A stretch of DNA of 64,000 nt from NCBI GenBank assembly GCA_041740355.1, contig JBGSMD010000063.1, forward strand, positions 142,612-206,611, read 5' to 3'. This stretch comes from Bdellovibrionota bacterium. GTDB taxonomy: Bacteria; Bdellovibrionota_C; UBA2361; CALJRW01. Under the pieces are notes generated by a model. The model saw only the letters and a list, made by a program, of their open reading frames with translations. It ran no database searches and had not been told where the DNA came from. The position numbers were made by a program, and so were the translations under genes. This document shows, piece after piece, positions 1-64,000 of the stretch. Each line of letters starts with the position of its first letter. Within the stretch, counting starts at the first letter, position 1.

Positions 1-665
1 GCGGCCTTCATGCCCGCATAGCTAAATTCGGCCATAATAATAAATTCCTTAACTCGGACGTTATTTTCAGATATTGCTCCGCTACGAACGACATCCTTGT
101 TCCGACTAGAAAATTTACCAGCGCTATCTTTCGCGGCTTCATCTGGAGAAGAACTAAACGTTCCCAACTTCTTAGAAAAATAAACTTGCTTAGATTCCTT
201 TAAGTCAACATTAGTAAAGTAATTCGACTCTTGGATTTGCTTAATAAAAAGTGCGATGTTTTGGTTGTCCAAGGCACGCCCTTTAAGCTCTAAGCTTGTC
301 CCTTCTCCTTCTTTTACAGACTGTAACCAAACTGTTTCTGGTAAGGAAATATTTAAATCATTTAAAACCTTAACTGGACCCATCCGATTTTTACGTAACT
401 TCGCCAAAACTAATAATTTCGCACGAATTTCAGCTTTCTTCACTTCTAAATCTTTAACAACTTTGGTTCTCTTCTCCAAGGTCGCTAATTGCTCTTTTAA
501 ACTAGCCATCTTCAAATTGTACTGGGTAATTTCAAGTTGTGTTTGATTATACAATCGATAACAAATCACTAATGTGAAAAGCAGCATTGTAGCAAAGCCA
601 AATATCAAGAAACGATTGGTATGGTCAATTTTTGTGGTATCACCTAATAGGTTAATCTTAATCAT
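1..665 (-). CDS. pilN: Type IV pilus assembly protein PilN (3'-partial, runs off the window edge)
   Basis: Not in the ORF track. Manual translation from ATG at 665 is open to base 1: MIKINLLG, a TM segment, a coiled coil, then GPVKVLNDLNISLPETVWLQSV...LELKGRALDNQNIALFIKQIQESNYFTNVDL. Directly downstream of pilM. Confidence 0.88.
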   Translation of the reverse strand, partial: MIKINLLGDTTKIDHTNRFLIFGFATMLLFTLVICYRLYNQTQLEITQYNLKMASLKEQLATLEKRTKVVKDLEVKKAEIRAKLLVLAKLRKNRMGPVKVLNDLNISLPETVWLQSVKEGEGTSLELKGRALDNQNIALFIKQIQESNYFTNVDLKESKQVYFSKKLGTFSSSPDEAAKDSAGKFSSRNKDVVRSGAISENNVRVKEFIIMAEFSYAGMKA

Positions 666-673
666 GACAGCTT

Positions 674-1759
674 TTATTTTTTAGGTTTAATTCGATCGCC
701 GGCTTGTCTGATTCCCAGACCAACCGCAACAGTAAATAGTGGTGCTAATTCAGCCAAGGAGGATTCATCAATATCCAGATTTATCTCCATGACACGAAAG
801 GGATCAAACAAATAAACATCAGTTCCCGAAACACTCTCTAATGCCTGTTTAAATCCACTTATTAAACTACCACCGCCAGTTAAAAATATTTGATTGATCT
901 TGCTTTCTGCACCCGAAGATCCCCAGAATAAATTTAATTGTCGAGAGAAGTCTTTAGCTAAAGTGGAAACTTTCGCTGAAAGAAATTCAACTATTTGCTT
1001 CTGTAAAGCTGGATCCTCAATGCTACGATAGTCAAATTTATATTTTTCAGCATCAAACTTTTCTAGTTCAAAACGATTAACGAGTTCATCTGTTATCTCT
1101 TGTCCACCAATTGAAACATCTCCCGCATATAAGATCTCATCATTTTGACGCAGGATAATATTAGAGAAACGACTACCCACATCGATAATTGCAATTAATT
1201 CTTGTTTAAGTTCTGGATAGTTTAGTTCAAAAGCATTGTTAATAGCATAGTAATCAATATCAATAACTGCCGTATCAACACCGGCTCCCTCTAAAGACAT
1301 TAAATAACTATCAACTACTTCATTCTTAACTGCGACAACTAGCACGTCATAAGAATTTTCTTGAGAAGTATCAAGGATATGATAATCAATCATTACATCT
1401 TTAATACTACCAGGCAAAATACTAGCGGCCTCTAACATAATCTGCTCTCTTAAAGCTGTAGCTTTAGTTTTAGGAATTCTGATTTTTTTCATTAGGGCTG
1501 CTGGACCTGGAACACAAATATTTGCCCGTAATTTTTTTAATTCATTATCTTTATATAAGGAGCGAATTGCCTCGGAAACAATTTCTTTTTGAACGATAAT
1601 GTTATTACTAAAGACGTTATCATTAAAATTTACGATGGAAAGTTTCGTTAAATGGGGCTTAGAGCCACTCACGTCAATTTCTAACATCTTAATATTCCCG
1701 GAACCAATATCCAATGCGACTAATTGTTCTTTGGGGACTAATAAATCTTTAATACTCAT
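674..1759 (-). CDS. pilM: Type IV pilus assembly protein PilM (actin-like ATPase fold)
   Basis: VALDIGSGNIK, IIDVGSR, IFLTGGGSLISG and C-terminal VAVGLGIR motifs; followed by pilN. Confidence 0.93.
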   Translation of the reverse strand: MSIKDLLVPKEQLVALDIGSGNIKMLEIDVSGSKPHLTKLSIVNFNDNVFSNNIIVQKEIVSEAIRSLYKDNELKKLRANICVPGPAALMKKIRIPKTKATALREQIMLEAASILPGSIKDVMIDYHILDTSQENSYDVLVVAVKNEVVDSYLMSLEGAGVDTAVIDIDYYAINNAFELNYPELKQELIAIIDVGSRFSNIILRQNDEILYAGDVSIGGQEITDELVNRFELEKFDAEKYKFDYRSIEDPALQKQIVEFLSAKVSTLAKDFSRQLNLFWGSSGAESKINQIFLTGGGSLISGFKQALESVSGTDVYLFDPFRVMEINLDIDESSLAELAPLFTVAVGLGIRQAGDRIKPKK

Positions 1760-2412
1760 GAAATTAATATTTTAATAATTTAAAACTAATAGATTTTAAG
1801 TTTTATAGTAATGATAAAAAATAATTTACCTAAGTAAATTAAATGCAGTCATTATGGCTAATCTAATCTTGAATTTCTCCCTTCGCCAATGGAGAACAAA
1901 TATCCAAGTTTACTTCGCTATAACAACATCAATCGTGAGTCCGAGCAAAAGCCTTAGTTTTTAAAGTGATTTTGTGGACTCAATCTAATATCGCCAGTTA
2001 TTTTTAAATCTTTAATAATTGGCAAGCAGTGCTTTAATCTCAATTAAACTACCGACTAATAGTTAGACCTTAATGACTAGCTAATCAGTAAATTCAATAT
2101 GTTATCAATCAAAAGCTAATTTTTACAGACAAATTTAGCGATGGATTTACGGCACTACACTTTCAGTATGATTCTAATCTGTTATAATTAGTTGCAACAG
2201 TTAATAAATTCATATTTCAGAAAATAAGACACTTGGAGATTTGGCTCTTAAAGCTTATTGATGGAACTGCTTTTACTAGAAATATTTTTTCTAGATTGAC
2301 TTCTGTGGTATCAATCGTTAGCTAGATTGTTTTAACAATAATCACTTAATAATAAATTTAAAGAATTCTAATCCCAGAGCGACAAGCATTTCCTGTAAAA
2401 CATAGTTTTAAT

Positions 2413-4635
2413 ATGCAAATAGTTAAGATCGCCATTTATCCCTTCGAAGCACCATTTTCCTATCAGGTATCAGCAGAACTTGCCGAGACGCTCAGTGTCG
2501 GTTCTAGGTTAAATGTAAACTTTCGAGGAAAATTGAAAGAAGGAATTATCCTAGAAACGAACTGTGCTTTGGATCCGACTGCTAATTATAAATTAAAAAT
2601 CATTCCGGACGAAACCCCAAGTCACCAATGCTTAAATCCGGAACAGTTTAAATTCCTTTCTTGGATGACAAACTACTACCAAGAAAGTCTAACTCGAATC
2701 CTACCCCAAATCATTCCTAGTTATTCAGCAGCAACAATTAAATCATTTGTAGAAATCATTGATCGCAAAACTACTATCAAAGGAAAGACTCAAATTAAAA
2801 TCGTAGACTTTCTTAAAGCGCAAACAGCAGCAATAAAGAAAGAAGACTTAATAAAGTTATTTCCAACTGCACGTCCAGCATTAAAAAAATTACTTGAGAA
2901 TAAAATTATTAAGATCAGCCACGAAAAACAAAAGGTAATTTTTGATGGTGGCAAATATGCTAAAGAATATCCCAGTAAAGTAATTGAATTAAATGCCGAT
3001 CAAACTAAGGCATTTGAGGCTATTAATGCCTCTCTGACTGCTAGCACTTTCCAGGCTTTTCTCTTATTTGGGGTGACCGGGAGTGGGAAAACAGAAGTCT
3101 ATTTAGATCTCTGTGAAGAAGCTTTAGCTCAAAATAAAGGGGTGATGTTACTAGTTCCTGAGATAGCATTGACTCCCCAACTAATTGATCGTTTTGCGAG
3201 CAGATTAAAAACTAACTTTGCAGTCTTACATAGCGATCTGGGATCTAAGAATCGTTGGCATGCCTGGCAAAGTTTATTGGAGGGGGAAATTCAAGTCGTC
3301 ATTGGAGTGCGCTCGGCAGTTTTTGCTCCTGTTCCAAATTTAGGTTTAGTAATTGTTGACGAAGAGCATGATGGCTCTTACAAGCAGTCAGATAACTTTC
3401 GTTATCACGGGCGTGATCTGGCAGTAAAGCGTGCCCAACTTTGCAACTGCCCAGTAGTTTTAGGATCCGCTACTCCGACTCTGGAATCTATTTACAATTT
3501 TAAACTTGATAAATATCAGGTTCTTAAACTTCGTAAAAAGCATAGCTCGGCTAGAGAAAATCAAATTAAGATTATTGATCTTAGTAAATTAAAAAAGAAA
3601 GATTTTGCTTCAGCAAATATTTCCAAACAGTTAGCGGAAGAAATTGCCTATAACTTAAAAAATAATCAGCAAAGTTTTATTCTTTATAATCGCCGTGGCT
3701 TTGCCTCCTATCTCGAATGTGAATCTTGCAACGAATCACTGAAATGTCCCCACTGTGATTTAACCTTAACTTACTATCAACATAAGACACTCTTACTTTG
3801 TCATGCCTGTGGCTACCAAAGTCCGATTCCTGACCGCTGCCTGGCATGTAAGAAAACGAAATCAATCCTAGAGCACCCGCTATCTGGCTGGAGACTTCGA
3901 GGGTCGGGAACTGAAAAAATTGATCAAGAACTTTCCGATCTTTTCCCTAATGCACAAATTGCTCGGCTTGATCGCGATTTAGTTAAATCTTCCAGTGAAT
4001 ACCGAACAATTCTGACAAAAGCCCGCGAGAATAAGATTGATATCCTTATTGGAACTCAAATGATTGCCAAAGGACACGATCTACCAAATGTTACATTAGT
4101 CGGAGTGATAGATTGTGATGTTGGTTTAAACTTCCCCGACTTTCGAGCCAGTGAGCGAGTCTTTCAATTACTGACTCAGGTAGCAGGTCGTGCGGGACGA
4201 GGAGACCTCCCCGGAAAAGTTTTTTTTCAAACGCGACAACCCTCTCATCCTAGCATTCTCTATGCCAAGAATGATGATTACTTAGGATTTGTAAATAATG
4301 AACTCCAAATCAGAAAAACTTTGAGCTATCCACCTTTCTGTAAGATTTTACGAATTGTAATTAGCTCTGAAGATGAGGCTTCCATCCCAAAATATCTACA
4401 ACAACTTCAACCCCGACTGATAAAGTTAATCGAGTCTCACAAAATGCAACTTAGCCTTCTGGGACCAGTAACCGCACCAATCGCCAAGGTTAGGAAACAT
4501 TATCGCTGGCATTACCTTTGTAAATCCTCCAATATTTCCCAACTCCAATTAATTATGAGGTTTTTTCAAAATGAAAAAACTACTAACAAAAAGATTCGGA
4601 TTAGTTTAGATTTAGATCCACAAGATTTGCTATAA
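2413..4635 (+). CDS. priA: Primosomal protein N' (replication restart helicase PriA)
   Basis: GVTGSGKTEVY Walker A, VDEEHD, SATP, four CxxC zinc knuckles, GTQMIAKGHD, QVAGRAGR, C-terminal DLDPQ. Confidence 0.97.
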   Translation: MQIVKIAIYPFEAPFSYQVSAELAETLSVGSRLNVNFRGKLKEGIILETNCALDPTANYKLKIIPDETPSHQCLNPEQFKFLSWMTNYYQESLTRILPQIIPSYSAATIKSFVEIIDRKTTIKGKTQIKIVDFLKAQTAAIKKEDLIKLFPTARPALKKLLENKIIKISHEKQKVIFDGGKYAKEYPSKVIELNADQTKAFEAINASLTASTFQAFLLFGVTGSGKTEVYLDLCEEALAQNKGVMLLVPEIALTPQLIDRFASRLKTNFAVLHSDLGSKNRWHAWQSLLEGEIQVVIGVRSAVFAPVPNLGLVIVDEEHDGSYKQSDNFRYHGRDLAVKRAQLCNCPVVLGSATPTLESIYNFKLDKYQVLKLRKKHSSARENQIKIIDLSKLKKKDFASANISKQLAEEIAYNLKNNQQSFILYNRRGFASYLECESCNESLKCPHCDLTLTYYQHKTLLLCHACGYQSPIPDRCLACKKTKSILEHPLSGWRLRGSGTEKIDQELSDLFPNAQIARLDRDLVKSSSEYRTILTKARENKIDILIGTQMIAKGHDLPNVTLVGVIDCDVGLNFPDFRASERVFQLLTQVAGRAGRGDLPGKVFFQTRQPSHPSILYAKNDDYLGFVNNELQIRKTLSYPPFCKILRIVISSEDEASIPKYLQQLQPRLIKLIESHKMQLSLLGPVTAPIAKVRKHYRWHYLCKSSNISQLQLIMRFFQNEKTTNKKIRISLDLDPQDLL

Positions 4636-4647
4636 TAATCAAAGCTC

Positions 4648-5208
4648 ATGATGTATCAATTAATAAAAACTTTTTGCTTGTTACTACTTTGCGCAAGTAA
4701 TATTGCTTTAGCAGATCCTCCTTTTCCGCTACCAGATCCAGGTGAATTAAATAAAGTCCGTGGGGCAATCATTAGAACAACTGCCGGTGATTTGTATATT
4801 CGTCTTTACCCGAAAGATGCTCCCTGGCACGTGGCAAATTTTAAATACTTAGCTGATCGTAATTATTACCGAAATTCACCTTTCCATATTTTCCAGAAAG
4901 ACTACTTAGCTCAAGCAGGAGCAGCAAATTCTGATCCATCAAGTGGGCCAAAATATTCTATCCCTGCTGAATTTAATGAACGCAAACATAAGCTTGGCGC
5001 TCTCTCCATGGTTCGAAAGCCTGATTTCTTAGATGTTAGTCATAGTCGCAATTCCCACAGCAGCCAATTTAGGATCCTACTAGCTGATGCTCCTCACATG
5101 GATGGACAGTTCACCGTCTTTGGGAAAGTTGTAAAAGGAATAGATCTCTTGTCACAACTTCTTCCTAAAGACCGAATTATAAATATTCAAGTATTTGTCA
5201 GGGAATAG
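4648..5208 (+). CDS. Secreted cyclophilin-type peptidyl-prolyl isomerase homolog
   Basis: Signal peptide; LYPKDAPWHVANF, GALSMVR, SQF, HMDGQFTVFGKVVKG cyclophilin motifs. The canonical FHR is FHI here. Confidence 0.85.
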   Translation: MMYQLIKTFCLLLLCASNIALADPPFPLPDPGELNKVRGAIIRTTAGDLYIRLYPKDAPWHVANFKYLADRNYYRNSPFHIFQKDYLAQAGAANSDPSSGPKYSIPAEFNERKHKLGALSMVRKPDFLDVSHSRNSHSSQFRILLADAPHMDGQFTVFGKVVKGIDLLSQLLPKDRIINIQVFVRE

Positions 5209-5237
5209 TAAAATTTAGCTACCTGTCACCTAATCTG

Positions 5238-6779
5238 CTAGTGCTTAACGATAAACAAAGACTTCATTACAACTTCCTGACCCGGCATTTCATAATCTAA
5301 GTCTCTAATTGGTGAAGCTTCAATCCTTAATCCGGTAAGTTTTAAATTATAAATTTCTTCTTGAAACTTACGGTCATCCCATTTTTCCAAATTAAGTGAA
5401 AACAAGATTCTACCTTTAGGAGCAAGAATTAAATAAAGTTCCTTAGCCAGATCTTTGAAATCTCGATCTAACTTAAAAACGCCCTGTTTGTTCCTTGCAA
5501 ATGAAGGGGGGTCACAGATAATTAAATCAAACAGTCGATCTTTCTTTTTGGCACCAGCAATAAAATAACGGGCATCTGCTGCCCAGAACTCATATTTCTC
5601 CGGTTCTAAATTATTCGCCTTGAAATTTTCTTTCCCCCAATCAAGTGTTGCTTTACTGGTATCAACACTAACTACCTCACTCGCACCGCCTAGTGCGGCA
5701 CAGACACTAAAGCCAGCTGTATAACAAAAAAGATTTAATACTTTTTTGTTTTGACTATTCCTTTGAACCCAAGCTCGATTCTGTCGTTGGTCTAAGAATA
5801 ACCCCGGAGAATTACCTTGTTCTTTCTTAAAAACATAGTTCACTCCATTCTCTTTTCCTATCCACTCAGCGACGTCAATTGTTGATAAGTTGTGCTGCGC
5901 CACCGGAACTTGTCCCCTATTCTCCATCAGCTGAACTTTCCAACCTTTAACATTCACAACTTCTGCTAATTTTTTAATTCTAAGTAAATCTTTTTCTGCT
6001 GGTAATTGCTCATCAAACCAATAGCACCACAGATATTCCCCTAGTAAGTCAGCTGACATTCCCCAACCCTGATTATGAATCAATCTAATTGTATTAGTGC
6101 TATCTAACTTCCAATCGAACAGTCTTTGGCGTCTATCTAACGAAGAAAAATATTGGGCCAAAGTTAGATCGCCAAGAATCTCAGTGGAGTTAAAAGATTC
6201 TGGTAATACCGACTGATGACCAATTAATTGACCTTGATACTTAAAAGACAACTCTGCCGAATGAAGCATCAATCGGGGAAAGTTTGTTCCCCCGTGTTCA
6301 GAGTCCCCTAAAATTGCTATCCCTAAATCCTTAGCATGAAGTCGAATTTGGTGTGTCTTTCCCGATTCGGGATAAGCCTCCCAGACGGTAAACTTTCCTA
6401 ATTCGCAATGCTTTTTAAATTTAGTTTTGGAATTAGGCTTAAGCGATTTCTGAGATAGAAAACTATTACCTTTTTTGATAATCTCAGATTCAATTTGCAA
6501 CTCATTTAAATTTGGAGATTTTTGATCGGTAACAAATAAATACTTTTTTTGAACTTGATGCTTTTCAAATAATTCGGCAACAGCCGCCGCTACTTCTTTT
6601 GATTTAGCAAATAAGATTACTCCAGAAGTTTCCTTATCTAAACGATGACAAACAAAAAGTTTAGTATTTAACTTAATCGACAGATACTCTACAAATCCAA
6701 GAATCTTTGAATCGGGACTATGCGTAGAAATTCCCGTTGGCTTGTCAGCAAATACAAATGCTTCTTCTAGTCCACTCAT
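5238..6779 (-). CDS. Fusion of an RluA-family pseudouridine synthase and an RlmI/RlmK-like SAM-dependent rRNA methyltransferase
   Basis: N-terminal DKPTG, HRLDKETSG, GKTHQIRLH, ILGD, LMLH; C-terminal GLFLDQRQNR, VLNLFCYTAGFS, DLIICDPPSF. Confidence 0.88.
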   Translation of the reverse strand: MSGLEEAFVFADKPTGISTHSPDSKILGFVEYLSIKLNTKLFVCHRLDKETSGVILFAKSKEVAAAVAELFEKHQVQKKYLFVTDQKSPNLNELQIESEIIKKGNSFLSQKSLKPNSKTKFKKHCELGKFTVWEAYPESGKTHQIRLHAKDLGIAILGDSEHGGTNFPRLMLHSAELSFKYQGQLIGHQSVLPESFNSTEILGDLTLAQYFSSLDRRQRLFDWKLDSTNTIRLIHNQGWGMSADLLGEYLWCYWFDEQLPAEKDLLRIKKLAEVVNVKGWKVQLMENRGQVPVAQHNLSTIDVAEWIGKENGVNYVFKKEQGNSPGLFLDQRQNRAWVQRNSQNKKVLNLFCYTAGFSVCAALGGASEVVSVDTSKATLDWGKENFKANNLEPEKYEFWAADARYFIAGAKKKDRLFDLIICDPPSFARNKQGVFKLDRDFKDLAKELYLILAPKGRILFSLNLEKWDDRKFQEEIYNLKLTGLRIEASPIRDLDYEMPGQEVVMKSLFIVKH

Positions 6780-7885
6780 TTGTTATTTAATATTCTAGAA
6801 TATAAACTTTGATAATTCTTAATCATAGTTTCTGCTGTAAACTTATTTTGAAAATCCTGTTTAGCTTGATTTCCAAGTTTCGTTTGTAATTCAATATTTC
6901 CTGCTAATAAAATAATCTTCTCCGCTAGTTCTTGGATATTTCCGGAATCAACTAGGAAACCATTGTGGTTATTAGTGATCACTTCAGGTGCCCCGCCAAC
7001 ATTGGTGACAATTGCTGGCAAGCCCTGACTCATAGCTTCTAATAATGCTAAGGAATGTGCTTCGGAAAGTGAGGGCTGAACAATAAAACTAAAGTTCGAC
7101 CAGTATCGCCCAACATCCCGAAGCTCTCCTAGTAAGCAAACATTATGCGATAAGGAATACTTCGCAATTAATTCCTGTAACTTCGACTTCTGTTCTCCGT
7201 CTCCAATGAAAAAGGCATAAACCTTGGGATTAGACTTAACTACTAAGTTCATCGCCTCCATCAATAGTATTGGGTTTTTTACCGCGCGAAATGTGCCTAA
7301 GTATACAATTAACTGGGAGTCGACTGGCAGTTCAAGTTGTTGATACAAGTTTATTGGATCACCTACTTCTGGTGTCTTTATTCCATTATAAATTACTGAA
7401 ATTTCCCCGGAATATTTTTCCTTATCCTTTAGGGCTAGTGCTGAGAAATCACAGACAGCAGTTACCGCCTCAGTTTGCTTCCATAGCAACTGATTAACTA
7501 TTTGCCGCTTTCTAGAAACAACGTCAGGAAAATGCCGTCCATGTTCCGTAAAGATTAACTTTGCAAATGATACACGACATAATTTACAAATAGCTGCAAA
7601 AAAGAAGGGCGTATACTGATGCGCATGAACAATCTCTGGCTTAAAACTTTTAATAATTTTAAAAAACTCTAGGAAATTTCTTAGCTTCCAACCAGGAACC
7701 CGATTGATTGTATAAATCGGAATGCCTGTTTGCGCTAACTCTTCACCAATCTTACCAATAGAATCAAGTGCTAGAATTGCGACTTCGTATTTACCAGAAA
7801 AATGTTTAGCTAAATTAGCTACTAAAATTTCAGTTCCACCAACATTTAAACTATGAACTATGTAAAGCAATTTAGACATAATCAA
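6776..7885 (-). CDS. GT4 glycosyltransferase (resembles PEP-CTERM-system sugar transferases)
   Basis: HSLNVGGTE, FTEHG, PSLSEAHSLALLEAM, TNVGGAPEVI. Confidence 0.9.
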   Translation of the reverse strand: MIMSKLLYIVHSLNVGGTEILVANLAKHFSGKYEVAILALDSIGKIGEELAQTGIPIYTINRVPGWKLRNFLEFFKIIKSFKPEIVHAHQYTPFFFAAICKLCRVSFAKLIFTEHGRHFPDVVSRKRQIVNQLLWKQTEAVTAVCDFSALALKDKEKYSGEISVIYNGIKTPEVGDPINLYQQLELPVDSQLIVYLGTFRAVKNPILLMEAMNLVVKSNPKVYAFFIGDGEQKSKLQELIAKYSLSHNVCLLGELRDVGRYWSNFSFIVQPSLSEAHSLALLEAMSQGLPAIVTNVGGAPEVITNNHNGFLVDSGNIQELAEKIILLAGNIELQTKLGNQAKQDFQNKFTAETMIKNYQSLYSRILNNK

Positions 7886-7887
7886 TT

Positions 7888-9693
7888 CTATAGGTTTTGT
7901 AGCTTACAATACTGGGCAAACCTTTCGCCTTTAGCAGTTAACTCTTCAAATGTTCCCACTTCTTGAATTCTTCCCTCTTCCAGAAAAACAATTTGGTCAG
8001 CGTTTCTGATTGTTACCAAGCGGTGAGCAATAATTATCACTGTTCTATCTGGCAGAATTGATTTCATAGCCAACTCTAAATTTCGCTCAGTTTCAGCATC
8101 AAGCGCACTTGTTGGTTCATCCAAAATAAGAATGTCAGGATTGGCAATAATAGCGCGAGCGATACAAAGTCTTTGGATTTCTCCACCAGAAAAATATGCT
8201 CCCTGCGTACCAACTTGGGAATCTAAACCCATGGGTAATTTAGCAATTAAGTCTTTTAGTTGCGCTTGTTCTAGTGACTTATTAAGTAATTCATTACTCA
8301 CCTCGCCCAAACCATAAGTAATATTGCCTCTAATCGTATCGTTAAATAACATTGCCTGCTGGCTAACAATTGCGATTTTTTTGCGATAGGTAGCTAATTG
8401 GAATTCCTTGATATCAATTCCATCAATCTGAATCCTGCCTGCTTGAGGATCATAAAAACGAGGGATCAAGTTCACTAAAGAAGTTTTACCAGCTCCACTT
8501 GGACCAACAATTGCAGTGATTTTATTAGCTGGGATAAATAAATTGATGTCCCGAACAATCTGAGTTTGTGTGTCATAGGAAAAATCAACTTTCTCAAATT
8601 GAATCCCAGCTTTCATAGTTGAGTATCTTTTATTTCCATCAATTATTGGATTAGGTTCTTGATAGTCTAAATAGTCGACGACTTTTTTTAGCATTGGCAT
8701 CTCGGCAACTGACTGCACGTAAGTCCCGGAGAGCTGTTGAATATTACTGACAAAACGTCTTAGGCTTACAAAGAAAACTAAAAGTCTACCAATTGAGAAA
8801 CTGGAAAAAGACAAGAAAACAAAAATACTAGCAGTAACCACTAAGAGCGTTCCTGCCGCATTAAAAACATCAACTATCGCTGGCACATAATAGCCTCGTA
8901 ACTTAACATTTGCTAAATTCTTGGAAAGTGAATTGGCATTCTTAGTAAACTTCTTAATTTCATTTCCCTGATTACAGGTTAACTGTACCAGGCCAATATT
9001 CCTAAAAACGTCATCAACTTGATTATTGATATCTAGTAAATTCTGCTCAGCATTCTGCGCTGAAATTTCTATTTTCTTGATAAAGAAATTAGTAATTAAG
9101 TGAATTGCTGGCAAAAGCAACAAGGCAATCAACGTTAACTGCCAAGAAATCATAAACATTAAAAACAGAAAAATTACCGAGAAAAACAATTGGGTAATAA
9201 TATTGGTGACATTATTATTCGTCCTTGAAACTGACCCTAGGAAGTTGGTTAATACCGTATTAATCTCGACTGCTTTTTGTTCCGCAAAAAATGAGCGCTT
9301 AATATTGATATACTTTTCAAAGATTTGCGTTCTTAGTTGAGAATTGAACTCTTTTTCAATCAAAATTGAAAAATAACGCCCTAAAAGCAATGTAATATTT
9401 TCCAGCACTACCGCCACAAAGATAATCGCTACCATTAATAAGAAAATATTATGGTTAGTTGGGGCAAATGGGAGGTTACGAATGAGTACACCAAGGACTG
9501 GGGCCGTCACAATCCCATAAAATTTAGTTTCATCAACTAAAGCGTTTAAAACTGGAATCACAAGTCCTAGTCCGAGCATCTGAAATACTGAAGCTAGGAG
9601 AATAAAGAAAATTCCGCCAACTAACAGACTGCGACTTACTTTTGCTTGTTTAAACAAGCTGAAAAATATGTTAAATAATTGAAAATATGACAA
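7888..9693 (-). CDS. MsbA/PglK-like ABC exporter (fused TMD and NBD)
   Basis: About 6 TM helices; GPSGAGKT, FSGGEIQRL, ILDEPTSALD, IAHRL. TTG start. Confidence 0.92.
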   Translation of the reverse strand: MSYFQLFNIFFSLFKQAKVSRSLLVGGIFFILLASVFQMLGLGLVIPVLNALVDETKFYGIVTAPVLGVLIRNLPFAPTNHNIFLLMVAIIFVAVVLENITLLLGRYFSILIEKEFNSQLRTQIFEKYINIKRSFFAEQKAVEINTVLTNFLGSVSRTNNNVTNIITQLFFSVIFLFLMFMISWQLTLIALLLLPAIHLITNFFIKKIEISAQNAEQNLLDINNQVDDVFRNIGLVQLTCNQGNEIKKFTKNANSLSKNLANVKLRGYYVPAIVDVFNAAGTLLVVTASIFVFLSFSSFSIGRLLVFFVSLRRFVSNIQQLSGTYVQSVAEMPMLKKVVDYLDYQEPNPIIDGNKRYSTMKAGIQFEKVDFSYDTQTQIVRDINLFIPANKITAIVGPSGAGKTSLVNLIPRFYDPQAGRIQIDGIDIKEFQLATYRKKIAIVSQQAMLFNDTIRGNITYGLGEVSNELLNKSLEQAQLKDLIAKLPMGLDSQVGTQGAYFSGGEIQRLCIARAIIANPDILILDEPTSALDAETERNLELAMKSILPDRTVIIIAHRLVTIRNADQIVFLEEGRIQEVGTFEELTAKGERFAQYCKLQNL

Positions 9694-10319
9694 ATTTGGC
9701 TACCAAAATAAAGACTGAAGCTAGTGCAAATATTAGTATTAATCGGTCTGCTTGTCTAAGGAGTATTTGGAATATCAGCTTAGCTACGCTCTTGCTAATC
9801 CTGTTTAGCCCAGTGATGTTAGCAATTTATCTAATACTTCTTACTACAAAAATTAAAAATCCAATTTTCAAACAAATTAGAGTCGGAAAAGATGGTCGTC
9901 ACTTTGTAATTTACAAATTTCAAACGATGTACGATGGTGTAACCAATTCAGGGCCATTTATCTGTGAATCTTATACTGACAATCGTATTACCCCGATTGG
10001 TCAATATTTAAGACGCAAGAAACTAGATGAAATCCCACAATTATTTAATATCCTTAAGGGTGACATGAATTTTGTTGGGCCCCGACCAGAAATTCCTCAT
10101 TTTCACCATGAAAACGTTTTAAAAATACCTAATTGGGCCGATCGTTTACTAGTTAAGCCTGGCATTACTGGTCCAGCGCAAATCCACCCAAAAGTTTCCC
10201 ATAACCCAGCAGAAAAGATTATTTTAGATCTAGAATATATTAATAACCGATCCTTCCTGTTAGATCTTAAGATTATTTGGAAAACTGCTTACTCTTGGCT
10301 AACTAGAAAGTCTCTTTAG
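9687..10319 (+). CDS. Priming sugar-phosphate transferase (Bac_transf family)
   Basis: FKQIRVGKDG, YKFQTM, LDEIPQLFNILKGDMNFVGPRPE, KPGITGPAQ. Confidence 0.93.
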   Translation: MTNLATKIKTEASANISINRSACLRSIWNISLATLLLILFSPVMLAIYLILLTTKIKNPIFKQIRVGKDGRHFVIYKFQTMYDGVTNSGPFICESYTDNRITPIGQYLRRKKLDEIPQLFNILKGDMNFVGPRPEIPHFHHENVLKIPNWADRLLVKPGITGPAQIHPKVSHNPAEKIILDLEYINNRSFLLDLKIIWKTAYSWLTRKSL

Positions 10320-11468
10320 TTTAATCTGAATCATAGCTCCTACTACATCTACACTGAATTTTTCTTGTATAAAACTAATCGCATTTCTTGAAAGCTCTTC
10401 TCCTAAGGCAGGATCTGTAAGAAGCTTTTGTATTTGATTAGCAAATTCTTCAGCCGAATCAGCAACTAATAATTCACAATCAATTTTGGCATTAATTGTC
10501 TTAGCTACTTCGGTTGTAACAACAGTGGGAACTCCAAGTGACATCCCTTCTAGTACTTTATTTGGTACTCCAAAGACAGACTTCAGTGGCACTACCACAA
10601 TTAATGACTCCGCAACTATATTTTCAATATTAGCGACTTCTCCCGTAAATGTCGTATTTTTTGAGCTATTAATTAATTCTTCAGTAGGACTCCGACCTGC
10701 TACCTTAAATATAATATTAGGGTTCTTTTTCAAAACTAAAGGCATTACTTCCCGATCAAAGAATTTTACTGCTTCGATATTAGGAGAATAATTCATTTGC
10801 CCCGTGAAAACTATTTGTGCCTGTTTAAGGATTGGATCTGTGGTTGGCATTCTTTCAATAACCTGAGGTAACACAAAAACTTGATCTAAGTTTACCTGTT
10901 TGGTTTGAAAGCGATCTAATTCTCTTTGGCTTATTATAGAAACCAACTCGGCAAAATCAATAATTTTTTCTTCGGCAGATTTAATTAGCTTTGCTTCTCT
11001 CTGGTAAAGCAATCGTTTCCACCAACTTGCGTCTTTGGCAAACCTTGCCCATTTTAAAGAATCAAAATCTATTAAATCCCAAAATACTTTAGTCTTATGC
11101 TTATGGAAAATCGGAATCAAGTAATCAAAAGCTGATGAAAAAACTACTACGAAGTCATAGTTTGTTGCTGTTAATTTTAGCTGAAGTGCTTTAACAAAAT
11201 CTGCGCTTTGAAAGTGCGCGCTACTAAAACTCTTATTAAGTAATAAGTTCTTGATCATCCTTGTAGCTGTACTTAGTTTCTTAATTTTAAATATTTGATC
11301 CTGACCAGGACTGAACTTTTCAAGGACTACTGCTTCCCGTGAATCTAAGCATATTAAATCGATTTCAAATTTTAAGTATTCAAAGATCTTAATAACCCGG
11401 TGAACTCTAATTCGATCTCCTTTATCATCCGGATAAGGATAGTTTGGACTAACTATTAAGATTTTCAT
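10299..11468 (-). CDS. GT4 glycosyltransferase, PEP-CTERM/XrtA-system type (TIGR03087-like)
   Basis: PYPDDKGDRIR, DLIDFDSLKW, FTGQMNYSPNIEAV, GVPNKVLEGM. Confidence 0.85.
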   Translation of the reverse strand: MKILIVSPNYPYPDDKGDRIRVHRVIKIFEYLKFEIDLICLDSREAVVLEKFSPGQDQIFKIKKLSTATRMIKNLLLNKSFSSAHFQSADFVKALQLKLTATNYDFVVVFSSAFDYLIPIFHKHKTKVFWDLIDFDSLKWARFAKDASWWKRLLYQREAKLIKSAEEKIIDFAELVSIISQRELDRFQTKQVNLDQVFVLPQVIERMPTTDPILKQAQIVFTGQMNYSPNIEAVKFFDREVMPLVLKKNPNIIFKVAGRSPTEELINSSKNTTFTGEVANIENIVAESLIVVVPLKSVFGVPNKVLEGMSLGVPTVVTTEVAKTINAKIDCELLVADSAEEFANQIQKLLTDPALGEELSRNAISFIQEKFSVDVVGAMIQIKLKRLSS

Positions 11469-12780
11469 TGTCCTTACTTGTAATATTTTTTAAGCTTATT
11501 GCTACAGTAACATAAAACCAAATTATCTCGGTGTGAAAAGTATTTACGAAAATGCTAGCTATTAAAAAGCCGATTAATCCAATCGGAATAAAACTTATAA
11601 TATTATCTAAGCGTTGTTCCGGGTACTTAATTCGAAGAATTTTTAAACTCGTGTAGTAATATTTAAAGCAAGTAAGAATAATCGCTAAAAATAAAAAAGT
11701 TCCTACAAATCCAATTTCTGCCAGAAGTTGAAAATACAAACTATGAACAGCTCTGTGTTCTCCATAAATACCATCACTAAAATCATATTCATGAAAGCGA
11801 TCCTGATATTTCTCAATTCCAACTCCCCAAATTGGGTTATCCGTAGCCATCAGCCAAGCAACCTTCCAGAAGTGAATTCTTGATTTACCAGATTCATCTT
11901 CTTCTGGCTTATTAAATAGTGTTGATATCCTAGCTTGAAATGAATCAATAGTCTGGCGAACAGGGTTGTCAGTTTGGAAATCACGATCAAAGGAGTACTG
12001 CTCTAAACTGATAAATTGATTAGTGTCATAGGCATAATAGCCGAAGATAGCTAACATTAATAAAAGTGGAATCAAAAGCTTAACTCTTATTTTTAATACT
12101 AACAGGATAATTACTGCTAACAAGGCCAGAAACCCACCACGGGAAAAAGTTAACATGATTGCTAGCGCTGTTCCGAAGGAAAGAAAAAGGCTAGCAAGCT
12201 TAAAGTACCAGCCTCGTGCTGAAAAAATTAATCCAATTGTTAAGGGTAATGCTCCGACAAGTACTGCTGCATAAATATTATTATCTCCAATTCTCCCTGT
12301 TCCGCTAATTGATTGTGAGCCAGCAAAGAGTCCGAATACTCCATAATAAAATGCCAAGAAACTAATAATTACAGTAACAAAGGAAATGTAATATTTTAAA
12401 TAAACACGATTAGGAATTACTATTGGACTAATGATTGCGACAAAAGCACTTTTTAAGAGAAATTCACTTGTATAGATCATAGCATTCCATGTTTGGCTAT
12501 GTTGAAAAGCCATGGAGAGCAGAATATGTACCAAAAATATTATTACCAACCAGGTCAGCGCATTCATGATAAATATTTTTTTATAATGCAAAAATGCGGT
12601 GACAACAAAAATAGCTCCAGCTATTAAGGAAAGCCTCGAACCTTCTAGGATTCCATATGTTAATTCCAAAGGTGAGAAAAAAGAGTACCAATGATAGAGT
12701 AGCATTCCCCAAAAAGGATTAAAGAGACTCGCGGTTGCTCCTAAACAGGTGAAAAGTACTACTAGGGAAGCTCGTAACAC
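11449..12780 (-). CDS. O-antigen ligase/Wzy-like membrane protein (exosortase-A-system type)
   Basis: About 10-12 TM helices; DNN, TFSRGGFL, SRIHFWKVA, NPIWGVG, AVHSLYFQLLAEIGFVG (Wzy_C motifs). Confidence 0.85.
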   Translation of the reverse strand: MLRASLVVLFTCLGATASLFNPFWGMLLYHWYSFFSPLELTYGILEGSRLSLIAGAIFVVTAFLHYKKIFIMNALTWLVIIFLVHILLSMAFQHSQTWNAMIYTSEFLLKSAFVAIISPIVIPNRVYLKYYISFVTVIISFLAFYYGVFGLFAGSQSISGTGRIGDNNIYAAVLVGALPLTIGLIFSARGWYFKLASLFLSFGTALAIMLTFSRGGFLALLAVIILLVLKIRVKLLIPLLLMLAIFGYYAYDTNQFISLEQYSFDRDFQTDNPVRQTIDSFQARISTLFNKPEEDESGKSRIHFWKVAWLMATDNPIWGVGIEKYQDRFHEYDFSDGIYGEHRAVHSLYFQLLAEIGFVGTFLFLAIILTCFKYYYTSLKILRIKYPEQRLDNIISFIPIGLIGFLIASIFVNTFHTEIIWFYVTVAISLKNITSKDNENLNS

Positions 12781-12838
12781 CTAAATAACTCCCAACTTAA
12801 TAACTTCTTTGTTGCTTATAAGAATATAAAGATTTGTT

Positions 12839-13243
12839 TTAGTTCTCACGATAGATTTCTTGAAAGTTGCTTTGACTAAAGTCAATTATTTGTCCTTGAT
12901 CTTCAAGCCAGGCGTGAGCTTGGAACCCAGACTCTTGGTTAACCCCTAGTTTGATTTCCAAATTAGGGAAGGTATTTTTAAAAACCGTAAAAATTGCCAA
13001 CGTCCAAACTAAGCAATTACTAAAAATTTCAAAAGTTGTATATATTCGATAAGTTAAATCCTGCAAAGCCTCAAACGAATATGCCTGTTTAGTAGTTTTC
13101 CGGGATATAATTCGAAACACACTTAACGTCTGTTGATAGCTAATAAGCTTAAGTGAAACTTTGATTAGCAAGGCGAAAAATAGCAGTCTGATTAGCAACT
13201 GCTTCTCAGGGAAGTTCCAAAAGTTTCTGATAAAACTGGTCAT
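12839..13243 (-). CDS. Lasso peptide biosynthesis B2-like protein (transglutaminase-like cysteine peptidase)
   Basis: 134 aa; NCLVWTLA (catalytic Cys) and LGV...FQAHAWLE (His, acidic residue), typical of Transglut_core3. Confidence 0.85.
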   Translation of the reverse strand: MTSFIRNFWNFPEKQLLIRLLFFALLIKVSLKLISYQQTLSVFRIISRKTTKQAYSFEALQDLTYRIYTTFEIFSNCLVWTLAIFTVFKNTFPNLEIKLGVNQESGFQAHAWLEDQGQIIDFSQSNFQEIYREN

Positions 13244-13359
13244 CTGATTTTATTAATAAAGAATACTAAAGTCTGAGAAGTAGCGTAAAAGAGAAGTTGC
13301 TTTTTTGACTCTTAATATGATGCTATGCTTTTCTTAACTTTCTGGACATATTAAAAACA

Positions 13360-13644
13360 ATGCTTATTAACTTAAACAGTAAAATTGACCCCATTTCAGG
13401 AGTACACGTAAGCCAACTAAGTGATTCTGCGGTAGCACTCAATTTAAATAATGAAAATTATTATGGGTTAAATCCCACAGCTTTTAAAATGTATCAAACC
13501 TTAATTGCCAGTAAGGATATAAGCGAAGCCCTAGATCAGCTAAGTGCTGACTTTTTAGTAGCGGAGGAAGAGCTAAAAACAGATCTACTAGATCTAATTA
13601 CAGAACTAGAAACTAATGGCTTAATTTCAATTAGCCTAATTTGA
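13360..13644 (+). CDS. PqqD-family RiPP recognition element (lasso B1-like)
   Basis: 94 aa; VALNLNNENYYGLNPTA...DLLDLITELETNGLI matches the PqqD/RRE pattern. Its stop overlaps the next start (TTGA). Confidence 0.9.
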   Translation: MLINLNSKIDPISGVHVSQLSDSAVALNLNNENYYGLNPTAFKMYQTLIASKDISEALDQLSADFLVAEEELKTDLLDLITELETNGLISISLI

Positions 13645-15227
13645 ATAGTTTTCTCTTTCTTCAATCAACCCGAATTAAGGACTGGCAAGAATTAATTGCT
13701 AGTGGAGTTCCTACTTACCAAAATTCTAATACTGCTATTTATTCTGAGCAACTACAAAAAACGCAAAATGGTTTTGTGGTTATTAATTCACCTATTAATA
13801 AAGTTTTAAGCACAAATGATTTAAGCTCCTTTGCTATTCATGACCCATCCTTTCTAATTGGACTAGAAGCTGCAATTCTAAGTTACGATTCTGTAACTCA
13901 AAAAACATTGATTGCCCGTGATTTTCCAGGTACTGAAACGATCTATTACTACCACACTAGTGAAGATTTAATAATTTCTGATAATTTCAAAGCTTTCCAA
14001 GATCTAAAACTAACAAAAGATTTATCAAAACTAAAAACCCTGGAATATCTCACTGCTGAATTTTCCAATTCCAACTTAACTCTTTGGGAAAAGATTTTAA
14101 AAGTTCTTCCTGGTGAAATTATTGAATTTGAGAATTTCCAAATCAAATCAAAAACTAAGTTACACCCAAAAGATCTTTTAAATTTAGCTCCCAGTAAGGC
14201 TGATTTAAACCAAACACTACAGCACTCTCTCCAGAAATATCATCCTCAAATTAACGCCGAACTTAGTGGTGGACTAGATTCCATGACACTAGCCGACTTA
14301 ACTTGGAAATTACTCGGCTCAGAGTCACTCAAAAGTTACTCGATCCTATTTCCTGAAATGATTTGTGATGAAACTTTGCAAATTAATAACTTCTTACAAC
14401 TTCGACCTCATCATAATCAAAAATTAAATTTTTCAATAATTGAGGCTAAGGAACTTCAAGCCTTAGCTTCAAAGATTGCTTACTTTCCTGATTATCCAAA
14501 CAGCCTCTCCTCTGTCAGCTATCTTAAGAACTTGGCCAACAAAAACCAGGAAATATTAATTGATGGTTTTGGAGGTGATCAATTATTTAATCTCTGGAAA
14601 ACAAAAAAAGAATTTACTAGTTTTGACTATTTAAAATCAAAGTTATTAAATGATTTAAAGCTGCGAAAAATATTTAGAAAAAGAGTTTTCCCGTGGATTA
14701 ATATTAATGCTGAGTGTCAGCTTCTGACTCATTTAAATTCTCATTCAGAAATTTATCCTAAAAATCTTAAGACTCATCAACTAGCAATGTTACAGCAGTT
14801 ATTTTCTTCTGATTTTTCTGAGTATTTAGAATCTGCCTGTTTAGTTGCCAAAGCGCATGGTGCTTACCGTAGCCATCCCTATCTTCGCAAAGAAATAATC
14901 TCATTAGCTTTAAATCTTAACCTTAATGATTTAGCCAAGAAGCGTTTCTTGGGTAATAATCTTCAACAATCATTAGGTGCGAACTGGAAAGGGGCTAAAA
15001 AAGCTGACTTTTCAGAAACATTTATAGCTTACGCCCAACTACCAGATTACCTTCAAATGATCCTAAATGCTAAAAATCGCTTTAAAGAACTAATTGACCT
15101 GCAATCATTTAAAGATTTAGCGCATCTTAAAAATCGTTCTAGCAAACAAGTACTTGTAAACTGGAACCTGATTGGGTTAGAAATGATTATAGCTTCAAGC
15201 CACACTAATAACCTGAATTCGACATAG
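13641..15227 (+). CDS. Asparagine-synthetase-like protein / lasso cyclase (C) homolog
   Basis: ARDFPG, ELSGGLDS PP-loop, DGFGGDQLF, HPYL. No N-terminal catalytic Cys. Coupled to the PqqD gene. Confidence 0.8.
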   Translation: MNSFLFLQSTRIKDWQELIASGVPTYQNSNTAIYSEQLQKTQNGFVVINSPINKVLSTNDLSSFAIHDPSFLIGLEAAILSYDSVTQKTLIARDFPGTETIYYYHTSEDLIISDNFKAFQDLKLTKDLSKLKTLEYLTAEFSNSNLTLWEKILKVLPGEIIEFENFQIKSKTKLHPKDLLNLAPSKADLNQTLQHSLQKYHPQINAELSGGLDSMTLADLTWKLLGSESLKSYSILFPEMICDETLQINNFLQLRPHHNQKLNFSIIEAKELQALASKIAYFPDYPNSLSSVSYLKNLANKNQEILIDGFGGDQLFNLWKTKKEFTSFDYLKSKLLNDLKLRKIFRKRVFPWININAECQLLTHLNSHSEIYPKNLKTHQLAMLQQLFSSDFSEYLESACLVAKAHGAYRSHPYLRKEIISLALNLNLNDLAKKRFLGNNLQQSLGANWKGAKKADFSETFIAYAQLPDYLQMILNAKNRFKELIDLQSFKDLAHLKNRSSKQVLVNWNLIGLEMIIASSHTNNLNST

Positions 15228-15278
15228 GAATTCAAACACTTTGCTTATCTCGTAACGAATCTTAGGTCGAACTCAGGT
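15211..15278. mobile_element. 68-bp MITE-like element with IS982-like terminal inverted repeats
   Basis: Left end ACCTGAATTCGAC versus reverse complement of right end ACCTGAGTTCGAC (12/13, weaker pairing further in). TAATA direct repeat on both flanks (15206-15210, 15279-15283). The IS982 assignment rests on recalled AC-terminal TIRs. Confidence 0.6.
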
Positions 15279-15305
15279 TAATAAAATTTAATATTTACTT
15301 TAACT

Positions 15306-15620
15306 ATGTTTATAACTAACACTGAGTTTATCCCCGGAAAGCAAATTGTAACAATGTTTGGACTTGTTTCTGGAAGCACGGTGAGATCAAAGCACGTTGG
15401 CAAAGATATTTTTGCGGGTTTAAAAAATATTGTTGGTGGTGAACTAAAAGCTTATACTGAGCTACTAAGTGAATCTCGAGAAGAAGCGACAGCCAGGATG
15501 ATCGCTGAGGCAAAGGATCTAGGTGCAAATGCTGTAGTTAATGTTCGTTATTCAACTTCCTCAGTTGCAGCTGGAGCTGCCGAACTTTATGTTTATGGCA
15601 CTGCCGTTTTTGTAGAATAA
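15306..15620 (+). CDS. YbjQ/UPF0145 family protein
   Basis: GKDIFAGLKNIVGGELKAYTELL...REEA...GANAVVNVR...YGTAV. Confidence 0.93.
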   Translation: MFITNTEFIPGKQIVTMFGLVSGSTVRSKHVGKDIFAGLKNIVGGELKAYTELLSESREEATARMIAEAKDLGANAVVNVRYSTSSVAAGAAELYVYGTAVFVE

Positions 15621-15622
15621 AA

Positions 15623-16066
15623 ATGGAATTTATCATCCTAGCAGTTCTATTTTTTTCAGGTCTAATCTTTGGCACTCTTAATGAGCGTAAACATTATCGT
15701 TCAATTCACAAACGGGAAGCTGAATTAATTCAGAAACCAATTATTACTTTTGGGAAAAACTATAATCCTGAGTATCAAGATTATCATGGCGAGTTAGTCT
15801 CAGCGAATGTGGTAATTTCAATTGATTACTTTAAGAAATTTGTAGCTAATATTTCTAATCTAATAGGTGGAAGACTTGTTAGTTATGAAACGCTCTTAGA
15901 TCGTGCTCGCCGGGAAGCAATCCTACGCCTCAAAGAATCATGTCCCGAAGCAGATTTAATTATTAATACACGTCTGGAAACTTCTTCTATTACCCAAGCT
16001 GGCAAGAACTCAGTTTCCTGTGTTGAAGTTTTAGCCTTTGGAACAGCTTTATATCGTGTTAATTAA
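15623..16066 (+). CDS. Membrane-anchored YbjQ-family protein
   Basis: N-terminal TM; DYFK...GGRLVSYETLLDRARREAILRLKE...EVLAFGTA. Confidence 0.85.
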   Translation: MEFIILAVLFFSGLIFGTLNERKHYRSIHKREAELIQKPIITFGKNYNPEYQDYHGELVSANVVISIDYFKKFVANISNLIGGRLVSYETLLDRARREAILRLKESCPEADLIINTRLETSSITQAGKNSVSCVEVLAFGTALYRVN

Positions 16067-16068
16067 TT

Positions 16069-16860
16069 GTGGGAATTACATATCAAGGGAAAATACCCAC
16101 GCAAAATCATAATGTCAGTCAACAATCCTTAATTACCAAATCATTTCAAATAATTTTCAGCCTCTTTGCTTTTATTATTTTTTTCTCGCTGGCAATTTAT
16201 TTTAGTCTTGGAATTTTTATTAGCTATGCTCCAATTAATTTTGGAAGAACTCTAGGTGAAACATTACTAAAAACTTTTGAAGCAGATACCCTAAAAACTA
16301 AGTATCCCCAACAAGAACAAATCGAAGCAATCTTTAATAAACTAAAAGAAGCTTCTCCAGAATTAGAGAGTCTAGATTTAAGAATTATTAATAATCCAGA
16401 TTTCAAAAATGCCTTTGCACTACCAGGTGGAATTATAATCATTGGAACAGGGCTCATAAAAGAACTTAGAAGTGAGCAAGAGATTGCCATGATTCTTGGA
16501 CATGAGATTGGTCATCAAGTAAATCGGGATGCCCTAAGAAGGCTATCTAAGGGAGTAATTTTCATGCTCTTTTACTCTAGCTTAGCCATTAGTGGTGGGG
16601 AGGTTCCGGTTGCCTCTAGTCTTAATAATCTGCTGGATTTAAGTTTCTCCAGAAAACAGGAATTAAATGCCGATGAATATGGTTTAGGACTGTTGCAACA
16701 AGCCTACAAATCACCTTCCGGTGCAGTCGAAGCTTTTGAATCAATCTTAAAAATTGAGCAGGACTCTAAAGTAAATAATTATTTAGATCTAAGCTTTCTT
16801 AAAACTCACCCAGATACTAACTACCGCATCAAAAAACTCAAAGAAATGGTTAAAGAATGA
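16069..16860 (+). CDS. M48 family zinc metallopeptidase
   Basis: NAFALPGG, HEIGH, FSRKQELNAD, LKTHP..R; N-terminal TM. Confidence 0.92.
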   Translation: MGITYQGKIPTQNHNVSQQSLITKSFQIIFSLFAFIIFFSLAIYFSLGIFISYAPINFGRTLGETLLKTFEADTLKTKYPQQEQIEAIFNKLKEASPELESLDLRIINNPDFKNAFALPGGIIIIGTGLIKELRSEQEIAMILGHEIGHQVNRDALRRLSKGVIFMLFYSSLAISGGEVPVASSLNNLLDLSFSRKQELNADEYGLGLLQQAYKSPSGAVEAFESILKIEQDSKVNNYLDLSFLKTHPDTNYRIKKLKEMVKE

Positions 16861-18401
16861 TCTCAAAGATTAAACTAAGTCCTTACTGGATCTACTTAGT
16901 GTTATTTATATCTTCCTTTGCACTAAATACTAGCCTAGTACTTTATTTAAATCCCCAACCAGCTATTTATGATGAGTTTGCTTATTTAATTGGAGCTGAC
17001 TTATTTAGCCAAGGAAAAATTTGCGCCGAACAACATCCTTATTGGAAGCACTTTGAAGCTTTCATGATAATTAGCCAACCAGTCTATTGTTCTAAGTATT
17101 TACCTCTACAAAGTCTAATCTTAGCTCTTGGCCAAGTTCTATTTCAGAAACCAATTCTAGGCGTCTGTTTAATCTACGCCCTAACAGTCAGTCTGTCATT
17201 TTGGACTTTTCAAGCATTCCTAAGTAGAAAATGGGCACTAGTAGGAAGCCTCTTACTCCTAATTAATCCAACTTTAATTCATAATGTTTCTCTAACTTTT
17301 ATGGGTAGTGCTGGCGCTTTATTAGGTAGCTTCTTAATCTTTGGAAGCTTCGGACGATTATTAGATAAACTTTCACTGCCCCCTTCAATTACATTTTGCA
17401 TTGGATCAATCTTATTAGTTCTAAGTCGGCCTTATGAAGGCTTTGTGGCAATTTTGCTGACGACAATATTTCTAGCTTATCATTCATATTCAGATAAACG
17501 ACTGGTTAAATTCTTGCAAACATTTCTTGCACCACTTTTACTTACTAGTATTTTTGGAGCAGTAATTATCTTACTCTACAACTATTTAACTACAGGAGAA
17601 GCATTTCGCTCCGCTTACCTAATCTATGAATCTACTTATGGTTTTATGAGACCTTTTATTTTCTCTCCTCCACCACCAGTTCTGGAATTTAACCATCCAA
17701 TAATGGAAAAATTACACTTGGGACGAAATAATTACTTTAGAGTTTACTTAGACAGCTGGAAAGATTTATACATGTTTCAGGCAGATAAGTTTAAAATAGT
17801 CTTCATTCATTCTGTGCCCACTATTAGCCTAGGCTTATTATTTTTTACTTATTCATCGCTTAAAAATTTTAAGTTTAGATTATTAATTTTCCTCACAACT
17901 CTTTTTTATATTTTGGCACTGATGCCAGTGTTAGCAAGCCATGCTGAATACTCTAACCCAATTGTTGCCGCTAATCTGATAATCCTGACACTACTTTTAA
18001 AAACAGCTTATCAAAGATTTCAACATAGTAAGAAAATTTGGCTGCTGTTTTTTGCTTTAATACTGGCAGAAGCTGAAGGAATTTATCAAGCTTATCAAAT
18101 TAGCGCTGGACGCTCACATTCAGTAACTAATTCATGGCAAAAAATTTCCGAAAGAACAATGATACTAGGTGGTAAGCATTTAGTCTTGGTTAGTTATTCA
18201 GATATGATGCAAGCTAGTGAAGACCTTGTTTATAATTTTGCCCCAATTGATCAGCAAACAATTATTTATGCTAGATCTATCAGTCCAGAGGAAGACCAGT
18301 CTTTGTTAAATTACTATTCCAAGCGTCATCTTTGGAAATATGAATGTAACGGGTTTAATTGTCATTTGAGTCAAATACCTTCCAATAAACCTGCTAAATA
18401 G
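16857..18401 (+). CDS. Polytopic membrane protein, probable GT-C-fold glycosyltransferase
   Basis: About 11 TM helices; DE motif (IYDEFAY) after TM1, SKY.P, RPYE. Confidence 0.6.
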   Translation: MISKIKLSPYWIYLVLFISSFALNTSLVLYLNPQPAIYDEFAYLIGADLFSQGKICAEQHPYWKHFEAFMIISQPVYCSKYLPLQSLILALGQVLFQKPILGVCLIYALTVSLSFWTFQAFLSRKWALVGSLLLLINPTLIHNVSLTFMGSAGALLGSFLIFGSFGRLLDKLSLPPSITFCIGSILLVLSRPYEGFVAILLTTIFLAYHSYSDKRLVKFLQTFLAPLLLTSIFGAVIILLYNYLTTGEAFRSAYLIYESTYGFMRPFIFSPPPPVLEFNHPIMEKLHLGRNNYFRVYLDSWKDLYMFQADKFKIVFIHSVPTISLGLLFFTYSSLKNFKFRLLIFLTTLFYILALMPVLASHAEYSNPIVAANLIILTLLLKTAYQRFQHSKKIWLLFFALILAEAEGIYQAYQISAGRSHSVTNSWQKISERTMILGGKHLVLVSYSDMMQASEDLVYNFAPIDQQTIIYARSISPEEDQSLLNYYSKRHLWKYECNGFNCHLSQIPSNKPAK

Positions 18402-18534
18402 CACTAACACTTCTTTTTTATCTTCAGTAATGCATTTTTAAACCATTACAGGTGCGAAAATCAGCTAATCTCTAAGTTTTTTAAAGAATTTGCTATAAAA
18501 TCCTAGCGTAGCTGTCGATAGCCGATCCAGACGT

Positions 18535-20388
18535 ATGATCAAATTCTTTCTCTCCTTTCTGCTATTCTCGACCTCGCTCTTTGCTCAATCTACTAATCCT
18601 GAGAATTTTGACATTGGTTCACCTGACACCCAATCTATTTGGATCGATATCAACAATGGTAATGACAGTAATAGTGGAAATTCAGAAACCTTAGCCTTAA
18701 GAACTATTACCGCTGCCTGGAATAGAATCCCAACTAACGCCGCTTTATCTCAAGGTTATCATTTAAAAATTAAAGCTGGGAACTATCCCGAAGATACTCT
18801 GCCAAATTATTGGGAGAATCGAATAGGGACATTAAATAGTCCAATAATTCTAGAAGCTATTGATGGAGTTGGAACTGTAATATTTGGAGGGGATATCAAT
18901 GCCTTTAATATCCATTATTTCTATTTAATAGGCATCAGTATTTACGCTAATGGAGACTCTTTCCACTGTGAGCAATGTAATACAACACTTCTTAGAAAAG
19001 TCACCTTTGATGGCGGTAATCGAGAGGCACATGAAACTATTAAGATTAACCAATCACAAAATTTCTATTTAGAAAATTCTATAATTCGCGGAGCTGATGA
19101 TAATGCAATCGATTTAGTAGCTGTCCAAAATGGACACATTATTAACAACGCAATTTCTAATGCTAATGACTGGTGCATCTACGTTAAAGGTGGCTCGGCT
19201 TATTTCACAGTTGCAGGCAATGAAATCTTTGACTGTGGAACGGGTGGCTTTACTGCTGGGCAAGGCACGGGCTTAGAATTTATGGAAAGCCCCTGGTTAC
19301 ACTACGAAGCTTATGACATTAAAGTCTTTAATAATATTATTCACCACACGGAAGGTGCGGGACTAGGCGTTAATGGGGGTTACAACATACTAATGTCTTA
19401 CAACACCCTCTATCATGTTGGAATTAGATCCCATTTAATAGAATTTGTTTTTGGAGAACGCTCCTGTGATGGCAATAACACTGCCTGCAATAATCGAGTA
19501 GCTCTTGGCGCTTGGGGACCAAATAGTAATTTAATTGCCCCACAACCAATCCCTAATAAAAATATCTTCTTTTACAACAATATAATTCAAAATCCTCCCG
19601 GAGTTGAAAGTCAGTGGCAACATTTAGCAATTTATGGACCAAGAACTGCACTTCTTGGAACAAATTTAATCAACCCTGTAGAAAGTGATCAAAATCTAGT
19701 TATCAAGAATAATATTATTTGGAATGGGACTGGAGACCTCCCTCTGGGCATTGGCGGAAGTGATGCTTGTCAGAATTCCAACCCTACTTGTAACGAATCT
19801 CAATTAACTAATGATAATTTTATCAATTCTTTAGAACCTGAATTTATTAATCCTACCACTTTGGATTTCCGACCAGTTGCAGAAAGTTCCCTGTTCTCAA
19901 TTCCACCAATTGCTTTACCAAGTTTTGCTGGGACAGATCGAATTGCCTCTCCCCTTGCCCCACTTGGTAACCTTAATAATCAAATTGCATTAGACAAAGG
20001 ATTTAATACTAGGACAACACTTGGAACAATTGGAGCTTATGCCTTTAGTGACTCTGCACTTGATCCAGATTTACCACCAGACGCTGAAAATCCAGCAGTT
20101 TTATCAGTATCAGATCTTCGAATCTCTAAAAGACGAGTTCTTAGAAATGAAACAGTCCGAATATCCTGCCGAGTATCAGGGGGAAATGTAAACCGGGTCT
20201 GGCTAACACTTAATAATACCAATTCCAAAGAGTTAAGACTTCGAAACAATCGCTATAGACTCAAGTTGCGCCTTAAACGTAAAGGTCGTTATAATTTACA
20301 AATAAATGCTACAGATTCTGATAATCTAACTGAATTAAATGCTGGGATATTAACAGTCATAAAAGTAATTTTAAAGGGGAATTTATAA
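18535..20388 (+). CDS. Secreted right-handed parallel beta-helix (pectin-lyase-like) protein with a basic C-terminal beta domain
   Basis: Signal peptide; GNDSNSG..ALRTITAAW; Asn-rich beta-helix repeats; Arg/Lys-rich last ~95 aa. Confidence 0.8.
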   Translation: MIKFFLSFLLFSTSLFAQSTNPENFDIGSPDTQSIWIDINNGNDSNSGNSETLALRTITAAWNRIPTNAALSQGYHLKIKAGNYPEDTLPNYWENRIGTLNSPIILEAIDGVGTVIFGGDINAFNIHYFYLIGISIYANGDSFHCEQCNTTLLRKVTFDGGNREAHETIKINQSQNFYLENSIIRGADDNAIDLVAVQNGHIINNAISNANDWCIYVKGGSAYFTVAGNEIFDCGTGGFTAGQGTGLEFMESPWLHYEAYDIKVFNNIIHHTEGAGLGVNGGYNILMSYNTLYHVGIRSHLIEFVFGERSCDGNNTACNNRVALGAWGPNSNLIAPQPIPNKNIFFYNNIIQNPPGVESQWQHLAIYGPRTALLGTNLINPVESDQNLVIKNNIIWNGTGDLPLGIGGSDACQNSNPTCNESQLTNDNFINSLEPEFINPTTLDFRPVAESSLFSIPPIALPSFAGTDRIASPLAPLGNLNNQIALDKGFNTRTTLGTIGAYAFSDSALDPDLPPDAENPAVLSVSDLRISKRRVLRNETVRISCRVSGGNVNRVWLTLNNTNSKELRLRNNRYRLKLRLKRKGRYNLQINATDSDNLTELNAGILTVIKVILKGNL

Positions 20389-20447
20389 GTTATTAATTTA
20401 GTAAAATAACGAATGGTAATATTTATAAATATGGATATAATAATCTG

Positions 20448-20648
20448 ATGCGCTTTAAAGATTTTAATTCACCTAATCAACATGGAGCTTCACTATTAGA
20501 GTATTCTATTCTTATTGCACTTATTGCACTTGTTGCATTTGGGGCTGTGACCTATTTTGGGGATCAGAATAAAGACTCCCTGGAAAACTCAGCTGAGTGC
20601 ATTAGAGCAGCAACTAATGGCGAACCAATTACTCCTGAATGCCAATAA
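20448..20648 (+). CDS. Flp-family type IVb pilin
   Basis: 66 aa; G|ASLLEYSILIALIA prepilin cleavage site with E+5/Y+6; hydrophobic helix; two C-terminal Cys. Confidence 0.85.
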   Translation: MRFKDFNSPNQHGASLLEYSILIALIALVAFGAVTYFGDQNKDSLENSAECIRAATNGEPITPECQ

Positions 20649-20683
20649 TAATTTGAGATTTGAACCACTTCTAATTTTTATAT

Positions 20684-21556
20684 TTGCATGTGTTTAAATA
20701 CTCTCTTGCCAATCTAACGCTAAGTTCTGATTTGGAGATTAACTATCTACCTGCCACCACTAAGCCTAAAATTGATTTAGAAATAAAATTTCAAAAATTC
20801 AATAGGCCCGAGAACCTTACCCCCTATCATTCTTGGTTAAACGATGATTTATCAAAACGTTTAAACTTTTACCAAGACAAGAACGTCTACTATCTTGAGT
20901 ATCCTGATTTAATTTCATTTTGCATTTCCGACAATCAAATCCTCTGTGAAAAAGTAATTACCGAAGACTATCATTACCTCCATCTTTTAACAGACCAGGT
21001 AATTCCTCTTTACATAAGCCTCACAACCCTAGTGCTTCACGCCTCAGCCTTCTCCTACCAAGATTATCAAATAATTTTACTAGGAAAGTCAGGCTCAGGA
21101 AAATCAACTTTAGTCAGTAAGTTATACCCACTTGGTAAATTTATTTCCGATGATTTTCTACCAATAAAATTTAACGAAGATATTCCTCAATTAATTCCAA
21201 CTTATCCTGGGATTAGGCTGATTGGAGAGAGGGAGCAGAAAAAAGTGACTTCCGTTAAAGAAAAAGATTTTGCTCATTTGCAAGAAACAAAAAATATTGT
21301 GATTGTTTACCTAGACCGAGATTATACAATAAAGCCACAAGATTATAATCTCTCCACTACCAAACCAAATGAAGTGTACCAACAATTACTTACTGAACTT
21401 GTCCAACTAGCTTCAAATGATAAATTGAAGTTACTAGATACCTTTACTCAACTAAATCAATTTATTAGGAAATATCAACTTATGAAACTATCGTACTCTG
21501 ACTTAACTAGAGTAAATCTCGAAGCTTTGGTAATAAAGTTAATTTATAAAGATTAG
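20684..21556 (+). CDS. HPr-kinase-related kinase (lasso-cluster K-type)
   Basis: LVLHASA, GKSGSGKST Walker A, ISDD. Lacks the N-terminal DRTGG domain of true HprK. Confidence 0.8.
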   Translation: MHVFKYSLANLTLSSDLEINYLPATTKPKIDLEIKFQKFNRPENLTPYHSWLNDDLSKRLNFYQDKNVYYLEYPDLISFCISDNQILCEKVITEDYHYLHLLTDQVIPLYISLTTLVLHASAFSYQDYQIILLGKSGSGKSTLVSKLYPLGKFISDDFLPIKFNEDIPQLIPTYPGIRLIGEREQKKVTSVKEKDFAHLQETKNIVIVYLDRDYTIKPQDYNLSTTKPNEVYQQLLTELVQLASNDKLKLLDTFTQLNQFIRKYQLMKLSYSDLTRVNLEALVIKLIYKD

Positions 21557-21565
21557 AATTACAGA

Positions 21566-22675
21566 TTACTGAACTTTCCTTCTATAAAAAGGTTTTTCAC
21601 AAACTAGATAGAATAAATAACAACCAACTAAAGTTATAGATAAGCTAATCAGATTAAACATAATAGTATTTTCTGATATCACTTGACGCACAAAAATTTC
21701 AACTAACAATAATAACTTGGCATGAATAAGGTATATTGAATACGAAAATAGTCCTAATAAATTAAAGGTTGTGACAATTATATTTCGCTTAGAAAGTAAA
21801 TTAATATATCTTAACTCAAAACTTTCGACTAACCATATTAAGATAGCAAAAAACCCGGCAAACAATACTGGAGAAACTTGATCAATATTAAACAATAAGT
21901 AGATAAGAATACTTGTGATAATACAAAATAGTATTTGAAAAAAATTTTTGTAGATTTCATAAGTACTTGGTTTTATTTTGTTATAAAACAATGTATTTAT
22001 AAGAATACCTATTGCAAAGAAATGCCAATAATACACAAATAAGCCAGACAAATGATATTCTTGTAAGAAAGCAACTGCAATAATTGATATTGCAGTGACT
22101 ACTGCTAGGAATAAATAAATTCTAGTTTTTAAGCATAAACCAATAAACATTATTAAATAAAACTGCATCTCGATAGCAAGCGACCAATAAACACTATTAA
22201 TCGGATTAAATTTATCTGATAGCCATTGTCGATCTAATGGAGAGTCAAATATTTTGACAAGTGAAATTGTTTTAACCCATTCAAAGAAGGAAAATTGTAG
22301 ATATTCATAGGACTGGGCCTCAATAGTAAATGGAGAGATATACTTACCTGTCTTAAAACTACTAATAAATTCAATTATGAATGGTATGATTGCAACAAAA
22401 ACTATAGAAAACCAAAAAGTGACATAAATACGTTTTGATCTTCTAAAAATAAACATATATGGCTTTTCATTTGATGCAATTGACTGCCTAAGTGATGACA
22501 TCACACAATAACCAGAGATTATAAAAAACATTTGAACTCCAAGGCTACCATTAGAAAAAAGATTCTCTAGAAATGGAAAGAAGTTCTTAAAGCTACTGTT
22601 CCAAGATAGGTGAAAAGTAAAAACCCATAGAGCAGCAAGTCCACGAAAAGCATCGAGAATATTAAATTTCATCAA
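21566..22675 (-). CDS. Acyltransferase-3 (OafA-like) membrane O-acyltransferase
   Basis: LDAFRGLAA, GVQMFFIISGY, YWSLAIEMQFY, SYSIYLIH, EKP. Confidence 0.92.
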   Translation of the reverse strand: MMKFNILDAFRGLAALWVFTFHLSWNSSFKNFFPFLENLFSNGSLGVQMFFIISGYCVMSSLRQSIASNEKPYMFIFRRSKRIYVTFWFSIVFVAIIPFIIEFISSFKTGKYISPFTIEAQSYEYLQFSFFEWVKTISLVKIFDSPLDRQWLSDKFNPINSVYWSLAIEMQFYLIMFIGLCLKTRIYLFLAVVTAISIIAVAFLQEYHLSGLFVYYWHFFAIGILINTLFYNKIKPSTYEIYKNFFQILFCIITSILIYLLFNIDQVSPVLFAGFFAILIWLVESFELRYINLLSKRNIIVTTFNLLGLFSYSIYLIHAKLLLLVEIFVRQVISENTIMFNLISLSITLVGCYLFYLVCEKPFYRRKVQ

Positions 22676-22756
22676 GCGTTGTCTCTTCTCAAATCAAGAA
22701 ATCTTATTTACTGTATTCAAAAAATTATTTAATGGCATATACAAATACTTAATTTC

Positions 22757-24349
22757 TTAATCGTTACTAGCAATTTTATACAACTCCAAACCCTCTGGAT
22801 CAAACTTGTACCTGTTATGATAGGGGAAAACCTTCTCTAATTTATAATTTGGATTATTAGGTAATAAATTGATCAAATCAAAATGATGCTTTTCAGGGAA
22901 TTGAACATCGACGGTTTTATCAACTATCACCCAGTTAATTTCATTGTCAATAAGCATGGACTCCAGCTCGCTTAAATTTTCATATTTTGCATTATAGCTA
23001 CTACCAGACCAATTTACATTTGAAAGAAGCTTGTCGGATCTAATTAAGGACCTATTATTACCTAAACTAATATTAGCAAACTCTACAATCATGCCACCTT
23101 GGCCAAATGGGTCCGAAGCTATTAATATTTTATCGTCAATAATTGATTCTTTTTCTAAATACTGCACTACGCTCTGACTTCCTTGAATCCTTTTAATATA
23201 AAAATCGAAATTATTAGAACTGTAAACTCCTGTAAAAAAAGCAGTAAATATTAGGATTGAAGTAATACTCTTCCGCCTTATATCTAAAGACTCAAATCCA
23301 ATTACTAGGACAAGAAGCAACATTGGAATCAGAACAACATAATGTCTTATAACTGTCCCGGTAGGTATAAAAAGGTGAAAAGCTATATAAGAAAATATTC
23401 CCATTAAAACAATATAAAGGATGACTTCCTTATCTTTATTTACTTCCTGTAGATCTACTTGTGTACGCTTTAAAACTGGTAAATAATTTAACAGTGCTAA
23501 GAGAAAAATTAGAACTACTAATGAGACGGATAATTGGTCTGTAATAAATAAGAAGATATTTTTCAAAGAATATATAGCATATTTTGTAATATCTTCCTCC
23601 ACTGACCACCCTAGGGAACGATATTCTTTAGTATAATGATACCATAGAAATGTAAATATAACGGGAGGTAGAAAACAAGATACTAAATTCTGCTTTCTAA
23701 GATCTTTAAATGAAATGTACCTAACTAGAACCAAAGGAATCCATAAATAAACAAATAAAAAATTTCCTTTAGTTAAAGAACCAACTGTAACAACAAGCGA
23801 TAATAAAAAGGTACTGAACGCTGATTGCCCCTTTATAAAATTCAAGAGCAGTATAATTACTAATGTGACTTCTAATTCAATTAAATGGTCTAACATGAAT
23901 GTAGCCATCTGCTTCTGCCACTCAAATACAAGCAGAAGTAATATTGGTAAGATTAGGGCTAAAAATAAATTGGTAACCTTTGAAAGTAGATAAAATGTAC
24001 AGTGCAAAATTCCAGCAGCAATGAGGCATTGTAAAAACATCATCTTTGCAATGCTAGCACCAAAAACTAATCCATAAAGTGACGCACCTAAGTAAAATGC
24101 GGGTGGCCAATTTCCAAGTCCAATCTTAGGATAATGCAAATAGAAATCTTGAAAAAAGTGTAATGGATTCGCTGGAAAACTAGATCCAAAATACTTAATA
24201 AACATAAGTACTGTTAAATAGTGTGCAGGTTCATCAGATGTAGCGCCTAGTTCAGAAGAAAAAGCATTCGCATAGAAATTCACTATCGAAATAACTAGTA
24301 AATAAACTAAAAAAATAATGAAGTATCTAATAATCTTCTGATTATTCAT
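22757..24349 (-). CDS. ArnT/PMT-like GT-C membrane glycosyltransferase
   Basis: Polytopic; SDEPAHY after TM1, WPP.FY, LTKG, RH; C-terminal soluble domain. Confidence 0.7.
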   Translation of the reverse strand: MNNQKIIRYFIIFLVYLLVISIVNFYANAFSSELGATSDEPAHYLTVLMFIKYFGSSFPANPLHFFQDFYLHYPKIGLGNWPPAFYLGASLYGLVFGASIAKMMFLQCLIAAGILHCTFYLLSKVTNLFLALILPILLLLVFEWQKQMATFMLDHLIELEVTLVIILLLNFIKGQSAFSTFLLSLVVTVGSLTKGNFLFVYLWIPLVLVRYISFKDLRKQNLVSCFLPPVIFTFLWYHYTKEYRSLGWSVEEDITKYAIYSLKNIFLFITDQLSVSLVVLIFLLALLNYLPVLKRTQVDLQEVNKDKEVILYIVLMGIFSYIAFHLFIPTGTVIRHYVVLIPMLLLVLVIGFESLDIRRKSITSILIFTAFFTGVYSSNNFDFYIKRIQGSQSVVQYLEKESIIDDKILIASDPFGQGGMIVEFANISLGNNRSLIRSDKLLSNVNWSGSSYNAKYENLSELESMLIDNEINWVIVDKTVDVQFPEKHHFDLINLLPNNPNYKLEKVFPYHNRYKFDPEGLELYKIASND

Positions 24350-24422
24350 AATTTAATGATTAAAGGCTCTATTTGAATAGTAATAATGATATTAAGTTTT
24401 TAAAAATATAAATTTCCAATAT

Positions 24423-25424
24423 TTATACTTCCTTAGTATGACGACTGTATACATTCTTCAAGTATTTTTGTGCAGGCTTTTCAATTAAATAACAAATTGC
24501 CGTGGCTAAACTTAATGATACTACTGTTGCAAATATAATTCCGATTGATGGATTTAAACCCAAACTATAGGAATACCGAATAATCATGTAGCCAATATTC
24601 TGATGTATTAAATAAAGTGGATAAGAAATTGTTCCCAAAAAAACTAATGGTTTGATAGATAAAAACTTAAGCTTTCCTAAAGCAGCGAGCAATACAACTA
24701 TGCTAATTAAGATTAGCGATAAAGCAATATAGTTTGAATATTTTAGAAGAATTGCAAAAAAACTCATGATGACAACTGAGACTACCCACTTGTTTATTAA
24801 ATTTTGTTTAATTTTATAAAAACAAATTCCAAGAGCAAAAAATTGTATATATTGTAATAAAAAAAATGCCTTAACTTTATTATTAATATCAAAGTTGAAT
24901 CTATGGTAGATTAATATACAGCTAATAATAATCCATAAGAATAAATAACTTTCGATATTTTCTTGTCTTTTAAAATAGAAAAGACAACCCATCCAAAAAT
25001 AGAAAGCCAACTCAAGTGTCAATGTCCAATAAACTCCATCGACGTGAGGATAGGAAAAATAATCCTGCAACATCGTAAAGTTTAGGATCAAATCAATAAG
25101 TGAAACATTATGATTAGGAAGACCTATCAGTAAAAGACATATAAATGTAAGTATTACTGTCGCCCAATAGCCTGGAAATAACCTCGCAAATCTAGAGAAT
25201 AAAAAGTCACTTAGTTGTTGGCTGTTTGATAAAGTCCAAAAAATAACAAAGCCACTGATAATAAAGAAAAGCTCAACTCCGTAACGACCAAATTTTAGAA
25301 ACTCTGGAAAATTAAAACTATGCTTATAATATTCATTATAGATGAAGAAATAATGATATATTAGCACAGAGATAGCTGCTATTCCCCTTAAGCTATCAAG
25401 CTCTAATAATCTCTTATTTTGCAT
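24423..25424 (-). CDS. Acyltransferase-3 (OafA-like) membrane O-acyltransferase
   Basis: LDSLRGIAA, GVELFFIISGFVI, RFARLFP, YWTLTLELAFY, SYPLYLIH, IEKP. Confidence 0.93.
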   Translation of the reverse strand: MQNKRLLELDSLRGIAAISVLIYHYFFIYNEYYKHSFNFPEFLKFGRYGVELFFIISGFVIFWTLSNSQQLSDFLFSRFARLFPGYWATVILTFICLLLIGLPNHNVSLIDLILNFTMLQDYFSYPHVDGVYWTLTLELAFYFWMGCLFYFKRQENIESYLFLWIIISCILIYHRFNFDINNKVKAFFLLQYIQFFALGICFYKIKQNLINKWVVSVVIMSFFAILLKYSNYIALSLILISIVVLLAALGKLKFLSIKPLVFLGTISYPLYLIHQNIGYMIIRYSYSLGLNPSIGIIFATVVSLSLATAICYLIEKPAQKYLKNVYSRHTKEV

Positions 25425-26415
25425 TATCTCTATTAAAAATAAATCTTATATATTTAGTTATAAATATCTTACAAATACTATGTTTACTATTTAAATCTGG
25501 TCCAAAAGGTAATAAATATCGATAAGCTAAATTTTTTAATTTATTAGAAAAAGTATTATATTTAATAATGTTATGTATCTCGTTAAATCTACTATGACTA
25601 TCTGTTTTATGAATTGGCTGCACTTTATTGTTAAAGAATTCATTATAGAAATCTAGGGTCTGAGTTAATATCTTATTAAGCTGATACTTATCAGCTAACT
25701 CTACTAACTTTTGAAAATCGACTATGCTTCTTTGAAGAATTACATCAAGATCTATAAAATTCTGTGCTTGCATCCAATTATTTTTATAGGAATGAATCGC
25801 TAACAAAAGAACTTGATACTCCCAGTTCAAATCAACCTCATAGTGCTTTTGCTTTATAGTCTCCGTATGCTTCCAATAATCTAAACTAAACTCAGGATTA
25901 CAAATAAATACTTCTGCTAATTTCCAGTGTAAATCCAATTCTACACCGGATTCAAGATGAACTAACGTTATGGAATGATTAATAAAGAGTTCCAGTCTTT
26001 TTTTACATCCAGTAAAAGAAAAATCAGCTTTCCATCCATGTTCTTGTAGTAATTTTAATGCTAAGTCTAGATCCTTAGCCTCTACTAAAAAATCTATGTC
26101 TTTGATGTCGCGAAATTGGGAATACTCTGGATATTTTTCTATCAAATAAAGACCTTTAATTGTCTTAAAAGGGATTTGATGTTTATTTAAAAGATCTATT
26201 ACGTCAGCTGCACTTATCAATAGTAGTTCTTTTAAGGCTCTAGCAATGAATGCTTCCTCAATAAGCAAAACATCATTTTTCATTAATAAAATCATGTGAG
26301 CAAGAGATATTATTTTATTCTTAATAAGAAATGACTTAAAGATTGATCGATCGACAAAACCTTCTTGATATTTTTCTATTAAATTTACAAATTTTACATC
26401 TTCAAATTGGGTCAT
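25414..26415 (-). CDS. Nucleotidyltransferase family protein (NTP_transf_5; type found in lasso clusters)
   Basis: IKGLYL, R..KDIDFLV, VELDLHW, later helical D-L motif. Confidence 0.82.
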   Translation of the reverse strand: MTQFEDVKFVNLIEKYQEGFVDRSIFKSFLIKNKIISLAHMILLMKNDVLLIEEAFIARALKELLLISAADVIDLLNKHQIPFKTIKGLYLIEKYPEYSQFRDIKDIDFLVEAKDLDLALKLLQEHGWKADFSFTGCKKRLELFINHSITLVHLESGVELDLHWKLAEVFICNPEFSLDYWKHTETIKQKHYEVDLNWEYQVLLLAIHSYKNNWMQAQNFIDLDVILQRSIVDFQKLVELADKYQLNKILTQTLDFYNEFFNNKVQPIHKTDSHSRFNEIHNIIKYNTFSNKLKNLAYRYLLPFGPDLNSKHSICKIFITKYIRFIFNRDNAK

Positions 26416-26588
26416 TGATGATTACCTGATTAGAGATATTTACTAAGTTCTGTGGGGATTCGTTAAATTAATATTTATTGTTAAACGTAAAGATCTATTA
26501 TAGTCAGATCCAGCTTACAATATAATTACACTTGTAGAAAACCTAAATCCACCTATATTAACTTAAGTTATTATCAAATTACCAACGA

Positions 26589-27272
26589 ATGGAAAGCAAC
26601 TTATATAATAAAGTTTCACACTACCAAGGAGAAAAAGGAGAAGAATATTTCACTTGGCAAAATTCAGGTAAAGAATTTGCTGCCAAAATTTTTCAACATA
26701 AATTTCATAGCTATATAAAACCAACAGATATAGTAGTCGATTTTGGTTGTGGCGGTGGTCAACTGCTTAAAGCTCTTGCTTGTTCACAAAGGATTGGTAT
26801 CGAAGTAAATCCAATTGCCCGAGAATTCACAAATAACTCAGGAATTATTTGTTATGAATCCCTTGAATATTTAAATGATAATTCAATTGATGTTATCATT
26901 TCCCATCATGCCCTAGAACATGTGGAGTTTCCAATAGGAGTACTTAGACAAATGACGCAAAAATTAAAGCTCAATGGTACTTTAGTACTTTGTGTTCCTA
27001 TCGACAACTGGAGACTACAAAACAAATATGATCCGAAAGATCCAAACCATCACCTACACACATGGACTACTCAACTCTTGGGTAATACATTATTCGAAGC
27101 TGGATTTGAGGATATAAAGATATCATATCATGTTCGATCTTGGACTAAGCGATGGACTGTTTTCTTATATGGAAGATTTCCATTTTGGTTTTTTAATTTT
27201 GTTTCCTATTGCCATGGAATAATTACTGGGAAAGGAAGGGAGTTAGTTGCTGTCGTAAAAAGAAAATCCTAA
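26589..27272 (+). CDS. Class I SAM-dependent methyltransferase
   Basis: VVDFGCGGG, IGIEVN, HHALEHV. Confidence 0.9.
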   Translation: MESNLYNKVSHYQGEKGEEYFTWQNSGKEFAAKIFQHKFHSYIKPTDIVVDFGCGGGQLLKALACSQRIGIEVNPIAREFTNNSGIICYESLEYLNDNSIDVIISHHALEHVEFPIGVLRQMTQKLKLNGTLVLCVPIDNWRLQNKYDPKDPNHHLHTWTTQLLGNTLFEAGFEDIKISYHVRSWTKRWTVFLYGRFPFWFFNFVSYCHGIITGKGRELVAVVKRKS

Positions 27273-28411
27273 GATTTATCAGATAATATTTCTTGGTATA
27301 CATTCATAAGTATCCTAGATTGTTTGATGCTGTCATAATCTTCTTCAACACGTTTGCGAGCACCTATTCTTGATTCTTCTCTCAGTGTAGTATCTCTCAT
27401 ATATTTAGTTATAACATTTGATAAAGCTTCAATATCATCTTGAGGAACAATTTCACCACCTCCAGGCAATATCTGCTCACTCACAGTGTCTTTACTTGAA
27501 TACCCAACCACGGGACAAGAGCAAGCAAGCGCTTGTAAAACACTCAAGCTACAGGCTTCTTCAATACTAGTATTAACAAATAAATCTAGTGTGGAATAAA
27601 ATCCAACTAAATCATCAAGATGTCCAAGAAATCGTATTTGGTCGCCTAATAAATATTTTGCTTCTTGAATTAATTTATTTCCATATTCAAAATCCTCAGG
27701 TAAATAATTTCCTGCAATCAATATTATAATGTCTTTTGATTTTATTTTCGCAACTGCTTGGATTAAATGTTCAACTTGTTTACGGGGACGGAGTGCGCAG
27801 GCAACACCAACAATAAATTTATTAGTAATTTTTTCAGACTTAAGGAATTGATCTTTTAGATTCTGATTAAAAGAATATTGCTCAAGGTTAATTCCATTTT
27901 TTAGCACTGCTAAGTATTTTTGTTCAACAATACCACTAATATTTGGCAAGCAAATTACCTTGTTAGCTTCGCTAGTAAAAAATACTTTTCTTAACTGTGA
28001 TTTGTTCTTAAATGCCCATAGACAAAATTCTTTGTTCATTGAGAAATGAATACTAACTACATTCGGTATAATAAGAATCCTTGAAATTAAATTACCTATT
28101 GGAAAAATATTTTGTTCATTACAATGAATGATATTAATTCTATAGATTATAGCTATATAGGCTAATTTGAATAACTGAATAAGTAACTTAAGAGGTTGAA
28201 ATTTATCTGGATGATCTAAATTAAGTATATAAACTGGAATTTCATTTTGCTTTGCCCAAGTATGCAAAGTACCTTCTGAAATTGTTACAATGATTGGAAT
28301 AAAAAACTTATCGGATAGATTATTAATCCATCCTTCCATTGGAAGAGCCGTACTTTGCAGATTGGGATTATTTGTTAGGTATAATACCTTTATTCGCTTA
28401 TGGTTAGTCAT
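27269..28411 (-). CDS. GT4 glycosyltransferase
   Basis: KNGIN, RPRKQ, NTSIEEACSLSVLQALAC (the second Glu of EX7E is Gln). Confidence 0.85.
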   Translation of the reverse strand: MTNHKRIKVLYLTNNPNLQSTALPMEGWINNLSDKFFIPIIVTISEGTLHTWAKQNEIPVYILNLDHPDKFQPLKLLIQLFKLAYIAIIYRINIIHCNEQNIFPIGNLISRILIIPNVVSIHFSMNKEFCLWAFKNKSQLRKVFFTSEANKVICLPNISGIVEQKYLAVLKNGINLEQYSFNQNLKDQFLKSEKITNKFIVGVACALRPRKQVEHLIQAVAKIKSKDIIILIAGNYLPEDFEYGNKLIQEAKYLLGDQIRFLGHLDDLVGFYSTLDLFVNTSIEEACSLSVLQALACSCPVVGYSSKDTVSEQILPGGGEIVPQDDIEALSNVITKYMRDTTLREESRIGARKRVEEDYDSIKQSRILMNVYQEILSDKS

Positions 28412-28461
28412 CCCTATCTCATTGAGGTTAATGTTTTGAACTAAACTTTAATTTATACAAT

Positions 28462-29469
28462 CTATTTTGTAATGGTACTGCGAATAAAACATGCTAGATA
28501 GCTTTTCCAAAATCGCCAATTCAGAGGTTGATAAAAAATACCCTTATGAAAATAGTGAAAAGCTTCTTTTATTCTCATATTTGGATAACATAAATTATAA
28601 CCTAACTGCCAAAAGTAATTATCTGCAATTGTCTTATTAATAGCCTTAACTTCTCTCAGATTCAAATCAAGTTCGCACTCTGCTTCGCGAAAACCTCTTA
28701 TTAAAGCATGACGAAGTCTAATATACTTCTCTAACGGCGCTCCCTTACAACCAGCTGAAGCATTATTATTATGCACAGCATATTCCCCATGAATTTTATC
28801 AATATAAGCAATCTTAAATCCAGATTTTAGCGCTCGAATAACTGATATTTGATCAGCTCCTTCGTTTCGATATGCAGATCTAAATCGATAGTCTTTAAAA
28901 ACTTCTTTTTTTGATAGTGAAAACTGTTGCCCTAACTGTAAACCATGAAGTATTTGAAACTCGGCTGCTCGAGAGTCAATAATTAATTTAGCATTACCAA
29001 GTTGTTTCGTTTTTAAACTTAAAAACTTTGCCGAATTACATCGGTTATGAAAATTACTTTCCACTATGACTTTATCATTGTCAGTTAAATCTATAATTTT
29101 ATTTGATGCATAAAGCCAATCAATTTCCGGATAATTTTGCATGACCTCTAATAGTTCTTGCAAATGAAAGTCATACCAGCGATCATCAACATCATACAAT
29201 GCAAGATAATCTCCCTTCATGTGATCTAAGCCTGTATTCCTAGCTTCAAAACCACCGCCATTTACACGATCAATTAATTGAACTTTCTGTGTCCAATTTT
29301 TTGTAATTTCTAGAAATAATTCCTTTGTATTGTCAGTACTTCCATCATTAACGGCGACAAGCTCCCAATTTTCGTATGTTTGATTCTTGATACACTCTAA
29401 TCCTGTCTTTAGAAAAGGCGTGGTGTTATAAAGAGGAAGTACAATGCTAATTAACGGCTGATTACTCAT
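28462..29469 (-). CDS. GT2 glycosyltransferase
   Basis: ISIVLPLYN, VNDGSTD, ARNTGL, YDVDD. Confidence 0.92.
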   Translation of the reverse strand: MSNQPLISIVLPLYNTTPFLKTGLECIKNQTYENWELVAVNDGSTDNTKELFLEITKNWTQKVQLIDRVNGGGFEARNTGLDHMKGDYLALYDVDDRWYDFHLQELLEVMQNYPEIDWLYASNKIIDLTDNDKVIVESNFHNRCNSAKFLSLKTKQLGNAKLIIDSRAAEFQILHGLQLGQQFSLSKKEVFKDYRFRSAYRNEGADQISVIRALKSGFKIAYIDKIHGEYAVHNNNASAGCKGAPLEKYIRLRHALIRGFREAECELDLNLREVKAINKTIADNYFWQLGYNLCYPNMRIKEAFHYFHKGIFYQPLNWRFWKSYLACFIRSTITK

Positions 29470-30578
29470 TTCACTAATTTATTATTTTTTAATTCTTGAT
29501 AAGAATAATCTACTTTGTCACTTGCGGCTTGGTTACCAAGCCAGCCTACTAATTCTTTAATAGATTCATCAATGGTAAATTTTGGTGCATAACCAAGAAT
29601 TTTATTAGCCTTTGTAATATCGGCAAAACAATGACGGATATCACCTGCCCTAGCTTCTTGTAATAATGTTGGTTGTATATCTAAATTTAGAGTAGTTGCA
29701 ATCTTGCTTGCTAAGTTCTGGATATTAATAGGTGACCCAGACCCTATATTAAAGTAATCATTGATTACGTCACCTCTATCTAATGCTAGTAAATTTGCCT
29801 GTACGACATCGCGAACATCAACAAAATCTCTCATTTGTAGTCCATCCTCAAAAATTATTGGCGAATTGCCATTTAGTAATCTTGAGCAAAAAATAGCTGC
29901 TACTCCTGTGTAAGGATTAGAAAGTGATTGTCTGGTGCCAATTACATTGAAGTAACGAAAAGCTACAACAGGGATGTTATATGTCTTACCTAGAGTTAAA
30001 AACATTTCCTCTTGATCTCTTTTGGTTATGGCATAAATACTAGTTGGTTCGATCTTCTTGCCTTCGGCTGTTGGAATTGGCTTAAGCACCTCACCTTTGG
30101 AATTAAGCATCTCCCAATTCTTTTCAGTAAATTGCATAGCTGTACGTTTCTGAGGAATAGCTTGTTGTTCTAAACTATCCACATAGCTTCCCTCTCCGTA
30201 AATTGACATAGAAGAAGCAATGACAACCTTCTTAATCCTGTCTCGATGCTTTAGAAGCTCTTCCCAAAAAACAGCAGCACCTCTGCAATTAACATCAACG
30301 TAATGGTTAATAGCATACATTGATTGTCCGACTCCAACTGCTGCTGCATTATAAATTACTGCATCAACGCCAGAAAGAGCCTTCTCTACTACTTCTGGAT
30401 CACGAACATCACCATTTATAAACTCAATATTTGTATTTAAATAGTTTGGTAGCTTATTATCGATATGCACCTGTGAATCTAAGTTATCTAATATAACAAC
30501 TTGATCTCCTCTAGAGATTAAAGCATCCGTGATGTGTGAGCCGATAAAGCCAGCTCCACCTGTTACTAGAACTTTCAT
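29466..30578 (-). CDS. NAD-dependent nucleotide-sugar epimerase/dehydratase (extended SDR)
   Basis: TGGAGFIG, ASSMSIYGEG, YAITK, SNPYTGV, RDFVDV, GDIRH. Confidence 0.92.
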   Translation of the reverse strand: MKVLVTGGAGFIGSHITDALISRGDQVVILDNLDSQVHIDNKLPNYLNTNIEFINGDVRDPEVVEKALSGVDAVIYNAAAVGVGQSMYAINHYVDVNCRGAAVFWEELLKHRDRIKKVVIASSMSIYGEGSYVDSLEQQAIPQKRTAMQFTEKNWEMLNSKGEVLKPIPTAEGKKIEPTSIYAITKRDQEEMFLTLGKTYNIPVVAFRYFNVIGTRQSLSNPYTGVAAIFCSRLLNGNSPIIFEDGLQMRDFVDVRDVVQANLLALDRGDVINDYFNIGSGSPINIQNLASKIATTLNLDIQPTLLQEARAGDIRHCFADITKANKILGYAPKFTIDESIKELVGWLGNQAASDKVDYSYQELKNNKLVK

Positions 30579-30622
30579 GTAATTCTTATAATATTCAAAA
30601 TTGATAGATCTAAAGCTTTGTT

Positions 30623-30653
30623 AGTAGCCTCGAGCGAACAAGTCGAGTCTACT
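30623..30653. repeat. GC-rich REP-like palindrome in an AT-rich divergent intergenic region
   Basis: AGTAGCCTCGA-GCGAACAAG-TCGAGTCTACT; 11-bp arms with one mismatch; GTAG at the foot on both strands. Confidence 0.55.
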
Positions 30654-30850
30654 CTTTTGGGTATATAATAGTTATTATGTATTAAATTGAAAACATACTA
30701 ATTATCAATTTTTAAAATAAAATATACCTAACCCTATCTCTTATTTTTTAGTAAGATATTCTAAGTTTTTTATTATTGAAATGAATCTCTAATTTAATAT
30801 CAAAGTATAATTATCCATAATTTAAAAACCAAACTATATAATAAGAAAAA

Positions 30851-32773
30851 ATGAGTACAAAAATAAGTCTACCAGGAATTTTATATGCAATGCGCTTTCC
30901 GGAAGATACCGGGCTTGTCTGGCAAAGCTTATTAAATTTATATTCTACAGTATCAGACAAAGAATATAAAAATTTCCAAAATATAATAGCATATCCAAGA
31001 TTAGTTGACCCTAAAATCACTCACCAAAATAAGCAAATTTTTATTGAGGCAGATTTCTATGATACCTCAGACAATAACAAACAATCTTTATTAAATATAA
31101 TTCAAAAATTTAACATTAAAGCAATTATCTATATTAGCGCTTCAACTACTGAAATTGATTTGAAATGGCTAAAGAGAATAAGAGTTAAAACCATTAACTT
31201 TGAACAAGAGAGTTATGATTCGAATAAAAAACAATCAATCTGGAAATCATGTATAAAAATTCTTACTAGAAGAATTCTTGGTATAAACTTACATACTATG
31301 TACCTAGCAAATTCACTTTCTCAAGTTAATTTTCTATTAAATTTTACCAAACTACCAGTCTCAAAAATTAGGCTTTGTATTAATGGGGTTGATACTAATT
31401 TTTTCTCGCCTGAGACTACTAAAGAACTTCAAAAAAGTAGGATATGTGATTCAAATTTAGTTGTACTCAGTGTCGCTCAGGCTCGTGAAGAAAAGAATAT
31501 CCCTTTTTTAATTGATGCTGCTCAAGAGATATTTAATCTACATCCAAATATTTCTCTTAGTTTTATACATGTTGGAGATGGCCCATGCTTGGAAAAATGG
31601 AAAAAACATGCCTTCCAATCTAAAATTTCTGATAAGTTTTTATTTGTTGGAAAACAAACTGATATTAGACCTTATCTTCATTCCGCTACGATCTTAGCTC
31701 ATGTTGCAACCCGAGAAGGTTTTGGATATGTCATTGCCGAAGCAATGTCTTCAGAAAAGCCAGTTATTGCAACACCATCAACTGGCTCTAAAGAAATTAT
31801 TGCAGATGGTCATACCGGTCTAATAATAGAGACAAACAACTCGAAGGTTATGGCAAAGGAGTTATTAGACTTATTAACGAATCCTGAAAAAATTAAGAAA
31901 ATGGGCATTGCTGCACGAGAAAGAACAAAGCGTCTTTTTTCGGTCGACAGACAAGCAGAAGATCTCTCTTTAGTTATTAATGATATTCTTAAAGATAATC
32001 AGAAAATAGAATTTTGTTGGAATCGAATTTCATCAAAAACGCTACGAGCAGTCGTACTCAACTTGCCAATGCTTTGGCGCTTCTCGAAATTTCAAAACCT
32101 GATTCTTAAATCAACTGACCTATTCACCCCTAATGTAACTGAGCGAATTAATAATATCTTAAAAAAATTTAAAACAGTTTATTTTGTACAAATTGGTTCA
32201 AACGATGGAAAACAAGCTGATCCATTATATCAACTTTCACATTCAAACAATCACTGGTCAGGCTTACTAGTTGAACCCTTGCCATTTTTATTTAAAAAGC
32301 TAAAAGACAATTATCAAGATCCTAGGTTTAATCTTGAAAATTCTGCAATTGGTGAATCAAATGGAGAAATCACTTTTTATTATATCTCACCTGAAGCAAA
32401 AAAGCATTTAGGAGATAAACTTCCATTTTATTATGATCAAGTAGGATCATTTAGCCTGAGCCATGTACTTAAACATTTTGATTCTGAGATTGAACCTTAT
32501 ATACTTGAAACTCAAGTGTCCACAATTAGCTTGCCTAATTTATTGGAAACTCACAATATATCACGCCTAGATCTAATGCATATTGATACAGAGGGGTTTG
32601 ACTATCAAATCTTACGTCAGTTTAACTTAAAGCAATTTTCTCCAAAAATTATTTTATTTGAACATATTCATTTGCCAATTGAACAAAAATTAATGAGTCA
32701 ATATTATTTATTTTTTCATGGCTACAAAATATTAGATCTAGGACGCGACTTTTTGGCAGTTAAAAATTCGTAG
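30851..32773 (+). CDS. GT4 glycosyltransferase fused to a C-terminal FkbM-family methyltransferase
   Basis: NGVDT, EGFGYVIAEAM; then VQIGSNDG, LVEP, HIDTEGFD, ILFEH. Confidence 0.88.
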   Translation: MSTKISLPGILYAMRFPEDTGLVWQSLLNLYSTVSDKEYKNFQNIIAYPRLVDPKITHQNKQIFIEADFYDTSDNNKQSLLNIIQKFNIKAIIYISASTTEIDLKWLKRIRVKTINFEQESYDSNKKQSIWKSCIKILTRRILGINLHTMYLANSLSQVNFLLNFTKLPVSKIRLCINGVDTNFFSPETTKELQKSRICDSNLVVLSVAQAREEKNIPFLIDAAQEIFNLHPNISLSFIHVGDGPCLEKWKKHAFQSKISDKFLFVGKQTDIRPYLHSATILAHVATREGFGYVIAEAMSSEKPVIATPSTGSKEIIADGHTGLIIETNNSKVMAKELLDLLTNPEKIKKMGIAARERTKRLFSVDRQAEDLSLVINDILKDNQKIEFCWNRISSKTLRAVVLNLPMLWRFSKFQNLILKSTDLFTPNVTERINNILKKFKTVYFVQIGSNDGKQADPLYQLSHSNNHWSGLLVEPLPFLFKKLKDNYQDPRFNLENSAIGESNGEITFYYISPEAKKHLGDKLPFYYDQVGSFSLSHVLKHFDSEIEPYILETQVSTISLPNLLETHNISRLDLMHIDTEGFDYQILRQFNLKQFSPKIILFEHIHLPIEQKLMSQYYLFFHGYKILDLGRDFLAVKNS

Positions 32774-32868
32774 TTATATTAAGAGAAACAAAAAGCTATC
32801 TAATCCAGAATTGAATGATTAGTCTCGGAATTACTATTGCAAGCCCATATGCAATACTTAACTATTAT

Positions 32869-33771
32869 TTAGCAATCATAATTTTTTTTTGGTAATGTGT
32901 GGGAAATTGTTTTCCTTAGTATATCAGACTTAAATCGATCCCGCCCAATAAAATGCACAAAGATTGAATTTGAGATATCGACTCCTTGATAATAATTTTG
33001 ATATTTAGGTTCAGCTAAAATATCTGGATTTGAATTGGCTAGTATGTAGTTACTTGCAAATTGCTCACTTCCCCATTTCTTCCAATTTTTCTCACCCAAC
33101 AAGTCTTGCATTCTAGTTGAAAATTCCTCTAACAATGAGAAACTCAACATTCCACTATATCCAGCAAACCCCGAACAACCTCTCATGTATAAATCAGGAT
33201 ATTGAGAATCTAAATTTACCAATTGTTGCTCAGCTATAATCTGAATACTTTGGCTTTTAATATTATTTGCGAACCTGCTTGCTTCACTTAGATTCAATAA
33301 ACTTGAACATCTGTAAGTTCCTAAAATAAAAGCTTTTTTTTGGTAAATAGCATTGCGAACCTCCAGCATCTCATCAATAGTTATTGTATCTGCATCAAGT
33401 TGTACAACAAATTTTTCCGCAGAAAGCTTACAACACAAGACTAATCTTTCCCAAGTTCCTCCACGTGGACAACGTCCAGTTTCAATATCTCCAATTTCAA
33501 TTACCTCAAATGATGGTATATAACTATTTAAGATAAGTAATTCGTTCTGACCTAGACTTCCATCATTAATAATAATTATTTTCTTAGGTTTGTTCCTTCT
33601 AGTAAATGAGATAACAGATACAAGATATAAATATAGATCACGCTTACATAATTGGGTAACTAAAATAAATGGAGAACTGCTATCTACCGCAGCTTGATAA
33701 TTTACAATCTGACGTCTAATAAATCGATCAATATTATAGTAACTAATTTTATTTCTAATTTTATATAGCAT
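32869..33771 (-). CDS. Putative GT-A-fold glycosyltransferase-like protein
   Basis: IINDGSL, VQLDADT (DxD), GCSGFAG, WGSEQ, FVHFIG; polysaccharide-locus context. Confidence 0.55.
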   Translation of the reverse strand: MLYKIRNKISYYNIDRFIRRQIVNYQAAVDSSSPFILVTQLCKRDLYLYLVSVISFTRRNKPKKIIIINDGSLGQNELLILNSYIPSFEVIEIGDIETGRCPRGGTWERLVLCCKLSAEKFVVQLDADTITIDEMLEVRNAIYQKKAFILGTYRCSSLLNLSEASRFANNIKSQSIQIIAEQQLVNLDSQYPDLYMRGCSGFAGYSGMLSFSLLEEFSTRMQDLLGEKNWKKWGSEQFASNYILANSNPDILAEPKYQNYYQGVDISNSIFVHFIGRDRFKSDILRKTISHTLPKKNYDC

Positions 33772-34479
33772 TTAATGTTTAAAACTAATACCCTTTAAGA
33801 CATACTGTGAACATTGCGTAGTCGAGATCTTTTGAAATGTTCCTAAGGAACTCCAAAGATCTTTTCTCAATTTAAATTCTTGATAATTTCCAATTATTAG
33901 ATATCTCCCTCGTCTAATAATCTTACTCCACAATTTATTCAGACTTGGCTCTATTTTAGGTCCAATTATACGATAGTCCTTATTTTCAAGTATAAACTTA
34001 CAAACTGGATAAACTGTCTGCCAATTCGTATCATGAATAATTAAAATCCCCCCATCCTTTAAGAGAAGGTCGGAATAAAAATAATCGATAAATGTATAAT
34101 CAAAGGAATGGTACCCATCTATTAGTATCAAATCATACTGTTTTTTCTGGCGGACAAGCTGTGGCAAGGCAAGATAGCTTAACTCTTCAATTAGTTCATG
34201 CTTGCAAGCAAATCCTGCATTATGAATATTTAAGACTCCTTGTCCAGCGTAGCCTCGGTATGAATCATTATTTAATTCTACAGGATCATTTTGAAATGGA
34301 TCAATTGAGGTTAAACTTGAATTTGGTACTCCAAATATCTCCTCTAAAATGACAATAGCGCTGGATGCATTTGCTAGACCAATCTCTAAGATACTTACTG
34401 ATTTATAATCTTGGATCAATTTTCTAAGGACTTGAAGCTCATTATTAAGCATACCGTCTGGTCGATCAACTAGCATCAC
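33772..34479 (-). CDS. Class I SAM-dependent methyltransferase (Methyltransf_24-like)
   Basis: LEIGLANASS, SIDPFQ, DLILIDGYHSFD, LKDGGILIIHD. Confidence 0.88.
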   Translation of the reverse strand: MMLVDRPDGMLNNELQVLRKLIQDYKSVSILEIGLANASSAIVILEEIFGVPNSSLTSIDPFQNDPVELNNDSYRGYAGQGVLNIHNAGFACKHELIEELSYLALPQLVRQKKQYDLILIDGYHSFDYTFIDYFYSDLLLKDGGILIIHDTNWQTVYPVCKFILENKDYRIIGPKIEPSLNKLWSKIIRRGRYLIIGNYQEFKLRKDLWSSLGTFQKISTTQCSQYVLKGISFKH

Positions 34480-34629
34480 TTTTTTATCTTTATAAAAATT
34501 AAATTATCAATAAATTCTACTAAAAATATACTATTTTAAAAACTCCATTTGTACTGCTACTAACTAAAAAACCATGTAAAATTATCTAAATTTTGTAGCA
34601 TCAAATATAACTTTATTTAAAACTTAAAT

Positions 34630-36129
34630 CTAAGATTTAGCAAATAAGCAATAACTAGAAACACAATAGATATTGTTCCAAAACTTGCAATTAAATGAGT
34701 CTTTTATTGATACAATTGCATGACGAATGGAGTATTTTTCAGATATCTCTTCTAGAATATTACAATTTAAATTTTGATAAAATTTATTAGCAAGTTCTAA
34801 TCTACCGAACCATTCAAGTACAGAACTTGCTTCATAAGGGTGATTTTTGTTATCGACGAAAGTAGATGCTCCCGTATCTAATCTAAATTCTACAAAAGAT
34901 GGTGGAATCAAATATGTAACATTCTTTTTTTCATTTAAGATCTTCTTACTAATTGGCATTGCCGCTTGGTTATTTAAAAAATCAATCCTATTTATCTTTA
35001 GCTCATTCGACAAGAAGGAAGTTTCACACAAAACAAACAACGAAAATATAATTGTAATCTTTGAATATAAAATTCTATTATTTATATTTTTTATGATAAA
35101 TGATGAAATAATCAAAACTGCTAGTGGAACAAACACGACAGTTAATCTCCATGGAAACATAAGTGCAAAAAAACTTGCACTACCCAAGTATTGAGCAATA
35201 GTCAGCAATGTCACCACTAAGATTGCAAAACTTATACTTAAACTAAAATATCTAGAGGGTATTAGAAACATACTGCTAGCAATTATCACTAACTGTATTT
35301 GTTCACTAAAAGAAAAAAAATAATTTATATCTGCATGAAATGGAATTATTCTATGAACTAATATGTCCTGTGCTACTACACTATAGCTTGCTTGATCTAA
35401 AACAAAGTTAGAAATAATATAGAGGCTACTTGGCAAGCAAAGAACTAAGTAATAACATGTATTTATTGCCAATCCTCGCAAACCAAATCCTTTATCGAAT
35501 AACTGAAATGACAAGACGACTATTAGCCCATGAAGTAGGTAGGAAGAATGTATGTTTGCAGCAATCGCACAGGAACAAATTGCTAATTTACTTTTTTTAA
35601 ATAGATACAACACAATTGCAAGTAATAGAAATACGCCGAAGACGCTTGGCTGAAAAGTTTCGCCAAGCAAATATTGATTAGCAAATCCATTAGTTAAAAT
35701 ATCACCCAAATTTATTCCAAGCTTTTCAAGCGAATAATACTGGAATGCAAGTGAATTGATAAAAATTAATATAACTGAGAGATAATAAATTCTTACTTTA
35801 TCAAGATTGAATAATTTTCTAGATAGAAGAATCAAGGAAAGGAAAAATAATATTTTTATTAATATAAAATAAACATTAAATGATATTTCGGGGAAGAATA
35901 AATACGTATATTGAATTATCTTTGAAAACACAGGAAAGCTATCTTTGGTTGTTGCTAGCCAATCTGTGCTTAGGTATCCAAATCCCGCATTGCTTAGCCC
36001 ATGGAAAAAATATGTATTTTGATTATAGCTATAAAGTGGTGCACTTGGGATAGATAAACAAAATAAAAAAGCTAAGATCGCAAGAATGAGATACAAATAT
36101 AATTTTTTTTTATAAATTCTAATCTGCAT
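34630..36129 (-). CDS. Polytopic membrane protein (DUF6798-like; possibly GT-C)
   Basis: NQNTYFFHGL, DWLA, FQPSVFG, PWR, FRL....FVD.K.HP....EWF.R; about 11 TM helices. Confidence 0.6.
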   Translation of the reverse strand: MQIRIYKKKLYLYLILAILAFLFCLSIPSAPLYSYNQNTYFFHGLSNAGFGYLSTDWLATTKDSFPVFSKIIQYTYLFFPEISFNVYFILIKILFFLSLILLSRKLFNLDKVRIYYLSVILIFINSLAFQYYSLEKLGINLGDILTNGFANQYLLGETFQPSVFGVFLLLAIVLYLFKKSKLAICSCAIAANIHSSYLLHGLIVVLSFQLFDKGFGLRGLAINTCYYLVLCLPSSLYIISNFVLDQASYSVVAQDILVHRIIPFHADINYFFSFSEQIQLVIIASSMFLIPSRYFSLSISFAILVVTLLTIAQYLGSASFFALMFPWRLTVVFVPLAVLIISSFIIKNINNRILYSKITIIFSLFVLCETSFLSNELKINRIDFLNNQAAMPISKKILNEKKNVTYLIPPSFVEFRLDTGASTFVDNKNHPYEASSVLEWFGRLELANKFYQNLNCNILEEISEKYSIRHAIVSIKDSFNCKFWNNIYCVSSYCLFAKS

Positions 36130-37273
36130 AAAGCATATTTAAATCTTTTAAATAATTATCTGCTGAGTAGTCATATGTTGTATTGAGTGCTTCCTTTCCC
36201 AATATGTTTGCTTTTAATTGATTACATTCGGCAAGGCCTCTTATAGAGTTGCCCCAACCATTTTCATCTTCTTCACTAATTAAAATTCCGTTGTTGTCAT
36301 TTTTTATAAAATCCTTAACCCCTCCAACGTTCGAAGCTATCGTCGGTCGACCAAATGAAGCGGCTTCATAAATAGTCAACCCCGCGACTTCTGGCCATCT
36401 CGATGGAAGCAAATTTGCTATACAATTCGCAATTAATTTCTGCTTCTTAACTCCTTCAACTCTACCAAGAAAGAAAATTTTATTTTCTAAATTATATTCT
36501 TTAACTAAGTTAGCAAGTCTATCACGATCATTACCATCCCCTGCAATGAATAATTTAATATTTTCCAAAGACAGGCCATGAAAAGCTTTTATAATTAAAT
36601 CAATTCCTTTTTGTTTTACTAATCTACCTATATATAAAAAATACTTTTCTGAATTGTGATCAATATAGTTTTCTACATTTGGTACAATAGAAATAAAATG
36701 TGGCAAATGATAAGTATTAGAGTAATTATTAATTATGAATTGTTCATTTAGATATGCAGATGGTGCAATAAAAAAATCAATATCTTTAGCAAAATATCTT
36801 GCTGAATAATTTTTTAGTATACTAGTAATTTGCTGCTTCTGCTCTATCTTACAACATTTACATTTCGCAAACGATAAACTGCATGATTTGTTACTTTTGT
36901 TTATTTTTTGTCCATTACAAATTAAATAATAGTCATGCAGCGTCATAATTCTTCTTATTCCATTTGGCACACAAATGACTGACGGTGATAATTGGTAAAA
37001 GATATTATGATAATGAATTACATCTGGCTTAAATTCATTAATTATTTTTCTAAATTGAAAATAATTTTTTATGTTAAAACTGCTATCTATATTAAAAAAG
37101 TTTCCTGAACTACTTACTTGCCGGTCTGAGATAATAATCTTCCCCTCGTGCTGATAATCTGAAGTAACGGTCAAGACTTGGTGTTTTATCTTTAGTAATT
37201 CTGCCAGTGCGAAGAAATGGGTTTCTGCACCCCCAAGTTGATATCCATAATCATTTACTAAGATAATTTTCAT
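36119..37273 (-). CDS. GT4 glycosyltransferase
   Basis: GGAE, TLHDY, GRLVKQKG, PSRWPEVAGLTIYEA, SNVGG. Confidence 0.92.
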   Translation of the reverse strand: MKIILVNDYGYQLGGAETHFFALAELLKIKHQVLTVTSDYQHEGKIIISDRQVSSSGNFFNIDSSFNIKNYFQFRKIINEFKPDVIHYHNIFYQLSPSVICVPNGIRRIMTLHDYYLICNGQKINKSNKSCSLSFAKCKCCKIEQKQQITSILKNYSARYFAKDIDFFIAPSAYLNEQFIINNYSNTYHLPHFISIVPNVENYIDHNSEKYFLYIGRLVKQKGIDLIIKAFHGLSLENIKLFIAGDGNDRDRLANLVKEYNLENKIFFLGRVEGVKKQKLIANCIANLLPSRWPEVAGLTIYEAASFGRPTIASNVGGVKDFIKNDNNGILISEEDENGWGNSIRGLAECNQLKANILGKEALNTTYDYSADNYLKDLNMLYAD

Positions 37274-37324
37274 ACAAAAGTTAAAAGATTAAAGTAATTT
37301 ATTTCTTCAAAATTATATTTCTTT

Positions 37325-38458
37325 CTACTTTAACGAAACAAAACTTTGATACGATTGATAGTTCTCAAGAGCTGAGAACTTTTCAGCAAATAATCTAGAA
37401 TTATCAAAGTTATTATTACACTCATTATCAACTAGTTTCATTAATACTTCTCCTAAGTCATGTTGATTTGAGACGAAAAAGCTACTTTGATTCCCTTCAA
37501 TAGCTTCTATCTCCCCCCCACTATTCCCACAAATCACTGGAAGTCCACAGGCTTGTGCTTCCACGTAAACCATACCAAAACCTTCTAGGTCGTATCCAGT
37601 ATCAATGCTAGGCATTACAAAGATGTCAGAGAGGTGATAATAATCCTTTTTTTGTTCATCACTTACGTTGGAAAGGATTTGAACTCTGTGGGTTAAGTTG
37701 TGAAGGTTGATCAGGTCTTGAAGCTCCTGCTGTTGCTCACCAGTTCCGATCATTAGGTATTTAATGTGATCTTGAGTGAGGTAATGATCGATAATTACTT
37801 TTAAGACTCCAATCTGGTTTTTTCGCGGTGTAAGGCGACCGACAGTGAGAAGGATTTTGTCAGAATCTTCGAAGCCATAAAGCTTGCGAAGTTCTGATTT
37901 TGACTTAGTCGATTCAAAATCGCTTAAGTTGATACAGGGGTGCAGAACTTCGATTCTTTTGGGATTAGGAAGTTTGAGTAACTGTTGCTTCGTAAAGTTA
38001 CTATTCGCTACTATTAGATCTATTCTTTTGATTATTAATTTGTAAAGGAATTTTAGCTGTCTGCTAGAATTATAGGCCTTAAACTCTTCCCCATGAGCAA
38101 AGCAAATAATCTTAACTTTCTTGAAAGTGAGTAGCTTGGTGATTACGGCAACAAAACCTTCAGGAAGAATTTTGGAGCAATGAATATAATTAATTTCACC
38201 GGTGACTAGCTCCTTACTTAGCATTCGCCACATTTTGAAGTATTTTAAGAGAGAATCAATAGATGTAATACCCCAATCACTTAACAGGATTTTATCTTGG
38301 ATTAGTTTAGCATTAGTAAAAGGATTCTCTGTTGGCTCGGAATATTGATTAGTGATTACTTTAAACGGAGTTGGGCTTTCTCTAAAAAGATTTACTAACC
38401 ACTGAATCGAACCACCACGTTCGGGAAGAAATCTTTGAGTGAGGATGATATCCATCAA
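37325..38458 (-). CDS. GT4 glycosyltransferase (PimB-like)
   Basis: FLPERGG, AHGEE, VGRLTPRKN, EGFGMVYVEAQACG. Confidence 0.92.
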   Translation of the reverse strand: MMDIILTQRFLPERGGSIQWLVNLFRESPTPFKVITNQYSEPTENPFTNAKLIQDKILLSDWGITSIDSLLKYFKMWRMLSKELVTGEINYIHCSKILPEGFVAVITKLLTFKKVKIICFAHGEEFKAYNSSRQLKFLYKLIIKRIDLIVANSNFTKQQLLKLPNPKRIEVLHPCINLSDFESTKSKSELRKLYGFEDSDKILLTVGRLTPRKNQIGVLKVIIDHYLTQDHIKYLMIGTGEQQQELQDLINLHNLTHRVQILSNVSDEQKKDYYHLSDIFVMPSIDTGYDLEGFGMVYVEAQACGLPVICGNSGGEIEAIEGNQSSFFVSNQHDLGEVLMKLVDNECNNNFDNSRLFAEKFSALENYQSYQSFVSLK

Positions 38459-39288
38459 TCAACTAGATCGGCAGAATTCTTTTCGCTACGAATTTTAGGC
38501 GGTGCTACGGGCTTGGTGCGATCGTGCCCATACTCCCCATAATAATTAGTGTAATAGCGGCGGTAATGAGGGTTTACCAGATAGTTGTAAACATCCACGC
38601 TGTTGGGGTTATTAACTAGGATGCAAGCCTTACTTGGGCAACTATTACTATTAAGAATTTGTTCCGCTTCGGTGATCATGTATGAAGGAGTATCTTGCCC
38701 TCTTACAACTAACACTACAGCACTGACAACTCTACCAATAAGAGTCGCGTCAACAACTTTCATGATTGGGGCTGAATCAATTAGCACTAAATCAAAATCC
38801 GATTCTAAATCAGGAAGGATATCTAAAATAAACTCAATCCAATTTTCCTTAGGCACTACTGGAAGAATAGAAAGATCTGGAATTGGAGTATCAAAGATAT
38901 AATCACGAAGCTCAGGGCTCACAGAACTATCTTCGGGAAGAGGGCGAAGCTCGGTGTGCGAAAAGAATCTTCCTAATTGTGGCCTTCTCCAGTCGGCATC
39001 GACCAGAAGAACTTTTTGGTTATAATGCGATGCTAAAGAAATTGCTAAATTGCTAACAGTAGTGCTTTTACCATCGGCCGGTTGTGGGCTGGTAATCAGC
39101 AAGGAGCGCATGTTCTTTAATTCTTTATTGTGCAGTAAGGAGCCAGCAATTTGATTGTATTGTTGAGACACATAACAATGGGGATCGTGATAGGCAATCA
39201 ATTGTGGTGATAGTGGTGAGTTTGCAAGATCATTAATGAAATATTCTTGCGAGAAATTTTTGAAAAAATCTTTAGTTTTTTGCCACAT
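38455..39288 (-). CDS. Stand-alone bacterial tyrosine kinase (CpsD/CapB type)
   Basis: TSPQPADGKSTT Walker A, DADWRRP, LIDSAP, C-terminal Tyr cluster YNY...HYRRYYTNYYGEY. Confidence 0.92.
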   Translation of the reverse strand: MWQKTKDFFKNFSQEYFINDLANSPLSPQLIAYHDPHCYVSQQYNQIAGSLLHNKELKNMRSLLITSPQPADGKSTTVSNLAISLASHYNQKVLLVDADWRRPQLGRFFSHTELRPLPEDSSVSPELRDYIFDTPIPDLSILPVVPKENWIEFILDILPDLESDFDLVLIDSAPIMKVVDATLIGRVVSAVVLVVRGQDTPSYMITEAEQILNSNSCPSKACILVNNPNSVDVYNYLVNPHYRRYYTNYYGEYGHDRTKPVAPPKIRSEKNSADLVD

Positions 39289-39293
39289 AATAA

Positions 39294-40913
39294 TTAACTA
39301 AAATATAACCAAACAATAATTGAATAGACAGCGAGACCTGCTGCGGAAAGGTAATAAATCTTTCTCTGCTGTAATGATTTAGACTTTAGTCCAAAACTAT
39401 CCACTGCACCAAGAACGGGTTTATTAACAATCGCACTTAATTGGGCGATGGAATAAATGCGTGTATCAAACATGGCAATCACTGAAGCGATCATAAAGAG
39501 TGCGCCGAAGGTGATTGCTAACACCATAATCATTGTTGGTAATCCGGCTAAGGCGATTGGAGTTTTTGGTAATTGGGGTTGTTCAACAATTTTGACAGAG
39601 AGTCCGAATTTATCTTGGTCAATGCTATTTTCTCTTTGCATTACTGCTAGGCGCTTGGACATCTGGGCATAAGAATGAGAAGCGACAATTTTCTGACTTT
39701 CCAATTCGATTAATTTGGATTTGCGACCAGAGAGTTCTTTTAATTTGTCATCGAGGCTAACATTCTTATCATCAAATTTACTTTGGTAAGCGCGAGTAAC
39801 TTCTAATCTATCATTTAATAATTGGATTTCTTGGACTTTATCTTCAATTTTTTTTGTTTGAAGTTTTTCTAGTCTTAACTGCGCTAACTCTGTATTTTCT
39901 TTATTAAGTCCTGATTGCAGAGTTCCTAGCTTTGTTTTTTTTAAGTTGTTTAGACTTTCAATTTCTTTTGTTGCGGCTAGAACATCAGGGTGTGCCAGTA
40001 AAAAGCCTTTACTAGTTAATTCGCTTATTTCTTGCTTCTTAGCAATTAATCTTTGGTTTAAACTGGCCAATTCTGAATCTTGATTGGCATTTAAAACTTT
40101 CTCTAAATCATCGGCATTATTTAAGTATTCCTTTGATTTTAAATCAGCTTCTAATTGCTCCATTTCCTTTTTAGCAATTTCTACTTGGAATTCTAATTCA
40201 GAGACTGACTCACTAAAGTTCAAAGCTTTCTCTAAGTTTTTTTCAATGTCGTAGTTCATTGGAGCAAGATCAAGAATTTTCTCAATGCTTTGAAATTGCT
40301 TATCATGTTCCTGGAGTATTTGGAGGGGAAGTCCACTGCGTACACGAACTATGTCTTGCTCAATTTGGCTGAGCTCTACTCTTGTTTTTTCTACCTCTTG
40401 TTTAAGAAATTCCACACCAGTTTGAAGTCTATTACTCGTTACTTCCTTATTGTGCTCAACTAATTGGATTAGAGTTTCTTTTACAACTTTAAAAGCTAAG
40501 TAGGGATCGGTATTACTAAAGTCAACACTTAGAGCTTGGGGATTATCCCTTTGAAAACGAATTTGCACACCATTACGAGATCGCAGGTAAGCAATCTTGC
40601 CATTTTCGACAACTTCATTACCGATTGTTTCCGGCCAGACAGCGTTAACAATACGCTTAACTGGTTTTCCATAGAGCAGGGAGCGAGTAATTTGTACTGG
40701 TTGATCTTCAAACTTATCTAGCAGTGTAAAATATTCTTCTAGGGGAATATAGTTAGATTCAAATAAGACAATTGCTTCTGATTTAAAGATCTTAAGATTG
40801 CTGATGTAAGAAACGGTTGCAATAAAAACCATTAAAAATGGAATAATGAAACATAAATGCCAGCGACGAAAGATCGTTAATATTTTACTGACTGAAAAAT
40901 CTTGATTGTTCAT
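39294..40913 (-). CDS. Polysaccharide co-polymerase / chain-length determinant (GumC/Wzz-like)
   Basis: N-terminal TM, long coiled coil with HPDV, IVEQPQLP, TM, DTRI...PVLG, terminal TM. Confidence 0.85.
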   Translation of the reverse strand: MNNQDFSVSKILTIFRRWHLCFIIPFLMVFIATVSYISNLKIFKSEAIVLFESNYIPLEEYFTLLDKFEDQPVQITRSLLYGKPVKRIVNAVWPETIGNEVVENGKIAYLRSRNGVQIRFQRDNPQALSVDFSNTDPYLAFKVVKETLIQLVEHNKEVTSNRLQTGVEFLKQEVEKTRVELSQIEQDIVRVRSGLPLQILQEHDKQFQSIEKILDLAPMNYDIEKNLEKALNFSESVSELEFQVEIAKKEMEQLEADLKSKEYLNNADDLEKVLNANQDSELASLNQRLIAKKQEISELTSKGFLLAHPDVLAATKEIESLNNLKKTKLGTLQSGLNKENTELAQLRLEKLQTKKIEDKVQEIQLLNDRLEVTRAYQSKFDDKNVSLDDKLKELSGRKSKLIELESQKIVASHSYAQMSKRLAVMQRENSIDQDKFGLSVKIVEQPQLPKTPIALAGLPTMIMVLAITFGALFMIASVIAMFDTRIYSIAQLSAIVNKPVLGAVDSFGLKSKSLQQRKIYYLSAAGLAVYSIIVWLYFS

Positions 40914-40926
40914 GAAATTTTAAAAG

Positions 40927-42696
40927 TTATTTTTGCAGGATGACGGCTTCTGGTTGAAGATTTATATCGCTTAATCTTACCAATGCTTCCCGTATTACGG
41001 CAAGGGTATTAGATTGATCATTTGTTACTAAGAAAATTAAATCGCTATTACTAGCAACCATTTGGCTACTTACGTCAGTTGCCAAGGATCCCGCGCTAAT
41101 TAAGATGTAGTCAAAGCGATTAACAAGCGAAGTTAAGGCTTGGGTAAAGCGTGGTTTAAGTAATAATTTCTGTGCCCCTTCTTGTTCCTGGCCAATTGGC
41201 ATGATGTATAAATTATCTAACCAACTTAAGTGCAAGCAGTTAGCAATTTTTTGAGTACGACATAAATACTCCGAAAAGCCAAAAGGCTCTTTATCTAATT
41301 CAAACTGGCGAGATAACTCAAAGCTACCAAAAGAAGCATCTAGCATCAGAACCTTAGATGAATATTTAGCCATGGCAACAGCTAAATTGCTAACAACTAC
41401 AGTTTGATTAATTGATTCCTGCGGGGCAGAGAAGAATAAAATCTTCTTATTTGCCGCTTTAGCATTAATCATAATTTTTGCAGCTAGTTCATTAATTTGA
41501 TTTTGAGCTACTTGATTTTCGATACTGTTACTAAGGACCGGCACGGGTAAAGATTGCTTATTAATAATGGCAGGCAAATTACTTGGCTTCGTGAGTCCCT
41601 GCTCTCCGGCAATTAATAAAATGTTTCCGTTAACAGGATTTTTTTGAATTCGGCTACCACTTTTTCTTAAATCAATTTGTGGAAAAGAGTAAACTTTTTC
41701 AACTTTAATAGCGGACTTTAAATCCTGAACTCCAAGTACTGGATCTTTTTGGCGAAAAACTTTGTAGGCGATTGCTAAAAAGAAAAGAAGTACTACTAAG
41801 CTTGGTAAGAAAACCTTTAGCGACCAAAACCAGAACTGATTAACATTTGCTAGATAGGCTTTAGGAAGTTGGAATTGAAAATTACTATTACTATAAAGGG
41901 CAATCTGTTCTTCAAAAGTTAATTTTTTTTGATTGGCTTCGGCCAACTGGTTTTTTAAGTTGCTGATAATTGCAGTAGTTGTTGAGCTAGATGATGTATC
42001 AAGGATATGATTCTCTAAGAGGTCTTCATACTCGGGCATCTTCCGACCCATCTGTTGATACTTAATCTTAATTTCTCCTAGGACATCTTGAACTAAAGGA
42101 TGCTTAAGGGCGTAAGTGCTAGCGAGTTTTTGTAACTGAGCTAGATCTTCTGATAATTCTGATTTTAACAGCCCTTCTTCGGCAGATTTTAATTCTAAAT
42201 TCCAAGTGACAATTTGTTCGTCAATTTTTTTTAGCAGGGTTTTTAATTGACCAAGTTCAATTTCTTGTCTTTCTTTAATATTGGCTGAATTTACTTCCAC
42301 TAAACTTGCTAACTGCGCTTCTAAAACTTTACTGCCCAGTTCAAAAGGATAGTTAAATAGCTTAACATTTAAACCTTCCTTGGAAGAATTAAATTGTAAT
42401 GAATTAATTAGTGATTCCCAAGTTAGAGTAGCAGTTTTCGCTAACTCTATGGATTCAAGCTTCTGAAGTTTGATGATTGACTGTTTAACAAACTCGGGGT
42501 CTCTCCATTGTTCTTGCAAATTGAGGTCGGAACTTTTAATTTGCTCGGCTAAGCTTTGTGGTAAATCTAACGCGGCGTAAGGTTCCGATTTTCCAGAAAA
42601 AGTGAAATAGAAACCACTACAAAGTAATAAAAAGATTACAACAACTAGAGTAATATTAGATTGAATTAATTTTACAAATGCTTCTAATCTTCCCAT
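40927..42696 (-). CDS. Wzc-like co-polymerase with a degenerate (pseudo) tyrosine-kinase domain
   Basis: Two TMs flanking a coiled coil (KHPLV); kinase-like C-domain with degenerate Walker A, A' and B. Confidence 0.75.
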   Translation of the reverse strand: MGRLEAFVKLIQSNITLVVVIFLLLCSGFYFTFSGKSEPYAALDLPQSLAEQIKSSDLNLQEQWRDPEFVKQSIIKLQKLESIELAKTATLTWESLINSLQFNSSKEGLNVKLFNYPFELGSKVLEAQLASLVEVNSANIKERQEIELGQLKTLLKKIDEQIVTWNLELKSAEEGLLKSELSEDLAQLQKLASTYALKHPLVQDVLGEIKIKYQQMGRKMPEYEDLLENHILDTSSSSTTTAIISNLKNQLAEANQKKLTFEEQIALYSNSNFQFQLPKAYLANVNQFWFWSLKVFLPSLVVLLFFLAIAYKVFRQKDPVLGVQDLKSAIKVEKVYSFPQIDLRKSGSRIQKNPVNGNILLIAGEQGLTKPSNLPAIINKQSLPVPVLSNSIENQVAQNQINELAAKIMINAKAANKKILFFSAPQESINQTVVVSNLAVAMAKYSSKVLMLDASFGSFELSRQFELDKEPFGFSEYLCRTQKIANCLHLSWLDNLYIMPIGQEQEGAQKLLLKPRFTQALTSLVNRFDYILISAGSLATDVSSQMVASNSDLIFLVTNDQSNTLAVIREALVRLSDINLQPEAVILQK

Positions 42697-42716
42697 TGTA
42701 CAGCTGGTGTTAAGAA

Positions 42717-44057
42717 CTACTGATTTAGATCAACTGCCCGGTCAACGTTTGTAATTGAACCTGTTAGCTGATTAATTAAATTAACAGACTGCTCTTGGCT
42801 ATAGCGACCTGATTTACTTGGTACATAAATAATATCACCGTCTCTTAAGCGAACATCTTGTCCAGCCCAGAGGACAATTTTTTCTAAATCAACATTAAGA
42901 ATTGATTTATTAGCAAAATGGATTTCGCGATAAATATACATGTTATTAATATCGGCTGAATATGTTAAACCACGAGCAGCTGATAAAGCTGAAAGTAATG
43001 TTGGTTTAATTCCACCACCTCCTCCTCCAGAGCCTCCCATACCACCTTGATTGCTAGCAATTACTTGATAAGTTCCTCGCCCATTAACTTCGCCAAAAAT
43101 CTGAATTGTGGCTGGTGGTGGAATGTAAATGATATCTCCGGGCTTAAGGATTAATCTTAGTGGCGCTCTAGTTGCTCCTCCAAAAACTTCTTCGGTATCA
43201 ATTTCGATTCGAGCATTTGGGTCATATTTAGCAAGCAACTCTTCTTGAGTTACATTATTTTCATAAGGGTAACAGGCTTTTACACGGAACTTAGTTCCTT
43301 CAGGAGTAAACTCTCTCCCATCACAATCTTCGTTTTCAAAAGTTTTACCAACCCAGTCAGAGACTGCGAAAGAATTAAATCTTTCAATTAGGTCTTTATT
43401 AGCTTTAATATTTTGTGATCCACTAGGAGCTGGGTAAAAATGAATAACTCCACTATTAAACAAATTGCTATCTCCAACTTCTAACAGCAAATCCACTAGG
43501 GAATAATTATTACTTTTAATTGGATAAGCAGATTGAATCTTACGCTCGCTCATATTTGCGTTAACGTTATTGGAGTTCATTAACCAAACAACATTGGCGG
43601 AATAAGAAGTAACTTGAAGATCCACTTGAGGATCTACTACGTAATCAGTAACTAGTGATTCAATAAATTCGATTGCTTCTGTTTCCGTTAAGCCTGCTAA
43701 AGTAACTTTGCCCACAAATGGTAAACGAATTGATCCGTCTGGGCGAACAGTGTAGTTTTTGGAAACTTCTACAAAGTTCTTAACTGTTAAATTAACTTCA
43801 TCTCCCGCGCCAATCTGGTATAAACTTGTGGGGTTCTTAATAGCGTCTAAATCCCGATCATTGATTAAGGTCTCTAGTCTTTTTCGTTGTTCTTGCTCAT
43901 AACGATAGAACCCAGTCACTCCAACTCTTTGTTCCGCAGGATCAAAATCACCGAATTGTTCAACCAAATCTTTTCTGGAATCAATGTAACGAACACAACC
44001 TACTAAGGTACAAGCTACTAAAATTATTGATAAAAACTTAATGTTACGGGCAATCAC
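42717..44057 (-). CDS. wza: Polysaccharide export lipoprotein (Wza/Poly_export + SLBB domains)
   Basis: Lipobox LVGC; YQIGAGDE, VRPDGSIRLPFVG, LKPGDIIYIP, FGEV, LRDGDIIYVP. Confidence 0.88.
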   Translation of the reverse strand: MIARNIKFLSIILVACTLVGCVRYIDSRKDLVEQFGDFDPAEQRVGVTGFYRYEQEQRKRLETLINDRDLDAIKNPTSLYQIGAGDEVNLTVKNFVEVSKNYTVRPDGSIRLPFVGKVTLAGLTETEAIEFIESLVTDYVVDPQVDLQVTSYSANVVWLMNSNNVNANMSERKIQSAYPIKSNNYSLVDLLLEVGDSNLFNSGVIHFYPAPSGSQNIKANKDLIERFNSFAVSDWVGKTFENEDCDGREFTPEGTKFRVKACYPYENNVTQEELLAKYDPNARIEIDTEEVFGGATRAPLRLILKPGDIIYIPPPATIQIFGEVNGRGTYQVIASNQGGMGGSGGGGGGIKPTLLSALSAARGLTYSADINNMYIYREIHFANKSILNVDLEKIVLWAGQDVRLRDGDIIYVPSKSGRYSQEQSVNLINQLTGSITNVDRAVDLNQ

Positions 44058-44259
44058 GGGGCAAGAGGAATTTTAAAATTAACTAATAAGATAACAATAA
44101 TAATTAGTTATTAAGATTTCGGCAAGTTACTAAAGTGTACATATTAGTAATAAAACCTAACATAATAGCAATTATCACTTTGAGAGATAAAGAAACTATC
44201 CTTAATCATAATAAGACTTTATATTCTTCAGCAAATTACATTTATCTCGAGTTTCGTAC

Positions 44260-45342
44260 TTGTCTAAAAAATTAACGATTAAACATTTACCATGGCAAGA
44301 AGTAGAAACTTCCAGTAAACCTTGTAGCCTCTATCAAGATTTACGTTGGTTAAAAATCATTCAAGACAGTTTCGGGCACAAAGCATCCGTCCTAACAGCT
44401 CTAGAGTCAGATTTACAACTTGCCTATCTTCCAATTGTTGAATTAAAAAACCCAATTTTTGGTAACAGTCTAATATCACTGCCCTTCCTTAATGGTGGTG
44501 GTGTGTTTTTCAATCAGGTTTCCTGGCTTGCCTCAAAAGATCCCGAAGATACCCTAACTAACTCAGTTATTCAGGAGGAGATCTTTCGAGCGATAAGTCG
44601 CAAGCTTAATAATTACGATTATTTTGAACTCCGAACAAATTCTAACGAGTTAAGTAATCACCCTGACTTTATCTGCCGGGATCATAAGGTTACTTTTGTT
44701 TTAGACCTGTTACCTAACTCTGAAGAACTCTTTGAGCAGTTTTCTAAAAAACTCCGCAGTCAAATTAAGCGTCCCGAAAAATCAGCAGCTAAATTTAGGA
44801 TCCTACATGGAACTGAGATTAAACAAGCGGATCAAAAGAACTTTTACCAAGTAATTTCCAGACATTGGCGGGACTTGGGATCTCCAGTATATCCTAAAAA
44901 GTTTTTCGATTTAGTTTTTTTGGAATTTCGTGATCAGATACTCCTAAGTTTTGTTGAAATTGAAAATAAAACTTGTAGTGTCGGGCTGACAATCATCTTT
45001 GAGGATCAGGCGGAAATTTGCTGGGCGGCATCACTAAAAGAATTTAATTACGCTTCTCCCAATATGCTGCTTTACTGGGCAACAATTGAAAAACTATGCC
45101 AGCTGAAAATTAAAAAATTTGATTTTGGACGATGTACTAAAGATTCAGGAACTTACAATTTCAAAAAACAGTGGGGAGGAGAAGAGGTACAACTTTATTG
45201 GTATTACCTAAAGTCAGCTAAGAAAATCCCAAATATTAGTGCTGACAATCCTAAATTCAAACTAGCAGTTAAAATTTGGAAGTTATTACCTGTAAGCGTT
45301 GCAACTTTAATTGGAAATCGGATCAGTAAATTTTTCCCGTAA
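44260..45342 (+). CDS. FemAB-related GNAT protein, XrtA/PEP-CTERM-system type
   Basis: LISLPFLNGGG, KKLRSQIK, RDLGSPVY, SPNMLLYW, FDFGRCT..SGTYNFKKQWG, NPKF. Confidence 0.9.
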   Translation: MSKKLTIKHLPWQEVETSSKPCSLYQDLRWLKIIQDSFGHKASVLTALESDLQLAYLPIVELKNPIFGNSLISLPFLNGGGVFFNQVSWLASKDPEDTLTNSVIQEEIFRAISRKLNNYDYFELRTNSNELSNHPDFICRDHKVTFVLDLLPNSEELFEQFSKKLRSQIKRPEKSAAKFRILHGTEIKQADQKNFYQVISRHWRDLGSPVYPKKFFDLVFLEFRDQILLSFVEIENKTCSVGLTIIFEDQAEICWAASLKEFNYASPNMLLYWATIEKLCQLKIKKFDFGRCTKDSGTYNFKKQWGGEEVQLYWYYLKSAKKIPNISADNPKFKLAVKIWKLLPVSVATLIGNRISKFFP

Positions 45343-45352
45343 TCAACAAATT

Positions 45353-45862
45353 CTACTGAATATTTCTAGCGTAAACATCAGCCGCCTCAACAGGTGGCAA
45401 AGTTTCTTCTTCTAAAATATCGATATTAGAACTTAATTTGTTAGTGAAATCACTATTAGTCAATTTTTTTTTTAAATCGAGCTCGCGAATTTCAATCGAT
45501 TTTAAAGTACTAGTTGTCATCTCTAATTCTTCTAATCTTTCGACAGGGGTTGGGAGTTTTTCTAGAACTGTTTTTAAAGCTGAGTCATATGAACGGACGG
45601 TGTGAGTCAGGCCTTTATGTAAATCATAAAGACTTTCGTAAAGATCGCCAGCGATTTCTTTGTCTTTGATTAAACTCTTTCTTCGTTCTTCTAATAACTG
45701 ATCAGCTGAAGTGTCCTTGTAAGAAAGTCTAGCAATAATCATTCCAAGTAATAAACCAGAAAGAGTAGCTATCGCGAAAATCTCAAAAGGGTGGATCATC
45801 ATAAAATTGGAAAGAGTTTCAAGTTGAGACTTTAATCTACGCAATTTGTCGAGCGAATTCAA
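45353..45862 (-). CDS. Hypothetical single-TM coiled-coil protein
   Basis: Hydrophobic segment followed by a helical region; true start may be the MMIHP ATG near 45802. Confidence 0.6.
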   Translation of the reverse strand: MNSLDKLRRLKSQLETLSNFMMIHPFEIFAIATLSGLLLGMIIARLSYKDTSADQLLEERRKSLIKDKEIAGDLYESLYDLHKGLTHTVRSYDSALKTVLEKLPTPVERLEELEMTTSTLKSIEIRELDLKKKLTNSDFTNKLSSNIDILEEETLPPVEAADVYARNIQ

Positions 45863-45950
45863 GATTAATTTTGCTTCTGCCTAATAATTATCAAGGAGAG
45901 CATGGCAAGATTTGTCTTATATTGCTTTCTTTTCCGGAGACTCCTCCGCC

Positions 45951-46040
45951 GACAAGTCAGCCTATCTCTCAGCCGACTTGTCCGCCGAAGCTTTAGCGAA
46001 GGTGGAAGCTTTAACTAAGATGTAAGCCTAGGGAAGCAGA
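45951..46040. repeat. REP-like palindrome cluster with degenerate 18-bp tandem units
   Basis: GACAAGTCAG/CCGACTTGTC inverted pair; TCCGCC-GAAGCTTTAGCGAA-GGTGGA hairpin; units GAAGCTTTAGCGAAGGTG (45987), GAAGCTTTAACTAAGATG (46005) and a weaker third (46023). Confidence 0.6.
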
Positions 46041-46041
46041 A

Positions 46042-48489
46042 TTATTCTTCCAGATTCCAATAATTAGTCTCTTCCTCAGTTTCAGATTTAGCTTCCGTCT
46101 TCGTCCCCGGTAAATAGTACTCATGCACCGCACCAGGAGTCTTCTCTGTAACTACCTGCCCACTGTGTTTGCTAACCCAATAATCTTCTAGTCCAGGAGG
46201 CGGAATAAAATCGGCAATTTTTGTTTTAGGATTGGCTGTGGGATTTGCTTCAAAGTTCACACTTTTTGCTTGTTCCAGTTCTTGCGCGGAAATGCCATCA
46301 CGAGCTTCTAAAAATGTTTTCATGAAATTTAACCAGATCGGAACTGCCGAAGACCCCCCGGTCTCACGAGCTCCAATAATTCGTTTGACATCAAATCCCA
46401 CCCAAACACCACAGGCGAACTCAGGTGTAAAACCAACAAACCAAGTATCCATATTTTTATTTGAAGTTCCTGTTTTGCCTGCCGCTGGACGCTTCAACTC
46501 TTTGACTTTCCAACCAGTTCCACTTTCCACAACACCACGCATCATGTTGGCCATAATAAAGGCAACTTTTTCGTCAATTACTTGGCGGAAGTTTTGATCA
46601 GTATTGTCATCATGATTATAAACAATCGTACCATCACGATCCACGATCTTCTTAACAAAGACGCTATCAAATAAAAATCCACCGGCAGGAAAAACTCCAT
46701 AGGCACGAGTGAGTTCTAGTGGAGTTACTTCACTACTACCCAAAGACAAGGATAAGTTTTGTCCCATCGGACTTGTGATTCCCATGGACTTGGCATAACG
46801 AATAACAGGGTCAATACCAATGCGCGACATAATATCAGCCGACACTAGGTTACGAGATTTCTCCAGAGCAACTCGCAAGGTGATTGCTCCCATGTAAGTT
46901 TTATCAAAATTAGCCGGCTGCCAAACTTGAGTACCGACACGGAAAACTCGCGGTTCGTCATAAACAAAAGTTGAGGGAGTATAATTAAATCCATCAACTG
47001 CGGCTAAGTAGACAATCGGTTTAAAAGCAGATCCTGGCTGACGAAGTGCTTGTGTAGCACGGTTAAAAACACTTTGCTCAAAATCATATCCACCAACTGT
47101 GGCCAAAACATCACCATTATGCGGATTAAGGAAAACTAAAGCAGCCTCCACTTTTGGAGTTTGATCTAATTGTAAAGAATTATCGGGAATAGCAACTTTA
47201 TCTGCCACACCCACCTCTGGTAATAACTTATCAAGGTTAGCGGTAGTTTTTTGCGAGACTTCAATCACATCCCCAACTCTAAGATGTTTATTTAAAACCA
47301 CCCAAGTAGATCGGTCATCCTTATTAAGTAATTTTTTAGCCCAGGCGCTTTCTTTTAAATTAATACTACCAACAAAGTTTCCTAAATCAACCTTAACAAC
47401 TTCGCCTTCAATTTTTCTAATTAAGGCTGGGTAAGTCATGTCGGGGGCAATTGTTTGAGTAAATTTTTCAGCATACTTAGCTTTAAATTTTTCCTCTTCT
47501 GTTCCCAGATCAAAACGATCTAGTGGCCCCATCCAGCCACGACGCTTATCAACTTCACGGAGTCCATTCCTTACAGCCGTGCGGGCATAATCTTGTGCTT
47601 GTAAATTAACAGCCGTGTATACTTTTAAACCATCTCGCTTTAGATCGTATTGCGGCCATTTCTCTGGAAAGAGTCGCAGTACTTCCGTTACATAGTAATT
47701 TGCTTGACGAATTTTTCCGGCACGATTTAATTTAACTTCAATCGGGTAATCAACAGCTTCCTGATATTCCTTTTGATTTAAAAAGTTATGCTTTAACATT
47801 TGCTCAAGCACATAAGTTTGGCGTTTCTTAGCTAAGTCAAAATTACTAACTGGAGAATAACGAGAAGGAGCTTGGGGTAATCCGGCAAGAATTGCCGCTT
47901 CTGCTACATGTAAATCCTTCGCTGTCTTTTGAAAGTAGACTTGAGAAGCTGCTTCTAAGCCGTATGCAGTATTACCAAAGAAAATTTGATTTAAATACAA
48001 CTCTAAAATCTGGTTTTTAGTTAAACTATTTTCAATTTCAAAAGCAAGAATTGCTTCTTTAATCTTACGTTCTAACTTCTTCTCATTTGATAGTAGTAAA
48101 TTTTTAACAACCTGTTGAGTAATAGTAGATCCACCTTGCTTTACCGAACCTTCCTGAATATTTTTAATTAAGGCACGCAAAATACTCATCAAGTCAATTC
48201 CAGGATGAGTGTAAAAAGCAGCATCTTCGGCCGCCAAGAAAGCATTGATTACACTTTTTGGTACATCTTCTATGTTTACAGGATAACGACGATCTTCATA
48301 CTCTTCGGCAATCAGCACACCTTCCGAATCATAAATCATGGAAGCCGCATCGGGCTCGTAACTATTTAGTCCTTCAAACTTTGGTAAGTCTCTTGAATAA
48401 TAGTTATACCCCCAATAAGCAACCCCAGCACCAAGAGCTGCTCCACCAATGATCAAAAGGAATAAGAAGATTAATAATTTTTTAAACAT
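46042..48489 (-). CDS. mrcA: Penicillin-binding protein 1A (class A PBP)
   Basis: AAED..F..H.G, GGSTITQQVVK, RKIKE; SAFK, SRN, KTGT transpeptidase motifs; OB-like insert. Confidence 0.95.
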   Translation of the reverse strand: MFKKLLIFLFLLIIGGAALGAGVAYWGYNYYSRDLPKFEGLNSYEPDAASMIYDSEGVLIAEEYEDRRYPVNIEDVPKSVINAFLAAEDAAFYTHPGIDLMSILRALIKNIQEGSVKQGGSTITQQVVKNLLLSNEKKLERKIKEAILAFEIENSLTKNQILELYLNQIFFGNTAYGLEAASQVYFQKTAKDLHVAEAAILAGLPQAPSRYSPVSNFDLAKKRQTYVLEQMLKHNFLNQKEYQEAVDYPIEVKLNRAGKIRQANYYVTEVLRLFPEKWPQYDLKRDGLKVYTAVNLQAQDYARTAVRNGLREVDKRRGWMGPLDRFDLGTEEEKFKAKYAEKFTQTIAPDMTYPALIRKIEGEVVKVDLGNFVGSINLKESAWAKKLLNKDDRSTWVVLNKHLRVGDVIEVSQKTTANLDKLLPEVGVADKVAIPDNSLQLDQTPKVEAALVFLNPHNGDVLATVGGYDFEQSVFNRATQALRQPGSAFKPIVYLAAVDGFNYTPSTFVYDEPRVFRVGTQVWQPANFDKTYMGAITLRVALEKSRNLVSADIMSRIGIDPVIRYAKSMGITSPMGQNLSLSLGSSEVTPLELTRAYGVFPAGGFLFDSVFVKKIVDRDGTIVYNHDDNTDQNFRQVIDEKVAFIMANMMRGVVESGTGWKVKELKRPAAGKTGTSNKNMDTWFVGFTPEFACGVWVGFDVKRIIGARETGGSSAVPIWLNFMKTFLEARDGISAQELEQAKSVNFEANPTANPKTKIADFIPPPGLEDYWVSKHSGQVVTEKTPGAVHEYYLPGTKTEAKSETEEETNYWNLEE

Positions 48490-48594
48490 AGGAACTAATT
48501 TATTTCTAACAATATTATGACTGTAATTCTCAAATAAGCTAAAGCTTTTTATTTACAAGCATCTTTAATTTGAGATCCTGCAAATCCTAAACAG

Positions 48595-50142
48595 TTATGT
48601 GTTCTTTCGACGATAGCTAATACTTAACAACAAGATTAACAAAATCTCTGGGATAATCAGTGCCAGTAAAAAAACTTTTTGGTAATCAGATTTTCCGATT
48701 GGCATCATGCTTGTTGATTCTAAAAATCGTGTTGTGATTTCTAAATCTTCTTGCTCTCCAACTAACCAGTTAACTGTTCTGATAAACAGCTCTTTATTAG
48801 CATAAATATCAAGATTTGCATTAACTAACCACTCCAAGTCAGAAAAGACTACTATCCGTTGATCTTTTTGTTTCTCCTCTAGGGAGACTTGTCCTTCATA
48901 AGCCATAGCAAGAGCAACGGGGCCTAAATAATCCTTTTTAGGGTCCAACACAGCTTTTGGTTCTTCTGAGTTCAAAATTTCTAAATCAGTTTCTCCCCAG
49001 GCACTTCCGGAAGTCTTTAACAGTGTTGTAACCTTGCCATTGCTTTGCTCTGTTTCGTTTAAAATCGAGGCAATTAAAAAGACTGCGGCCTTACGTTCTT
49101 TAAGTTGAACTGTTACTGGATGTTCTGCGAAATCATTTACCACAATCTGCCAACCAACTTCTGGTGCATCCTGAAGTACGCGTTGTTGATCAATAGCTAT
49201 GGCATTTTCAATCTTAATTCCATAGGGAGTAGTCAAAGTATTAAAGTCAATTGCATTCTCGGGATCATCTAATAATAACAAGTTGCCACCTTCGGCTAAA
49301 TAATTCTGGATCATTTCCAGTTCATTGGGCAGATAGTCCTTTGTTCCTGAAGCTAGAATAACGGCTCTGGCATCAGCAGGAATTTTCTTACCACTACCAA
49401 GTATTAAACCGTGCAGCTCATAGTTTTGACTTTGCAAGGCTTGCATCATTTCACTAAGTCCGGCTTCGTCTTCTAACTCCGGGCTTGGCTCGCCATGTCC
49501 AAAGGCATAATAAACTTTGCCTTTAGAGCCAATTACTAAACGGTAGATTGATTTACTAATTTCGACTTCAGTGAATGTTTTTGTTTTTCCAACTAGGGCA
49601 TCTTTTCCTTCGCCATATTCAAAGTAAAGAAAACTGGCTTCTTGGGGATTTAGATAAGATCGTAATTGTTTGGCTTTTCGCGGGTCAACAATCTGATATT
49701 TAATTAATGGATTCGCTTTAGCATAAAGTCCGAGTAGCCGATCTGCCTCCTGACGAGTAGTTGGATTAAAGTCATCAATAAAAAACAGTGTTAGTGGCTT
49801 CTTTACTTTTGCTAATAGCTCTTCGGATTCACTCGCTAAGGAATAAACTTTTTGACTGGAGAGGTCCCAAGTATATTTTTGTTTATTAAGTAATAACTGC
49901 CAATAAGAAAGTGCTACAAAGATAGCAATTCCTAAGAATAAATTTCCTAGAATTCGACCAAGCTTAGATTTCTCTTTTTTAAAGTTTGCTAAAACCTTTA
50001 CAGTACCAATCAAGAAGAGCGTTGTCGCTATTCCAAAATGAACCACTACAATTGCTACTGAAAAAGATTCCTTAGCTAGTCCGGTTAGAAAACCAAACAG
50101 GAAAATAACCAATGCTAGTAAAAAATAGTAGTTATGGTTCAT
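48595..50142 (-). CDS. GldG-like ABC transporter auxiliary protein
   Basis: WDLSSQKVYSL, YAFGHGE, YLAEGGNLL, HPVT, IVVFSD, N.ELF...VNWL; C-terminal TM. Confidence 0.85.
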   Translation of the reverse strand: MNHNYYFLLALVIFLFGFLTGLAKESFSVAIVVVHFGIATTLFLIGTVKVLANFKKEKSKLGRILGNLFLGIAIFVALSYWQLLLNKQKYTWDLSSQKVYSLASESEELLAKVKKPLTLFFIDDFNPTTRQEADRLLGLYAKANPLIKYQIVDPRKAKQLRSYLNPQEASFLYFEYGEGKDALVGKTKTFTEVEISKSIYRLVIGSKGKVYYAFGHGEPSPELEDEAGLSEMMQALQSQNYELHGLILGSGKKIPADARAVILASGTKDYLPNELEMIQNYLAEGGNLLLLDDPENAIDFNTLTTPYGIKIENAIAIDQQRVLQDAPEVGWQIVVNDFAEHPVTVQLKERKAAVFLIASILNETEQSNGKVTTLLKTSGSAWGETDLEILNSEEPKAVLDPKKDYLGPVALAMAYEGQVSLEEKQKDQRIVVFSDLEWLVNANLDIYANKELFIRTVNWLVGEQEDLEITTRFLESTSMMPIGKSDYQKVFLLALIIPEILLILLLSISYRRKNT

Positions 50143-50912
50143 CGGGTCTGTCGGTAAAAACTAATTAGTTGTTTGAAGATTATTAAGAAAACAATTATCA
50201 ACAGTAAATGAAAGCTAAGACTTTCTAGGCTTAATTCGCCACGAATTAGAACCTTGGCCTGACTAAGCGGCGACCAAAGATTAATAAAATTAGCTAGATC
50301 AACACTTACTTTCCCAAGTGCTAATTGCAAACTAAAAGCTACACTAATAAAAATGAAACTTAGAAATCCTGCTGTTAAAGGATTATTGCAAACAAAACTT
50401 AAAGCTAAACAGCCGGCCACCAATAAACTACAATTTAAAAGTAGTGCTAAAAATCCTGTAAGCACAATTGGTACTTCGACGTTAGCAAATAACAATAAGC
50501 TAAATGGTAAGAGCCCAGCAACAAATTGCATTGCTAAAACAGGAAGTAATGTCCCTAAGTATTTTCCTTTGGCTAATTGCCAATCGCTTAAGGGGTAATT
50601 CAAAAGTAAATCCCAAGTACCTAGTTTTTTCTCTTCGACAACAGAGCGAATGATAATTAATGGCACCAAGATGATATTAAAAACCATTAGAGTCATGTAA
50701 TAATTTTCCACGACCCACTGATTTAGGTTAATCTTTTCCATTCCCAAATAAGATCCTCCCGAGGCTTTTTGAATCGCTAAGTTAAAATTCCCTAGGTAGT
50801 TTAAGAAAAAATACTCAGCTAGAAGCAGGAAGCCAGTAAAGATGACTGCCGCCTGGGGAGTAAGAAAGAATGTTCGTAAATCTTTTTTGGCGATTTGGAT
50901 TACTTCACACAT
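50139..50912 (-). CDS. ABC-2 type permease (GldF-like)
   Basis: EEKKLGTWDLLLNYP, GKY; about 6 TM helices. Confidence 0.88.
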   Translation of the reverse strand: MCEVIQIAKKDLRTFFLTPQAAVIFTGFLLLAEYFFLNYLGNFNLAIQKASGGSYLGMEKINLNQWVVENYYMTLMVFNIILVPLIIIRSVVEEKKLGTWDLLLNYPLSDWQLAKGKYLGTLLPVLAMQFVAGLLPFSLLLFANVEVPIVLTGFLALLLNCSLLVAGCLALSFVCNNPLTAGFLSFIFISVAFSLQLALGKVSVDLANFINLWSPLSQAKVLIRGELSLESLSFHLLLIIVFLIIFKQLISFYRQTR

Positions 50913-50914
50913 CT

Positions 50915-51616
50915 TTAAATTGTTTGTTGGTAAAGTGTTTCCAGGTCGACTCGCTCGCCATGTTCTTTGGGTAGAACTTGATCAAAGATCTTATGTCCCT
51001 TACTAATTCCAATTACACGCGAACATAACAATTCGACTTCACGTAATTGATGAGAGCTTAGAATGATAATCATTTTGGGAGCTTCTGCTGTTAGCAGATC
51101 AATTAACTCTCTAATTTGCACTGGGTCGAGTCCGGTGTTTGGTTCATCTAAGAGTAATAGTTCCGGACTGCGCATTAAAGCTTGTGCTAGCATTAATCTC
51201 TGCTGATAACCCTTCGATAAATTAGCGCAAAGTTTCTTAGCAACGCTTGCTAACTGAAACTTTTCTATGGCTTGTTCTAATTTTAACTTAGCTTCGGCTT
51301 TAGAGTTCCCTGCTAAGCGAAACATAAAATTTAAATATTCGGAAACATTCAATTCTGGGTAGATGGCTGATTTTTCTGGAACGTAAGCTAACTTTTTACG
51401 AAAACTAAGCGAGTTAGTAATAACGGACTCGCCTTTCCATTTAATTTCTCCAAGTGTTGGAGTTAAAATACCAGCAAGAATTTTTAAAGTGGTGCTTTTC
51501 CCCGAACCGTTAGGGCCTAATAAGCCAATGATTTCCCCTTGCTTGGCTTGCAGGTTTAATCCCTGAAGAGCTTGATAATCAGCATATTGTTTGCAAAGGT
51601 TGTGGATCTCTAACAT
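50915..51616 (-). CDS. ABC transporter ATP-binding protein (GldA-like)
   Basis: GPNGSGKST, LSKGYQQR, LLDEPNTGLDP, SSH. Confidence 0.93.
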   Translation of the reverse strand: MLEIHNLCKQYADYQALQGLNLQAKQGEIIGLLGPNGSGKSTTLKILAGILTPTLGEIKWKGESVITNSLSFRKKLAYVPEKSAIYPELNVSEYLNFMFRLAGNSKAEAKLKLEQAIEKFQLASVAKKLCANLSKGYQQRLMLAQALMRSPELLLLDEPNTGLDPVQIRELIDLLTAEAPKMIIILSSHQLREVELLCSRVIGISKGHKIFDQVLPKEHGERVDLETLYQQTI

Positions 51617-51780
51617 CTGTCCGAGAATATAGACATTCTTCCCTCAGGTAAAGTTTTCCAATTTTTCCGTCTTGGACCCTAAGCTATCAAAAATATTAAG
51701 AATTCTAATAATTTGAATTTTTCCCCTAATAATATCGTTAATTACTGTCAGTTTAAGCAAATTCTTATTTCAAAGTATTA

Positions 51781-52470
51781 ATGATTAGTACAATTATCCC
51801 ATATGAGTCTAAAATAGAATCTGGTGAAAGACTTCCAAGGTTACCTATTTTAAGAACACTTTCTCCTCAGTTAGCACAACTAAAAGATTCTGGTTTTAAT
51901 AACACTGATTTAGAAATAATTAGTACAAAAATTCCCGACCTTAAGTTAAAAGTTTTAGTTTTTTCAGAAGATCATTCGGTTGCTGATATTGTTAAAGATG
52001 CTTTGGAGCTCGCGGCAACTTTCAAGTTACCAGTAGTTTTTAAGTTAAACAGTAAGTTAATTATTGTTGCGGAGGACACTGTCCCTTCCAAATTATTACA
52101 GCAATGTCAAAACTTACGAATATTGCAAACATTAGATTCCATACAATTAGACTCAGAAAATCAGTCTGGTAAAAGTCTATTTGAGTCTCGTAAAAAAGTT
52201 TACTTAGCACTTCCTGTTTTCCTTCAAGACTGGATTGATGAACGTTTCTTAGCAGATGATTTAGGACCAAAGCACGAAGTTGTGCGAGTTGCCCTTGATG
52301 CCCTACGACTCTATTCCAATTTTACTAACACCTCAGAATTAATTGCTTACTGGAATCGAGTCCACGAAGGGAAATTAAATGAAAATGATCCAAAACTTAA
52401 ATCTAGCTGCATACTTCTCGCTGCAAAAGTTGCCATGATTGAGTTAGAAAGTAGTCAGCAAGGCAATTAA
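51781..52470 (+). CDS. Hypothetical protein
   Basis: 229-aa ORF filling the gap between genes; no motif recognised. Confidence 0.6.
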   Translation: MISTIIPYESKIESGERLPRLPILRTLSPQLAQLKDSGFNNTDLEIISTKIPDLKLKVLVFSEDHSVADIVKDALELAATFKLPVVFKLNSKLIIVAEDTVPSKLLQQCQNLRILQTLDSIQLDSENQSGKSLFESRKKVYLALPVFLQDWIDERFLADDLGPKHEVVRVALDALRLYSNFTNTSELIAYWNRVHEGKLNENDPKLKSSCILLAAKVAMIELESSQQGN

Positions 52471-52558
52471 ACTAATTTCCTATCTAAGCAACTGATTTTA
52501 GGTGTCAGGCCCTAAATTTATTGTGACAAATTTGCCAAATCTATTATAAGATTGTTAA

Positions 52559-52577
52559 CCAGAAAATATATTTCTGG
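52559..52577. promoter_or_regulatory. Candidate palindromic operator upstream of the VWA gene
   Basis: CCAGAAA-ATATA-TTTCTGG (7-5-7), about 50 bp before the ATG at 52626. Confidence 0.35.
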
Positions 52578-52625
52578 AAGTCACTCGTCATTTATAACCA
52601 GAATTCATTTATAATTGTAATTATC

Positions 52626-54329
52626 ATGATCAGAATTTTACTAATTTCATTATTACTTCTTACTGCTCCGTTTGTATTTGCCGAAGAAACTTCCCAAACT
52701 GAGAAATCAATTTTAGTACTAGATGTCTCGGGCTCGATGTGGGGAGTGATTGATGGCAAATCAAAAATTGAGATTGCCCGTGATGTTGTCAGCGATTTAC
52801 TTAAAACTTGGCCAGCAAACAAGGAGCTAGGACTTGTAGCTTATGGACACCGAGAGAAAGGCGACTGTGCTGACATTGAAACAGTTATTCCAGCTGGCAA
52901 ATTAGATGCTCAAAGCTTTGATCGAAAAGTTCGTTCCTTAGTTCCAAAAGGTAAAACGCCAATGGTAGCTTCCATTCGCCAAGCAGCAGAAGCACTAAAA
53001 TATTCGGAAGATGTTGCTACAGTTATTTTAGTATCGGATGGTGAAGAAACTTGTGAAGCCGATCCCTGTGCGATTGCCAAAGAACTAGATGCGAAGGGTG
53101 TGAACTTTACTGCCCATGTAATTGGATTTGATTTAAAGAATGCCGGTAAGGTTGCTGAGCAACAAATGAAATGTATTGCCGAATCTACCGGTGGAAAATT
53201 CTTAACTGCGGATAATGCTTCCGAACTTAGTTCTGCCTTAAAACAAGCAGTTGTTGCTCCAGTTGTTGAAAAAGTAATCGTAGAAGAAGTGAAGGCTCCG
53301 ATAAAGTTAGAGAATAACTTACACGCTGTTGCATTTATTACTGCTGGCGATGCCCCAATGAAAGAGGGACTCTCCTGGGCCACTTACACTTTAAATGACA
53401 AGGGAGAAAAACTAGACAACATCCATTACTCTTACGATCCTGAATACAAAACAAATTTACAGCCTGGGAAATATTTAGTTGAAGTAAAATTTGAAACTAC
53501 TGTTGCCTCACAGATTGTAGAAATTACGGAAGATCTTAAAAAAGTAGAATTTGTTTTAGGCACGGGAACATTAAAGTTAAAAGCTTTTGCTTCCGAAGCA
53601 GAGCTACTTAAACAGGATGTTGCCTGGGATCTGAAAAGTTTAGATGGTGAAGTTGCAACATACTCATACGACGCTGAACCAGTTTTTAATGTTAAACCGG
53701 GAAAATACAATGTCACTGTTAAATGGGGAGATGCTGAACATAAACAGGAATTAGAAGTTCAAGCCGGGAAAACCCTAGAACATTCTGCAATTATTGGTGC
53801 TGGACTGTTAACTACCAAAGCATTTGCAACTGATGGTGGCGAGCAATTAAAGGATAAATTAACTTGGAATGTTGAAAAATTAGTGTCGGCTTTAGAGAAC
53901 AAATATGAGCTAGCGTCTTATAGCTACAATGCAGAACCAACCTTTCGCTTACTTGCTGGGAATTACAAGTTAAAAGTTAAATGGGGTGAAGCAGAAGTTA
54001 CTAAAGACGTAACTGTTACTGCTGGTCAAAAGACGGACGTATCACTCACAACAAATGGTGGAGTACTTAAAGCATCGATCAAAGCAGCTGATGGAAGCCT
54101 TGTTACGGATGGACTTAATTGGACAATTTTTAAGAAAGCAAAATCTCTTTCTGGTGAACAAGTAATGATCTCTTACTCCTACGACGGTGAACCGCAATTC
54201 TTATTACCTGCTGGTGATTATGACATTCAAGTTAAAACTGCCTCTGGTTTGATTAAATCAGAAGCTACCGTCACTGCGGGAGAAAGAAAAGAGTTAGTGT
54301 TAGAGATTTCTAAAGCTATTGCTGAATAA
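52626..54329 (+). CDS. Secreted VWA-domain protein with four tandem beta-rich repeats
   Basis: Signal peptide; MIDAS DVSGSM, TP, SDGEETC; four repeats of W...YSY(D/N).E....(P/A)G.Y...VK. Confidence 0.88.
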   Translation: MIRILLISLLLLTAPFVFAEETSQTEKSILVLDVSGSMWGVIDGKSKIEIARDVVSDLLKTWPANKELGLVAYGHREKGDCADIETVIPAGKLDAQSFDRKVRSLVPKGKTPMVASIRQAAEALKYSEDVATVILVSDGEETCEADPCAIAKELDAKGVNFTAHVIGFDLKNAGKVAEQQMKCIAESTGGKFLTADNASELSSALKQAVVAPVVEKVIVEEVKAPIKLENNLHAVAFITAGDAPMKEGLSWATYTLNDKGEKLDNIHYSYDPEYKTNLQPGKYLVEVKFETTVASQIVEITEDLKKVEFVLGTGTLKLKAFASEAELLKQDVAWDLKSLDGEVATYSYDAEPVFNVKPGKYNVTVKWGDAEHKQELEVQAGKTLEHSAIIGAGLLTTKAFATDGGEQLKDKLTWNVEKLVSALENKYELASYSYNAEPTFRLLAGNYKLKVKWGEAEVTKDVTVTAGQKTDVSLTTNGGVLKASIKAADGSLVTDGLNWTIFKKAKSLSGEQVMISYSYDGEPQFLLPAGDYDIQVKTASGLIKSEATVTAGERKELVLEISKAIAE

Positions 54330-54378
54330 TTAGTTATTTAGGCAGTTGAACTTTTTATTATGGCCTTAACTTATACAA

Positions 54379-54420
54379 ATATCCGACTATTCTTACCTTG
54401 AGGTCAGAATAGTCGGATAT
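54379..54420. terminator. 42-bp near-perfect inverted repeat between convergent genes (bidirectional terminator or REP-like element)
   Basis: ATATCCGACTATTCTTACCT-TG-AGGTCAGAATAGTCGGATAT; 19/20 arm match; no adjacent U-tract. Confidence 0.55.
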
Positions 54421-54463
54421 CATAACGCAACCAAACTGACAAAAGCTTTTTACTTTTTAAATT

Positions 54464-54661
54464 TTAAGCTGCCACTCTTTCAATCTTTAATTCTTCAATG
54501 TCAGTCCGATCTTTAGCATGCTCTAAAGTGATACTCACCAACTTTCCATCTTTATCCATATCAAGATAAGTGTTCTCATCTAACTCACGTGTTTCTGAAA
54601 TCTCCCCATCAAAGAAGATTAGCAATAACGTATCAGTATCATCAAAATACTTTATTTTCAT
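54464..54661 (-). CDS. DUF2283-family protein (putative antitoxin)
   Basis: MKIKYFDDTDTLLL...LDMDKDGKLVSITLEHA. Confidence 0.88.
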   Translation of the reverse strand: MKIKYFDDTDTLLLIFFDGEISETRELDENTYLDMDKDGKLVSITLEHAKDRTDIEELKIERVAA

Positions 54662-54897
54662 TGAGTCCTCACTTGTCGATCAAAAAAAGCTTTATGAACG
54701 GTGACTCCATCATCTAGTGTAATAACTCTTAGCCATTTATTACCAGCTTCCTTAACTCGAGCTGGATATTGAACTCTTTAATCTGATTAAAATTCTATCT
54801 GCTCAGGGTTGTTAATGACCTTTGCTATCCATTCTTCCTCTATCATAAGTCGATCAGTTCTAGAACGTGTAGTAATAAAGTACGATGTAGTTTTCAT
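54658..54897 (-). pseudogene. Inactivated DUF4258/RelE-like toxin partner of DUF2283
   Basis: Manual translation: MKTTSYFITTRSRTDRLMIEEEWIAKVINNPEQIEF*SD*RVQYPARVKEAGNKWLRVITLDDGVTVHKAFFDRQVRTQ*. In-frame TAA at 54787-54789 and 54778-54780; ATGA overlap with DUF2283. Confidence 0.8.
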
Positions 54898-54930
54898 AAT
54901 TTGAAAAAACAAGATTGAAAGGTTAATTGG

Positions 54931-57339
54931 TTACTTTCCACTGAATAATAGTGCGCCTTGATATACGGCTTGATTGCGAAAATTCAGTTTTATTTGCTTC
55001 TTACCAAGCAGACTCAGGAGTGGAAGTTCCATACTGGCATAAACATCAAACTTTCTACCATCGAAATTAATATCCATCTTAAAACAATTAGGATCAGTTC
55101 GATTACAATTATTTTTTGCTCCGGCATAAGCAGCTTTTAGTGCTTCATAGCCTTTCTTCTCTGCCAAGGACTCATCCCATTTAAAATCATTATTTCCTTG
55201 TCCCTGAAAACCAACAAGTTTAATTTCGCAATTAATGTCTTCGTCCTGACAAATGCTTGGTATTTGATCTTTCGTAAATGGCCCCATCTTTTCGGGAAGA
55301 TTTAAAGCACCAACTTCGATATTTTTCTGCGGTAAGTATCCGTAGCAGCTTAGTCCTGGCTTTTCATTAACATAGTTATAACGTGCAAGCTCTCGATCGA
55401 CATCCACGAAATCAAATTCTGTTAATTTCAATTTATCTCTAGCTTCGTCCTCAACACTATCTTCCCAATTGCAACCTGTTACCAACTCTGAATGCGCTCC
55501 TATCAACAAAGAGCTACTTAAAGAACGAGCAATGCTAGTACCCGTTGATTTATTAAAATCGTAGCTTTTATTTTTAACTTGAAATGCTGAGCAATTAATT
55601 TTTGAATTATCTAATTTAAATTTGCTAGGCTTAATTCCTTGCGTATCAATTTGCTTGCCAACACTCACAGCTCCCTTCTTCCAAGTTAACTTCTTATAAT
55701 TACGCATTGCCTCTGGAAAATCACCCGCCCTCGGGGTTAAGCTATCACTACAACTTTGTTGTTCATAATTTAGAGTCAAATTAGGAAGCATAAGATCTCT
55801 TTCCAAGTAAACTTGCCTTGTGTTCGGAACCTTTTGTGGATCACCTACGGGGCAGATTTTTTCTGCTTCGGAGAATGAGGTGGTGTTGGGGTCGAGTTTA
55901 GTGCCAAAGTTTGAGGGACAGGGTTTAGTTACTTTAGCCGTTTTAGTACATGAATTATTTAAATTTATATTAATTGTGCATCCCACACACTTAAGAGGTT
56001 GTTCTTCAACTCCCATGCACCCCAAACTTCTTATCTCTGAATAATTTTCAATGTGAGTATTATATAAATAATTTTCGGGAAAAGATTGATTTCTAACTTC
56101 CAAGTACTGACAAGTCTTAATGGAGTTTGCGCCGCTTCCTTGAATTAAGACATTTTTTTGTTCGCAATAATGTTCCTCTCTAACTCTATGCTGTTGTCCA
56201 TAAAACAATTTTAGTTTCTGCCCTTGCCAACCAGTTCTTGTCGCCACTTCGTTAGTCCTCTGCAAATAAAAATCAAGAGTATAAGTTTCCCCAGCCTGTA
56301 AATTAATATTCTGATAAAGTTTAAATTCTTGAAAATTATTGATACTTGATATGTTAGCTAGTGGCGCTCCTCGAGGAACAAAATTAGCTTCGGTAATACT
56401 TTTGGAATCATAGGTAAAAGCTCTTGCTCCTAAATTGAATTCTTTAAAATTTGAAACTTGTCCATTAATCTTAAGACCCTTACCTCTTAAATCTAATTTA
56501 ACCCTTCCCCTCGAACCTTCAGCTTGTGGATCAACCGGAAACTTGCCTGTAATGTAAAGCACAGTTGGAACTTGTTCTAAATTACACTCCTGCTTAAAAT
56601 TACTTTCATGATTTGTTGTAACTAAATCAAGACTACGAGAATTAAAGCATGGGAGTTGAGTAACAGCTGGAACAGTAAAACTAATGCTTCCAATTAATTT
56701 ATTAAATGGGGTTCCATCTTGAGTTAAATTCCGAACGGTACCAATAACATTACTAATATCCAAAGTTTCACGGGGGTAATTTGATGCCAGGCTCTTTCGA
56801 TACAGAAATCTTGGATTTAAAGTTGTTGCTGAGTAAGTTCCTGTATCAACGTATGGCAGAGTGGCAGTCTTTAAGTAATAATCCAAATTAACTTTTAGTC
56901 GCTCTTTCTTTTCAGAGATTAAATATTCAACCTCTTTTCTGTCATAGCTTACCCGATCTAAAACTCTTGCTATTGGATTATCAAATTGATGCTTTGTTCC
57001 AAATAGTCCCTCTGTGTTTACAGAGTATAAATATTCGGGAAGTGGCCAGCGATTCGTAGCTCTTTGAACTTCAACTTCATAAAGTGGAATTGGTGTTTCC
57101 CCAGTATTATCAAGACAATCTGCCTCTAGGGGAGTTAGACAACGCAAGGTTCTTTTTACACTTTCTTGTAATGAGGTTTTTACTCTTAAGACATTAGCAA
57201 CATCTAAAAGTAGGAGTAGCATTGGAAGTCCAATCATCGCAATAACAGCATATTCCAAAACTACAATCCCTTGGCATCTGGATAGTAATCTAAAATTTAC
57301 ACTTATCTTAGGCTTGTTTGTATGACTTTTAGGAAACAT
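54931..57339 (-). CDS. Very large TadE/TadG-like pseudopilin with a Cys-rich extracellular region
   Basis: QG|IVVLEYAVIAMIGLPMLLLLLD pilin-like N-terminus; 802 aa; many Cys. Confidence 0.65.
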   Translation of the reverse strand: MFPKSHTNKPKISVNFRLLSRCQGIVVLEYAVIAMIGLPMLLLLLDVANVLRVKTSLQESVKRTLRCLTPLEADCLDNTGETPIPLYEVEVQRATNRWPLPEYLYSVNTEGLFGTKHQFDNPIARVLDRVSYDRKEVEYLISEKKERLKVNLDYYLKTATLPYVDTGTYSATTLNPRFLYRKSLASNYPRETLDISNVIGTVRNLTQDGTPFNKLIGSISFTVPAVTQLPCFNSRSLDLVTTNHESNFKQECNLEQVPTVLYITGKFPVDPQAEGSRGRVKLDLRGKGLKINGQVSNFKEFNLGARAFTYDSKSITEANFVPRGAPLANISSINNFQEFKLYQNINLQAGETYTLDFYLQRTNEVATRTGWQGQKLKLFYGQQHRVREEHYCEQKNVLIQGSGANSIKTCQYLEVRNQSFPENYLYNTHIENYSEIRSLGCMGVEEQPLKCVGCTININLNNSCTKTAKVTKPCPSNFGTKLDPNTTSFSEAEKICPVGDPQKVPNTRQVYLERDLMLPNLTLNYEQQSCSDSLTPRAGDFPEAMRNYKKLTWKKGAVSVGKQIDTQGIKPSKFKLDNSKINCSAFQVKNKSYDFNKSTGTSIARSLSSSLLIGAHSELVTGCNWEDSVEDEARDKLKLTEFDFVDVDRELARYNYVNEKPGLSCYGYLPQKNIEVGALNLPEKMGPFTKDQIPSICQDEDINCEIKLVGFQGQGNNDFKWDESLAEKKGYEALKAAYAGAKNNCNRTDPNCFKMDINFDGRKFDVYASMELPLLSLLGKKQIKLNFRNQAVYQGALLFSGK

Positions 57340-57593
57340 AATTATTTAATTATCGTTTCATTTGCAGAAAAGTTTCCCTTTATTTTTTTGATATAGTTCT
57401 TGTGAAGCTTATTCTTGTAATAGCAAATAAGAGCGTCTTAATAGCAATCAGAACAAGACGACAGGTAGTGGAAAATGTGTATTATTGAATCACTTACCGA
57501 TATAGTTATGCCGCAGCAAATGCCGCGAAATCAAACCAAATCAGTGGCTAAATAAATTTCGATAAAATGCTTCAAGGTAATCTAATTTTTTTC

Positions 57594-60248
57594 TTACTTA
57601 ACAAACTGCGCATTAATCTCTTGAAGGATTAATTTGAGTTCTTGGGGTTGCAAATTATTAATCGTAGCACTTTCAGGTCTTCCTCCTCCTTTACCACAAC
57701 TAAACTTCTGCATTAAACCTTGCACTAGCTTCTTAGCATCAATTTCGGCAGACAATCCTTTACTAACAGAAACTTGGAGTTGCCCAGATCCGGCATTTGC
57801 TAAGACTAGCACCGTCTCTTTTTTAACTCGGGATAAAACTGTTTTGGAAATATCGTTTAGTCCTTCTTTTCTTCCAGTTTCAACATTCGCTACGATAATT
57901 GATCGAAGACTGTCGGGGCGAGAAGCAGAGTCACTTAATATTCTTTCTACTTCTTGTTTTTCAATAACGGCATGAACTCTTGCTAGCTCTTTACCAAGTG
58001 AAGCATGATCCTCTCGTAACTTTTGAACTCCAACTAAAAGTTCAGTTTCCGGACAACGCAACTCTTTGCTAGCTTGGCGGACTAACATTAAACGATCTTC
58101 TAAGTAAGTTCGAGCAGCCACACCACACAAAGCTTCGATTCGGCGAACGCCAGAAGCAATTCCACCTTCCGAGATGATCACGAATAAATTTACGTCGCCA
58201 GTATTTTGAACATGCGTTCCACCACAAAGTTCAACTGAAGATCCCATTTTTACAACACGAACTAGTTCACCATATTTTTCAGCAAAGAATGCTTTGGCAC
58301 CTGTTTCCATTGCTTGTTTGATTGGCATCTCTTTAGTTACAACTTGTTCGTTCTGATCAATCAAGTGTCGAACGATATTCTCAATTTCAGATAACTCTTC
58401 CGTAGAGATAGGGCTTTGATGACTAAAATCAAATCGCAAACGATCGGGAGCAACCAACGAACCTCTCTGTTGAACACCAGAACCTAATACTGCTGTTAAG
58501 GCATAATTTAAAAGGTGGGTACCAGAATGATGCTCACAGATTTTCTGACGACGAGCTGTATTGATACTTAGAGTAACTTGTTTGTTCTCAAAATCGTCAA
58601 TCTTTACTGGATGAATTAAATCAATCACATGAATAATCTGTCCACCAGGAAGAACTTGCGTGTCACGAATTTGAAATGTCTTCCCTGTTATTTCTAAAAT
58701 TCCCTGATCGCCAACTTGTCCACCCTTCTCACCATAAAAGGGAGTTTGATCACAAAGAATCATCAAGGTGTCACCTGAAATCTCAGCCCGAAGTATTTTT
58801 GCATTAGAAGTATTTTGATCAAACCCAACAAAGTTTGTTGGCGCAGTTCCATTAAAGGAACTGAAATCTAATTGATCATTTGTTTTCCGTGCGCCGCGCG
58901 ATCTAGTTCGTTGCTCCTCAAGGGCAGAATCAAATCCCGCACGATCAAGTGTTAATCCCCGGGCATTTAGAATCTCTTCTGTTAAATCAACAGGAAAACC
59001 AAAAGTATCATAAAGCTCAAAAGCAACTTGTCCGGATAAACTTCCACCCTTTGAAACTCCGGCAAGATTACGTTCTAAGAGTTTTAATCCACTATGCAAA
59101 GTAGTTTGAAAGCGAGCTTCCTCCTGAGAAACTGTATTTTGAATATCTTTTCGAGACTTAGTTAATTTCGGAAAAGCATCTCCCATCGCTTCAACAACTT
59201 CATTAGTTATTTCTGATAAAAATGGTTTTTCAATTCCAAGGACTTGACCAAAGCGAATCGATCGTCGAATTAATCTTCGCAATACATATCCGGGCCCTTC
59301 ACTATCAGGGACCACTCCATCGGCAATCAAGAAGGCAATTGCTCGTGCGTGATCGGCAATAACACGCATGGCGACATCAAGGTCGTACTGTTCATCTTGC
59401 TTATCAGGTGTTAGCTCATAATCTTTCCCCACATACTTAGCACCAGAAAAAGTCTGAACTTTTTTGATTAAAGTTTTAAAGTAATCGGTGTCATAGTTAG
59501 AACGAACTCCTTGCACGACAGAGGCTATTCGCTCGAGTCCCATCCCAGTATCAATACATGGTTTTGGCAGATTCTCCTGAGTGCCATCAAGTTTTCTATT
59601 AAATTGCATGAATACTAAATTCCAGATTTCTAGATAGTCACCATTATCTTTCATGAAGTCTGCTTCCGATTGTTCGTTAGGAGTTTCTCCCATGTAGTAG
59701 AAAATCTCTGAAGAATATCCATTAGGCCCAGTCTCTCCCATTGCCCAAAGGTTAGTATCATCACCAAGTCGCACAATTCGAGCAGGATCAAGATCAGTAA
59801 CTTTTGTCCAAAGTTCGGCTGCCTCATTATCAGAATGATGGACTGATACCCAAAGCATATTTTTATCAAGCTTTAAATCTTCCGTTAAAAACTTCCAAGC
59901 CATCGAAATAGCATCTTTTTTAAAATAATCTCCTAAAGAAAAGTTTCCAAGCATTTCAAAAAAAGTGTGGTGTCGTCGTGTCCGCCCAATTTGTTCGTAA
60001 TCGTTATGTTTACCATGAAGACGCAAGGAAGGTTGGGAAGATGCGGCTCGAACATAAGGGCGTTGCTCTTCCCCTTTAAAGTTAGGAATAAAGGCTACCA
60101 TCCCACTATTCACAAATAGTAGTCCAGAGCTAGCAGGCGCGGCATTTAATGGAATCCCATCTACAACGACATGATCGTTTTTAGCAAAAAATTTGAGGTA
60201 AGCATCGCGAAGTTCATTGATGGTCATCATTGTAGGCATTTTGGACAT
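57594..60248 (-). CDS. alaS: Alanine--tRNA ligase (full length, divergent)
   Basis: HHTFFEMLGNFS.GDYFK, EIWNLVFMQ, DTGMGLER, YDTFGFP, TPFYGEKGGQVGD, editing HSGTH and ELCGGTH, GVRRIEA, GKGGG C-Ala domain. Confidence 0.95.
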   Translation of the reverse strand: MSKMPTMMTINELRDAYLKFFAKNDHVVVDGIPLNAAPASSGLLFVNSGMVAFIPNFKGEEQRPYVRAASSQPSLRLHGKHNDYEQIGRTRRHHTFFEMLGNFSLGDYFKKDAISMAWKFLTEDLKLDKNMLWVSVHHSDNEAAELWTKVTDLDPARIVRLGDDTNLWAMGETGPNGYSSEIFYYMGETPNEQSEADFMKDNGDYLEIWNLVFMQFNRKLDGTQENLPKPCIDTGMGLERIASVVQGVRSNYDTDYFKTLIKKVQTFSGAKYVGKDYELTPDKQDEQYDLDVAMRVIADHARAIAFLIADGVVPDSEGPGYVLRRLIRRSIRFGQVLGIEKPFLSEITNEVVEAMGDAFPKLTKSRKDIQNTVSQEEARFQTTLHSGLKLLERNLAGVSKGGSLSGQVAFELYDTFGFPVDLTEEILNARGLTLDRAGFDSALEEQRTRSRGARKTNDQLDFSSFNGTAPTNFVGFDQNTSNAKILRAEISGDTLMILCDQTPFYGEKGGQVGDQGILEITGKTFQIRDTQVLPGGQIIHVIDLIHPVKIDDFENKQVTLSINTARRQKICEHHSGTHLLNYALTAVLGSGVQQRGSLVAPDRLRFDFSHQSPISTEELSEIENIVRHLIDQNEQVVTKEMPIKQAMETGAKAFFAEKYGELVRVVKMGSSVELCGGTHVQNTGDVNLFVIISEGGIASGVRRIEALCGVAARTYLEDRLMLVRQASKELRCPETELLVGVQKLREDHASLGKELARVHAVIEKQEVERILSDSASRPDSLRSIIVANVETGRKEGLNDISKTVLSRVKKETVLVLANAGSGQLQVSVSKGLSAEIDAKKLVQGLMQKFSCGKGGGRPESATINNLQPQELKLILQEINAQFVK

Positions 60249-60349
60249 TAATACAGAAAAATAAGGCTTAATTTAGTAGATATTTAAAATAGTACCATGG
60301 GAGAATTATTTCAAGTTTTATTAGTGACTTCGATAAATACTATGATAGT

Positions 60350-60600
60350 CAACACTCTTGCACTCTTTAACCATCGTTCTGGCAAATCAATTAATATACC
60401 AATAGCTAAACTTCTAAGCGTCTCTAATAATTATCTAGCTTGCAGTCTAATCGATATTTCTAGAAGTATTAGGGAGATTTCGACCATCCCGAAAAAGGAA
60501 GATTATTAGATATGTTCTAAAAATGATAAAGTATGGAATCTTAAAAATAACAGTCCAGTTGGGGGGCATAATTTGCCAATCAAGTCTTTAAGTAATTGGT
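60350..60600 (-). mobile_element. Decayed remnant of a second RAYT copy: last ~30 codons plus its 3' flank
   Basis: Minus strand ~60598-60506 reads QLLKDLIGKLCPPTGLLFLRFHTLSFLEHI* versus the RAYT C-terminus EIYQKILGGDLSEPYPAGVFPPRLPLLHHLIEHRY*. The flank aligns with 62845-63010, including exact TAATATACCAATAGCTAA at 60392-60409 and 62880-62897. Confidence 0.72.
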
Positions 60601-60604
60601 TTTA

Positions 60605-61747
60605 TTATCTTACAGAATCCGAAATTAAGTTAAATATTTTTTGAGAATAAATCTCCCTGGTAAAGTTCTCATTTGCGGTCTCGGCAGCCTGTGTGGCTAA
60701 TTTAAAATATAATTCACGATCCTCAATTATCTGAATCATTTTTTTTGCTAAATCAACTTCATTACCCGTATAAAGTAAGCCATTAAAATGATCTTTCACA
60801 AGTTCAGAGGTTCCATAACTATTAAAACCAACAACGGGAATACCGGATGCCATTGCTTCGGCTGAGACTCTACCCATTGCCTCGTAACGTGAGCAAGTTA
60901 TAAGGGCATCAGCATTAAACAGCACTTGGTAAGGATCATGAACAAAACCAAAAAAATCAACACTGTCTTGAATTCTTAATTGAACTGCCAACGACTGCAA
61001 ATATTCTCCATAATGATTTTCAAGATTTCCAACAATTATTAATCGTGAAGCAATTTTTTTTGACTTTAATATCGCGATAGCTCTTAAAGCTTCTTCTTGG
61101 AACTTATTTTTTGAAATTTGACTTAAAATGCAAAAAGTAAAAACGTCCTGACTCTCCATCCGCGCTTTTCTATTTTCCTTAAACAGCTCAATAGAATTAT
61201 CACTAAAAACTCCATTCCAGATAACAGCTAGTTTGGCTTTAACTTTACTTAGGACATGCTGTTTAATGCAGTCAGAAATGGCAATTACTTGATCAGATTG
61301 GTTCAAGCAAAAATTAAAAAAACAGTTACCAAAATCAGGCACTAGATCGTAATCAAGCTTACCAAACTCTCGGATATGCCAAAAATGAGGAATTCTCATT
61401 AACTTAGCAAGTGCTAATCCAATATTTAGACATGAGCTATTTGTATAAATAATTTTTGGTTTAAATTTCCTTACTGTTAAATATAATTTTGGTAATAAAA
61501 TTAAATTAATTAAAAGCTTTTGAAGAGATTTAAAATGATTAGCAGCTTTGATATTACTTGTTGAATTTAAAAACGGAAAAATTTGATATTCAATATTTTT
61601 TGTTTTTAATTCAGGTATCAGTGGGCCATCAAAAGGGCAAAAAATTACTGCGCGTATCCCATGCTCTTTTAATCCTAAAACTAACTCAATTAATGATTTA
61701 TTAGCACCATGTAGGTTGGAATAGTGCGTGAAAAATACTATTGTCAT
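60605..61747 (-). CDS. GT4 glycosyltransferase
   Basis: LHGANKSL, WHIREF, WNGV, SRYEAMGRVSAEAMASG. Confidence 0.92.
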   Translation of the reverse strand: MTIVFFTHYSNLHGANKSLIELVLGLKEHGIRAVIFCPFDGPLIPELKTKNIEYQIFPFLNSTSNIKAANHFKSLQKLLINLILLPKLYLTVRKFKPKIIYTNSSCLNIGLALAKLMRIPHFWHIREFGKLDYDLVPDFGNCFFNFCLNQSDQVIAISDCIKQHVLSKVKAKLAVIWNGVFSDNSIELFKENRKARMESQDVFTFCILSQISKNKFQEEALRAIAILKSKKIASRLIIVGNLENHYGEYLQSLAVQLRIQDSVDFFGFVHDPYQVLFNADALITCSRYEAMGRVSAEAMASGIPVVGFNSYGTSELVKDHFNGLLYTGNEVDLAKKMIQIIEDRELYFKLATQAAETANENFTREIYSQKIFNLISDSVR

Positions 61748-61755
61748 TTATTGAG

Positions 61756-62766
61756 TTAGCCCCGAATCTGCTTTCTGGTTTTGAAACCATCATTTTCAAT
61801 CAATGTGTATAATTTTTTATAAGTATAAGCTTGGGTGATTATCAAATATTGAATTGGCAGATAAAGAAATAATAATTCAAAGTTTTTCAAACTTAATATT
61901 AAGAATAAAAAAACAAAAGAAACCACTACGGAGATAGTAAATAATCTTGGTAATTGCTCGATAAGATTTTTCTTTTTTTTGCCTCTAATAATTCTTTTTT
62001 CAATATTACCTAATTCACTTAAAAAAAGTTTTACATTCTCTAAGTTTAAAGGTTTTTCACTAACATAGTGTTGTTTAAGTATGGAGCGATTATAATCCGC
62101 CTCAGGTCCCATCCATTGAGAACCAGTTGCTCCTTTGATATGACTGTAATCGTGGTTTTGATGATAAACTAAGGTGTATTTAGAAATATCTATAATTGGC
62201 AAATCATTTTTCAAAAAATGACCAATCAGCCAATTATCCCAATAAGGTCTTCCGATCAAAAACGGTGGTAAATTTAATCCTATTTTTTTAGGATAAATGA
62301 AAAAATCGCTGCCCCATGGTGGATGAATTTTGCCATTTTGATGAGCTAAATCAATCGAAAAAGTACCGCCTGGGAGTGAATTAAAATCCCATCTTTGCCC
62401 TACAAGCATGAAAGAATTATTATCAACTGCTCTCTGTGATAAAATTTTTTCTATTGCTGCTTGAAATTTATCGGTAATAATTATGTCGGCATTAATGTAA
62501 CAAAGAATTTCTCCTTACGCGATTTTTTCAACATTAATAAAAACATCATCTAAAAAATAAGTTCCAAAATCATTTTTTTTTATATCTGGGATATGAATTA
62601 AACCGTATTTTTGGCAAGCTTCGTCAACTCCAAAATCATTACCACACAAAATTATCTCGGCCTTGCATCCTAAAGCTAACCAGCTCTTAATTGCATTTTC
62701 TTGTAATTCAGCAATGTTTCCAAGGAAGGATTTTGGAACAGAAAAAATTGTTAGTTTTAAATCCAC
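61756..62766 (-). pseudogene. GT-A-like glycosyltransferase gene split by one in-frame TAA
   Basis: ORFs 62515-62766 and 61756-62409 share a frame. Reading through the TAA at 62515-62517 gives ...VEKIA*GEILCYINADIIITDKF...FMLVGQRWD with no other stop. Confidence 0.82.
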
Positions 62767-63012
62767 AAATAGCTACTTTTATAAAAAGACAACTAATAAA
62801 TAGTTGAATTATAAGTTTTTATCAATCCACCAAATAGACAATATTCGGGACTCTTGAGCCAGGCTTCTTGCCTAGCAAATAATATACCAATAGCTAATAA
62901 CTTCCACTGGTCGTAGATATTTAACTAGTTCAATCTAAATTAGATATTTCATAAAGCACTAGACGGATCTCTCCCTTTCCAGCATAGAGTCTAGATAATG
63001 AATAATGAGCGA

Positions 63013-63978
63013 CTAATACCGATGCTCAATTAAGTGATGAAGCAGTGGTAATCTTGGTGGGAACACCCCTGCTGGGTACGGCTCTGATAAATCACCACCT
63101 AAGATCTTTTGGTAAATTTCATTCGCCTCCTCGCAAATATTCTTAATATAATTAATAAATTGCTTTCTTAGCTCTCTGTTTCCGGAAATACACCACATTT
63201 TTCGGCCAGATCGGTTTGACCTATAATTTAAATCTATTCCTTGATTTTCAAGCTTAGTTCTTCCCATAAAGAATTTTTTATCCTGCCAAACTTCCAACTG
63301 AGATTCTCTAATCTTTTGATGAATTTTTTTATTGATCTCATTTACTTCCTTTAATTCCTTGATGTTAAATGCTTTCATCCAGCCATTTGGATCTATCGTC
63401 AGGTTACCCCTAGCAGGGTTATCTTTTGTTAATAGATTTTTCATCTTCTGAAAGAAGTTAAAACCTTTGTCCTGCGGCATCTCAAAAAGCGAATCTCTGG
63501 TAATGTAATTACACTTAATATTTTTAGTATTAGCTAAGTAATTATCCCATGAAGATAATCCCGGATAATTATTTATTGTTTCGATTAACCCATCTTTAAC
63601 TGGATTGGTGTATAGGTAGACAATTTTACTAATAACATCTTCTCTAGTTAACAGGGCTGGAGAGTCATATCTTTCACACCAGACGGTCCTTTTTCTTCGA
63701 CCAATAATTCGATTTAAATAATGTGCTGATTCAGTTTTAAATCGTTCCATGAATTTGGGCAGATCTTCTGGGTTTTCTATTCGGACAATCATGTGGATAT
63801 GAGTTCCATTTACGATAAAATGGTTTATTTCCAGTGGGTGGTGCTTAAAGGCTCTGACTAGTGCCGCTTTTAGGATAAACTTAATTAATGGATTGGCAGG
63901 CAACAAGATTCCCTCCTCCACACTGAGGGTCACGAAGTAGGTTTTATTATTTAGGATTACCTTGCGAAGGCGGGGCAT
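63013..63978 (-). mobile_element. REP-associated tyrosine transposase (RAYT; Y1/HUH, IS200/IS605 superfamily)
   Basis: MPR..R, YFVT, THIHMIV (HUH), WCERYDS, YLYTNPVKDGL, YPGLSSW. Confidence 0.9.
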
Positions 63979-64000
63979 ATCAATATTCTATTATTTATTT

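Follow-up and report, generated by a model that had tools for sequence, protein, structure and literature searches.

The window analysed here is a stretch of 64,000 nucleotides from a draft Bdellovibrionota genome (G000; 74 contigs, 97% complete, 3,272,965 bases), for which the original prediction had described five lasso-type maturation genes (B2, RRE, cyclase-like, kinase and NTP_transf_5) and an ABC exporter, dispersed through a surface-glycan locus. An ORF check of the window recovered all six reported ORFs at their coordinates, and their family assignments were confirmed. In the following, A denotes the precursor, B1 the PqqD-type RRE, B2 the leader peptidase, C the cyclase, K the HPr-kinase-like kinase, N the NTP_transf_5 protein and MT the methyltransferase. 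The features of the locus are as follows:

7888..9693, minus strand, ABC exporter, permease plus ATPase (ABC_tran and ABC_membrane, Pfam)
9687..10319, plus strand, Bac_transf, small polyprenyl-phosphate sugar-phosphate transferase (2.7e-55)
10299..11468, minus strand, GT4 glycosyltransferase, stp1-like (TIGR03087, 223.5 bits, cut-off 316.65)
11449..12780, minus strand, Wzy_C protein of the O-antigen ligase / polymerase / O-glycosylation ligase family (Wzy_C 8e-22, DUF5935)
12839..13243, minus strand, B2, lasso leader peptidase (NF033537, Transglut_core3)
13360..13644, plus strand, B1, PqqD-type RRE (PqqD match)
13641..15227, plus strand, C, AsnB-like macrolactam cyclase of a divergent short subfamily (Asn_synthase)
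15306..16860, plus strand, two YbjQ genes and an M48 peptidase (Pfam)
16857..18401, plus strand, 514-aa polytopic membrane protein, possibly GT-C (Atlas neighbours)
18535..20388, plus strand, secreted right-handed beta-helix protein (Beta_helix 6.6e-9)
20448..20648, plus strand, Flp/Fap-like pilin ORF, 66 aa (Flp_Fap 3.2e-4, below cut-off)
20684..21556, plus strand, K, HPr-kinase-like lasso tailoring kinase (family profile)
21566..25424, minus strand, variable cassette between K and N: Acyl_transf_3, PMT_2-like GT-C (22757-24349) and a second Acyl_transf_3 (Pfam)
25414..26415, minus strand, N, NTP_transf_5 nucleotidyltransferase-fold protein (NTP_transf_5)

The leader peptidase exceeded the cut-off of the NCBIfam lasso B2 model NF033537 (42.1 bits, cut-off 33) and matched Transglut_core3 of Pfam at 8.4e-9, and its Cys77 and His110 were invariant in an alignment of 11 B2 proteins. 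B1 matched PqqD of Pfam with 41 bits (cut-off 23.4) and stayed below the cut-offs of the lasso-specific PqqD models of NCBIfam (38.6 against 70 bits and 32.3 against 80 bits). C matched Asn_synthase of Pfam (39.3 bits, cut-off 21), and the PP-loop ELSGGLDS is invariant across its subfamily, for which a profile search of 1.84 billion proteins returned 7 matches at <=1e-30. Against the curated lasso cyclase model C scored 57 bits (cut-off 525), equal to its score for generic asparagine synthase (58.5 bits). Lasso cyclase was the best NCBIfam family for 16 of the 25 relatives of C that were scanned, and none of the 25 reached the curated cut-off.

The sequence of K alone gave weak P-loop and HprK_rel_A matches, the latter with 24 bits against a cut-off of 200. 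With a profile of its 19-member family, the best PDB matches were four HPr kinase structures (E 1e-7 to 3e-6). His119, Lys140 and Asp156 are invariant in this family and Asp157 is at least 90% conserved; His-Lys-Asp-Asp is the motif that the available text of PMC9266682 reports for lasso kinases. N was well above the NTP_transf_5 cut-off (96.4 bits, cut-off 31.2, Pfam), with no match among solved structures. The best NCBIfam matches of the ABC protein were HepA (416 bits, cut-off 725) and MsbA, none of which reached its cut-off, and it shares 24-29% identity with the lasso-adjacent ABC proteins of relatives versus 35-41% with paralogues in its own genome. It could serve as D, the exporter of the lasso pathway, or flip a glycan instead.

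The 3,272,965-base genome has a single copy each of Transglut_core3, Asn_synthase, NTP_transf_5 and the K-like gene, and two of PqqD, as counted in a draft assembly whose gaps may hold a second copy. Since the B2, PqqD, C, K and N genes of the window all lie inside 13.6 kb, their grouping is more than chance.

No precursor had been seen in the window, and a distant or a non-canonical substrate had been offered as alternatives. We searched the 34,158 small ORFs of the genome with a precursor HMM, and this genome-wide scan for a lasso leader gave a sole match (E 1.3e-28; next best 0.82), so that the window indeed lacks a precursor. The matching ORF, of 51 aa, is located on a separate contig, at least about 100 kb from the window (G000:C9:51321-51476), and has a canonical YxxPxL...T-x leader. 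It (L016:10322-10477) exceeded the curated cut-off of NF033521 lasso_leader_L3 (25.1 bits, cut-off 19) and fell just under that of NF033528 (31.2 bits, cut-off 33). A second PqqD gene lies upstream of it and the only PRMT-like methyltransferase gene of the genome downstream. The probable substrate is thus distant, as had been proposed, but it is an ordinary lasso precursor, which speaks against a non-canonical one.

Between G000 and its sister species of the same genus (G001), identity is 91% for the precursor and 53% for the neighbouring PqqD. The PqqD proteins of the window and of C9 are genus-specific paralogues (clade support 96/94). The predicted core is FGGSMAADFFGMQT, with an F1-D8 lactam; since it is short (14 residues, 6 of them beyond the ring) and carries Phe at position 1, a threaded topology is not assured. 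Its C-terminal residue is Thr in G000 and Phe, Met and others in relatives.

The wider family search gave 22 loci, and the comparison was counted over 22 organisms in 18 lineages. With Thr placed at -2, 19 of the 22 sequences, which were inspected by eye, have the core acid at position 8 or 9; K adjoins the precursor in 21 organisms, and N homologues adjoin the lasso system in nine. In three other Bdellovibrionota genera from the class of G000 (G063/G064/G065, G092 and G088), a homologous precursor directly adjoins K and C. The contiguous gene sets comprise B2, B1, C, K and A in G063 and G065, C, ABC, B1, A, MT and K in G088, and ABC, K, A, C, MT and N in G092.

Considering the genus-specific PqqD paralogues and the position of the precursor beside K and C in other genera, the window is probably the maturation half of a lasso-peptide cluster, the precursor gene of which has moved elsewhere in the genome. 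From the copy numbers and the paralogy, we infer that the window enzymes would act in trans on the C9 precursor. In such a pathway, one or both RREs would bind the YQKPKL...LTK leader and B2 would cleave after Thr-Lys, whereupon the AsnB-like enzyme would adenylate Asp8 and close the F1-D8 macrolactam on the core. K may phosphorylate a hydroxyl, perhaps on Ser4 or on the C-terminal Thr, further groups may come from N and the methyltransferase, and the product would be exported by an ABC transporter.

The B1/B2/C/K/N set had been likened to that of paeninodin and pseudomycoidin. This comparison holds, with the proteins within, or nearest to, lasso families. Like the window, the clusters of paeninodin (Paenibacillus dendritiformis) and of ThcoK/SyanK, which make phosphorylated lasso peptides, have split B1/B2, C, an ABC exporter and an HPr-kinase homologue with the His-Lys-Asp-Asp residues. 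According to the available parts of PMC8498205 and PMC9266682, characterised lasso kinases require a C-terminal Ser, whereas the G000 core ends in Thr and those of its relatives in Phe or Met. Unlike in those systems, the G000 precursor is unlinked, with its own duplicated RRE and an accompanying PRMT-like methyltransferase, the lasso genes of the window are interleaved with glycan genes, and the host belongs to Bdellovibrionota rather than Firmicutes or Proteobacteria. The pseudomycoidin cluster (Bacillus pseudomycoides), which makes a phosphoglycosylated lasso peptide, shares K and the nucleotidyltransferase-fold N with the window; again, the G000 core lacks the C-terminal Ser. In the portions available of the same two papers, pseudomycoidin N puts one or two hexoses on the phosphate (PMC8498205, PMC9266682), and Firmicutes clusters have N between B2 and D or fused to B2 (PMC8498205). 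In contrast, the window N lies 12 kb from B2, behind the variable acyltransferase/GT-C cassette. A remote gene has a precedent in citrulassin, whose tailoring deiminase is encoded outside the cluster (PMC8498205, in the part available), although the remote genes here are the precursor, a spare RRE and the methyltransferase.

The interleaving with glycan genes was borne out by Pfam for Wzy_C, GT4, Bac_transf and the two Acyl_transf_3 genes; GT-C status is indirect. The 514-aa membrane protein had no Pfam or NCBIfam match, and PMT_2 on 20-35% of the members of its Atlas neighbour clusters is a lead. The 530-aa GT-C of the cassette between K and N matched a PMT_2 protein encoded next to lasso genes in a Verrucomicrobiota MAG (E 3e-24). 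Across the 22 organisms, counting Bac_transf, Wzy_C, Wzz/Wzc, Wza, GT-C and GT2/4, glycan-assembly genes flank the lasso system in 12, representing 8 of the 18 lineages and several phyla (raw counts). The original prediction was to be abandoned if a conventional precursor came together with no conserved linkage to polysaccharide genes in relatives; the conventional precursor was found, but so was a recurrent linkage.

It is possible, though doubtful, that this adjacency is incidental, a mobile lasso cluster having landed in a fast-changing glycan locus and been split there by insertions; that the product is just a secreted, tailored lasso peptide of the ordinary kind, without a glycan link, is similarly doubtful. 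Polysaccharide loci often acquire genes, and GC drops to 0.29-0.32 in the 20-36 kb part of the window. Inserted among the lasso genes are genus-specific genes present in no other locus, namely the YbjQ/YbjQ/M48 insert, restricted to G000 and G001, the beta-helix gene, conserved in G001, and the Flp-like ORF. Moreover, the interval between K and N differs between the two sister species, being occupied by GT4 and methyltransferase genes in G001, and ten of the 22 organisms, among them G088 from the same phylum, have no glycan genes nearby. However, the adjacency repeats in the lineages mentioned above, and three glycan genes have been kept in two Bdellovibrionota genera, which is hard to square with independent landings. 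The Wzy_C/GT4/Bac_transf trio also adjoins A and K in G064, whose genus belongs to a different family within the class, and its proteins are 31-53% identical to those of the window: 37% over 460 aa for the Wzy_C protein, 31% for the GT4, which in G064 is placed between Wzy_C and Bac_transf, and 53% for Bac_transf. The window Bac_transf shares 46% with the lasso-adjacent copy of G063, versus 34-42% with its own-genome paralogues. The whole 3.27 Mb genome has four Bac_transf and three Wzy_C genes.

The same trio also favours a peptide-glycan conjugate, i.e. a glycosylated lasso peptide or a surface polymer primed or capped by the peptide, which we nevertheless regard as unlikely. Bac_transf and GT4 would assemble a short undecaprenyl-phosphate-linked glycan, the ABC transporter would flip it, and the Wzy_C protein, or K and N together, would couple it to the lasso peptide. 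O-oligosaccharyltransferase activity is known among Wzy_C enzymes, and O-linked protein glycosylation pathways use a Wzy_C-family oligosaccharyltransferase of the PglL/PilO type. As a parts list from genes alone, the window resembles such pathways in its initiating phosphoglycosyl transferase, GT4, ABC transporter and Wzy_C protein, although the latter scores nearest TIGR03097, below its cut-off (145.4 bits, cut-off 188.1). Further neighbours point the same way. Wzy_C is directly next to the lasso system in an Anaerolineales MAG and some 2 kb off in a Vicinamibacterales MAG. L052 has Glycos_transf_4 alongside C and L051 has PMT_2 alongside the methyltransferase, with a homologue of that PMT_2 protein between the window's K and N, and Wzc-like, Bac_transf and two GT2 genes directly adjoin the lasso genes of G092. 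G037 carries, beside PqqD and a K-like gene, a fusion of an NTP_transf_5 domain with a peptidoglycan transglycosylase domain, and the pseudomycoidin K and N can place hexoses on a phosphorylated lasso peptide (PMC8498205, available text). On the other hand, the adjacency is missing in the ten organisms noted, the glycan genes vary by lineage with no one enzyme always present, and Ser4 is the only conserved Ser/Thr acceptor in the Bdellovibrionota cores.

That no lasso ring is formed at all appears improbable. C would then be an amidotransferase of PEP-CTERM-type polysaccharide loci, and PqqD, B2, K and N a cyclase-free peptide-modifying set of the HprK-related/PqqD kind. C does match the XrtA/PEP-CTERM amidotransferase model TIGR03108 (E 4.4e-9), the locus contains PEP-CTERM-type GT, ligase, FemAB, chain-length and tyrosine kinase genes, and no C was seen within the stretches read of G036 (PqqD, a K-like gene, B2 and part of N) and G037. 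HprK-related kinases A and B, which have a PqqD partner, occur near exosortase loci; their models were matched by all 19 K-family members (TIGR04352) and by 18 of the 19 (TIGR04355) at E <=0.01, always far below the 200-bit cut-off. Here, however, a cyclase and a lasso precursor are part of the set, and a search of the genome for an exosortase found none. In addition, C begins with MNSF and therefore lacks the Cys nucleophile, and Pfam finds no GATase in its N-terminal domain, so that it cannot use glutamine. Its start overlaps the end of B1 by 4 bases, its nearest relatives score best as lasso cyclases, and its homologues adjoin the precursor in G063, G065, G088 and G092. That the enzymes act on a non-canonical substrate from the locus itself, for instance the Flp-like pilin, is highly improbable: this ORF holds the precursor's place in relatives, in the gap upstream of K, and has a 68-aa orthologue at the same place in G001, but it has no YxxPxL leader, did not score with the precursor HMM and has four other genome matches at E <=2e-10 plus a marginal one (8.4e-4), and its G-ASLLEY motif is typical of ordinary prepilin processing.

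For the maturation half of a relocated lasso cluster, the preferred reading, the glycan surroundings may still matter. A minimal glycan pathway, made up of a phosphoglycosyl transferase, a GT, an ABC transporter and a ligase-type Wzy_C protein, surrounds the lasso system here, and in relatives the two are recurrently neighbours. We therefore read the lasso-glycan adjacency as a real functional link, which may lie in common regulation, in common sugar donors or in peptide glycosylation.

The ORFs named in the original prediction were confirmed at their positions, and family profile searches placed them as candidate lasso-type maturation genes and a fused exporter.

Maturation and export genes in the window (coordinates, strand, description)
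7888-9693, minus: fused ABC exporter (profile search)
12839-13243, minus: leader peptidase B2, Transglut_core3 family (42.1 bits with the NCBIfam lasso B2 model NF033537, cut-off 33)
13360-13644, plus: PqqD-type RRE B1 (passes the Pfam cut-off of the PqqD family and stays below those of the lasso-specific PqqD models)
13641-15227, plus: AsnB-like putative cyclase C, Asn_synthase family (4-base overlap between its start and the end of the PqqD gene)
20684-21556, plus: HPr-kinase-like protein K (weak P-loop and HprK_rel_A matches with the single sequence)
25414-26415, minus: NTP_transf_5 protein N (96.4 bits, cut-off 31.2)

Cys77 and His110 of B2 were invariant among the 11 sequences aligned. 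Profile searches also identified the genes interleaved with or flanking the toolkit, which encode a Bac_transf protein, a stp1-type GT4, Wzy_C, two YbjQ proteins, an M48 peptidase, a 514-aa membrane protein, a beta-helix protein, two Acyl_transf_3 proteins and a 530-aa membrane protein. Among these, the two YbjQ genes and the M48 metallopeptidase gene (15306-16860, plus strand) are located downstream of the cyclase gene in the same orientation, separated by 2-78 bases, and this insert was observed only in this genus among all loci compared. In the whole genome (G000; 3.27 Mb, 74 contigs, 97% complete), there is one copy each of Transglut_core3, Asn_synthase, NTP_transf_5 and the K-like gene and there are two copies of PqqD. 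Because these families are so sparsely represented, the clustering of the toolkit genes in the window is not due to chance.

Farther along the window, wza, chain-length, tyrosine-kinase and PEP-CTERM-type FemAB-like genes were found, all below equivalog cut-offs; the matches of the locus to TIGR03087, TIGR03097, TIGR03019, TIGR03007 and TIGR03018 were each below cut-off. A PEP-CTERM/exosortase locus was considered and rejected, as no Exosortase_EpsH was found by profile search of the 97% complete genome and the glycosyltransferase, ligase and FemAB matches do not reach equivalog level. One protein with a PEP-CTERM domain is encoded on a different contig (C4), approximately 6 kb from another Wzy_C gene. 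An ORF for an IS200-like (Y1_Tnp) transposase (63013-63978, minus strand) was noted close to where the window, and with it contig C63, ends.

The original prediction had described a toolkit with no visible precursor. Within the window this holds, but the puzzle itself disappears at the level of the genome, where an ordinary precursor is encoded elsewhere. The second PqqD gene of G000 is located on contig C9, and directly downstream is a 51-aa ORF, MYNKSMEDKKTDESKKEKKTYQKPKLIKYGSLKELTKFGGSMAADFFGMQT. It scored 25.1 bits with NF033521 (“lasso RiPP family leader peptide-containing protein”), above the cut-off of 19, and 31.2 bits with NF033528, just short of the cut-off of 33. The ORF has the YxxPxL...T(-2) leader and a core acidic residue within positions 7-9 that are typical of lasso precursors; with the conserved Thr set at -2, the predicted core is FGGSMAADFFGMQT with Asp8, and this rule gives F1-D8 as the predicted ring. 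The genome-wide scan for short ORFs with a lasso leader, which had been proposed as a check, returned this one conventional precursor: when an HMM of five homologous precursors was used to search the 34,158 ORFs of 20-120 aa in G000, the C9 ORF was the single match (E value 1.3e-28; next best 0.82). The genes 3' of it encode a PRMT/PrmA-like methyltransferase and then a 1753-aa protein (L016:11817-17078) that looks like two tandem UvrA units. The start of such a double UvrA-like protein was also seen at the same place in the sister species G001 (L018:3-212, contig C60), and it could be unrelated to the peptide.

The precursor is thus not encoded beside its maturation genes in G000, the former being on C9 and the latter on C63. 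On the 153-kb C9, the shorter distance from the precursor to a contig end is 51 kb, and on the 206.6-kb C63 that from B2, B1 and C is approximately 49 kb, so that contig geometry places the two loci at least ~100 kb apart. The same arrangement was found in G001, whose precursor is also on a contig other than that of its B2, B1 and C genes. Between the two species the precursor peptides are 91% identical and the flanking PqqD proteins 53%.

Several observations connect the two loci. First, B2, the AsnB-family gene and the lasso-type precursor each occur once in G000. Second, in a maximum likelihood tree of 18 PqqD sequences, the window B1 and the C9 PqqD grouped together, each with its G001 orthologue (support 96/94), and the PqqD proteins of other Bdellovibrionota fell outside this group. 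Therefore, the RRE was duplicated within this genus; one copy remained with B2 and C and the other moved with the precursor. Third, homologous systems are contiguous in other Bdellovibrionota genera of the same taxonomic class, with the precursor beside the maturation genes: B2, B1, C, K, precursor and Bac_transf in G063 and G065; C, ABC, B1, precursor, methyltransferase and K in G088; and ABC, K, precursor, C, methyltransferase and N in G092. The C9 peptide and the precursors of these relatives have in common the motif ...Y-x-K-P-x-[LI]...G...L-T-x-F-G-G-S...D-F-F-G. In addition, structure prediction of the window B1 (13-row alignment) in complex with the C9 precursor (5-row alignment) gave a score of 0.57 compared with 0.01 for the best control, with at least 86% of contacts agreeing between runs and a partner pLDDT of at least 55. 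This lends weak support. In calibration, the mark was passed by 116 of the 157 solved pairs and by 2 of the 215 mismatches, and in the range up to 0.60 by only 18 of the 157 and by both mismatches; since RRE-leader complexes have already been solved, the pass may reflect likeness only.

Two further observations were made around the precursor position. Just upstream of K, where relatives carry the precursor, the window contains a 66-aa Flp/Fap-like pilin ORF (20448-20648, plus strand) with a G-ASLLEY motif and, close to its C-terminus, two conserved Cys residues. G001 has an orthologue of 68 aa in the corresponding position, and elsewhere in the genome of G000 there are four more matches at E values of 2e-10 or better and one marginal match. 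At two of the loci compared (L046:10111-11295 and L054:10144-11331), the precursor and K are separated by a gene for a protein of approximately 395 aa that ends with a PqqD domain, preceded by some 320 uncharacterised residues; the normal B1 is present as well. Thus, a second RRE beside the precursor recurs outside the genus in a different form.

To define the wider family, the precursor alignment was used for a pattern search of one genome per species. Of 67 matching stretches, 25 were confirmed, representing 22 loci: five re-finds (G001, G088, G065, G063 and G064), two loci of Spirosoma that were set aside and 15 others. With G000 and G092 added, the comparison set comprised 22 organisms. 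The two Spirosoma loci (L053 and L059; 33-aa ORFs with the leader pattern) were regarded as chance matches, as no lasso gene was detected in a search of all their ORFs or by Pfam on 10 ORFs of L053. The 15 other loci are from members of Chloroflexota, Acidobacteriota, Verrucomicrobiota, Planctomycetota, Nitrospirota and Atribacterota, from one gammaproteobacterium and one deltaproteobacterium, from a MAG labelled Methanobacteriaceae and from MAGs that are unclassified. Across the set, a K-family gene adjoins the precursor in 21 of the 22 organisms, the PRMT-like methyltransferase is present in 11 and N in nine. The family leader reads YxKPxL..G..LT-x, and setting Thr at -2 places the first core acid at position 8 or 9 in 19 of the 22 sequences (exceptions being L056, L058 and L060). 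At L060 (7455-11184), the same leader type was observed beside a PqqD protein, a radical SAM/SPASM enzyme and a K-like gene, with no sign of an AsnB-like cyclase. A second, non-lasso RiPP class may make use of this leader family. In the Methanobacteriaceae MAG (L048:9935-13294, on a 2.5-Mb contig), the precursor, a K-like gene and an AsnB-like cyclase are located between genes for very large adhesin-like proteins. As the record is labelled archaeal, this is either an archaeal lasso-type system or a mis-binned contig.

The assignment of C was examined by several approaches. The protein begins with MNSF and hence does not have the N-terminal Cys of glutamine-using enzymes, and it keeps an ELSGGLDS PP-loop. 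Its scores with the lasso cyclase model NF033535 (57 bits, cut-off 525) and with generic asparagine synthase (58.5 bits) were similar. When a profile of the two sister C proteins was searched against 1.84 billion representative sequences, 2147 matches were obtained at 1e-3 or better, 77 at 1e-10 and only seven at 1e-30; therefore, the close C subfamily (~520-545 aa) is very small. Of the 150 hits listed by this search, 25 were scanned against NCBIfam. The top-scoring family was NF033535 in 16 cases (five of the six subfamily members, 11 of the 19 longer proteins) and asparagine synthase or XrtA amidotransferase in the other nine, and none reached the cut-off of 525 bits. No lasso cyclase among solved structures was matched by C, the hits being hydroxyamidotransferase, AsnB, CarA and beta-lactam synthetase. 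Related-locus searches found no relative among genome contigs when the C-like protein was the query, nor among metagenome contigs when P0004, one of the closest metagenomic relatives of C, was the query, and a word-based homologue search returned the query itself and the sister-species copy only. C is thus regarded as a putative member of the cyclase family because of where it is encoded, because it has the PP-loop and no nucleophilic Cys, and because of its nearest relatives, rather than by a curated threshold.

With regard to K, matches of the single sequence to solved structures were at chance level, whereas a profile of 19 K-family proteins retrieved HPr kinase structures as its top four hits in PDB (E values 1e-7 to 3e-6). 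HprK_rel_A was matched by all 19 members and HprK_rel_B by 18, every score being below cut-off. His119, Lys140 and Asp156 of K were invariant and Asp157 was at least 90% conserved among the 19 sequences, so that K, like the kinases of paeninodin/pseudomycoidin-type clusters, is an HPr-kinase homologue with the His-Lys-Asp-Asp motif that has been described for lasso kinases (PMC9266682). The characterised lasso kinases are reported to act on the C-terminal Ser of the linear precursor (PMC8498205, PMC9266682). Such an acceptor is not present here: the core ends with Thr in G000 and G001, Phe in G063, G064 and G065, and Met in G088. Across the relatives the last residue is Phe, Met, Val, Leu, Lys, Pro or Ser, the last of these only in G092 and L045. 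In the Bdellovibrionota cores, no hydroxyl other than that of Ser4 (FGGS motif) is conserved.

An NTP_transf_5-type N protein is also a feature of paeninodin/pseudomycoidin-type clusters and is present here as the single copy in G000; a sequence search of solved structures gave no match to it. Parts of this gene set were also observed at two further loci. In G037 (contig C14, L066:11077-13146), a single protein combines NTP_transf_5 with a peptidoglycan transglycosylase (Transgly) domain; it is encoded next to PqqD and a K-like gene, and the stretch read contains no cyclase. In G036 (contig C35, L065), PqqD and B2 occur together with a Transgly protein and a K-like gene. Thus, K, N and PqqD are tied to enzymes of lipid-linked glycans in places where no lasso cyclase accompanies them.

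The original prediction had named conserved linkage to polysaccharide genes in relatives as a point to check, and this part of it held up: membrane glycan-assembly genes were found within the stretches read in 12 of the 22 organisms, or 8 of 18 lineages when close kin were collapsed. In G064 the order is Wzy_C, GT4, Bac_transf, precursor and K, and the first three products are 37%, 31% and 53% identical to those of the window. Therefore, the same trio has been kept beside the system in two genera of different families of the class. An additional Wzc-like gene and an ABC gene are present in G065, and in G092 a Wzc-like gene, Bac_transf and two GT2 genes are directly beside the block of ABC, K, precursor, C, methyltransferase and N. 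In other phyla, B1 is next to Wzy_C in an Anaerolineales MAG and next to Wzz in a relative of that MAG; C has Glycos_transf_4 as its neighbour in L052, and in a Verrucomicrobiota MAG the methyltransferase gene lies beside PMT_2. PqqD of L060 is directly next to Poly_export (Wza-type), and the system of a Vicinamibacterales MAG is flanked by Wzy_C, a Wzc-like gene and Bac_transf. Two more organisms (L049 and L056) have sugar-nucleotide genes only, and eight lineages, two of them represented by contigs shorter than 6 kb, have no glycan genes. For scale, G000 contains four Bac_transf and three Wzy_C genes in 3.27 Mb. The Pfam scan covered 153 of the 185 listed ORFs (74 + 79), and glycan genes among the other 32 would be missed (six of L042, already scanned as L037, all 13 of L059, two of L053, one of L055, six of L058, one of L060 and three of L061). 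The enrichment is therefore indicative rather than measured, with the counts in G000 as its only background.

The 530-aa protein encoded between K and N in the window is homologous to the PMT_2 protein of the Verrucomicrobiota MAG (E value 3e-24). No significant similarity was detected between the 514-aa window membrane protein and the PMT_2 protein of L051, or between the window beta-helix protein and the pectate-lyase-like protein of L054. K and N are separated by two acyltransferases and the PMT_2-like GT-C in G000 (window 21566-25424) and by a GT4 and a methyltransferase in G001 (L014:1574-3475); the segment looks like a swappable glycan-modifying cassette.

Based on these gene contents, a pathway can be proposed. 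The leader would be bound by one or both RREs, B2 would cut after Thr-Lys, and C would close the F1-D8 ring in an ATP-dependent reaction. K would phosphorylate the peptide, N and the methyltransferase would add further decoration, and the product would be exported. The glycan genes may take part through shared regulation, as a source of sugar donors for N, or in glycosylation of the peptide via Bac_transf, GT, ABC and Wzy_C. The original prediction had gone further and proposed a peptide-glycan conjugate. The recurrent linkage does not refute such a conjugate, although its existence is unproven. In its full form, K, N, PqqD and the lasso enzymes would make up a module joining a ribosomal peptide to an undecaprenyl-linked glycan: the phosphorylated lasso peptide would receive a glycan from the adjacent Bac_transf/GT/ABC/Wzy_C set, or prime it, and the product would be a surface peptide-phospho-glycan conjugate. 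This reading is suggested by the recurrent adjacency in several phyla and by the NTP_transf_5-transglycosylase fusion in G037; we consider it rather unlikely. If true, the conjugate would represent a class of RiPP-glycan hybrids that is new.

Among characterised systems, the paeninodin, ThcoK/SyanK and pseudomycoidin clusters come closest; they have B1/B2/C/D, K and N in common with the system described here. Unlike them, the present system has an unlinked precursor with a duplicated RRE, no C-terminal Ser, a PRMT-like methyltransferase and a conserved glycan-gene neighbourhood, and occurs in another phylum. The citrulassin deiminase (PMC8498205) is a precedent for a remote pathway gene. Among the papers listed, judged by titles and abstracts, no remote lasso precursor was found, and subscription-only papers and supplements may bear on this point. 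Listings and abstracts likewise yielded no association of lasso and glycan loci, no cross-talk between lasso peptides and surface polysaccharides, no report on a lasso kinase together with an arginine methyltransferase, and none on such a cluster in Bdellovibrio.

These results imply that a RiPP cluster can look orphaned to genome miners when its precursor, a duplicated recognition protein and a methyltransferase have moved at least ~100 kb from the enzymes, and search tools based on neighbourhood only would miss this product. A lasso family spanning many phyla is defined here, and the C-terminal-Ser rule of the characterised kinases does not hold in this family. Moreover, the repeated adjacency of glycan genes offers a concrete case in which cross-talk of a ribosomal peptide with the synthesis of surface polysaccharide can be tested.
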